Assembly: GCA_965285935.1 (NCBI GenBank)
Contig: OZ260667.1
Location: 8,308,001-8,372,000, forward strand
DNA: 64,000 nt
Source of the DNA: Ophelia neglecta
Lineage: Eukaryota
Direction of reading: 5' to 3'
Shown here: positions 1 through 64,000 of the stretch, piece after piece
How the letters are laid out: every line of letters begins with the position of its first letter
Position numbering within the stretch: position 1 is the first letter of the stretch
Translations under genes and position numbers: made by a program
Notes under the pieces: model-generated
What the model saw: the letters and a program-made list of their open reading frames with translations, nothing else
The model's database searches: none
Told to the model about the DNA's origin: nothing

Positions 1-127
1 TGGTTCTACTAAAAAAAAGTCAGCATACTCTAATAATATTTTTATCGTTTTGAGCTAATAAATGTTTATGAACACAGCGATCTTTCAGCTTCAAGTAATC
101 AGCATGTCTCCAGGCAATATATTTGAA

Positions 128-306
128 CAGTGGTCCCTGCTATGTAAGGCCCCTCCAATGAAGGGCCACTTGCGATGGCAGGCCACTTTTCGAATTTCCA
201 ACTCCTATATCTTTACCATGTTAAAGTACCTCCGATGAAGGGCCACCTGCAATGTAGGGCCACTTTTCCTTGGATATAGGGGTGGCCCTTCATCGCAGGG
301 ACCACT
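128..306. mobile_element. Short Tc1/pogo-like MITE
   Basis: TIR CAGTGGTCCCTGC / GCAGGGACCACTG followed by TA; internal GATGAAGGGCCAC-like repeats. Confidence 0.65.
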
Positions 307-385
307 GTATAGCTATTGGAAGGGGAGTATAGGGTAAGGAATAAAAGTATGCGCAATGCATGAGAGCTGATTGTCTGTCACCTAC

Positions 386-1951
386 CACTGGGAGCTCCCA
401 TGGGTAGCAGGTTCCAGGGGGACATGAACCCTGGTCGGGGGAAATGACAGAAGGTCCACGCCTGAACTCTGACCTTGACCCAATCAGTCAGAGGGTCATG
501 GAATGACCTTGTCCAGGCAGAGTCTAAAAATAATAAAAAAATATAATGTGTCAATAAGTAAATTATAATTGGCTAGTTTCTCTCTGATGAATTTGGACTG
601 ATTTAATAGATTTATTTTAATTAGCTTATTAGTAGGGTATATTATGTTGATTACCAGGTGGTCTGTCCTATGTTACGGTTCTATTCTCACTCTCCCCCCC
701 CCCCCCCCATTCTTCCTTGAGTTTATAAAAACTACCCATGCATCATAAGCTAAACGACAGCCAAGTCATCTAGCTCTTAATATTTACAATTTGCTAAATT
801 GCATTAGTGAAATATTTACAACTAATGTCTGAATATGAATATGAATAATTAAATTCCGAAAGAGGGTAATGTGAGATTCATTTGTCTAAACTGATAACTC
901 CAGTGTTAGGTAAAAAGGCTAAAAGCATTTGGACTTTGATGGAAATGAAACTTGACTAACTACATAGCCATTTCCTGTTATTAAACCTACCCACTTACCG
1001 AGGTTCATGAAGCCTGAACCGCAGACAGTAGTATTGATGTATGTATGTACATGTGACTGATTGTACATGTAGTACACCTCACATGGTGAATGATCTAGAT
1101 TCTGTCCTAGAGGCAAGGCCTGGAACATCATATCTCGGTTGATCCCTTCTCCTGAAATACCACCACTCATTTTATAATCTCCTCACGGGATACATATTAG
1201 TGTAATCATGGTAAAAAGTGTCTAGGTTTGCACTTTTCAAAAAATGACACTTCACATGTTTTTAAATTCTGTGTGGAGATATGTTGGCCCTATGTTTAAT
1301 TGCAAATGTGTGATTAGAGTTTAAATTTTGTGACTGATTTCTGATTTTCACGATTACAAGGCCATAAAATATAAAAAAAATGAACTTAGGTTAGTTCTGC
1401 ACATGCCCATAGCTTCTGCCTCAAATGTATTTATTGTACACATGTTATGTTTGAGCAAAATGCCTTACTTTTAAAATCATTGAGGTCTAATTTGGATAAA
1501 TTGACAAAATAACAAAATGATCTTGAAGAATTTACTTAATTTTTCATTGGATATTTTATTGATTCCATAATTTAAACTTGATATTACCGGGGTAGGTTAT
1601 CTTTATGATTATTTTAAAGAGGCAAAATAATATCACCTTAATCAGAGAGTTCTGTGTGTGTGACTTAATGGGACCTTTCCCCCCTCCCTCTTAGATTTGA
1701 AATTTTTGTTTTTTTTTGCCAAATACAAGAGTGCTGATCTGAGAACCATATATGTAAAAAAGACACAGGCCCAATTTTTCCTGTCCCTGGCCTAATTTGG
1801 TTAACAGGTAGATGCTCACCTGGCTTGACAAGAACTCTAACAAACACTGGGACATCCGGTAGTCCGTGTGCGAGGGACAGGAAGGGGGCAGAGAAGTTGA
1901 AGTACAGCGGGGTCCAATGGCTATCATACTCTGGCTCCTCAATCGATGGAG
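386..1951 (-). CDS. Gene 1 downstream exons including an FN3-like segment (1951-1820, 1151-999, 523-386)
   Basis: Three phase 1-1 exons; the last reads WVKVRVQAWTFCH...GFMSPW...GAPS, like the FN3 C-terminal motif VRV.A....G.S.W....AP. Confidence 0.55.
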
Positions 1952-4900
1952 CTGCAATGTGAGAGATTCAGATTGTGTACAGGGTTTGTCTCAAAAGAAG
2001 TGGGCCACCAGCCCCTGGCATTCTAGGTCATTCTACCGGCTAAAATGAATATTAACTTACTGAAAAATGACACCGATCACTTAATATAAATTTATTTCTG
2101 CATTTATTTTATCCAGCAGTCATAAATATTATGTTATTTTTCCCATTACACACTTATAGAATTTACATCACTTTAATTAGCTGGCCCACTGGGACATCAG
2201 AGAGAACAATTGGACTGTTTACCCAAAAAACACACTGGCTGAATGAAATATTCAGCAGCTTGGGGCAGCCTGGTACTGCTTAAATCAAGTCCTGTTGTAT
2301 CTTAGTGATAGGCGAATATCTTGTATGTAAAACAAAACAAAATGATAATGATAGATAAAAATAACACCTTATGTGATTTGACTCATATGTCCAGCAATGT
2401 ACATAATGCTTTATTTGAATAATTGACAGCTACTAAAATGTATGTACATGTAGGTAAATGTATTTATTTATATTAAATAATGGACTTATACTTGCACTTG
2501 CCATTATGAAGGAAGGTATCCACCTCACATATCTCTATAGGCAGGTTATTTGGTAGTCTTAGAGATACGTATCTCCCATACTGGACCACATCACACACCA
2601 CCAGCCTACCCTCCCTGGCCATGAAGGCAGAGGAGATCCTGGTACAATATCCCCCATCAACATTATACTTAGGTTTGGAAATTTTGTCTGAGGACATGTA
2701 ACTGCTTTCTGTGATATAAATCGATGTCTGATTCAAGTTCCCTGCAATATAATAGACATGCATGCTTTACACAAACCAATCATTTCAAAATGATACACAC
2801 ATATATGTTCCAGAAGGTTCTTAACTTTATGACTACATACAACCAAAAAATAAGTTTCTGGTTGATATGCTGGAATGAATGTTTTTTAAATCATGAACCA
2901 AAAAAATTCTATGCTTAATTAGCATCACTAGATTGTTTGTCATTTTGTCATTTAATTATACACTAGTGCAAATCATCTGAAAAAATGTTTCTTCTCAGCA
3001 TTGTTTGATGTTAATGCCTGGTTTACAAATTATTTTACACTCTATTAAAAACTATTTAATAAAAACATAAATTTAGCCAATGCAGTAAAGGGCCACTATT
3101 CTGTGAAGATCTTTTTAATGCGGCTTTCCATCTCTACCTGGGTATAAGTCCCCGCTGGTGATCCTAATCTGGGAGACCAAGACATCCTGGCCCATATCAA
3201 TGGTCACGACAGGGTCTGTCTGTGGGTCCATTAAGACACAGGTCACGGGGTCACCATCTGTCAACTTGTAATCTGTCACTACTACCTCTTCTTTCATATA
3301 TGCCATCTTGTTCTTTGACCATTCAGCTATAATTATATGACAATGCTAGGGTTTAGTATTCAAATGTGTTGAAATTCATATCAAACTTGAAGTACTTAAA
3401 AATTATGCCATACATTATATTATACATATGGACTGATCTCACATAAAGCAACAAAGATTGTTATTGGAAATATCTCCCTTTTTCCACTGATATTAACTTC
3501 AGAAAATCCAAATTTTTCTTGATAAACGCCAACTTTTTTATCTTAATTACCATCCCTTTCTAGATCAAACCCTGACATTAATATATATAAGTATGTAGAT
3601 CAGTGTAGCCAGTAGGCATGTCTTACTCAGATGTCTTACTGTCCATACCGGCCACCCTGCTGGTTAAAATTGTCAATAAATATAAACAGTAACTCTGATA
3701 CCAGCTCACCCAAAAAAACATAACTGAACTTACTTAAAATCATTTGAGCCACAAAATATTTATATTTATGTATGGAATTCTGGGATTAATGTGCAAAAAA
3801 GAACGTTTTATCATACAGTCTCATACATTTTCTGGATTTTACATCAATTTTTACACATATTCAATGCTTAATTATGCCAAGGCTATTATGATTTTTGCCT
3901 AAAAGATATATCCCTTTAAAGCAAAAAAGAAGACCCACAAGTTTGCATTGATAAGCCAGTGAAAGTTAAGTACATTTTCTCAATTATTGTTTGTTATTAA
4001 ACCTGAATGAACTTACTTTTGTTAGAGTAGGGCTCACACTGTGTTTGATTCTCAGCTACGAAAACTGTAACTATGTCACTACTCGATGCAGCACATGCAC
4101 TTGCAATCTGTTCATCATATGACAGGGAAACATTTCTATCTGTGTCAGTAGTATCTCTATTACTGCTTGTTGATTGGTCAGTAGTATCACCATTGGTGCT
4201 CATTGGGTGATTGGTAGTTTCTTCATTAGTACTCTTTGGTTGATAAGTAGTATCTCCGTAAGTGCTCATTGGATGATCAGTAGTACCCCCAGTACTGCTT
4301 GTTGGTTGGTCACTTGTATATCTATTGGTAGTCATTGGTTGGTTAGTAGTATCAGCATTTGTGCTCATTGGTTGATTAGTAGTTTCAATATTTGTTCTTG
4401 TTCGTTGATAAGTAGTATATCCATTGATGCCCGTTGGTTGGTCAGTAGTACCACCATTAGTGCTTTCTGGTTGATTAGTATTTCCACCATAAGTATGCAT
4501 TGATAGATAAGTAGGTACCTTCATTGGATCTGATGTTGGAGGATTGTTTTCATAATACTCAGTGCAATTGATATCTTTTGGTATGAGAACTTCTGATTCG
4601 TTACAATTGTAAGGGCTCCAGCTGAGGTCTGCAATTAAATTAAAATCTGTGAACTTTACAAAAAGGGCCAGTATCATTTCTTTTCATCCATTCACCAGAT
4701 ATTTCAGAAAATAAAAGAAAACCTTACATACACAAATATATGTCCCAGGTAAGAAAAAGACATGATGACCCAATCAACAGAAAAAAAAATCTCCCCTATT
4801 ATTCTTAAAATTGTATAATTAGTCAGTCATCATTCTTTCATTGAATAAAACCTTAAAAAATAAATAAACCTATTATCAATATTATTACTATTACTATCAG

Positions 4901-7900
4901 TTTGTTGAATTTATTTTAGTTACATATCCAGACAATCCTGTTCTTTGTCACTTAACAATCTCACAACGAGCATATTAAAGATAAATTAAAAATGAGTAAA
5001 CAGTTAATGATAAAGTAAAATATAGTATGTAATCAAATAATAACGGTACTAATAATGTAAAAAAAAAAGATATCATGCATGTTATCAAATTATACTGAGT
5101 ATCAGACTGGATTGAAGGTTACACCATAATATAGGGCCTATTTCATCACCAAAATAAGAAATATAACTCTAACCTGAGGGGCCGTAGATTTGTATTTCAC
5201 AAGGATCCAGCCTCTTCCCGTAATTCATGCGTACTATGTAGATGAAGCGGCCATAAGCAACTGTTGTGCAGTTCTCTAGATTGTTCTGGTCCATCTGGTA
5301 CTTCCTGTTCTTATAATAGCACAAGGTTGATGGGTCGTTGTCAGGGAGATGACCCAGAAAATCATAGGTGTCATTTTTCACATACACTTTGATACTATAT
5401 GTTTCTGGAAGACAAACCAAATTAATAAGGCTATATGATCAACCACGCGGTAACCCGGGGCACAGACGGGGTGAAATCTGAATTAATTAATAATTTTTAA
5501 AGCCGGGTTTCCAGTGAAATGGCAATTATTAATTTTTGTGCATGATATGTTCTTTTTTGCTACCGGTTTTTCAATACATGTACATGTAGTGACTAGAAAC
5601 ACGCCGTTGGTGTTGTAGATTCTCTTGGTAGTTTAATGGTAAGCCTGTTTCACGCCAATATTGGTTTCTTCTAGGCATAAACACCCGCGATTTCTGATGG
5701 ATGTAATAAGAATTACGACTTCAGACTAATATGGCTGCACAGTAGTTTGCGGCATATCGTGATTATCACAACACACCCTGGGGCATGCTGTGATTAAATC
5801 ATGGCATGCCCCGCAAATCACGTCACCCCGGGTTACCGCGTGGTGGATCATATGACAATAAGTTGTCCCTGCCAGTGGTCAGAGAAAAATGGAATATTTG
5901 GCTAAACAGGCCTTTTCTTTCCATTTTGGCTCAGTTTTCAGCAAATGTTTCACCATTTCCCCCAAACAGTTTAAATCCCATCGCAGTTGAATTGATATTT
6001 TTTGTGTGCTTTTGAGATTCACATGCGGCGAACAGATTTTAAGCCTTTTCTTTAGAAAAGATGACACTAGCTTTTTTTACCAACTGACTTTCTTAGGGTG
6101 CCCTTGTACAGCCATGTTCCAGCTTGCTTCATTTAGAAGAGCTACAACTTGTCTACTGATATTACACTGTTATATTGGCTACTACTCAGGGAAGAGGCTT
6201 AAGGAAGCTGAGTACACCCATAGATAATAAAAACTGTAAATATTGATGATTTAACTACAGCAGTATATAACATATACAATTTCAGTGAATTTCACCTTGT
6301 AAATTTAATATTCTAAAGGATTTTGAAAAAAAATTGAACATATGTACGTTTAAGTCATTTTGTGTAAAAATGATGCTTAATTTTCCATAATTGCAGCAGA
6401 AAATTGAAATTTGTCTTTTTTTAAACAATCACATACTAAAGGAGTGGATATAGCCTACCATATCCATGCTTGGTAGCTATAGCGACCTCGGTGACCCAGC
6501 GAGGCTCCTCCAGATCTATGTACACCATGCCGTGGTCTATATGAGCCGTGTCCAGGCACTCACTTGAGTCATCGGAGTCGGTCAGCCGAGTACCCAGCGC
6601 CACCAGGCTGTAGGCCTCATCCAAGGAGTGATAGGCTGGGCGACCGCCAGCCAAGTTGGCTAAAATTATAAATGAGCTTCATGAGTTACTGTCATTCTTC
6701 TAATATTTCAGATATATACCTAAAATTATTTTGAAAGTCCATCAATATGCATAATTACAGGCAAAATCAAACTTAGCACTAATTGGATTTCTGGTACTAG
6801 TTTTCCTACAAGTCTCCATTATAGGTATAGGTTACCTTAGTTGAAGGTGTACTAATAAATAGAGGTTAAACAATGAAAATTAAAGGAAACTAGAATAAAT
6901 GAATTAATAGAGTGAATTAACAATAAGAGGACTTTGGGTAATTTCATTTGTCCATTCGACTTAAGGCACTCTATACATTCATTTACAAAACATAATATTG
7001 CATGGTGTTCCCTAAAAGGGGGTAAACAGTTCTAACAGCCCTGTCACACTGTTGGATATGAGGGAAAGTAAAAGAACCATATGAAATACATAATATAAAT
7101 TTAATTGGCATGGAATACCTTTGAAAAAGCTTTAAATTTGTTGTATTAAATAAGAATAAGGCACTGTTTGCAATTTCATCCACTTTAATCATACTATAAA
7201 GTGACAAATATTTGCTACTATTGATAATTGTATTTTCTAAAACTGCCCATTTCATTAAGATTTCAGTTTGAACAATAGAATGTGTTAATTTTTTTTATAC
7301 TGTATACAGTTTTCTAATTGCAAGATTCGTCATTTTAATGGCCACAAATAATTTTGATAAATTTAGATTTAAATTTACAGTAAATTCCATATTATGTTAC
7401 CTACCTGTGCAGCTGACTAGGTCTAGTCTCATACAAGTACCAGCACTGAGGGATTTGGGTTTGATCCTAATGTACTGGGCCTCGACTGCTTCCCTGAATA
7501 GCAAAAGTGTCGTCTCGCCAGGCAGACTGCCAGCATTGTGGGCCGTGAATGACTGAGAAGAAAAGAATTTAATAAAGATGGGAGAAACTCAAACTGCCTC
7601 CTTGGGAAGTTCTACCCATGGGGGGGGGGATGTGGGGTTATGTGTGGGGGTAGCCCATACCTTGGTTTAGGAGTTTTAGGCATGGATGCCTGGGTTAGGC
7701 TTTAATATAGGGCAAAACATGGAAATATTACCCTACTTATAATAGAAGGCAAAACTTGGAAAAAAGTTGCCCTAGATAGGGGCAAATTTTCATAGATTGC
7801 TGAGTAAGAGGGAATTCAAAAAAGTGACAAACCGAGGGAACCTCATCTTCAAATCCTGTCTTTCTTAAGAAGGTTTGGATTAAAAAACTTGCCCAAGTTA

Positions 7901-10900
7901 AGGTGCCTTGAGCATCAAAATCAACCCTTGGAGCAGAGCATACCAGTCTGACAAGTACATTGAGTAACCCCCTCCCCCCACCCCTCCTTTAATTCAATGG
8001 AATATTCCATAGGTTTGTACCTCAGAGACCCCATTGGTTATTTGTTTCCACACCCTGTCCCAGGATTCCTTGTAAGATACGGTGAGACTCTCCACGTAGC
8101 TCCAGTTCCCGCTAGGCTGAATCTTAACACCAGACACTATCTGGGCACTCGGCAATGTCACCTGCAACCAAAGGAATATAAATTAGAATACTAAATAATG
8201 CCTATTAATTTATATACCTCTCCAGAGAATATTCTTCCAGAACTGCAAGATACATCAGTCGTTTCATCAGTGAAGGGGCTAATTGAACCAATCAGGTTGA
8301 AAATGATGTAATTTGAGCAGCCATTTGTTTCACTTTTTGCAAAGTTTCACTCCATCAATACAGATTTTGAAGAATTTTCTAAGAATCATGTTAGCAGGGC
8401 CATTAGAGCCTTCATTGCTAATTTATAAGTATAAACTTAGTTGATTGATACAAAAGCTCATTCAGAAGGTTATATAGCTGGTTTTCAGGGTCCATGATAT
8501 AATATAATAATATGATAATGATAATGTTAATTATTATTTATAATCCGTAGTTAGGGAGCTTTTGACTTTTAAAACTTGTTGTGGATGAAATGAAATGGGG
8601 CTTATTACTAAGGGTTTTTTATGGTCAATTATTTGGCTTGCTATACACACCATAAACCAAGGGTTAGGATCACTGTCCAGAGCACACCAGCCCCCTCTAG
8701 TGTCTCCAGGGTAGTAGGGCGAGTCCAGCACACCCTGCTCTATACCTCCTTCTGCATCCACTAGGGTGCTGGAGGCATTGAATATCTGGGTCGGGTCAAG
8801 GTCAGATAGGAGGGATGAACAAGGAGAGTCCACATCAATGCCCTCCAGGGCTTAAACAAAATACCTCTAATTTTATCAGCTAAATTTGAAGAAAAGTCCT
8901 TTATATATCAAATAAATAACTGCTATGGGTTTTTACTGTATATAAATAAATTCATGTCTACACATTTTATATATTCATATATGTATTTAAAAAATATAAA
9001 TAATAATTTTTAACTATAACCTTGAAATGATAACAGGCTAGAACGCATTTATTATGCATGTTTATGACAATTGCTTCTAAATAAATAATTTTTATAGATT
9101 TGGTTTTATATGGATAAATAAAAATTAACACATAAAACTGTATCAATCTCAAATGTGTCAAACACAAATGCAAAATTAAACAATGATTCTGGCAGCAATC
9201 AGGAACAATGGCCACAATATACTACTGGCCATCAGGTGTCAGCACCAAATTATTGCCCAGAACATGTGATTATGAAGATTGACGTCCGAGTAGTCCAATT
9301 TGAAGTGAAATTTCACCATTTTTAAGTTGAGTAAGATCAAGAAATTAATTAAGATGTATATATTGCTGTCTGCACTCGGGTGGTCAGTTCTAACAATTAA
9401 ATATGCCAGCGTTGAGACTACTAACTAGTAGTAGGATGAGAAGTAAAGGGCCACAGAAGATCACACTAATTCTGAATCACTATAAAAGTATGAGTTGCTC
9501 TCTACTGTCTGAACTTTTTTTGTTCTTTCTTCAGTGGTTATTTTGAATACTAACACATTCCTAATTTATATATCTAATATATCTGGCTATATAAATTGAT
9601 AATCAAGCATTGAAGTATCATAGTTTAGTGCAGAAGCTCTACTGCATTTTCTGCCGCTAAAGTAGTTACAATTAAACCAGCTGGGAACCACTATCTAGAG
9701 AATAAAAGTGAAAATAAAAATAATCTCGTAATAAATCACCTAGCCCAAATTTATCATCTGCTTTGCCCTGTGTCTGGAAGCAGTTACAACTCATAACTTG
9801 GATTAAAATCAAGGTTAAAGTGCTTAATTGTTCTTTATATGCAAATCAGGGTTTGTGGAAACTGTATCTGGTCTTAAACCTAGACATTTTTGTCTTAAAC
9901 CTAATCCTGGTCAATGAAAACACTGATTAACACAGTCTCAGCTAATCAGCAATGTTAATTATACTACTTCTAAAAGCAGACCCTGGTTTATGTTAATGTA
10001 CCTGATAGGGTATAATGTATTATACATGTAAGTGCAATGAATAATATATTATTCTAAGCTTATAGCAGGCTAAATTACCTGATAAACATAGCAAAACTTA
10101 AGGAGGTTGGTTATTTTTTCATCTTGCTTCAATTTTTAAATTCTAGATGAATTTTGCCACATACATAAAATATAAAAAATACATATATACCACCAGAGTA
10201 TGGACTCCATATTGGATTTCCTGATTCAGAGTACAGAATCAGCTGTCCTTCATCTGAGAACCGGATTTCACCAATGCCCTTCACTTCTGGGTCCCAAATA
10301 TCTTCGTTTACTATAAACTTTAAATGTCCTTCCTGGGTAAGATTGACAGACGTCACATTTGCAGGGCCATATGATATCTGAATTTTAATAGAAGAGAGAA
10401 TAAAATGAAAATAGACATGCCAACAAATTTAATATCATCAGTTTTTCAATCTGGACAGATATAATGCATTTTAGCTGTTCACATATTTTAATTTCAACAG
10501 TTTTTAAAAAAGATTGCTGCCTGTTTTTATTTTATTTGGCTAATATCAGCCCTTTTGCTCAGTCGCTTAATTCATTTTTACCCATGGTGGTGGCGCCATA
10601 TGCAAGCATTAAGCAAGGCAAATTTTTGGGGGGTTCATATCAGAGAATATAGATCCTTTTTTAATATGGGCAGGTAGGCTAGAGGTGGCAAGGCATTTTG
10701 ATCTTAGTAAGACATTAGTCATTTTAAGAGGGCAAAGCACAGAGAGGAGGGACGGCAACCCCCAATGCATTTGAATTGGATTATCATAATATCTTTTTTG
10801 CTTATATTATATAATATATTTTTTGCAGACACTGAACTTATGGGCCACAGTGGTTTATTTTACTAACCTGTCTGAGTGCAGTTTACTAACCTGCTCGCCG

Positions 10901-13900
10901 ATACCATGGATAGTGAATCTCCCATCCTCTATTGCGGCGTAGTACTTCCCATCTGGGGAGCACAAAACCTGGTCACCTGACAAGTGAGATCCCATTGCCA
11001 GGAAGTGTATATCGCAAATATCTAGAAGGCAAATGAAAATAAACGGTATTGCCTCTAATAATCAACATCACACAGTAATTCACCCTCATTAATTAATACC
11101 TACATGTATAACAATGAGCCAACAAATATGCTAACCTATTATGGCAGAATCATTAAGTACTATACGAAAATATATTGATATACATACAAAAAGTGGAAGA
11201 TTTTATGTTTGGAAATTCAAGAATCAGGTCAAAACATGTAGAAGGATGGGTCAAGCTTTAAGAAAAGATGCTGGCAAGCCTTAGAGTTGTATTTTCATCT
11301 AAAGACATTTTGTTTGGCCAAATAAAATATTAAGATATTTAATGTGGTCAGGGATACATATTTCACTTGACCAGGAAGGAATGAATTAATCTATGCTTAA
11401 AAAGACACTTTTATTAATTAAATGTGTTCTTTCTGTCTAGCATGGACCACAACAGATTTCAGTGCTTATAGGGCTGTGGATATTTTCAAAGTGTAAGCTA
11501 ATCTTGGAAGCCTTTAATATAAAACTTTTGTCGGGATTTGGACCTCCAGCAGACCAGAATGGGCCCCCTGGCAGGCCCCGGGTAAATCTGTAATTGTATT
11601 CAATCAAAAGAGTTCAAACCAGTAACAGAATACCCATAAGCTGGTTACTTTGCCATGTTAGAAATTTAATACAACAAGAATGTTAACAATACAACTGGTT
11701 CTTATGAATACAGATTAGTGAAAAAGGGGGAGGGGTTGTGGATGTTCTTAAGAAAAAAAAAATGTCCAGATATATATAAAGAAAATAAAATGGTTCTTAG
11801 GACAGCTACATATTTCTTACCGGGAAAGCAGCCTTTCAGCTTAATATTGAGATGTAAACTAAGAGTAGTATTGGACAAGTATTCTCCGTATACTACTAGT
11901 GTTCTTGCATATATCGGAGGGTCCAGATGCAATGTATTCGATGTATAGGAGTTGGTATTCACAGCAAACACCTGTACAAAAGTCAAGTGGTGGATAAAGC
12001 AAATGAAGAGATGGGGTCTTGTTTAATATCCAGTTACAAATATGCAGAAATATCAAATTCAATAGTTGGAGGTCACCTAAAAGTCAAGTAGTCTTTTATT
12101 TTAAAGTTGAACTTTGACCTTTTAGTAAACAAATATGTTTTTGAAACAAAGAAATTGTGATAACTATAGGTCTGCAATTGAGCCTGACATTACTTTTATA
12201 AATATTTGTTAATATAATAAGATTAAAATTTGTTTGTATGTTATGGATTAGATCAACGGGGTCAATCTCAGTATAAAATGATCGGTTATTATCAAACGAA
12301 CAAAGTGCCATTTTCTCTCTTATAAGTTCCCATGCCATAATAAAGGCCAACCCCCTGTTTTTCTGGCTTTCTTTCCACATGGGATGGTATAACAAAAAGT
12401 AAAAGTGTTAACTAGTTTAATTTTTTCTTGAGTATTTTATTAGAGATAAAAGTAATCATATGATTTAAAAGGGTCGACTCACATCTTCTCCATTGTTGTT
12501 AGTGTAATTGACACTAGGTGGAGCTCCGGAGCCAGTGTAAGCCGGTGTGAAGGCTAGACGAACAGCTGGGAAGTAGCCTTCCAAACCTGAATAGTTACTG
12601 CCTTGTACTGTAAGTGTGGTGAGAATGAGGTTTTGCTCGAAGAGGATTTCCAAGTAAGGGGTCGTATCACTGCCCTCTGGGGACCATGTGGTGTATCCCT
12701 CCATATTCCCTTGCACTAGAGTGCGGAAGGGTGTAAAGTAGGCCCGAGCAGAGGAGTATTTAAAAGGTTTCGGTCTGTAGAGAATCCTTGGGCTCAGGCT
12801 TAGCCCACTCTCATTACAAACTAAAAAATATTAGTGTTTTAATGTTATGTAATTTTTCATGCATTGAAACAGAGTATTTGAAATTGTGAAATGTTTAAGA
12901 CATATAGACACAATCCATGAATATTTCCAAATATTCCTTTTATGATGGATTTGTCCACTGTATGGTGCCACTAGTTTAAGCATTAAAGCTGACCCATGAA
13001 TTAGGAAGTGCACAATGCAGTGTGCCAAATCATTTCTGATCGTAAATTTAGAATCTTTTGCTACCCCAATTATTTCCGAAAGTCTGAAATAGGGCTGTCT
13101 AATATCAGTAAATACATGTATAGTATGTTTGCTTTATTATGATGAGCATACAAAAATAAGTTTTCTGATTAAAAAAAAAATTATTCTGCACAATGGTTAA
13201 GGTTATTATTTTTAAGAAAATAGGAAGACCCTGAAATAAACTGTGTTTCATGAACATATTTTGTTATGTATTTTCGTTTGTAGAATTCTTCATTAATTGC
13301 GAAGATTAGAACCTGGTTTCTGAATTTACGTAACAGTTATTCATATTATGGACATGAAAGCTTAATTCAGACATTACGGTTATAGGGGATGGGGTCTTAT
13401 TATTTCAGAGTGTGTTATTATAGGCTATGGGCGCGGACGACAGCGAATAAGGTGTAATGGCATGGGGTCTTACTACAGGAAATATGGTAATAAGGCAATG
13501 GCACATATCAGAGATATAGTGGTATTTGAGCCTGGGCAGACATAGAGTACAGATTTATAGGAGCCTGTTTTTCCAATACAGAGAATGCTGCATTATTTAC
13601 TAGGGAGAGAATATGGTAATTAGGGCACAGGCTTTTACTATGAAGTACACTATTAGGTGACTGGTAATTACCAGAGAATATACAGCATTAGAGCATGGGC
13701 ACATATTACACAGTATTGTTTTTAATGATTGGTAATTACTAGAGATAATATGGTATTAGGGCAAGAGCACCTACTACAGATAATACTGTATAAACCCATT
13801 GACACTTGTTACTATGCACTTTACATGTGGAGGGTTGTGTCGTCATTTCACATAGTGTACATATATTACGGGTTAAAGCAAGTTGATATACTACTTACGG

Positions 13901-24299: not shown

Positions 24300-26079
24300 G
24301 GCGCCCGTTAAAACATAAGCTTCTTACCTAGAAAACAACCAAGCCTGCCTATAGCCCTGGCTTAGAGCAGGATTGTTATTTCCCTCGGTAATGTCCCATT
24401 ATTATATTTCAACCATATAAACAAAGACATCCATCCCGATTAATACTTTTAATGGTTTCTAGGGCCGCAATATAGGAGGTAGTTGGCCCGGTGAACTTCT
24501 AGGATGAGTGAGCAAACATTTTAGTATTACCCGTCTGTGTTTAAAGATTCCGATTCAGCACCCCCTATTGTTTGGTTACCATGGTTTCGCTGTATTGACC
24601 CCCTTTTACAGCATATTTGGTAGAGTTTTGACCCCAATTGTTGGGAATAATACATAATGTAGAATTTTCACCCAAACTGTTTTGAAAACAAAATGTAGCG
24701 CTTTGACCATAGTTTTGATCCTCTGGGTTTGACCCCATAATTCATTTTAATATACAGTTTTGACCCCGTAAGTTTTAGCCTCGATGTAGAGTTCGTTTTT
24801 TTTAAGTTGACAGGGCACATGTATATGTAACCATTCTGAAGGCCAGTACCGTCACCCCCTCCCCTACCCTTAGCCAGGCCATTCGGTCTGCAGAAACCAC
24901 ATTTTGATAAATTTTGAAAAAAGAAATTGTGCAATTTAATGATATACTTTAACCTGTTTTAACCCACCTGTGTACGAACATTGCTGGTAAATGTCTTCTG
25001 TATAGAAAAAAACTCATAGAATAAAACAACGATTGAAGGCCAGTAGGCTTGCCTTTATCTAGCCGTATGAAAGCACTGCCCCGCCACATTCTTCCACAGA
25101 CCGGGCCGCGGAAGACCGAAGACTGCCGTCCTTAATGGTAAAGTAGTATAAATTCGCATAAACAGCATTATTCTTACTGGCCGGAATTAAACAGAATTAT
25201 GCAAATTATTATTAATAATACATTATATTGCCCGAAATAAGCCAACTTTTAGCGGGGAATTAAAATACGCGCGAAATTAACTGGCTTTACTTTATGTATC
25301 GACGACAGTAGGCCTACATTGCCGTCTATACAAACCATAGGCCCACGGCTTTTTATGGCGCGGTCCCTGCCATGGCGATGTGAGTTACGGTTGTCTGTAC
25401 CCGAAGGGCAGTGATCTGATGTTGTCTGATCTCCCGGGCGGTGATCTACTGTTTTCTGTGCCCCAGAAGCGGTAAGCTGCTGTTTCGTCTGACCCCAGGG
25501 GCGGACCTTGCTTCCATCAATTTATGAGATGGGCCATAAATATGACCCCATAATAAGTTTCAATGAGTTCTGACTCCATATTAAAACATAATGTTGTAGC
25601 CACTTTTAAAAAGTGAGCAGAGGGCGGCCTACCAGCGTAAAAACGGGACCAACAGACGAAGTAAAATCATGAGTCGAGAACAGTCCATTAAGTCGTACCG
25701 AAATCGCCTGGAACCAGCAGATATATTTGGACTACATTGACACAAGTCCAGTCTGGGTAAACGGCGCGTTACACGGCGGGAGCAACCATTTACTCACACT
25801 ACATGTTACGCTCTCCGAGGCAATGTATACAAGAAAAAATGTACTTCCTAACCTCCCAACCTCCAGCCCCAAAACCCAGGGCCTAGGCACGTCAGTTGGC
25901 AATCGGTATTAAGACAGGAACGAAAACGATAGATTTGGTTATTCTACGGGGGCATTCCGGAAAAGGTAGGAAGCGAAGATTTTTTGGAGGATGTGGCAAC
26001 CCGTATTCAGCAATTTTAGAAGAACCCATCCCCCCCCCCGGCCACGGTGCCAACTTACACGCCCCTCTAAAAGAGTACA

Positions 26080-26580
26080 CTCGTCCCACGACTTGCGTAC
26101 CCCAGACAACACCGTGAGTAGACTTTCCAACGATATCTCAGAGAGAACATCTTCCAACGACCGCGTTACCCCCTGCCCCAGATGCCCCTTTCAGATTGTA
26201 CACTTTTCCCATGAACTCGATAACCCCAGACGCTCCTATCAGAGGGTGCATGCACTTTTCCCACGACCTTGATTACCACAGACGCTCCTATCAGAGGGTG
26301 CATGCACTTTTCCCACGACCCTGATAACCACAGACGCCCCCTGAGAGAATACACCTCCTCAGGACCTGGATACCCCGAAAGCCCCTCTGAGATGGTACAG
26401 CGTTTCCAAGTACCCCTTCCCAGGGCAGTGATTTCCCCTCTCGACTCCCCTCTCAGGGAGTACATCTTTCCGCGACTTCGATACACCCAGGCGCCCCTCT
26501 GAAGTACACCTTTCCCACGACCTCATTACCCCCTTAGGTCCTTTTCAGAGAGCACTTCCCTTACACGACACCCCCTCCTA
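26080..26580. repeat. Degenerate C-rich minisatellite (about 50-60 bp)
   Basis: Recurrent ttttcccacgacc...cagacgc.cct.tcagag units. Confidence 0.7.
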
Positions 26581-27030
26581 CCCCTGTTTACACACTCGTT
26601 GGGCGCATGGAACCACATTGTGTTTCCAATTGATTGTCAATCTTTGTTCAGCTTCGATTAGTTGATGTACATGCGCACCAATAAGCCAATGCCAAACTTG
26701 TGTGATAGGCATTGGTTCCTAATCATTGATTTCATCTTCTCCGGTGAGAAAAACGGGAATCTTAGATTTGGGAGAAACAAGACCTGGATCTTCTAAACAG
26801 CCAGTCTCTCATGTAGAGAGTGTCTGCCGCTCTCAAATTAAACCAGCTAGGAAGCTCAGAAAATTATGCCAATGTCTAAGAGAATAGAGAATCCAAATTT
26901 AATCAAATAGTTGCCCTTAATATAACACTTATCCTTAGTTTATCTATGGTTAAAAAGAGGCCCAAAGTACCCCGGTGTGGGGTCATGTTATATGATAGTT
27001 AATCCGCATTCCCAATAAATATTCCCTAAA

Positions 27031-27165
27031 GCGTGGCCGAGTGGTTAGAGCGTCCGCCTCGCAAGTGGTATCGGGCTTCAAATCCCGATCGCGTCAAACC
27101 CAAGACGTAAAAATAGGTACTGATAGCTCCCCTGCCAGGCGCCCGGTATTTCGGGGGTAGTATCA
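27031..27165 (+). mobile_element. tRNA-derived SINE, 5' part
   Basis: A box TGGCCGAGTGG, B-box-like GCTTCAAATCC; near-identical to about 34506-34620. Confidence 0.75.
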
Positions 27166-27629
27166 GCGTCAGTAAAGAATTCCTGATACAATACAAATCA
27201 AGCGTTTTTATTGAGAGCTGCTGGCCACACCGATCTCCGAATACCGGTGGAATACATTTGAAAAAAGGTCACACCGAGCCTGTTTCCGTTTAAACAACAC
27301 GACATCAGTAGTATAGACAACGGCCCGACTCACATACACTTAATGGTTCTGTATAGTACACTACTGATGTGCACCACTCCATATACACCACTGGCGCTAC
27401 CCTTTTCTCGTTTTACAAAAAAGCTAAGGCTTATGTTCTAGTTCTATAGAACAGGTTGATCTTCTAAAAGCAAGTTTCATTGCTATGTAAATATAATTGT
27501 CAAAAGTTTAGGGTTGATTGTATTTACTTAAACTTTACCTAATGATATACCAAAACATACGCTTCAGGCAACTAATTGCACCGAGTCTGCTTAACGGTTT
27601 GATATACACATTACTATAGCAGTGTCCTT

Positions 27630-29522
27630 TATTTATTTATTTGCCTGTATGCCTCCTTACAGAAGAGTATAGTATATTTATTAAAGGTACATCAAGTGAA
27701 AATAATCGAGAGACGATAAATAAACAAGTGTAACGCATAGAATCAAGAATGGTAAAAAAAAGTTGGAAAGGAAAGCACAGTGCTCATCCCTATCATAGCC
27801 CCCCCCCCCCCCCCCCGACCCACTCCCATCCCACCCCACTCCCATACCGTGATCGTTATGTGACAGGTGCCGCCGCGTCCGTCAAAAGTTTTCTGCGGAC
27901 ACGTAAGACTTGGTGTACCGCTTCAGCAAATTCGATGGACGGATGGCGGAAGAGGTCCAAAAGCAAGGCGTCAGCTCCCCTGCCCGCCAACATACACCGG
28001 AGGGACGACTGACCCTCCCTCAAGCTCTCGCACCATAGCAAAGTGTGGCTTACAGACTGAGGGTTCTCACACAACTCGCACAGCGCAGAACCGAAGCCAA
28101 GCCCAACCCCCACCAGCAATTTTAAGACCTCTCTGCACTGCCGAGTCTGCGTGGAGATTCTAACGTAAGGATCCACCAGGGGCTAATTGTAATTGACAAA
28201 TTAACCTCTCTAAACAGTGCCAATGATGGACGGAGAAAGCACTCGAACCGCCACCTGGAATGTTCCGCGATGGAGATCGCGCTTTTAATTTGCCTGGACC
28301 ATTCTGCCTTATGAGGGGCGCTCCCACTCTCTAGCACAGCAGAGATTTCCCCTACTAGCTGGTATTCGACACACGTGTGGTATGCCATAGTTATTGGGCT
28401 ATTGGGACCTGTAGACTTGCCCGAGGAACATTGTGTTAGGACGGTAATAGCCACCCTCCTGTAAAGTGTGTCACTGGGTTGAGCGAGAAGGTTCCGGAGG
28501 AGCAGCATTCTCCTCCTGTCGATGTAAGACTTAATTGTGTACCAGCCTAGCGTTGCGAGCACGGCAGCATTAGGGGCAGAATCCCGGAAGCCCTGGACAG
28601 CGCGGGCAAATTTTCTGTGCAAGGACTCCATTTTAGCTAACTGGTCGGTAGACAAGGGGACTAACTCAAGGCCGTAGAGCCAAGAGGGCACAATCACAGT
28701 GTAGTAAAGCTTTGTTGCGAGGATGGGGTTAACACCTCCTGGGCCCGCCAGCCCGAACATCGAATAGACCTTCTGTTTAGCCCCTACGGCGCGACACTCC
28801 AGGGCTGAATTTAGGTCTTGTCTGGTGGACACGAGGGGTATCCCCATATGGAGAACACTACCTACAAGGGGCAACTGATCTGGTCCAAGGGTGACGGCCG
28901 GCATGTCATGGCGCTTAGTGTGCGGCCCTGGGGGATACAGTACCATGAATTCGCATTTCTTTGCGTTGAACACCAACCGCCATTTTGACGAATACTCTAC
29001 GGCAATATTAATTAAACATTGGGCGTTTTTAGGCGACAGAGAGAATAGACTTATATCATCTGCATAGGATGGGTCTGTAACTGGCTCATCGAACATATAA
29101 ATACCATAGTCACTATCATGCAGGGCAGTAACCAGGCCAGCGTAGTGAACCAGGAAGGCTAGCATACTAAGTATGCCACCCTGGAGGATACCCTGCCCCA
29201 GACTAAAGGAGTCGGAAAGTTGGTAATCCAGGTACACTCTAGCCTTGAGATTCTTGTACCATAACGAGAGGAGCGTCCATATCTTACCATATACGCCCAG
29301 ATTGTAAAGTTTATATAGGAGGCCGTCCAACCACACAGTGTCGAAGGCCTTTCTACAATCAAGAAGGACGACAAAGACGGGAGAATCTCGGCTAGTGCAA
29401 TATTCAATGGCCTCACGCAGAAGTAAACTTGTTTCAACACTCGAACTGTGCAGGATGGCCGCCCCTTGTGTCACTCCCAGCTTGTCATTTGACCTGATAA
29501 AGGCTCCTTTATAACCAAACAC
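27630..29522 (-). mobile_element. 5'-truncated non-LTR retrotransposon (LINE) with RT domain, frameshifted near the C terminus
   Basis: ORF 28122-29522 has RT motifs (LLDCRKAFDTV, GILQGGILS, YADD, FNAKKC). A second frame 27856-28176 continues with CELC...HTLLWC. (TAAA)n-like tail at about 27630-27642. Confidence 0.92.
28122..29522 (-). CDS. LINE reverse transcriptase (partial ORF2)
   Basis: 466-aa ORF with YADD; no endonuclease domain upstream. Confidence 0.9.
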   Translation of the reverse strand: MFGYKGAFIRSNDKLGVTQGAAILHSSSVETSLLLREAIEYCTSRDSPVFVVLLDCRKAFDTVWLDGLLYKLYNLGVYGKIWTLLSLWYKNLKARVYLDYQLSDSFSLGQGILQGGILSMLAFLVHYAGLVTALHDSDYGIYMFDEPVTDPSYADDISLFSLSPKNAQCLINIAVEYSSKWRLVFNAKKCEFMVLYPPGPHTKRHDMPAVTLGPDQLPLVGSVLHMGIPLVSTRQDLNSALECRAVGAKQKVYSMFGLAGPGGVNPILATKLYYTVIVPSWLYGLELVPLSTDQLAKMESLHRKFARAVQGFRDSAPNAAVLATLGWYTIKSYIDRRRMLLLRNLLAQPSDTLYRRVAITVLTQCSSGKSTGPNSPITMAYHTCVEYQLVGEISAVLESGSAPHKAEWSRQIKSAISIAEHSRWRFECFLRPSLALFREVNLSITISPWWILTLESPRRLGSAERS

Positions 29523-30679
29523 TCAACTGATTAATAACCATTAATCATTGGGATGACTACCTTAATGACCAAGCTGCATATTACCCTTCGCAGCAGAGGC
29601 TAATGCTTATCGCATAGCTTCTCCGCATCACCTACAGGCGAAGAGAACGGAGCTGTGTACTCTGCTACGAAGGGAAGCTGCATATAAGCATAGTCCTTTT
29701 ATGTGCCACAGTCTAATCCAATACTTTACTAATTCTTCAAAGTAGTGTTTTGAGCTCGGATAACATACTTTATGGCACATAGTCCGCAAGATATTGGGGG
29801 CGATTTCTCTGTCTACCGGAGCGCCTGGGAGCCTCAGAGATATCCACCACGGGCCTTGCAGGTTCAACTAGCTTCAGTGTAGGATCTTAAAAGCCTAAAC
29901 CGTGGAGGCCGTCCCATTTATTTCGGCCTATTAGGGGATGTATTCAAGTATAGGTGATAACACAAATTGAAACATATTTTAATACATACTGCCAAGGTTT
30001 CAAGCTTATTTTGATTAATTAATTTTTTGGCTATGCAATATAATGATGTAATCAGGTATATTTACCTGTAGAAGCCCACCTGTATAAAAATAATGTGTTT
30101 CTGTTACCATTAAAGAAACGGTGTCGGATTTCATTTCGCCCTAAGATAAAATCCCAGTTTGGGACCATCCCATGAATTTAGGAATACGTGCACAGCCTAT
30201 AGTTATTGATTTCTTTTGTATAGGACGTTTAAATTAGTTGTGACATAAATTGAAATACATCAAAGAACATTCCAAGACAGCATATACATGTACTAGAAAT
30301 TGTTTTAGCTTGTGTGACAACTGACTAACACGCCCTATTAAACAGAACATGGCTATAAAACCAAAGTTTCCTGCCTGTAAAAACACGTGTGGAGATTTTC
30401 GACGAGATGCCATGCTTCCAAAATACTACAGTTAACACTTTATTAGTCATCTGACATTAGTTTACCCCCATAACAAAGATATCATCAGAACTACCTAAAC
30501 ATTAGCCCTCGTAACAGAATAATATACATAGGCTAATAAATAAATAAATTAGACAAATTGAGGTATTATATATAAAATTAATTTATTAGTTTCTTTTTGT
30601 AGTTTATGTATTAACTGTTCATGAATATCATGAACTTTTTTGGGCATTATATGTTTTAGATCCATGGTTCATGTATATC

Positions 30680-32512
30680 ATGAACATTTTTTTTAGTTTT
30701 TCCCTCCTTTTTTCAGTTTTCCTGTATATGTTTCCATGGTCCTTCAATCATATTGATATGAATGACTTTTTTTTCGGTTTTCCGTTTTTCCAGCCTTGTT
30801 TCAATACAGATATTATCGACACCAGAGTGTCTGTACTCAAGTGTTCATCAGCATCTCAATACACGTCCTTTCTTCATCACCGCCGAGGAGCTTCAAATCG
30901 GCTGTGTGATTCTAGCTGACTTCATCATCATCATCGTCATCATCATCTTCCAACTTCCTTTTTTTATTGCCACCTTTTTTAAAAACCAGCGGCGCAATAT
31001 TTTTTTCTCAGAATTTTATAACTTTAATGTTCCAAGAGCCAGCCGAGACTCGTATGACACCATGCATGTTGTCTCTTGCACTGCAGTCCGAACAAATGTC
31101 ACCGAATAGATTACTTGGCCTGTTCTCCTGGCCTGATTAGAAGCTCTTTTACCACCAGGGGTGTTGTTTTTTTTCATCAGGATTTTATTTTTTCACACTC
31201 CATGCGCTAGCCCAGACTAGTGGCGCCGTGAGTGTTGACTGCGCTGCTGTCCACATAGCGGTCGGTATATAGCTCGGATTGCATGTTCCCGGGCGCGATC
31301 TTTAAGCTCTAGAGTTGTACATAGACCTCCTGTTGGGACCCTCAAACCAGGCATCTATCGAGAACCCGCCAGGAAGTTGAGGATTGTTGGCTACGAATAG
31401 CTCATCAATGTTGTCTGGGTGAAACGGGTCATTAGGGCCCGGGACGACTGGCATCCCAACAAACATGTACTGCACAGCCGCGTCGTGCTGGAACCTCTCA
31501 TCATCATCATCGGGATCAGCGTCCGACACTGTAAGGAAGAAAACAATACGGTCAACCACAATTATTTGACGACTAGAAATGTTAGGAAATGCCGCAAGAG
31601 TTTTTGATGGCGGGAAATTTTGGGAAGACAGCCGAACGTATAAACAAGGGAAATAGTTTGTAAGAATTACACTATTTGAAAAAAAAATTCATAGTGATTT
31701 TGCTTATTTTAATATAGGCCGATGTAGTCTTACAAAGAATTTAATTAGAGCTGTGTCCCTGCACGCCATATCACAAGCTGATCATGGTATGCATCATCGT
31801 TTTTTTTCGCCACAACAGGCCTGATTTTTTACCAGTACGCAAGTCCGCGTTGAAGTGACAAAATTGATATATTCCCGTTGACTTCGCAAAAGTCAGGAAA
31901 ATGATGTCCGGCTTTTAAATATAAAACCAGTAATTCCTAAATTAAACAAAATTGCATTGGCTTCAAAAGAGCGGGAATAAGTTATAAAGATCACAGGGCA
32001 ATGAAACCACTTATACTTGTTAATTTCAGTGCAGCAGAGAATTTTGAAAACAAGTAAGGGTTTTCATAGTTGGAGAGAAAAAAGTTAGTCGCTCAGGCTT
32101 AGGCATCCTCTTCTATGTATTTTTACCAAAAACCAGGTCTAAGGTCGCGCGCGAGAAAAAAAGGTTCCCGCCAACATATTTCCATTAGCCCCCCCCCCCC
32201 CCCCTGTCGCGCTTCCCCATGGGGTGTCTCGTTCAGTACATATCAACTTCTTTACAGGATATAGATTCTTAGTATAGAGTAGACCTATTTTCAAATGCCA
32301 GAGCAAAGTAAATACACTTTTGTATAATATTTATCTTGCGATGCATGTGTTTTATAGTTTTTTTTATTCATAAATTAAATTTAAAAGAAATGCAGTAAAT
32401 CTTACCGAATTTGCTGGGGTTAAACAGGTAGGTAAGAAGTGTTATTCCAAACATGAACATCTTGGAGATTTGTAAAGCTTTTGTCGTTCTGATGTTGCTT
32501 TGTCAATATGAC
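30680..32512 (-). pseudogene. Orphan spliced or decayed gene of unknown (possibly TE or viral) origin
   Basis: Exon 32512-32406 (MFMFGITLLTYLFNPSKF, gtaaga donor) is phase-compatible with 31528-31302 (SDADPDDDDERF...). Downstream coding-like pieces include GGNKKRKLEDDDDDDDDEVS*. Confidence 0.35.
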
Positions 32513-33631
32513 TGAAAAACAAGATAAAAGAAAGTTTTAATTACACAGAAATTACCAAAAACATGATAATGTATTACCACAATAGTTATGCACAGAAAAT
32601 AAAATTAACAAAAGAGTAGTTGTAGTATTAAAAGAGAAAAATTTGTAGATGAAATAGATAAACAATTGATGTGCATCTTACCTTTCTGAAGTTAGAAGAA
32701 AGTTGTTGGTTTCCCGGACTGTTTCTACGGCGACATTGTGACGTCATAGACGCTCATCGTTTCAGCAATGTTCGGGAATCCTCGGCCAAATATTGACGTT
32801 ATTTATTTTTTTAATTTGTTCTACTCGCGTCGTCCACGGTTCCGAGATTAAGCAGGATGCTTCTCCTAAGTCCACAAAAGATTTTTTCAATACTTTAATG
32901 AATGGGTCCAACATTTTGAAAGACAAATAGGGCTTATGTGAGAAGATACATAACGTTAAATTGACTGCTAAAGATACTTCGCAAGGAAATTTACAAGGCT
33001 GGACCGTCGGTTGCCATCCAAGCAAAAGTAGGGCCTTCTTGCTAGAACAGGTGGTGCCACCAAGTATTGGATGAACCCCCTCACCTCCAATGATTTGTCA
33101 CCCATAATTATTTCAAACCCTTAATCATTTAACTGTTGTGAGTCGCATTTGAATAAAAATTTTAATCCCCTAAACTCTACCGACTCAAGCCTAGCTGCCG
33201 CAAGTAGGAACATATATATAGTGTCGACATGGCCGATTTTGTCCGTGGCCGTTTGGGTAATCCCGCTTTGGTTGTGCCGGTGGTTATCGATTACGGAAAT
33301 AATGCTGCCATACTTTTAACAAATTATTTCTAGGCCTGCAATTAGTTGGCATTCAAGGTGTGATTATTTCATCTTCCAGACTAATCCAGCTGTGCAGGAT
33401 GTGAGCGATTCGCTGTAACGGACGCAGTTACCATATGCCGTTACCTAATACTACAAATTTTGGAGGTCCGCGTTCGCTGTTCACGCGTCTGCCGATTCAG
33501 AACAGCCCCTCCCATTTATGAAATTTTATCCTTTGTTTATCTATGTTTAAAAAAAACCAACAGTACTCCGGTCTGGGGTTGATTTTACATGATTGTTAAT
33601 CCGCATTCCCACTAAGAATTCACCAAATTAG

Positions 33632-34487
33632 GAAATGAAACTCAAGCCATTTCCTAATTCCAGTTCCTAGTTCCTTATTCGAAATAAACCTACCAACCTA
33701 GATCTAATCACACAATATCACAATATTATGACCCCTAGTGATCTTTTCTTGGCCCATCATGAATTAGGAAATGGCACTTACCGATTCACTATTCATTAAA
33801 CGCTGAGAGTAAGTAAATATCCATTTGAATTCCAGACAACTTCCAGTATCTTCTAGTGATGACTTATCTCCCCTGGTATACCTACCAGATCATTAGACAC
33901 AAAGACAACGCGATTTTTCACCATTATTTGCACATTGAAAACACAAAGTCGAACTAGGAACTAGGAACTAGGAAATGGCCAGTTCCTAGTTCGAATCCCC
34001 AGTTCCTTATTCAAAAAACGATTTAAAAAAAATCACTTTGAAAGTAGCTGAATCAACCATATTTTATCTCCAAAGTACATTTCCGGCCTTATTCCGGCAT
34101 AATTCATGATGGTCCAGAAAATTTTGCCACGGGTACTTGTGTTTTATAGGCGTTTTACGCTCCCAGGATCATTTCTAGATGGCCAATTTTGCATGTTTTT
34201 TCCCTCAAATTTTATACCCCCTCCGACCTCTGCCTTCCCGGCGGCGCCCGGTAGGCTAACCCGGCTGGCGGCCTCTTTCCCCTCAACTTTCAATGGGCGA
34301 AAAAGGGCCAAATACCGCCGGATTTTGATACTTTTTGGGCAGAAATGATCACTAGGGGTCAAAATATTGTGATATTGTGTGCTTAGATCTGAGTTGGTAG
34401 GTTTATTTCGAATAAGGAACTAGGAACTGGAATTAGGAAATGGCTTGAGTTTCATTTCTTGATTCGAACTAGGAACTAGGAACTAGT
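33632..34487. mobile_element. MITE/foldback with about 112-bp TIRs and GAACTAG repeats
   Basis: 33632-33743 is the reverse complement of 34347-34458; GAACTAG repeats at about 33951 and 34466. Confidence 0.8.
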
Positions 34488-34505
34488 AAATCACTTGAGT
34501 CTGAT

Positions 34506-34810
34506 GCCTCGCAAGTGGTAGATCGGGGTTCAAATCCCGATCGCGTCAAACCCAAGACGTAAAACAATAGGTACTGATAGCTCCCCTGCCAGGCGCCCGG
34601 TATTTCGGGGGTAGTATCATGACTGGTCAACCCGGTGTCAGTATAATGTGACTGGGAGGGGTACCCTGTCTGATGTCTACGGCAGGTACTCCAGTGAGGC
34701 AGCATTATAAAGAGGGCATTGGGCCCACTGTCACAAGTAGGCATCGTGGCGATATGACCATATAAGTGTTGAGAGCTACGTAAAAGACCCAAACAACCAA
34801 CAAACCAACC
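34506..34810 (+). mobile_element. tRNA-derived SINE lacking its A box, Meta/MESC-like core, CAAAC/CAAC-rich tail
   Basis: B box GGTTCAAATCC, core with GGTGTCAGTATAATGTGACTGGG, tail caaacaaccaacaaaccaacc. The Meta/MESC assignment is from memory and unverified. Confidence 0.75.
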
Positions 34811-36876
34811 ACAAGCACGCTACTAACGTTATGTATAAACTACTTAGTCCACTAATATCACAATTTTGTCTTATTCATCTGCTGTGTCTTATGAAACTTG
34901 TATGGGGCGCTTATTCATTAAGCTGTGCAGGGAGTTTAATATTATTCCACAGATTGCTTCTTTTTTTTTAAACCTATTATCGACGTCAATATCATTGACA
35001 ATAGTCTTAATATGAATTAAGATGTAACAGTTTTATTGCAGGATCGAAAAACACAAATCCTCCAGATGGCCAGAAAAGGATGTATATCAACTTTGCATAC
35101 AGGTCTGTTATTTAAATTGTTTTTAATTCCCTTTACATGACAATCACAACATCAAGAGTCGGGGGGCTACTAATTTTCCGAAGGACCCCTGGGCTAGGGT
35201 TTGGAATCGAAAGTTTGGTCGGAAGTCTTGGTTGCCCTGTGCCCCTGATTATATAACGGTACATTAAGCTCGCTTTTTAGGAAACAAAAGTGATGGTATG
35301 ACAAAAAAATACATATAAACACACGTGGTTCAAATGGGATTTTTTTCCACCGGAATGTTGTGTCTTCTGACCGATTAGTTTTACTGTTTTCCCTCTCACA
35401 ATATTAAGTGATATGGACCCATTGTCCTTTTAGTCTTGATGTTTTCCGTTCCACAATATTTCATTCACATGAACACAATATGCTATTTATTTATTCTCTG
35501 CTTTCTCTAGATTGTTTTTTTTATAGTGCAAATATTGCCCACTAACCATTAAGTAATATTAGTTTTCTTCTAGTAGTATCTCATTTGGTTTCATTCTTGG
35601 TGGTGTATCAGTTCATTCTCTACTATCTTTTCTATCCGACACCTGCCATTTCCTATGGATACTGTGTAGTCGTCTTGCTTCAGCCTTTGTCCAATGATTC
35701 TCCCTCAAGATAGAATTATGATTTATATCTTATCACCTTATCAGTCACATTATCTACGACCATTTTTCTAGGACAGTAGTAAGATCAGATGCTCTCTATT
35801 GGTCTAAAATTATTCCAGCCGGTGAAATGATGAAATTTCCGAAGTAGTGATGCGTGAAGTACCACGTTTATCTAACGCGGATATTACTGCTGTTAATGTT
35901 TAACATGCTTTCCAGCATGTCACGTTACAGCGAATTTTATGGATATCACCGTTACAGTCATAACATAAAGGCACATAGCTTCATACACTGTGTATGCCTT
36001 AGTGAACGTTTTCAAACCGCTATCAAAACATGTCTCAAGTATTTAGTCACAATAGTTAAACCGGGCGTAACCTCGGCAAATGGAATGCACACTGAATTCA
36101 ACATAATTATCTTGAATAGGTTAATTATTTTTACGGTTATGCGTCATAACAAGTTAGTCTGATTAGGAAAATTCCATTGCCCTTAATAAATTGGCCCGGT
36201 ATGTTCGAGATCTGTCTTTTAGTCCCAGGGTCAACGATTTTCACATCCACATTCGAAGAATAATGGATTACGCTTCAAAGAATATATACACATATATCAA
36301 AAAAGGAAAATTTTTTGTGTCCGACTGTGGAAAATTTTCGTTGATGTTGACATTAGAACAGTATAAGCGATTGGCTAATATACTGCGAGGTCTAGACAAT
36401 GGTTATGAAAAGCAAACCAAGGGAGTAATGTGGTTTATTAAGTAATTTTATCGGAGTGTGGTTATGCATCTTCTGGCCCTTGTCTTGATCTGGCTCCGGT
36501 CTTCTGTTTCTGTGTTTAACCTAAAAGGAGCTTGGTTATTCCCTAGACATGAATGTTTATTTTTGATTGATCACCAAGTTGCAGGTGCTGCAAAATGTCA
36601 GGGGGTTTTGGTCATACTGGGGTTAAAGGAAACTATCTGGTCCTTTTTTGTAATATCAGTTTATGGTAACTCAATGCGAATATCATTGACAGGATTCGAT
36701 TTGACCTCTGACATCAGACTTCAAAATATTCTCTTTGGCCATAGTCTCTTCTTTTAACTGGCCGATTTTATTTAAAAAAAGTTAGTTTGTGTTGGAAGAA
36801 ATAAACTAACAGTTGTGCTGGAACAAGAAACAAAAGAACAGAATGTTATATAGTTTTTCAACATTTGTGCCTGTTG

Positions 36877-38309
36877 CAGACATGGGGCGAATACACTTGA
36901 AATGTATTCGAATACGAATACTTAATAATCTCACGAATACGAATACGAATACGAATACAGCAGTTTTCAAATGTATTCGAATACGAATACAAATACTTTC
37001 AAAAGTATTCATGAATACATTCATGAATACTTTGGGTTGTGTTTGCCATTAAATGGATTATATATCAATTAGATTATATAGCAATTTAATATTAATTAAA
37101 TTATATATTATTGATTACACTACCTGATATAAAAGGTATAGACTAACAAAAACTTTATTAAATGCCTCAACAAATTACACTGATACGGATACTATGCAAT
37201 GTACTAGGAGAAAAATACACACTTTAATGATAAAATATCATTGGCCTTTCTACATATACTGTCCCATGTATTTAGTGCATTTTGCCCATGTCAAAGACAT
37301 CAATTTTACATATTTAGCACTACTTTTTAGAAACATGAGATTGTCAGACAAAGTTAAAAACTTTTTATCTGACAATGTGCATCGTTCGGGGCAATAAAAC
37401 ATTGTATGTGCCTTGTATCTTCCTGTTGTATTGTCTGGATGTTTGAAGTGGCTAGCCACAACAGATACTGCCACGGTTTCACCTGAGGACTACAAATTCA
37501 GCTAATGTGTACTGTTCGTCTTGGAGGTTGAACACTGATTATGATGAGATAGCTCAGGCCTAAATACAGCTTCAAGAACATGGTTACTCGTCAAATTTAG
37601 CCAATCACCACACCTCTACTGGTATTAAGGATGTACAAAAGTGCCATATGTATGTGTGAAAATCAACATTCAGGTCCAATTCACTGGTCTCCACTTTGCA
37701 CCAAGTTCAGGAGTATTAATTGAAATTGAACCTGTGACCAAGGAAGCACTTGGTAAAGCTTGAAACTGATCTTGCCAACGCGACCAGGGTACAAGGCATC
37801 TGTCTTTGAACACTCTCTTTCCCTAATTCCTAGACTTAAGACAATTGATTGGTCTGTTAAATATCATACTCTCAACCATTGTCTCACCTGATCACTTGAT
37901 TAGTATGCTAAATATCATATTGTCAGACAATTTCAGTCATTGTCTCACCTCAATCCAAACATCACACTGATCAATGGGACTTTCAAAACTACCAAACTAA
38001 CAAAGCAGTCTCAACTATCTGTTTTAGGTTCCAGCATGGAAATAAAAATAGATTTGGAAATTCTAAGATCAGTTAGTTAAATTAATTAAGTTTTTCTTTA
38101 AAAGGGTTCTAATGGTAAATTTATATATAAATATTTATTATTGTATTCACGAATGTATTCAGGAATATGAATACATTTGAAATGTATTCGAATACGAATA
38201 CGAATACATTGGCTTTTTTCAAAATGTATTCGAATACGAATACGAATACAGCATTTTTGTATTCGAATACATTTGAATACGAATACTGAATACGAATACC
38301 CCATGTCTG
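36877..38309. mobile_element. Non-autonomous hAT-type DNA transposon
   Basis: TIR CAGACATGGGG / CCCCATGTCTG; perfect 8-bp TSD GCCTGTTG (36869-36876, 38310-38317); subterminal (CGAATA)n arrays. Confidence 0.9.
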
Positions 38310-40631
38310 GCCTGTTGACCTTCTTTTGGGTCATTAGAAAGATTGAACTGAACTTTTATTCTTAAATTGTGGCCTGATGGTCATTTGCCCGTGGTCAAAT
38401 GATGTGTATATAATTTTGGAATATTCAGCCCTCGCTTCTAAAGTAGCGTTTGTAGGAATACGGTGGTGTTTAAGGTTGTTTATAACCTCCATACCCGGAA
38501 TTCCATGTTTCTTAGTACCACATTGACCGAAAATGTATTGAAAGGCCATTGACTTAGCTCACGTGTCTACCAAATGGCCTTACGCTTTTATCAACTACGA
38601 TACATAAGGTTTAAAAACACCGGTCTGTATTTATTGATATTGGCTTTTGTATTAACTTTCTCCCTTCCATAGGCCGGTATAGCTCCAAATAACATAGTTG
38701 GAACTTTAAAACCTAGAGTAGCCACATTTAACTCATTTCTCAATGAATGTGTTATGGGTTTGATTGACAAAATTGACCATGATTTTGACAAAATCCCGCA
38801 CTGATTGCCTAAAACTGATTAAAAACATATATGATTCGACCCAGTGTTTCTGTAATCAAATGTTGAATCAAAAGTTGCATTTTAGCAGATTTTTTTAAGG
38901 CAATCATTTAACCGATAAGAATGTAGTTATTTTTCAAAGCTTTATTTTCAAGGGGAATTTTATATTTGTCATAAGGGATTATACATACTTTCAACAACCC
39001 TGCAACTTGAACAATCATACTCGTCAAAGGGGGTTATGCTTATGTATCTTAAGTTCAGCCCTAGTTGGCGGCAATTGGCAATACGTACCAACCTAAAATG
39101 TTCATCTATTCGAGTCCTTAACCAAAATGCCATAGTTTCTTGTCGGAAAATTCGAATATTATGATGTATTCCTTTAAATTTTTAGAAGTAACTGCTTTAA
39201 TTTATTAAAAATGCCTGTATATATAAAGCAATTTTGAAAGGATGTTTATTAAAGCAAGATCGGTAAAATTAAACTTAACAAAGCATTTCAGTTGTATATA
39301 ATTTATTTTAGAATTAGCAATGACCATTTTGTTTTTGGCCACAAGAATGGACATGGTAGTTTATTACAGTTAGACCAGTCAATTATTGTCTAGTTCCTTG
39401 GTAATAATGTCATTTAGATGACATGTAAGATTTGAGGGTTCAATAATATAAATGGGACTATGTAGTGTTGTGTAGACAGCTTTTGTTATAAGTCTAAATA
39501 AACCATCAAAATTGCTTATATTGTTCATAGAAATTATGAACTGAGTGCTTAGAATGGATGGATGTTGGCCCCAGTTGTGACTACTGATAGACTTTAGTAG
39601 ATGTGAAGTTTTCTACTTGCTCACTTTGTTTGCGATAATATATATAACTTATAAAGAATGGTTGTGTGTAATGCTTTTCTAGTTAAGGTTATCTCGTATG
39701 CTATTTTGATCCTTAGTTTCGAATGCCTTAGCCAAGTGCACGATAACATTGATAGGTGTTTTAACTTTATCTACTTCAGTAACAGTTCGATCAAATAATT
39801 CTAATGTGGAGAGTTCACTTAACTCTCGAGAACTCAGATGAAAATAAAACATATTTTATTTTTTATTTTCTTAGTTAAAAAAAGGTAAATGGTACATTCC
39901 CAATATTAATAGCGCCGATCAAACGATTCTAATTTACAAATGCAGCCATCACGACAGAAAAGTAAAAGCATCATCTTTTATTAACAAGCAACCCCTCATA
40001 GCCGTAATGACATCACTTGTCGTGCAATGCTACTCCGTTTCCTATGGGTGCGAATCTGCTTCATTTTCAGTCGTTTTAAATGCTACTCCTTATCATCTAA
40101 ACAAGGTTAAGCGTTCAAATGCTATTCAATGTAGTCAATATAGCTAAAACTGCTCCTGTCCTAATGATATAACTTATACAAAGCGATTCTCCATAAGTAC
40201 ATGAATTATTATAATATACTTTTAATTGTAGGCATACAAAAATACCAAATTAATAGCGTAAAGTAAAATGTCATAGGTAAGAAAACGGATATATGTTAGT
40301 AAATACGATTATGCGCGTTACTCCCTCTCGAATATCGAATGTGTATAGGTTATGTCACCACAATAACATGTAATATACAATGACATACAAGAATTAAACA
40401 AACCGGCATTCAGTCATTGAAATTAACAATTCTAAATCCACTTCATCTATCAATTATGTAACAAATATATGAAAGTAAATATATCACCGTTATGATCAGC
40501 GTTGTTTTAATTATTGAGATTAATTACATTATTAACTGATTTTCTGTTAGTCGTTAGTGTGGCAGTCCCTTGTATTGAATCACTTTTGTTGAATTTGAAA
40601 TGTATTCGTTTGTTCGCGTGATACTGTAATA

Positions 40632-41093
40632 CTATTGATACTGCGAGGGACCCCATTCGATCTGATCCAGATAACCAGGTCCACCCTCGTCCATTCTTCT
40701 CTGCCCGTCTCCAGGATGGGTCATATGCAAATACCCCAAGTCATTTTCTTGTCTATGGCTAGTACCCATGTCAAGTCCTGCCGCAGGATTCACGACTCCT
40801 CTTTGATGAATCTGTCCTCTTGTTTCTTCGTTCATTTGTTCGACGAACCCTTCCATATCGGTACCTATACTGACACTTGTTACAACCGCGGCCATATTTA
40901 TGCCATTTCTCTCACGTCTCTTACTCGGGGGCGTTGGTTTCCTTCTTTTCCATATACAAGCACCAATAAGGAAAGCCAAGTTCATAAACACCAACCCTGC
41001 CACTGAGCATCCAATGATTATGGAAAGACTGATGGTGCCTTCGTTGTAACGAACAACACCTACTTGGTGTAGGGAGCTGTACCCAATTTGAAC
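40632..41093 (-). CDS. Gene 2 terminal exon: transmembrane helix and cytoplasmic tail
   Basis: IIIGCSVAGLVFMNLAFLIGACIW followed by KRRK; tail contains GYLHM and GYLDQI. Confidence 0.88.
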   Translation of the reverse strand, partial: VQIGYSSLHQVGVVRYNEGTISLSIIIGCSVAGLVFMNLAFLIGACIWKRRKPTPPSKRRERNGINMAAVVTSVSIGTDMEGFVEQMNEETRGQIHQRGVVNPAAGLDMGTSHRQENDLGYLHMTHPGDGQRRMDEGGPGYLDQIEWGPSQYQ

Positions 41094-44000
41094 CTATAAT
41101 GTCAATAACTTTGAAATGATATGTTACAACGATTAGATTCAAATTCCAAGGATTTTTAAATATAAAAACAATGCACAAAAAAACAGTGTTCCTCACCAGA
41201 AGGTAATATCTGTTTGTTCCTAAATTATGCTCGTCCGGTTTCTGGGTTGGTGGTGTATAAGGCGGGAGACACAGCAGTTCATTGTCCAGTAACTCGTCTA
41301 TCGTACACTGACCATGTCCTAATGTCACATTGTAGTCATTTACTGTGCAGCCTCTAGTCATCGATTTACCCTACAACATAAGAACTTATTTTATAACGCG
41401 AAATACCATACAAACTCCACAGAAAACATATCCAAGGTAAGAATATAAAAGGACCCAGTTACTGTACTCCTTTCATATTTAAAAACCTGTCTAAATGCCT
41501 CTGAGTAATGTATTGTGTCAAGAGACTTTATAATCCAAGTTGACGGTTCCTGACGATTTTGGACAGATTTAGTTGAATATTCTTAGTGAGTCATTTTGCA
41601 TTGTGTGCTGGTATCCACTGTCGCTTTTTTCAACACCTTTATCTGTGAATTATTTGACAAAACCTTCCTACCTCAATGGAAAAGTATTTCCCAGGTTCGA
41701 TAACCCTTTCCTCAAATCCATTGATTATAGGATCAGAGAAGAGTTGCAGTTGACTATATTCAGGGAGTGTAGCTGTGAGGTTTCTGTATGTTGGGACTCC
41801 ATCCAGTGACAAGCCCAGGTACAACTCGTAGTAGTCGACCTGGTCCTCTCTAATGTAACCTGTCGTGTTGGGAGTCCGGCATTTCATCTTGCTAAACGTG
41901 ACAGTGTCTTTGTCGCATGGCTTTCAAGGCAAATGACAAAGGTCATAAAAAAGCATGTCTCCCTTGTGAACGGATTTGTTACATAATTCTACTTTTCTGG
42001 ATTTATGATTTGTATTTATCTGCCGGGTATTAACTCTGATTGTCTCTTTTATTATCAAAATATCATAACGATGTTAACATATATGTTTAGTATTAAGATA
42101 ATTTGTATTGCCTTGGGATGATTAATACATTGAATACACTGAAATGTCATCATTTTATTTACTGTATTTGGTATTTTTTATTTTCATGTTCTATGCCACA
42201 AGAAAAGTCGCGCCTATGATACATACTGGCGTTCTGACGGATCAATGGTAAAAAATGTAAGGAACATCACATATGAGGTATTTTCTGCCGAAAGGTGGCC
42301 GTTTTGGGTATGCGTAGCCGAAGATCATAATTTAGGTTCGCATAGCTTACGCAAGAAGATTGAAATGGTAGTAGCCTCAATGGCATCGTATGGTATTCCC
42401 GACATAAAAGTCACCCGAAAAATATATGTGTTAAATTTGAAGGATATATTCTGGTCCTCTTTTGATTATTCCTGTTCAAAAACGATAAAGCTACAGAGTG
42501 ACTGTTTACCAACTCTTCAACTTGACCGATATAAACAGTATATGTATAATTTATCACAAGGCATATACTATATACAATATATGATTGACGCAACACTATC
42601 GATATAAAGTTGCCGTCCAAGTCCTATATCAAACATTTTCAAACCTCTTGTCGCGAAGCCCTTCAGGGTCCTCTGATGGTTTTTACACAGGCAGTAGTGT
42701 AGTGAAAAGTTGTTATTTTAAGACTTACTTTAGTCAGTTCTATCTGTTTGGTTTTTGCTGCCTGGTTCTTGGTAGACAGTGTGAGCTTCAGAGCAGGATC
42801 CGATACTGAATCTAAATAACGGCCTTCGACTGTTAATTTTGTACCACCACTGTCGGGGAAGAATATGGTTACATTATTGAAATATAATTAATAAATGTTT
42901 CGTGGTTTTAGAACAAAAGTCTTTTAATAAAAACAAAAAGTTATTTAGTATTTAAATTATTCGCCCTAATAATTAAATAAAGTATTCTAAGAAGCAGTAT
43001 CCTATTTGTATTAGCGCCAATCTAACCACATCCCCTCCCTTCAGTTTTGTACCGAAACAATTGTAACTAACTGTGTGTTGGCGGTAAACCAGAACAGTAT
43101 CATTCATACATATACACATTAACACAGATTCTGAAAGATTGACGGTATAAATCATTCTTGTGATTGATATGCACAAATATATGCGCAAACGACACAGACG
43201 TCTTTTTGTGTCGATTTAAGCCACCATAAAAGGAGTAAACCGGAACCTTATGAACACAGTGCGGAAGCCTGTTATTCGATTTTCGGGTATTGAGACAATT
43301 CAATATAGCTTCTTCGTTGTGCGTTATCAACTGTTGTAAATAGAAACTACGGACATTGTTGGCAAATGAATAAGCGATAGGGGAATATTTGTTTAGGGAC
43401 ACAAAACTACATTGGCATCTGAATACTTAATGTACTTAAAGTTAGCTCAAATCTTTGATAGACTACTTTTGTATTTGGATGAATTGAATTTAGGCAGAAC
43501 TCGGACTACAAAATGTACTGTAAAGTACCTTCGTATGGTTTCAAGTGGGTATATGTTCGATACCATTGGGTCCGGTTTATATGTGAAGGTGAATGATGAG
43601 TTAATAGAGGAACCATCCTTCAACTGGAGTGTGATCGACAATGCTTCTTCTGTCACCAATCCCTTTGGTGTCAAGAAGGTAATTGCGGTAGGTGTCCTGT
43701 GGGATAAGAATGTAATTTCAAAACTCAATTGTTTGTTGATGAGTATCGTATCGTCTTACTAATCTATGATTGCTATGTCCGTCGCCTAACTGCAGCTAGT
43801 AATTTACATTAACCGTCAAATTAATTGGACATAACTCTTCTTACTACGCTATATTTAAGGCGAAAAACATATCGAAATATCGCGAGATGTTCACCAGTTA
43901 GTGATGTTAAAATCGAGCCACATTTACTCAGCTTCGACAAAAAGAAAGGTCCTCATATCACTGCTATTATGGTAGTAAACATTCCATCGTGAAAAGTCAT

Positions 44001-47000
44001 ATAATACCATTGGTATGTAGAAATTCGCACTGCTCCAATTTTGATTGATCCTAGTTGTTTTGGTCGGAGATTTATCACGTTAATTGTTAGCTCACTACCG
44101 CCTGATATCGGACCATCTTGGGGTAAAACCCCAGTCACTTAAAAAGAAAGTTGAATCCATAAAAATAATGCAATCGTTCCAAGTCGTTCCATGAGCTAAT
44201 TTTCAACAACAACGTGTCAGCCAACCTCCATTGTGATCCTTAAATACCTGAAAAGTCACTACGTGAAGGGCTCCCCATATTCGCTACACTCTAGTGGGTA
44301 CATACATTCAGAGACCAGTATCCTATGTTATTCCCACATATAGTGCTTTTATTAATACTTCACCGACATTTTAATACATAAAAAAATCATTGTTGTATGT
44401 CCTATGGAGTACAGCAACCGCTCTTTTTAGCAGAAATCGGAAACAGGTTGATACTCTCCCGAACCACTTTATCCTTATAGCCTACTTGTAGTTTATATTA
44501 TTAGATGATAATTCTTTATGTATAAAATCAATGCTGTTTATGTGGGTGGATGTTAGAATGTATGAAAGGAAGGCATTTCATTAATTCTGGGTGGATGTTA
44601 GAAGACATAAGAGAATAAACTGTGGGTTGATGTAAGAAGATATCAAAGAAAGGCACTACATAAACTCTTGGTGAATCATGTTATGGTGATAAGATGAAAA
44701 GGCACTTTACCTTGGGGTATCGTTCTTTTACTGACCGCTGCAAGCATTATGGACAAAACAAAACACATGAATCATTATTTGCATTTGTTTTGTATGGGGT
44801 ATATACAATTCCATGCGAGAATATTATTGTTTAGTGTTGTCACAACATACACACACTTGTATCAAAATGTTTAGTTTATTCGAGCATAATTCGGAGGTGT
44901 CAATCCTGAAAGGGCTTCGGCGACAGCGAGGACAATGAAAGCAATACATTACCTAGAGGAAGCAATGCAATTTAACTACATTTCACTGAAATTCCACAAT
45001 GACTTCCACATACATGTAACTCACATGGTTTCTGAACGGATTTAGCCCCGTTGAACCCCTCGAACTGTTTCGTTCACACAGCATTTAGGCAATTCATATA
45101 TTTACCCTGATTGAATTGCAACATTTAGTTTCCGAGTTAGTTTCGTCGATGAAAAGATGCATTGTCCCTTTTGACAAATTGCTATAACATATAATGATGT
45201 TAACAAAAGACCTTGGATTACCATCGCATATCACCCCTGCATCAAATTCATGAGTGCAGCTGTGCTCTCCAGGAATTCTGCGGGGACAGGACGCCAGATA
45301 ATATTCTGACCCGATGCACTCCGTAGAACTGTGCCACACATGTCCAATCCCGGGGCCGAAATAGGCATTTGATTTAGCCTCCCCTCCGCTGTATCCAAGC
45401 TCTCTACACACCACTCTGGAATACGAATGTACATAAAGAATGGATAATATACCGAGAAAAAGGCACAAAAAGGTAAAATATATTATCCTGGTGTAATAAT
45501 GTATCTTTGCCGATGTTGAAAGATGTTCGTGCCTCTGTTTTGCTGACAAAAAAAAAATTCCGATTTGTTATGGATTTCCAGATTTGTTTAAATGAAAAAG
45601 GCTTCTCGATAAAGTATCCACCATCTCATTTAAAGGTCATATTGAGACATTTGATGAAAATATTTCAAATAAATTAGTGCATTTTTAGTAATAGTTTACC
45701 TTTTTTCGAGGAAAAATTATGGATTGACTGTATTTTGTTATCCCAGTCAATTATTCTTAAAGTGAAAGATGACTAACCATTTTGTATTTTCATCGTATGT
45801 CAGTCACATTATGCAAGCATTCGTCTTATTGGAGAAAAGGTTATTTGAGAGGAAAATTGATTTATCAATTGGTCAGTTGCTCCTTCTTAGTCATGATGTC
45901 AAATGGCTGTACATCAATCTATGCATACCTGGCATCATTGTCATCCCAGTCTTTACCACAAACAGTCCCCCAGGAGCCATCGTAGTAAACCTCAACACGC
46001 CCTGCATATTTAGTGACTCCACCAACTATTCGAACTGCATCTGCAAGTCAGAGACAGTGTAAGTTCTACTATTCAAAATATTGTTGTGACGTCTCTCCAT
46101 TGTTTAAGCACTAGATTCGGAAGCACGAAACTACTGTAGCTACATGAACTGTTACCGTAGATTCGTGCATAGGAATCTACTGCCTAAAATATTTCAAAAC
46201 ATAACATAACAAATTAAGCAATATTGCACCCGGTTTATTGCCCTTCAATTGAATCACCCTGCGATACGTGCGCTGTGTGCCTGGCACTGGCGATCTCCGA
46301 GAGCGACATGCGAACGGAACCAGTGTATGAGTATTTTCTTGTTCTCAGAAGAGCACGGGTACTACGCTGGCCACAGCACACAGTGTGAGGTCCCTTTATA
46401 CTGAGGCAGTTAAAATTGACTTGGCTTTGCCCTGACACCGGCTGGTGTAATTATTTATAACGTATTTGCATCGCTATAACAGTAATTTTTTTTTTGCCCT
46501 GCCGTGGATGGTTCAACAGTTGCAACACACTGAATTCCCATTGTAAATGATCTCTGATTTTTAACTTTTTGCGTTTTTCCAATATGCCGCCCTCTTTTTC
46601 TGGTTGATATTGGACGGATGTTGTATTTGGATACGTCCCCACCATCGGACAATTGACTCCCAGTAATAGATTCGTAGAGGTCGAATCACCTGCTTGATGG
46701 CGATATTTTCCACATCATCCAGATCTGGGATTATGCCTTGTATACGTTTAGAAATTCTGGTCACAGTCTGGATTACACATGGTTTAAAGAGTTGAGAAAT
46801 CTGGCCCAAAGGAACGTAATAAAATTGAAGAAAACAAAAAATGATTCAAAGGGTTAATGGTTGTGCTTAAAAATGATGTCTATTCTAGGTTGGTAAATCT
46901 AATTGTTTAATGAATATAGGCATGAGATCGTACAATGATTAACACTTTCTTCTGTCTGTAAAATTAGTAGGACGAATACCAAGAATATAATCCATATTAA

Positions 47001-50000
47001 TAATATTCGTGTCGGATTCAACAGAGATAGTACCGGGGGCATTGTGAAACCACATATCTTTATCTTGTCATTTGTAAATTATGTGGTGCCGAGAGTGCTC
47101 AAGCAGGCCCCCTCTTGAATTCTGTCGGTTTTAAGATTTAACAAATGAAATAAACATATTGACTAGCACAATAAATATGATGGTAGCTGGTGTTTGTAAA
47201 CACATTATACTTTTTGGCTGATTTACAAGGATCCAAACCAATGGCAGTGTACTGTAAGTAATTCTTTTCATCCAGTTGTACTGAATATTAACTTTCATGG
47301 GTAGTTTGATTGAATGCCACGATGCATTAACTTTGGTTAACCCAGATCATACATTGCATGGTGGCTTAATACATTGGGTTAGGACCAGCAAGTATCCTTT
47401 AGTGCACTTACCTAAAATTGATCATTAGGTTTAACGTTCATTTAATATTGTAGTGTAAGTAAAATAAATGTTTACCTGTTATTGAACACAAACATTCCGC
47501 CCTTGTGCCACAAGTTATACTCAACCAATTAAATCCACCACCTTGAAATAAGCAACTGCCTGATACATTTTTCGGGTAACCTGTGCACACAAAAACAAAG
47601 ACAAGGTAATAGTTACTTCTCTGCTGCCTAGAACACATATACGGTTTGTGGTTTAAAATATCTTACCACTCTTTGTCCTAGTTTTTGGAGAAAAAACATA
47701 TTTACTTTATGAGAATTAATAAACGGTTTATTACCTATTCTCTTATATAAACATAGTCAATACAAAAAGAGAATTTTTTGTTCCATTCCATTAATCAAAA
47801 ATAGTTTGGAGCTGTTTCAAAAACGGGAATAGTTTATTAAATTTCAAGTTAATGGCACAATTATCAACGTTAACTCATAAAACTGGCAGGAGGGAGTGGT
47901 ATTTTCCCATCCGCCATTATAAAATGTAGTTATTTCAAAATAACCTACATATTTATATTTACTTAATACTTGTAATTCTTAGACACGCCACATGCGGCCT
48001 ATGCATCATTGTAGGTATAGCGAAACTAGCTAGATGAATTGGTGAATTGGCCGTTTGTTGGCTGCCATTTGACTGAGGTTAGGGGAGGGCCTCTCCTGGG
48101 CAGGAGCCTAGAATAGAGGGGGGCCAAGGGTTCTACTTGATTCTTTTTTCAGGGGATATTTGAACGACTGCATGCAACCGACAGGCTGATGAATTTACCC
48201 TTTTATCCAAAAAGCACTTCACTTACTATGATCTATAATAAATGTTGTGTTACGGACGTGTGATAACATACAATTATTCAATGCTCCACATACAAATGGC
48301 AATTTTAAGAAAAGCGTTTATCTAGGATACACATGAAACTTTCATTTCAATATCATTTACATTATGGAAAGGGGCCACAGAAGGAGTTCATGTTATGGTT
48401 TTTATGGTGTATAAATTGGTCCAAGATATGTATTTTCGGTTCTGGTTATTATCGTTAAGCAATAAGAGTAAAGGCAAATGTTCAGGAAACCGCATGTAAG
48501 ATTAAAACGCCACCACATCATAATTCCAGCTGCTGCATGCGATATGGTGGAGTTAAACTAATATATATTTTAACATTGAAACATGGGTATGTGAGTGTAC
48601 TGTCACAGGGGACTCACCGGAGTTCCATTGTGTCCATCCAAAGGGGGTGCCGTCCCGCCAGGTCCAGTGAAAGTTCCTATCATTAGTGCCTCCCAGCCAT
48701 ATGGAACTCCCGCCTGATACCTCTATGGATAGTAAGCTATAGTTATTGATCACTGAGGGTGTTGCAATGGACTGGGCTTTTGAACCAATGGACCAAATAT
48801 AGGTGAAAGCAGTTAACGAAGGAGATCCGCCTCAAACCTGTATACGAATACTACTGGCCACTTAATACCACCGATAGAACCGTCGAAGGCATAGGCAAGT
48901 GATTTTTTCGGCATATGTCAAATGACCGTCTACCAAATATTTACATTACATCTGTCGCGGTGTGCAGTGTACTCCAAGTAGACTCCAACAAGGCCCATAA
49001 CAGATATATACAATTGTTAATTACTTACTATTAATAAATTCGTTTTCCTCTGGCGATTTAGCAAACGTTATTGAGGCTCCGAGAGATTCACAATACCGTA
49101 CTGCTCCTCCATATGTTGAAAAACATTTTTTATATATATAACAGCCGCGAACTTTGTCATTATAGCTCCAGCCTACGTCACAGTCTGAAAATGATAATAG
49201 AAAGATTCTCACAGTCAGTATCTTCTGATGTTGAATATTCGTGTTGAAGCAGGGAGCGGCCCAGCTTCTTGTATACGATCAACATTGTTTCAGGCTATCA
49301 GTTGTGACGCTCTCGCAAGAAAACACTCGATTTAAAAGTATGTTTACTACCGCTGAAAATATAGGTTCACAAATGAAGAAAAGTGTTGACTGCGTCCAGG
49401 CATACTTCATTTGATTCTACGACATGAGGACTACTTTTTAATTACGGTTGTACCCTACCACTTAGGGTCAAGTCGTATAATACAAAAAGGTATAAAATAC
49501 CATAGGTGATTAGTTTACAAGGATACACTCCCTGGAGAGGGGGGGGGGGCTGTTTCCTACACCAAACGGATATGTGATGCCCAGCCTCCGCAAATTATTC
49601 CCTCGCCATTTACAAAATTCGGACGCTATAGTCATTTGCAAAAAAATGCTGATTTTGCTTGTTTTTTGTTTATTTTTTTTCAAACAAGTCTTAGGCTTAA
49701 TTTTTGCTTCGTTAGCCTATGATGTGAGCAAGTAATTTGTTTCTGTTTTTTTTCTTGCTAATTCAGTCTAATGATTTGTAGTATTCTTGATAAAGCTAGG
49801 TTCCTTTTTTCAGCCGGGATAAAACTAGATCGTAGCCATTACCGAAATCATGAAGAACACACCCCTTACGATTTAAGAATTCGCGAAAAGACACCCCTTA
49901 TAGGCAACATATACCCGTGCAGGAATATGATGTATGTCCCCCCCCCCCCCCCCACACACACACTGCTCGGAAAACATTACACTTCCTAGAGCAGTCAGCA

Positions 50001-50178
50001 TAAGCAGTAAAGTACCTGGAAGACACCCCCCCCACCCCCCCACCCCCCCCCCCCGCCGTCTCCTAGTAAGGGAAATACAGGACCTACCTTCTGGGTATAA
50101 TCCATGAGCATGTGATGCGCACATACATGCGATTTGTAGGATGGTCCAACAAAGCTTAAGGAAAACAGCTTGCGCCAT
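40632..50178 (-). CDS. Gene 2: C-type lectin - SRCR - IPT/TIG stalk type I membrane receptor, about 697 aa
   Basis: Exons 50178-50088 (signal MAQAVFLKLCWTILQIACMCASHAHG), 49184-49029, 48722-48618, 47580-47476 (CTL), 46040-45929, 45415-45222 (SRCR), 44737-44711 (linker), 44137-44008, 43696-43529, 42849-42729, 41920-41672, 41370-41197 (IPT), 41093-40632 (TM and tail). Total 2094 nt, all GT-AG and phase-compatible. Confidence 0.88.
41197..44137 (-). CDS. Gene 2 IPT/TIG domains, plexin/MET-like stalk (5 exons)
   Basis: VTGVLPQDGPISGGSELTI; FTFTYKPDPMVSNIYPLETIRSGGTKLTVEGRYLDSVSDP; MKCRTP; VTLGHGQC.....NELLCLPP. Confidence 0.85.
45222..46040 (-). CDS. Gene 2 SRCR domain (2 exons)
   Basis: AVRIVGG...AGRVEVYYDGSWGTVC...WD..DAR / VVCRELGY...AYFGPG.G..W....C.GSE..L..C......SC.H..DAGVIC is canonical 6-cysteine SRCR. 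Confidence 0.95.
47476..49184 (-). CDS. Gene 2 C-type lectin domain (3 exons)
   Basis: DCDVGW....GCY...YC...GA...S.EENEFI / IWLGG.....WTWRDGTPFGWTQWNSG / YPKN...C...W...C......C. Confidence 0.9.
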
Positions 50179-52586
50179 CTGAATAATTAAACAGCATAAT
50201 TCTACTATCACAATGTATCACTAACAGTGGTATTGTACATGGAAAGAAACTATATAAATTGCGCTGGAAAACTGGGAATTACGGCTTTTCAACTATCCAG
50301 TTATTTCAGGGATGCAAAACGATTACATCTTTCCGTTCTGTTTTCAAAATCAATCAATATGAGGATGGTAGCATTAAGACACATTGGACTCCGGAAATTA
50401 AGCTTCACGCACAATTAATTAATCAGGTTTAAGTTCTGAACCATTAAGACTCCGTTTTATTGGAAATAGTAATGGTTTCTGTACACCTTAATGAGAAAGT
50501 AACATCGGCAATGTATATCTATGAGCTATCTATTATTGTGATCCCCCGCTCCTTAACACATGTGAAATAGTAATATGGCGGTGTTTGATGTGGTTTACAA
50601 ACTACCTACCCAAAATGCCTTCCCTATTTGAACATGCACATTGATAGAAAACATATGGAAATGTTTTTAACCTAGCCGACATGTAATAAATGCCCCGCTG
50701 CACATTCAGACAAGTATCCACTATGGTTTTATGCCAAACTACAGTGCCAAAATATAAAAAATCGGTCAAAGAAACATGATTTAATTTTTGCAATTAAGTT
50801 TTCCTGGAAAGAAATCTATTATTTTGATGGATGTCAATGTTGTTTGGTGTTAATTCCTAGTCAGAGCTACTAGATTTATTTGAAATCATTTGTGCTGTAA
50901 ACAAGAGTTACATTAATGGACCAGATGGGTACCCTAGAAAATGCATTAATATCTAACCCCAAGGGGGGCTTCCCAAGTAACACAAAACATGTGTGCGATT
51001 CGAGAGAGTAACATAAATATACCAGCTGGCAGCTGGATACCCTCGAATGTCTATTATTAGAGCTCAAGAAGGAATAGCTAGTTACCTACCTGATAAACGC
51101 CGCGATTTGCTGTAATATACGGCTAAAGTCGCCAGCTATCCAACTGTAGATAACGTCTGGTGACACACTTCCTTGTCCTGAATTTCTTATAGAACACACA
51201 TAATTTTGTCTCAGTCTGCACGCCGTTTATTTTCTATAGCTTTATAGTAAGCAATCTTCCATGCATGGCTTCGTCCTACCCAATTTAGCTGTAGCCAGAC
51301 TCATGGGCACATGTGTACTTTTTCTTTCCATCTTTTCTGTCTGTATTTGGCGTGAGTATAATGTTTCATCCCCGGCAAAGTTAGCTATAAAAACAATCTT
51401 TATACCAAGACGTCAATGCCTTTCAATACAGCGCGGTTTTATTCACTGAGGTAGGATGTGTGGTAGGAAGGCGGAGGAAAGAAGGGAAGGGGGTGCGGGT
51501 TAGGGGACGGGGGTAGGGGGAATAGGGGCGGAGTAGACAATTAACGAGTTGTCGATTACAGGAGTATGTAGGTAGGGGAGTATGGGAATGGTGGAGGGGG
51601 GGGGGGACAACATTCAGACGCAGTGGTTAAACAATTACGACATTTCTCTGTCGTATTTTAATGCAGGTGTCCCAACACGCTGAATAGGGAAAATAGGAGG
51701 GCAAAAGCCCTCATCTTTGCCCATTGGCAATATAGTGCCGTAGGTTATATTATTATTATTTTATATATATTGCATTTATTTGCTAAATAAAAACTTAAAA
51801 CCATATACTTCTAATGCGTTGTGCATTGTAAAACAAAGCAGAATTATATAAGAAACTAGACAAAAGGTGGACAACAGTTACTCAATATTACCAGCTAATT
51901 CGTATGCTTTCAACAGTAAAACGTAAAAACCGCCAAGGAAGTAACTTCAGTGTATATGTCCGTGAAATGTATACACTGTAGGCCATGCGGTATAAAAGGT
52001 ATGTCTCCGAATTATATTTAAAATTGCTATGGCGTCTGATTGTATCAGGTCCTAGGGATGGTTCTGAACAGGCACAAGGAAAGCAGGGCATGCTTTGCGG
52101 CATTCATGCGTTAGTGTAACATACATGTTAGTCTACAAATGATCCGCTGTCTGGGTAATCTTGTTCACAGTGGCTTAAAGCTGAGGCAAGGGTCAAAAAG
52201 GGAAAAAATAACATTTTTAAATTTCATTGAAGTGTCACAAATACCAATTATTTTGTTAAATGTCCATGTAGTGGCACCAATACCAATTTATATTTTATAT
52301 TCGAGAAATAATCATCCTTTGTAACACCCCGGAGACAATTAAAGCTTAAATGATCGTGGCTCATGTTACCTTATAAATTTCTTCCATATTTCATGTGATA
52401 TCAAGCGTAAAATCTTATCCTTTTAGTTATATTAACATGTGAATTCATTCTTAAAAATTAAATTGTTCATTTCGAAGATTTTTCCATGATTTCATCATCA
52501 TGCAAAGTGAAATAGGATGCTTTTTCAATTAGTTGATGTTTAATAAGGATATGACTGTTGCTTGTGTGACCCAGGGGGGTTGTGTA

Positions 52587-53315
52587 TTAGTCCAGAGGAC
52601 CAGATACCAACTGGGTTCTGTATCTATCCGGCGGTGGTGTGCTGTCAAAAGGACTGTAATCTGGCGGTGCACCATCTCGAGGCAGCCTTCGCCGTTTGTT
52701 GACGGGATGGATGCAGTCGTCCACTATTGGGATGTGTTTGTTTGAGCTTCTGTATTGATGGCCTTGAAAGTTGATTGATGACGGGCACCCTTCGCCTCTC
52801 TCTGGCTGGTGTATTGGTCTTCTTGTCTTGTTTTCTCTATCTGGGACCTGTGGCTCGTTTATCATGTACCCTTGGTCATACTCTTGCCTATTCCTCTCTA
52901 CTATATTCATCCCATCCGGCCGGTACGTTGGTATTCTAGTCCCGTTTTGCCTATATGCGTCGCCAGGTTCTTTTATCAGGTGTAGATACCCATGGCTTTG
53001 CTCCGGTTTATTTCTCTTATTTAAGTCCATCTCGCGGAGCGGGTAATTGTAATCATGTCCATCATGCCCCATAACGTTCATATCTGCTCCTCGGCTGATA
53101 GTATCCATCTGCCCGTCGACGTTTACACCGCTTCCTCTCCTCTCCAACGCGGACTCGGGTTTATATCTTACCCTAATGCAGACACAGAAGACGATAGACA
53201 ATATGATGATCAGCGCTCCAGCGACTGAGCATCCTATTATCACATACAACACAGTCTTGTCTGTGTTGTACCGGACAACACCAAGTTGATAAGTGGCACT
53301 GAATCCAACCTGTAC
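52587..53315 (-). CDS. Gene 3 terminal exon: transmembrane helix and long Tyr/Pro-motif tail
   Basis: Within ORF 52587-53372: VLYVIIGCSVAGALIIILSIVFCVCI then RVRYK; tail has GYLHL, GYMI and PPDY. Confidence 0.88.
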   Translation of the reverse strand, partial: VQVGFSATYQLGVVRYNTDKTVLYVIIGCSVAGALIIILSIVFCVCIRVRYKPESALERRGSGVNVDGQMDTISRGADMNVMGHDGHDYNYPLREMDLNKRNKPEQSHGYLHLIKEPGDAYRQNGTRIPTYRPDGMNIVERNRQEYDQGYMINEPQVPDRENKTRRPIHQPERGEGCPSSINFQGHQYRSSNKHIPIVDDCIHPVNKRRRLPRDGAPPDYSPFDSTPPPDRYRTQLVSGPLD

Positions 53316-56300
53316 CTGTAAGACAATATAATAGTTTTCTGTTGTTCCTTGTAAGAAAGAAATCAAAGTCAAAATACCAACAAATAATACTAAGAAAGCA
53401 CCATAGGATTTAAATCCAACCGATGCTGGTCTCCAAACACCGGATGTTTTGCATTTATAAAGCGAACAAGTATTTCATATCAAGCCAATTAGCCTCTTTG
53501 TGGCACCTTTGGATATAATGTGCTATTGATATTTTATTCTATGATTGTCTGAGGCAGTTGAGATAATACAAATGTAGCTCACAAACCTGTAAGTAGTATG
53601 CTTTCTCTCCCAGTAGTATCTCATCGGGTTTCTGGCTGGGTGAGTCACCAGGAGGTAAACACAGCAGTTCATTATGAACTAACTTTTCAGTCTGACACTG
53701 ACCCTGTCCGATATTAATTATATAGTCTTCTTTGGTACAGCCCTTGTCCATTGACTCTCCCTACAAAAAAGTCATAATTGACTACATCATAATTAGGTCA
53801 TCATCTTTGATCATTGCAAACATACATACTTACTCTTTCATTTAGTCTTCATTAATGCAATAATGATATATAAGACTGGTTGCTGGTCAGTTTGGAATCG
53901 CTTTTACATTGGTCTAGAATCGCTTTTTTACGGTTTGAGATATTTCTTTATACTATAATTTAAGACATTGCTGTGAGAATATAAATTGCCTCATTGAATT
54001 TCACTGGGCATTTGTATAACAAAATGTGGGACCAAACTGAAAGTAGGAATTGATTTTCTATATTCAAGACAGCTGGGAAATGATGGGTAATTTCGCACAC
54101 TGAGTAGTATTCTGCGCACAACTTGTTAATTACAGTTCATTTCTAAAGAAACCGCCATTGTGCCTTTTTACTCTACTTCCTGGGCGGAATAACACTGCTC
54201 ACAGCACGGATAACGCGATGCGTCAAATTATCCTTCTATACTATGCGCGAAAAAAGCCTACTTTTTGCGAGAAGTAAAGCTAGTTTCTGTGCCAAATAAA
54301 AAAAGTGAAATAACCGAACTCTAGTAATTTAATTTGCATGTTAGAAATTGTTAGCAAAGTTCTCGATTAGCGTATAAGCGTCACAGATAGCCAGATTTTC
54401 CTTAAATGCGATATAACATAACTAACTTCAATTGATAAATATTTCCCAGATTCTATAATTTTCTCTTCATCAAATGTCTCAAACTTTGGGTCGGCAAACA
54501 CAATTAATCGTGAGTATTGAGGCAGGGAGGCAGACAAGTTCCGGTAGGTTGGTACTCCATCTAGCTTCAACCCTATATACAACTCATAGGAGTCTATATT
54601 GTCCTGACTGATGTAGCCTGTCGTGTTGGGAGTCTGACATACCATCGAGCTGTAGGTTAATGTAGTCTTGTCACATTCCTGTGGATACAAAACCAACTGG
54701 TTTTAGCTGGTTTTAGCGAGCTACTTAATATTCTTCAATAAATGCAATATTTGGAAGTAACAATCAGATTTGGAACCTTACTGGTCATATAAAAACACAT
54801 GATTATGTCATTTAAACGTCTGGGAGAAGATACGGTAGGCAAACCAAAATCGTTAATCAAAAATAGTCCATAGAATCAGTCAGGGACCGTCCTGTGCTAC
54901 GTCATTCACAGGAGTCATTCTCTTTCTAGATTAACCAGTCCTGGGATTCGTTTTGTTATTTGAGAAAATGATGTGTTGTAGGGGCTTACACTAGTTAGTT
55001 CAACTTGTTTTGTCGCTGCCTCCTTCTCTTTTGGTTTCAGATTAATTTGTAGTTCCGGATCCGCCACTGAATCTAAATACTGTCCTTCTACTGTTAATTT
55101 TGTACCGCCGCTGTCAATCAAATAGTTTGGCTTATTATTATTTAAAACAAGAAATTTTAAGTTTAGTTCGGGAAAATCTATGTGACATATACAAACACAT
55201 ATACACAAATAATTAAAAAAAACTTTATCGCCTTAGCTCCATCTTTCGTCGGCATCAATGACTTGTATCGAAAACAGAACAAAAGGTGCGCAAAAATCAA
55301 ATAAATCTGGAAGTACCTTGTAATTGTGTCCAGGGGGTGAATACTCGCCACAATAGGGTCCGGTCTATATGTGAAGGTAAATGGAGAGGTGATAACTGTG
55401 CCGTCCTTCCTCAGGAGCTTGATAGGTAAGGCTTGATCTGTTTGATTGCCTTCTGGTGTTCTCAGAAAAAATACCGAAGAAGCCCTGAGGTGTATAAATG
55501 GTAGATCACGAGTTAATGTGTTTACTAAATAATTGTTTTGCAAAGATTGGTATTCATTTCAGATTATATATTATTCAAGCTCATGCATTTATTTTCTCCA
55601 CACGAACGACGTGAAGGGGAATAATACTCGGCAGAATAAATTTGTCATTTAACTAAGGGGAATAAGTTTCAGTATTTTACGAATTCATTGACATTAGACA
55701 GTTTAATTAATACCAAGCAAAGTTGACAATTTGATGATTTCCCACAATAATTGATTTTAATTGCTCTGGAAGAAGCCTTGTCGTCGTAATATTCATCTTG
55801 GTTCCGCCGGAAGTTGGTCCATGGCCAGGTACAACATGTGTCACTACAGAAAATGGGAAGTTAATGAATGCAAAGACAGAAAAACACAGCATAAACCTGA
55901 AAGTAGGACTTTTCATGATACCAATAACATGATTGTAGATATATATGGTGGTTCCTTTCATACAGTCCTATGGATTCATTTACTTATGATTTATCTATTC
56001 CTTCATAACCATGAGTTTACATATTGGTGATCATTAAAAGAGGTAATATTTTTTAACCTAAGGGAGGCAGTTCACAGCTAATAGGGGCTGGACGGTGCTT
56101 CTTCATCGCAAAAGATTACCTTTTTGATATTGACTTTCTATCAAAAAAATTATTTCGAAGATTATCTTCTAATGTTTATTTGCATAAGGGTAACGTTTTA
56201 CCAAAAGGTTGGCTTTTCGCAGATTTCCTTTTTAACGGTTATTTTTTTTTTTACAAATTTCTATAATATTCACACCCTAGGCAAATGATGGCAATAAAAG

Positions 56301-59300
56301 AAATAAAATAGATGTATCTGATATGTGGTAAGATGACTTGATTATTAGCTAGTAGTGTGTGGTATGCGGTAGAGATAACTAAGTAGTGTTATACCTTTCG
56401 ATGCAATCGGCCTTTTAGTGGTATCCGCCTGCACTGAGGCAGTGGTCGATTCAGTTATCATCACGTCTGTTACTTATTCGTTGATAAAATAAAAAATGAT
56501 GCAATTACATAAATAGACATTTTTATTCCGAATCTACTTACTAGTAAATAACATTTTAAAACAATATCTTCCAATACACACTAATCTACTTTTAAGTAGA
56601 TTTAAGGGAGTATTTTTGAGATTTGTTTTCTATTAAAAAAAAATATATCGAAGATTATCCATTTTATGTATATTCCTTGAGGGCAATGTTTTATCAGAAG
56701 GTTGGCTTTTCGCAGAATTGCTATCTAACGTTAAGTTTTTTTGAGAACTTTCTATAAAAATCATATCCTAGGCACATGGCTGTAAAATATGATATGTGGT
56801 AAGATGACTTGACTACAAGCTTTTAGTGTGTGGTATGCAGAAGAGATAACGAAGTAGTGTTATACCTTTCGATGACATCGGCTCTTCCATCTTTTTGGTG
56901 GTTGCCGTCTCCACTGAGTCAGTGGTCGATTCAGTTATCATAACGTCTGTTACTTATTCGTTGATAAAATAAAAAATGCTATAAGTACATAACTGAAATT
57001 CTCTGCCCCGAATATACTTACTAAGAAAATAATAGTTTAAAACAATGTCTTCCAATACACACTAATTTACTTTTTTTTAGTAGATTAAGGGAGTATTCAT
57101 GTTTAATAATTCTTCTTTGCCTTTGTTGGATATCCAATTCTTTTTGGTATAAGATCGTCTTTGTTTACCTAGACACATGACTCCTGCATCTCTATCGTGA
57201 GTACAGTTATGTTCCCCGAGTTCATTTTGTAAACAAGACTCCAGAAAACGTTCTGATCCATTGCACTTGACAGAACTGAGCCAGATCTGTCCATTACCAG
57301 GGCCGAAATATGCTCCTGTCTTAGCTATCCCTCCACTATAACCCAGCTCTCTACACACTACGCTGTAATAGAAAGTTCCGAGGATTATAGACAATGTAGA
57401 CTGGAAAAAGAGAGAAGTAAACCATTTTTATAGTTATAGTTAAGATGGTGGAGGTTGGGAGAAGATGGGTGGGAGGGCGAGGCTTATTTAGTCGTACTTA
57501 TGCAGTCTTCATTTGAGCAGAAGGTACCCTTCTTTAACACACAATGTAAAGGTAAGCAGGTTGATCAAACGTGGTGTCTGTGAACCTGCGGGTGAACCTG
57601 CTGTATACCAGACATTACTCATGTATTACGTATAAGCTGCGATTTATCGATACCGTGATCAGCCATTTATTTTGTGTAGACCTGGCGCTTATTATAGGCC
57701 GGCGTTTATAGATAGTGGTCATCTCGAAGACTGAACGTTATCACGAAATTACACGACTTTACCCGATACTGCATTATGGAAAATATGGCAATACCGGGCA
57801 TCTTCATCATCCCAGCCTTCGTCACAAGCAGTCCCCCAGGATTCATTGCGGTAAACTTCCACAAGACCTTCGTATGAAGTTGTTCCACTAGTCAGTCGGA
57901 CTTTATCTGAGGAACAATGTAAATCTAAACTACGAATAGCTTCATTTAAGTATTTAAATTATCAAAGACTGCTAAAGGTTTGAAGAGACTGGAGAGACAT
58001 ATAAGCCTATACGCTATCGTGATACTTTTTTTAGAGGATTTTCCAGGTGGGAAACGTGCTTAGTACCCGTTTTTGAACAAATTATGTGTTTCAGCTCATT
58101 GCAGTCACTGTCGTGCCAAGTACCATCAAATTGCATGCACAAGCAATCAAAGCCTGTTATATTCTTCGGCTGCCCTGAAAATACAAGGGATTGTATAATT
58201 TCGACCTTTACTAAAATTAACGCGTAGAGCTTAATTTTTTCATATAGATTCAATAACAACTAAAAGCTTTTTCACATATACGCATCCATTGGAGGACTCA
58301 TGTTATATAATCTAAAGTATTTTTATTTGCCGGTATGCAGTTACTGGCCGTATTTTCCAGCAATAGGCCACAGAGTTTTTTTTTGATCGTGATACATATG
58401 TTGTGTGCTAATCTATGGCGGCACATCAAATGATAAAGAAAAGAAATAGCCTCGAATAATTTTCAAAAGAGACCGCAAAATAACCTTTTGTAAAATTATT
58501 TTATGATTCAAGTTTTCACACCTCTTGCATGTTCTTTGCATTTCGTAATATCAATATATGGCATTATAAGGCCGACAGTCGAAGACGGATATGACAGACC
58601 TTGGGGCGGGGGGGGGGGGGGGCAAATTTACTCGAAAATATCCAATCTGCGTCAACGGAAGTCCAAAATACCCCAAAACCAATGGATTATAAATGACTAA
58701 AACGCTCCAAAACGAGGAGTGCCTTGAAAGGAATAGCGAGGCTTCTTATACCATAATAAAGGAAGGCTACCAAAACCAAATAGTGCATCTATTGCATAAG
58801 CCTGTGTCTGGCATGGCCCGCAGAATTCGGCCAAAAACTCGCGGAACGGATCTTATTAGTCGAGAAAAAAACTTTGACTTTGCTGCCCAGAATCACGCCC
58901 GAAACGCGCGGACGTCCTCTAAAAACATGCTATAATTTTGGTGCCGCGCGAACCACGGTTGGTAACAAAAATACACCTTTTTCTAGGAATGGGTGTATAT
59001 AAAGGATGTGTGTACAAAGCAAGTATGCAGTGAACACCGATTTCTATACAAGTATAATCTTATTTGTCTTGGAACTGTAAAATTAAAGGCATTATTACCA
59101 ATAAATTGACAGGGGTATATTTGCAGACTGATCTAATTAAAGACATAGGCCTAAATAGAAATGTTCCCACCAGGATACCAGTTTGTCCATCCAAAGGGGG
59201 TACCGTCCACCCAGGTCCATTGACCTTCTATGACGATATCGTTCCCACCCAACCAGGGAATATCACTTGTTATTGTAAAAAGATCTGTGGAAAAAGAACG

Positions 59301-60252
59301 ACATTCAGTGCTAATTATAACTTCAGTCTCGACAGATATTCTACCTACTAAGAAAGTTTGATTCTTATATTTAAACAGCCCATTACATTGTCTTATGAAT
59401 ATTATTCACTTGCGCCCCCCTCCCTTCAGAATTAGTTTTTTTTTTTGCCCACCACGCAAGGAGACTGTCGTTATTGTATGGATTTGACGTCCGTATGTGT
59501 CCACATTACGAGCGACACCTTTCAACCAAACTTTATGTCTCATCTACCTAAGATAATTTGGTTTTCTTCCGGCGATCTCGCAGATGCCAAAGTACCTCCG
59601 AGGCCTGCGCAGACGAGTTTGGAATCGGCGTATCCAGAATAGAAAGGCGCGAATCGATAACATGCCCGAGTCTGATTACTGTATGACCAGTCGATATCAC
59701 AGTCTGAAAGGGAAAGAGACATTGATAAGCTGGTCTTTTTACTTGAAATGTTACCAGTAAACAGATAACCACTGTTATGGAAAGAGGTTTAATATCGTTA
59801 TCATCTTTTTGTTTAGGGCCATTCTCGGTGGTGTTTCCCACTTTAACGGATGAGATCGATCTGATGTAAAGAACCCACACACAATCTAAGCCCCTTGGCT
59901 TGGTCACCCTCTTAGGTCACTAGGGGAGGAGGGTCTGCTCTAAAGTGAGTAGGACAGTGAAGTGACACCGACAATGCTCACATTGCCGGTCTCATTTATT
60001 CCCGCGAGGGCCGCGAGGTAGAAAGGGGTCTGTGAGCAGGGTAGACTGCGAGCTTGTCTAGTCGATCCCTTCGTAGTATCGACTACACTATAAAACAATT
60101 TTTATTCAAGAAATCAATATGTTACGTTTGCACCTGGGAGTAGACTAAAGTAAGCCACAATTTAAAACTAGCCACGCACCATGTATAACATTGGCGTTCG
60201 CTATAATGCCGACAAATAAAAAACTACTTTAAACCGGGCTGATATCACACAT
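52587..60252 (-). CDS. Gene 3: paralogous C-type lectin - SRCR - IPT/TIG membrane receptor, about 827 codons; first exon uncertain
   Basis: Exons 60252-60180 (candidate signal exon with in-frame TAA), 59703-59548, 59284-59171, 58174-58067 (CTL), 57906-57795, 57362-57169 (SRCR), 56946-56866 and 56466-56395 (duplicated linker), 55843-55714, 55484-55317, 55110-54990, 54678-54427, 53760-53587 (IPT), 53315-52587 (TM and tail). Exon sizes 156/112/194/130/168/121/174 are identical to gene 2. Confidence 0.85.
53587..55843 (-). CDS. Gene 3 IPT/TIG domains (5 exons)
   Basis: VVPGHGPTSGGTKMNI; FTFTYRPDPIVASIHP; GGTKLTVEGQYLDSVADP; MVCQTP; INIGQGQC...ELLCLPP. Confidence 0.85.
56135..57075. repeat. Tandem duplication (about 480 bp) containing the gene 3 linker exon
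   Basis: About 56135-56595 matches about 56630-57075, including the exon and both splice sites. Confidence 0.85.
57169..57906 (-). CDS. Gene 3 SRCR domain (2 exons)
   Basis: KVRLTSG...EGLVEVY...SWGTACDEGWDDEDAR / VVCRELGY...YFGPGNGQIWLSSVKCNGSE..L..C...HNCTHDRDAGVMC. Confidence 0.95.
58067..59703 (-). CDS. Gene 3 C-type lectin domain (3 exons)
   Basis: DCDIDWSY...ACY...C...GGTLAS..S.EEN / PWLGGND...EGQWTWVDGTPFGWTNWYPG / QPKN...DCLCM..DGTWHDSDC.....IC. Confidence 0.92.
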
Positions 60253-62024
60253 CGTCTAGTTAAGTATAGGCCTATCCAGTCTAAAGCATTTTGATAGCCA
60301 AAATAAATAGTCTAATACCGCACAGAAAGTAAGACCATTCCGCACAGCATGAGGACTTGTTTCCATCACAAGGTCAAGACCATGGCAGCAGTTTATTGAG
60401 TTGTTAATTCCGCATAGTAAATAATCTAAATCCGCGCGCGAATAAAGCAAATTACTACGCGAAAATATCCGATTTTACCCTATGATATAGACATAAAACA
60501 TAGAGAACACGAATATATCAAATCTAGTATATTCAGTACCAATATTATAACCCAGCACTCCACAAGCCCCACTTCGCCAACATAATACACGTATGAAGAA
60601 AGTTGTACGGCGCTTCAGTATTAAAGCTGCACATTACTGAATATCTCATGGAAATTTGGCAAATACACTATCAAAGGCTTGTCAATGATAAGTAGACTTG
60701 ACTGGCGGTATGCCAGAAATACCAGAAGCCATTCATACTTATGTTTAATGTAAGCATGTATCTCAGGAATTCATCACTGTGTGCCGCGGTTATAATTAAA
60801 CTTAACCTGTGAAGCGTTCACAAGCTACTTCCTTGTGGCTTGGCTGAAAATGGCGGCAACGAAAACTGAAGGTCTCAAATATCACGTTCTAATTATTGGT
60901 TTATAATCCCATCAAACTATAAGGTTCGATCAGTCTGGTTTGGTAACATGAAAAACAGACTTTAATCGTTCAAATGTAAATTAAATATTATAATTAAATC
61001 TTGAAAACATGTTTTTTTTTGCATAATTAAGCAGCATTCTTTCGGCTATAGCCCAGAGCGTAAGCTACACGGCTTGTACCCCACACGGCTTTCACCCTAC
61101 GCGTCTTTATGATTTAAGGAAGATGAATATTGGAGGCAATATTTAGTGTCGACGGTTGGATTGAACCTAAGGAATGACAAACTATTTATGTTACATAACA
61201 ACACGGAGCGAAGAAACGTATTACGTGCCATATAGGAAAAGCTATGACGTCATTTAAAACAGATGGTGTCACTAGAAACCTCCTGTCTCAGAATCAAACT
61301 AAGTAATCGCTGCGGTGCATGATAAGGTAAAGAAGGATTATTTTTGTGCATCGGTTTTTTCCTCACGGGATATACACTAATTCTGCGCATAGAATAAGGA
61401 CGGGACTATATAGTTCGCGCATCGTTTAGTTTCATAAAGTAAGTTGCCTACCCTGCTCACAGTGCCAATAACGTGACTATAACCACTGTGATCTGTGTGT
61501 ACGTTGCCTTATTTCGCCCGAACTTAATGAGGCAACGCCTACTCACTTCAATCAACTAAAAAATGGGCAAAATCACCAGATTCTATCCTGCAGCCTTATT
61601 GGGTTAAGTTTAGTAGCGTTTGGGTTAGTTTTTCACTAACCTTCTGGCTCTAATCCATTGACATGAGGTATGTAAACACAACACCACTGTAAAGCGCTCC
61701 ACCAAACACCAAATATAAAGAGGTTTGTCATCTACACGGATAAACGCGTACATTTTAGAAATATTTAGAAATTATGCTTGTACATTTGTATAATATGAGT
61801 GCAATGTAGCATTATCATAGTCTGCTCACTTTCTGAAAGAACATATCATCGCATGTACTTACTGGGATTCCCGTGCCTTCTTACCACGTACTAATAAACC
61901 ATTAAACATTGTTATCCTTTTCATCAAAGTGACCCACTACACGTCCATCAGTATCTTATTATTAAAGGGTAAAAAAACTGTTTACAGTTATGAAATGGTC
62001 AATCATAACGTTTCCTAGATTCCC

Positions 62025-63573
62025 TAATCTTTGCAGAAATGCCGTTTGATCGATGCCTCACAACTAGTCTTGGCATTTCGTCATGCACACACAGAGTAAT
62101 AGATATTTACCAATCCTTTAGTACCGAGTACGTATGACAGCTGTAAGAAGTTTGTATTGCCTTTAATATTCTCTGTTTGCCTTTCAGTTTTATGTGGATT
62201 TACTTTGAAGAAGGCATTCAGACCCATAGTGCCTTTATGAATGTTCCCAGCGAGTTGAATTTTATGTGATTTCTTTCTGCATGCTAGACATTAAACGTTT
62301 CTTGTCTCGTCTCAATGGTTTTAACACATTAAGGTATTGACTATCACCACTGATATAGACACAGTTGCGTTGAGTGATCTGGGAAGTGGTATTCGGGTAT
62401 TGTAATGTGTACCCAACTAATTTGCCTTGTATCTGCTTTAAATTGAAAATCGTACTCGTCAGAACACGCTCATAAAACATGATTATGAAAAATAACTTTA
62501 ACGGCTAAAACGCAGCGTACCAATATTATATATCTTTAAAGTCGCCCAATTAGTCAGCTGCTCTTTCAAATTTAATCTTGAACTGTAATTTGAAAGGGGC
62601 AAAAAGGTATTCAGTTGTGTATATTAAGCTTGAAATTTATCATTGATTTGAGTTATCGGGAGACACAGGCCCAGTTTGCAAGCTGCCGATGCAAAATTTA
62701 ACTTTGACCTAAAATTTGAAAGTGCAAATCGCGTTATATGTCGTCAGTTAGGACTGAAGTGTGTTGATTTAACTTTATTTGTTACGTTTTTGCTTGTAGT
62801 TTCAATTTTACTTAAGAATTATATTGACAACTGCAACTGGCAGCATGCTCCATGTTTTAGTGGAAAAATATGGTTTGGCAAGTGGCAGCTGTCAACTGTC
62901 AACTGGCAGCCTATTTTAGGTAGGTATGTGCATACCATGCGCCCAGTTTGTTCATTCACAGGGGTGCCGCCCTGCCAGGTCCACTGATCTTCTATGTTGG
63001 TATAGTTCCCACCCAAACGGGTCAAAATAGAATGCTCCGTAGCCGTATGTGGGAAAGTTGCGCCGGTCAAAATTTAAATTCAATCTTGACAGGCATTTCC
63101 AGCCGATAAGAAGTTTTGATTTTTATTTGTAAACAGTTAAGGGTCCCCCGACCCCCATCCACAAAATAGTAAAAAAAAAAGTTAGGCCCACGTCATAATG
63201 TCACGCTGAGAACAAATAAGAAAAAAGAAAGTTTGTAGAATTGCTGGTTAGGAGCAAATGATAAACATGTTCGTCATCTCGGGGACCGAAACACCCTGTG
63301 GTATGTTCTCCCCCAAGCATTGAGTCAGTCGTTATTCTATGGTTTTAACATCCTTGCATGTTTTCTCAATTTTGTAAAAGACTACTTTCAAGGAGAGTTG
63401 ATGTGTACCTCGTTTACCAAATATTAAGTGGTTTTCCTCCGGTAACCTTGCAAATGTCATTGTGGCTCTGCGGGCTGCGCAGTCGGGGTGGCATGCGGTG
63501 TATGCACATTAGATAGAAGTGAACACGAAACAACCTCGAGTCTCAATACTTTATGACCAGAATACATCGCAGT
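62025..63573 (-). pseudogene. Decayed third paralog of the CTL-SRCR-IPT family (only C-type lectin exons recognisable)
   Basis: 156-nt exon 63573-63418 reads DCDVFWS*SIETRGCFVFTSI*CA...C.....TMTFARLPEENHLIF with two stops and intact splice sites. Exon about 63050-62936 (LGGN...EDQWTWQGGTP) has a frameshift and TGG>TGA. A possible third-exon remnant (CVCM...C...FCK) lies at about 62110-62025. Confidence 0.8.
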
Positions 63574-64000
63574 CTGAAAGGGAACATACAATTATATTAT
63601 CGGCCCCTTATTTCTAATGATTCCATTAAACAGATACTTTTTGTTTAATCGGCAAGGATACCAGAAAAGGCTAAAATAAGCCAATTGCAATACATGTTAT
63701 AACTAAATCTTGACGTAAGCTACGTGGCTTTAACAATATTTAACATCAAAAGAACAAGAAATGGGAGGCAATCTTAGGGTTGGTGGTTGGAACCGGGGGT
63801 GGTATTTGGGCATTGTAATGTTTACCCGGATATTGATTCTTATATCTGCTTTAAATTCAAATTCTTATTTATGAGAACTTGCCGATAATGCAGTAATATG
63901 CTAATTTTGTTCAGTGGGTAGAACTCAATGGCTGCCCTACTAGTTTATGTGGCCAAGAAAGAATGCAGACAAATTGCTACAGGTATGATAATTCAATGTT

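Follow-up and report, generated by a model that had tools for sequence, protein, structure and literature searches.

SRCR or C-type lectin-like domains (CTLDs) are carried on a stalk by the class A scavenger receptors (MSR1, MARCO, SCARA5, and SRCL) and by the group XIV CTLD proteins (CD93 and thrombomodulin), both of which have a short noncatalytic tail and a role in endocytosis or adhesion. The class A receptors are type II trimers with collagen or coiled-coil stalks, and group XIV members have EGF and mucin stalks; to our knowledge, IPT domains are found in none of these proteins. MET/RON, the Met-LP receptor tyrosine kinases (RTKs), and the plexins are type I membrane proteins whose IPT domains lie close to the membrane (PMC6374515). 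SRCR domains and a CTLD are joined in a further type I membrane protein, Bark beetle/Anakonda, or SpBark in crab (PMC6716108). SpBark is a protein of about 2,860 aa in which three SRCR domains are dispersed along the chain and a CTLD near the transmembrane (TM) segment binds microbes and promotes phagocytosis (PMC6716108). An apparent mention of IPT in SpBark was a false lead, as the word in PMC6716108 is IPTG.

The window analyzed here, a 64,000-nucleotide stretch of Ophelia neglecta contig OZ260667.1, contains 2 intact neighboring genes, A and B, which lie head to tail on the minus strand and are predicted to encode membrane receptors (Table 1). In both, the predicted order is signal peptide (SP), CTLD, group-A SRCR, 3 IPT/TIG domains, TM, and tail.

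Gene models and neighboring remnants

A check based on coordinates only found AG...GT at all junctions of A and B, 0 internal stops, and a coding length divisible by 3. Intron phases are identical in the two genes (1,1,1,1,2,1,(1,1),2,2,0,0,0). Exon sizes in A/B are equal for SP (91/91), CTL1 (156/156), SRCR1 (112/112), and SRCR2 (194/194), and in the stalk for IPT1a (130/130), IPT1b (168/168), IPT2a (121/121), and IPT3a (174/174); they are unequal for CTL2 (105/114), CTL3 (105/108), IPT2b (249/252), and the last exon (459/726). The head-to-tail pair with matching exon phases and sizes recognized in a preliminary description of this DNA is thus upheld, sizes being mostly rather than always identical. 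Similarity between A and B is 32-63% exon by exon, and both genes start with an SP exon upstream of the lectin exons that is conserved between A, B, and the paralog L031. Values of dN/dS for A versus B are 0.29 in the head, 0.21 in the stalk, and 0.29 in the TM and tail, with dS > 1, which shows that both genes are under constraint (dN/dS 0.2-0.3).

All similarity searches were run exon by exon, and single exons do not hold whole domains. Pfam and exon profiles recover the proposed domain order in both genes, but the Ser/Thr linker that had been included in it is predicted only in B, where the linker exons form a tandem repeat with a unit of about 480 bp; a search for such an exon in gene A found none. 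The splicing of head exons to stalk exons in A and B is predicted, as is the length of the B cytoplasmic tail (about 194 aa).

Table 1. Positions in the window of genes A and B, their coding exons, and nearby remnants
Feature	Positions	Strand	Remarks
Gene A, whole coding span	40635..50178	-	12 coding exons, 687 aa predicted; Pfam, similarity to B
A SP exon	50178-50088	-	
A CTL exons 1, 2, 3	49184-49029, 48722-48618, 47580-47476	-	
A SRCR exons 1, 2	46040-45929, 45415-45222	-	
A IPT1a, IPT1b	44137-44008, 43696-43529	-	
A IPT2a, IPT2b, IPT3a	42849-42729, 41920-41672, 41370-41197	-	
A last exon	41093-40635	-	
Gene B, whole coding span	52590..61731	-	14 coding exons, 832 aa predicted; coordinate check, Pfam on exons
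B exon 1, ATG and hydrophobic signal peptide	61641..61731	-	Donor phase 1; conserved with L031 and gene A
B CTL exon 1	59548..59703	-	Phase 1-1; Lectin_C positions 5-31; exon profile versus CTLDs
B CTL exon 2, core WLGG...WTW.DGTPFGWTNW	59171..59284	-	Phase 1-1; Lectin_C positions 38-74; exon profile
B CTL exon 3	58067..58174	-	Phase 1-1; Lectin_C positions 79-107; direct sequence reading
B SRCR exon 1	57795..57906	-	Phase 1-2; SRCR 3.5e-07, profile positions 2-33
B SRCR exon 2	57169..57362	-	Phase 2-1; SRCR 5.4e-17, profile positions 33-99; Cys counts
B linker exon 1	56866..56946	-	Phase 1-1; 81 nt, 26 aa plus split codons, ~38% Ser/Thr; predicted only
B linker exon 2, tandem duplicate of linker exon 1	56395..56466	-	72 nt; tblastn 69% identity; predicted only
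B IPT1a, N-terminal half of IPT domain 1	55714..55843	-	Phase 1-2; family exon profile
B IPT1b, IPT1 end and IPT2 start	55317..55484	-	Phase 2-2; TIG_SUH C-terminal piece; MET match
B IPT2a	54990..55110	-	Phase 2-0; TIG positions 14-37; colinear with database TIG proteins
B IPT2b, most conserved family exon	54427..54678	-	Phase 0-0; 27 genome paralogs; Atlas features
B IPT3a	53587..53760	-	Phase 0-0; TIG positions 29-68; plexin-A2 match
B last exon	52590..53315	-	IPT3 end, TM (VIIGCSVAGALIIILSIVFCVCI), tail with HGYLHL, C-terminal RRRLPRDGAPPD, stop
Third-copy CTL exon-1-like remnant	63413..63583	-	Acceptor and donor intact; two in-frame stops in assembled haplotype
Third-copy CTL exon-2-like remnant	62957..63040	-	Degenerate (WLGG to TRLGG)
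Lone IPT3a-like relic exon, downstream of gene A	35523..35704	-	Frameshift and stop; outside the range of the preliminary description

The 2 lectin remnants of a third copy are followed by no SRCR, IPT, or TM exons. In DNA contigs of the second allele of the same individual, both third-copy stops are sense codons. Of the dead third copy proposed upstream, then, a remnant with 2 in-frame stops in the assembly does exist, but it is only a two-exon CTL fragment and its stops are polymorphic. Contigs cover the B head exons (57701-60473) at about half the depth seen in the neighboring 61200-63700, and these allele and depth data cover one individual and 6 kb only.

Head, stalk, and tail

In Pfam searches with the exons of A and B, the Lectin_C pieces of the 3 CTL exons occupy consecutive profile positions. 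Among solved structures, the family profile of CTL exon 1 matches the CTLDs of DEC-205, PLA2R, and MRC2 (E 8.8e-28), and that of CTL exon 2 matches an MRC1 CTLD (E 2e-8). The signature of the CTLD fold, a WIGL-type core and conserved Cys pairs, is found in the A and B lectin exons. Direct reading of the sequence found neither the canonical EPN/QPD nor the WND motif for Ca2+/sugar in these genes, B having QPK/WHD and A having YPK/WLS, so that sugar binding by their CTLDs is doubtful and the earlier label of pattern recognition is not secure for the CTL heads. The CTLD of paralog L041/L044 has QPD. Best exon scores for SRCR are 5e-17 in B and 1e-13 in A (Pfam on exons), and the domain has 6 Cys in total, distributed 1+5 over a pair of exons, which makes it a group-A SRCR.

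The TIG pieces of the A and B exons likewise fall at consecutive Pfam profile positions. Among solved structures, the stalk exon profiles match only plexin-A1/A2/A4 (residues about 925-1180) and MET (about 640-750), and do so in colinear order: IPT1a matches plexin-A1/A4 and MET IPT domains at 1e-9 to 7e-8, IPT1b matches MET 733-751 at 3.7e-4, and IPT3a matches plexin-A2 1144-1176 at 3.5e-4. The IPT2b profile has no match among these structures; by Atlas features, TIG makes up 27 of its 30 nearest clusters. A relative, P0040, matches MET 650-806 (4e-7), and the database relatives that share this stalk are either RTKs or plexin/Sema proteins. This pattern of matches agrees with the plexin/MET-type stalk named in the preliminary description. 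The window contains no match at E < 0.01 to the Sema and PSI portions of P0131 and P0120, and Pfam scans of the A and B exons contain no Sema or PSI, the exon series running from SP through CTL and SRCR to IPT.

Pfam finds no domain in the tails of A, B, and 5 paralogs, including no RasGAP-type plexin domain. When the kinase domains of P0071 and P0069 were used as tblastn queries, no kinase exon was found either in the window or across 20 paralog loci, which each include about 2.2 kb of downstream sequence after the IPT2b exon. Both results fit the absence of a catalytic domain from the tail, as had been proposed. Of 19 tails, 13 contain a [GD]Y[LI] motif, whereas 2000 shuffles gave 1.3 such tails on average and never more than 6. 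The corresponding G-Y-L-x-P tyrosine motif, acidic-G-Y-L-x-(P/L/M), lies about 55-70 residues past the TM, and another conserved motif, RRLPRDGA(R/P)PD, occurs in long tails. Since position +3 of the tyrosine motif is Pro in most members, most do not fit YxxPhi. Neither the ITIM ([SIVL]xYxx[IVL]) nor the ITAM (YxxL/I-x(6-12)-YxxL/I) pattern is found in A or B; the tail of paralog L038 contains ITYANV. An Owenia RTK that shares the stalk has a similar HGYVAP in its juxtamembrane region.

A common chassis with different heads

A total of 27 IPT2b exons in the genome score E < 1e-15, and A and B are members of a family of about 27 genes with a common IPT-TM-tail chassis, where the preliminary description had seen two genes and called for a genome-wide count of paralogs. 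The chassis has the same exon order in the 20 loci that were fetched and consists of 3 membrane-proximal IPT domains, encoded by 5 exons and the first part of the last one, followed by a single TM helix and a tail without a known domain. The heads vary across copies and are CTL+SRCR, CTL alone, TSP1, EGF, IgGFc-binding, or mucin, with Pfam scores for swapped heads of 2e-18 (TSP_1), 7e-12 (EGF_3), and 3e-29 (IgGFc_binding); in these head-swapped paralogs, the head and stalk are assigned to one gene by strand and proximity only. At least 6 paralogs repeat the CTL-SRCR-IPT order. Sister chassis with different heads are supported at 100/99 and 98/92, and every head module has phase-1 introns at its borders. 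The finding of one chassis with several heads, which differ even between sisters and are flanked by phase-1 introns, speaks for the phase-1 exon shuffling suggested at the outset. Between B and L031, divergence forms a gradient, with dS of 0.18 in the tail and 1.4 in CTL1. Separately, the same genome encodes true IPT-stalk RTKs, in which kinase exons lie 3-5 kb downstream of weak IPT2b-like matches (C1:120.81 Mb and C1:122.89 Mb).

When searched against 1.84 billion proteins, the IPT2b exon profile returned only 155 matches, mostly fragments, the best with 72 bits. Among the best 150 of these 155, Lectin_C is present in 0 and SRCR in 1. The nearest matches with a name belong to an annelid, a hemichordate, a mollusc, and a priapulid. 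Stalk queries from P0135 and P0029 retrieved next to nothing. The near absence of this family from protein databases means that annotation pipelines miss it. No named family with a CTL+SRCR+IPT+TM architecture, nor an annotated close relative, was found, consistent with the initial impression that this architecture had not been characterized.

Possible roles and comparison with known receptors

The explanation we favor, and consider probable, is that A and B are 2 old and intact tandem paralogs in a lineage-specific type I receptor family of ~27 members, with a constant chassis and an interchangeable head. The extracellular head is joined to the chassis via phase-1 introns and in A and B comprises one C-type lectin-like domain and one group-A SRCR, to which B adds a short predicted Ser/Thr spacer. 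We expect that the head binds a microbial, self-derived, or matrix ligand and that a rigid IPT stalk keeps it off the membrane. Signaling may then pass through the noncatalytic tail by way of the conserved acidic-G-Y-L-x-(P/L/M) motif, a candidate phosphotyrosine docking site or YxxPhi sorting site. Such a receptor would depend on adaptors or a partner kinase, and would most likely serve recognition, endocytosis, or adhesion. An immune, allorecognition, or adaptor-signaling role of A and B is something that we infer only.

It is possible, if rather unlikely, that the family instead consists of kinase-less partners or decoys of IPT-stalk RTKs, which derive from or act together with MET-like/Owenia-type RTKs, pair via the shared IPT stalk or TM, and tune developmental or adhesion signaling rather than immunity. 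The colinearity of the stalk exons with Owenia fusiformis RTKs and a Ptychodera flava RTK, the presence of IPT-stalk RTKs in the same genome (C1:120.81 Mb and C1:122.89 Mb), and the resemblance of the tail motif to the RTK juxtamembrane HGYVAP are all consistent with this, but the heads are typical recognition modules that vary widely, a better fit to ligand diversification than to a fixed co-receptor, and in its expansion and clustering the family resembles fast-evolving receptor families. We would also give only a low chance to the proposal that a previously undescribed kinase-less sister family of the IPT-stalk RTK lineage has turned into a diversified, polymorphic non-self recognition system, exchanging its heads (CTLD, SRCR, TSP1, EGF, and IgGFc-binding) via phase-1 introns and signaling through a juxtamembrane G-Y-L-x-P phosphotyrosine site inherited from an RTK ancestor.

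A role in allorecognition or in a polymorphic self/non-self system, with highly polymorphic heads acting in recognition between individuals or gametes, is improbable. The half contig depth over the B head exons suggests a haplotype-specific or strongly diverged segment, the remnant stop codons are polymorphic, and the dS gradient between B and L031, from 0.18 in the tail to 1.4 in CTL1, points to conversion or recombination. However, half depth can be explained otherwise, the basis for this reading is one individual and 6 kb, and dN/dS in the heads is 0.2-0.5, with positive selection not seen at the level of whole exons. Similarly improbable is that the CTL-SRCR-IPT architecture is an artefact of gene models, the lectin/SRCR and IPT/TM exons belonging to separate adjacent genes or to untranscribed pseudogenes. 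Misprediction is frequent in invertebrate multidomain models, and the public runs that match the locus are DNA only, with contigs spanning introns. Against this stand the unbroken strand and phases from SP to TM, with no intervening stop, second signal peptide, or terminal exon, as well as the repetition of the CTL-SRCR-IPT order in at least 6 paralogs, purifying selection on both halves, and the presence of SRCR and IPT within one ORF in P0135.

In the interpretation that we favor, the family is an example of modular receptor evolution by exon shuffling within one genome, in which a fixed stalk-TM-tail chassis, related to MET, plexin, and certain invertebrate RTK stalks, would have gained at least 5 kinds of heads via phase-1 introns. 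If expressed and signaling, it would add a class of receptors to invertebrate innate recognition, and its tail motif could reveal the reuse of an RTK juxtamembrane motif by a noncatalytic receptor. Invertebrate genomes often contain new combinations of domains, which limits the value of this find.

Compared with MET/RON and the plexins, A and B share membrane-proximal plexin/MET-type IPT domains (profile matches 1e-9 to 4e-4) but have no Sema/PSI, no kinase or RasGAP, only 3 IPT domains, and a CTLD+SRCR head. SpBark, in contrast to A and B (687 and 832 aa, each with a single SRCR), has no IPT stalk, and no sequence relationship to it was seen. The nearest named proteins found are the Owenia fusiformis RTKs CAH1793776-8 (Ephrin_rec_like + TIG + kinase) and Ptychodera flava XP_070544682.1, whose stalks are colinear with IPT2a, IPT2b, and IPT3a of the family at 31-39% identity, a low similarity (profile E about 3e-6). 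These RTKs have a juxtamembrane G-Y-V-x-P motif like that of the family tails, but they differ from A and B in having a tyrosine-kinase domain and another head. P0135, a JGI hypothetical protein with 4 SRCR, 3 IPT, a TM, and a Tyr-rich tail in a single uninterrupted 945-aa ORF, is distant (29-38% identity on exons) and differs in its four SRCR and lack of a CTLD, yet like A and B it joins SRCR straight onto a three-IPT stalk, followed by a TM and a short, noncatalytic, tyrosine-rich tail.

Two tandem genes with a lectin-SRCR head and a three-IPT stalk

From 40.6 to 61.7 kb of the window, the minus strand has short open pieces in stop-to-stop frames that form two colinear series, matching piece for piece at 32-63% identity. 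They assemble into genes A and B (see table), which lie head-to-tail 2.4 kb apart. Exon boundaries come from reading of the sequence and were rechecked by coordinates alone, which gave AG...GT at all junctions, CDS lengths divisible by three, and zero internal stops in any exon of either gene. Both begin with a 91-nt exon encoding Met and a hydrophobic signal peptide, recognised by its conservation among B, A, and the paralog L031. Eight of the 11 internal exons common to the two genes are identical in length and the remaining 3 are off by 3 or 9 nt, while intron phases are the same throughout: 1,1,1,1,2,1,(1,1),2,2,0,0,0, with the bracketed pair belonging to two additional exons of B. A search for RNA runs containing the locus found none, and the three sequencing runs that do contain it consist of DNA contigs spanning the introns, so splicing is predicted. 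The dN/dS between A and B is 0.29 in the head, 0.21 in the stalk, and 0.29 in the TM and tail, with dS above 1, which indicates old duplicates with every part under purifying selection. Together with the CTL-SRCR-IPT order found again in at least six other loci, and with P0135, a distantly related JGI hypothetical protein with 4 SRCR, 3 IPT, a TM, and a Tyr-rich tail in a single uninterrupted ORF of 945 aa, these ratios are good indirect evidence that the predicted models are real genes.

Domain calls rest on single exons or on same-exon alignments across paralogs. The three lectin exons of B match consecutive stretches of Pfam Lectin_C (5-31, 38-74, and 79-107; 14-17 bits each), and paralog-built profiles of CTL exons 1 and 2 match the solved CTLDs of DEC-205 (8.8e-28), then PLA2R, MRC2, and MRC1. 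Because Ca2+/sugar motifs are absent (QPK...WHD in B, YPK...WLS in A), we class these as C-type lectin-like domains. The SRCR domain has six cysteines over two exons, the group-A pattern, and its Pfam match is significant by itself (B, 3.5e-7 and 5.4e-17; A, 1.4e-13). The stalk consists of three IPT domains, each split between exons and colinear with the final IPTs of plexin-A, along which Pfam TIG pieces are weak but ordered by exon. Among 177,635 solved sequences, IPT exon profiles matched only plexins and MET: IPT1a matched plexin-A1/A4 and MET (1e-9 to 7e-8), IPT1b MET 733-751 (3.7e-4), and IPT3a plexin-A2 1144-1176 (3.5e-4). The IPT2b exon had neither a Pfam nor a PDB match and groups with TIG clusters by language-model features.

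The preliminary description had proposed two head-to-tail genes with matching exon phases and sizes, encoding C-type lectin, SRCR, and IPT repeats on a plexin/MET-type stalk followed by a TM and tail, and all of this agrees with the gene models and exon matches. It had also placed a Ser/Thr linker in both genes, which holds for B, where two small Ser/Thr-rich phase-1/1 exons are predicted as tandem duplicates of one another, but not for A, where a search for such an exon found none. The B linker exon sits in a ~480-bp tandem duplication that includes adjoining intron sequence, which is a very simple route to a longer stalk in phase-1/1 steps.

The last exon of A and B completes IPT3 and adds a TM helix with basic residues behind it and a tail of ~194 aa in B and ~100 aa in A. 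Family tails vary in length; what they have in common, ~55-70 residues past the TM, is acidic residues followed by G-Y-L-x-(P/L/M), which reads HGYLHL for B and LGYLHM for A. Of 19 tails, 13 contain the pattern [GD]Y[LI], whereas 2000 shuffles gave 1.3 on average and never more than 6, and long tails including that of B have RRLPRDGA(R/P)PD near the C-terminus. No ITIM, ITAM, or NPxY pattern was found in A and B. The tail had been described as non-catalytic, and indeed no Pfam domain was found in the tails of A, B, and five paralogs and no kinase exon in the window or in 20 family loci, which extend ~2.2 kb past IPT2b. At one of these, L038, Y-x-x-x-x-(L/I)SPI units recur in the 239-aa tail, which also contains ITYANV, a canonical ITIM-like sequence.

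Features of the window and of other loci in the same genome (positions in the window, G000:C12:8308001-8372000, unless a contig is named)
Feature	Position	Strand	Remarks
Gene B	61731-52590	minus	14 coding exons, 832 aa predicted
Gene A	50178-40635	minus	12 coding exons, 687 aa predicted
CTL exon-1-like remnant, third copy	63583-63413	minus	two in-frame stops
CTL exon-2-like remnant, third copy	~63040-62957	minus	degenerate
Lone IPT3a-like relic exon	35704-35523	minus	frameshift and stop; 5 kb downstream of gene A
Duplication with B linker exon	56395-56946	minus	
Half-depth stretch	57701-60473		B lectin and SRCR1 exons; zero variant sites
LINE-type reverse transcriptase	28125-29522	minus	466-aa open frame; RVT_1, 1.8e-15
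Apparent further multi-exon gene	900-13000	minus	mucin-like T/S/P repeat exon, 4000-4683; weak NedA-like galactose-binding (F5/8 type C-like) match, 3118-3345, E 0.003
G+C-rich tandem repeats	17500-18450		several frames open on both strands; units like EEERGLGEGKRKGED
L038 tail exon	699-1565 of G000:C12:9452678-9462677	minus	
IPT2b-like exons, weak	G000:C1:120809589-120814763, C1:122886852-122889716 (-)		tyrosine-kinase exons 2-5 kb downstream

Remnants, allelic variation, and neighbouring sequence

A dead third copy had been noted upstream of B. The two in-frame stops are there, but the copy is a fragment of two CTL exons, and no SRCR, IPT, or TM exons were found between it and the first exon of B. 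Heterozygous sites lie at 63509, 63550, and 63552, and in a second allele among the same individual's contigs changes at 63552 and 63509 turn both stops into sense (Ser and Tyr codons), so that the "pseudogene" state of the exon-1-like remnant is polymorphic within one animal. The IPT3a-like relic is a leftover of another family member. Contig word depth, compared in three DNA runs of one sample, is about half in all three over part of B (15/12/4-6 versus 32/27/11.5 in the neighbouring upstream sequence, 61200-63700), and one possibility is that this segment is haplotype-specific or strongly diverged.

Elsewhere in the window, the reverse transcriptase frame had no match at E <= 1e-20 in a word-indexed protein search. 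The mucin-like exon and weak galactose-binding match of the apparent further gene suggest that it may be a lectin-type neighbour, and the tandem-repeat block resembles a minisatellite rather than a gene.

A common chassis with different heads across the genome

A genome-wide paralog count, suggested in the preliminary description, gives 27 strong matches to the IPT2b exon (E < 1e-15) in the 762-Mb genome, clustered on the contig of A and B (C12) and on C8, and a few on C5, C7, and C24; the L013/L016 pair probably represents a haplotig duplicate. In all 20 loci fetched (10 kb each) the exon order from IPT1a to TM is uniform, and the heads upstream on the same strand vary. Six loci have CTL and SRCR, four CTL only, and single loci have multiple TSP1 repeats (L045, 2e-18), EGF (L043, 7e-12), or IgGFc-binding domains (L050, 3e-29); L040 and L042 have long mucin-like exons with Cys-rich modules, and five (L034, L038, L039, L048, and L049) have no recognised head.

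The IPT2b exon tree places A and B inside a C12 clade of CTL(+SRCR) genes (support 96/95), and two of its well-supported sister groups bring together unlike heads, TSP1 with CTL (100/99) and CTL+SRCR with IgGFc-binding (98/92). As phase-1 boundaries occur at all head modules, this supports the proposed exchange of heads by phase-1 exon shuffling, where the unity of head and stalk in paralogs is taken from strand and distance alone. Between B and the closely related L031 (G000:C12:8454461-8464460), dS is lowest in the TM/tail (0.18), intermediate over the IPT exons (0.36-0.55), and as high as 1.4 in CTL1, a mosaic gradient which suggests that gene conversion or recombination has affected the 3' ends of family members.

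The family is thus constrained and expanded, and its type I membrane proteins combine exchangeable heads with a plexin/MET-type three-IPT stalk and a conserved tyrosine motif, without a catalytic domain. The head would bind ligand, and the tail would signal or sort via adaptors or a partner kinase. Immune, co-receptor, and allorecognition roles are all candidate readings of such an architecture. The preliminary description is borne out, with corrections, in what it saw, and partly supported in how it read it.

Relatives and known systems

An IPT2b exon profile run against 1.84 billion representative proteins gave 155 matches, all at or below 72 bits and most of them short fragments from unannotated eukaryotic assemblies; among the best 150, TIG was found in 15, tyrosine kinase in 5, SRCR in 1, and Lectin_C in 0. 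Exon-query searches with the word-indexed tool are blind to full-length kin. A genomic contig of another species (L051) has stalk exons in an order matching A and B. In the same genome as the family, kinase exons behind weak IPT2b-like matches on C1 indicate that true IPT-stalk RTKs, probably MET-like or other, coexist with it, and these would be natural outgroups.

Invertebrate genomes commonly contain novel combinations of domains. In the preliminary description the architecture was one not known to be characterised, and full-text searching likewise turned up no description of CTL+SRCR+IPT receptors; a review of plexin/MET evolution covers Met and Met-LP RTKs and nothing like this combination (PMC6374515). 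Named relatives are Owenia fusiformis RTKs (Ephrin_rec_like+TIG+kinase), a Ptychodera flava RTK, a Lottia Sema-domain protein, and a Priapulus plexin, each with a stalk that can be aligned colinearly to the A and B exons. One Owenia RTK whose stalk is homologous carries HGYVAP in its juxtamembrane region. The nearest characterised type I membrane-anchored protein joining SRCR and CTLD is Bark/SpBark, which at ~2,860 aa, unlike A and B, has no IPT (PMC6716108).
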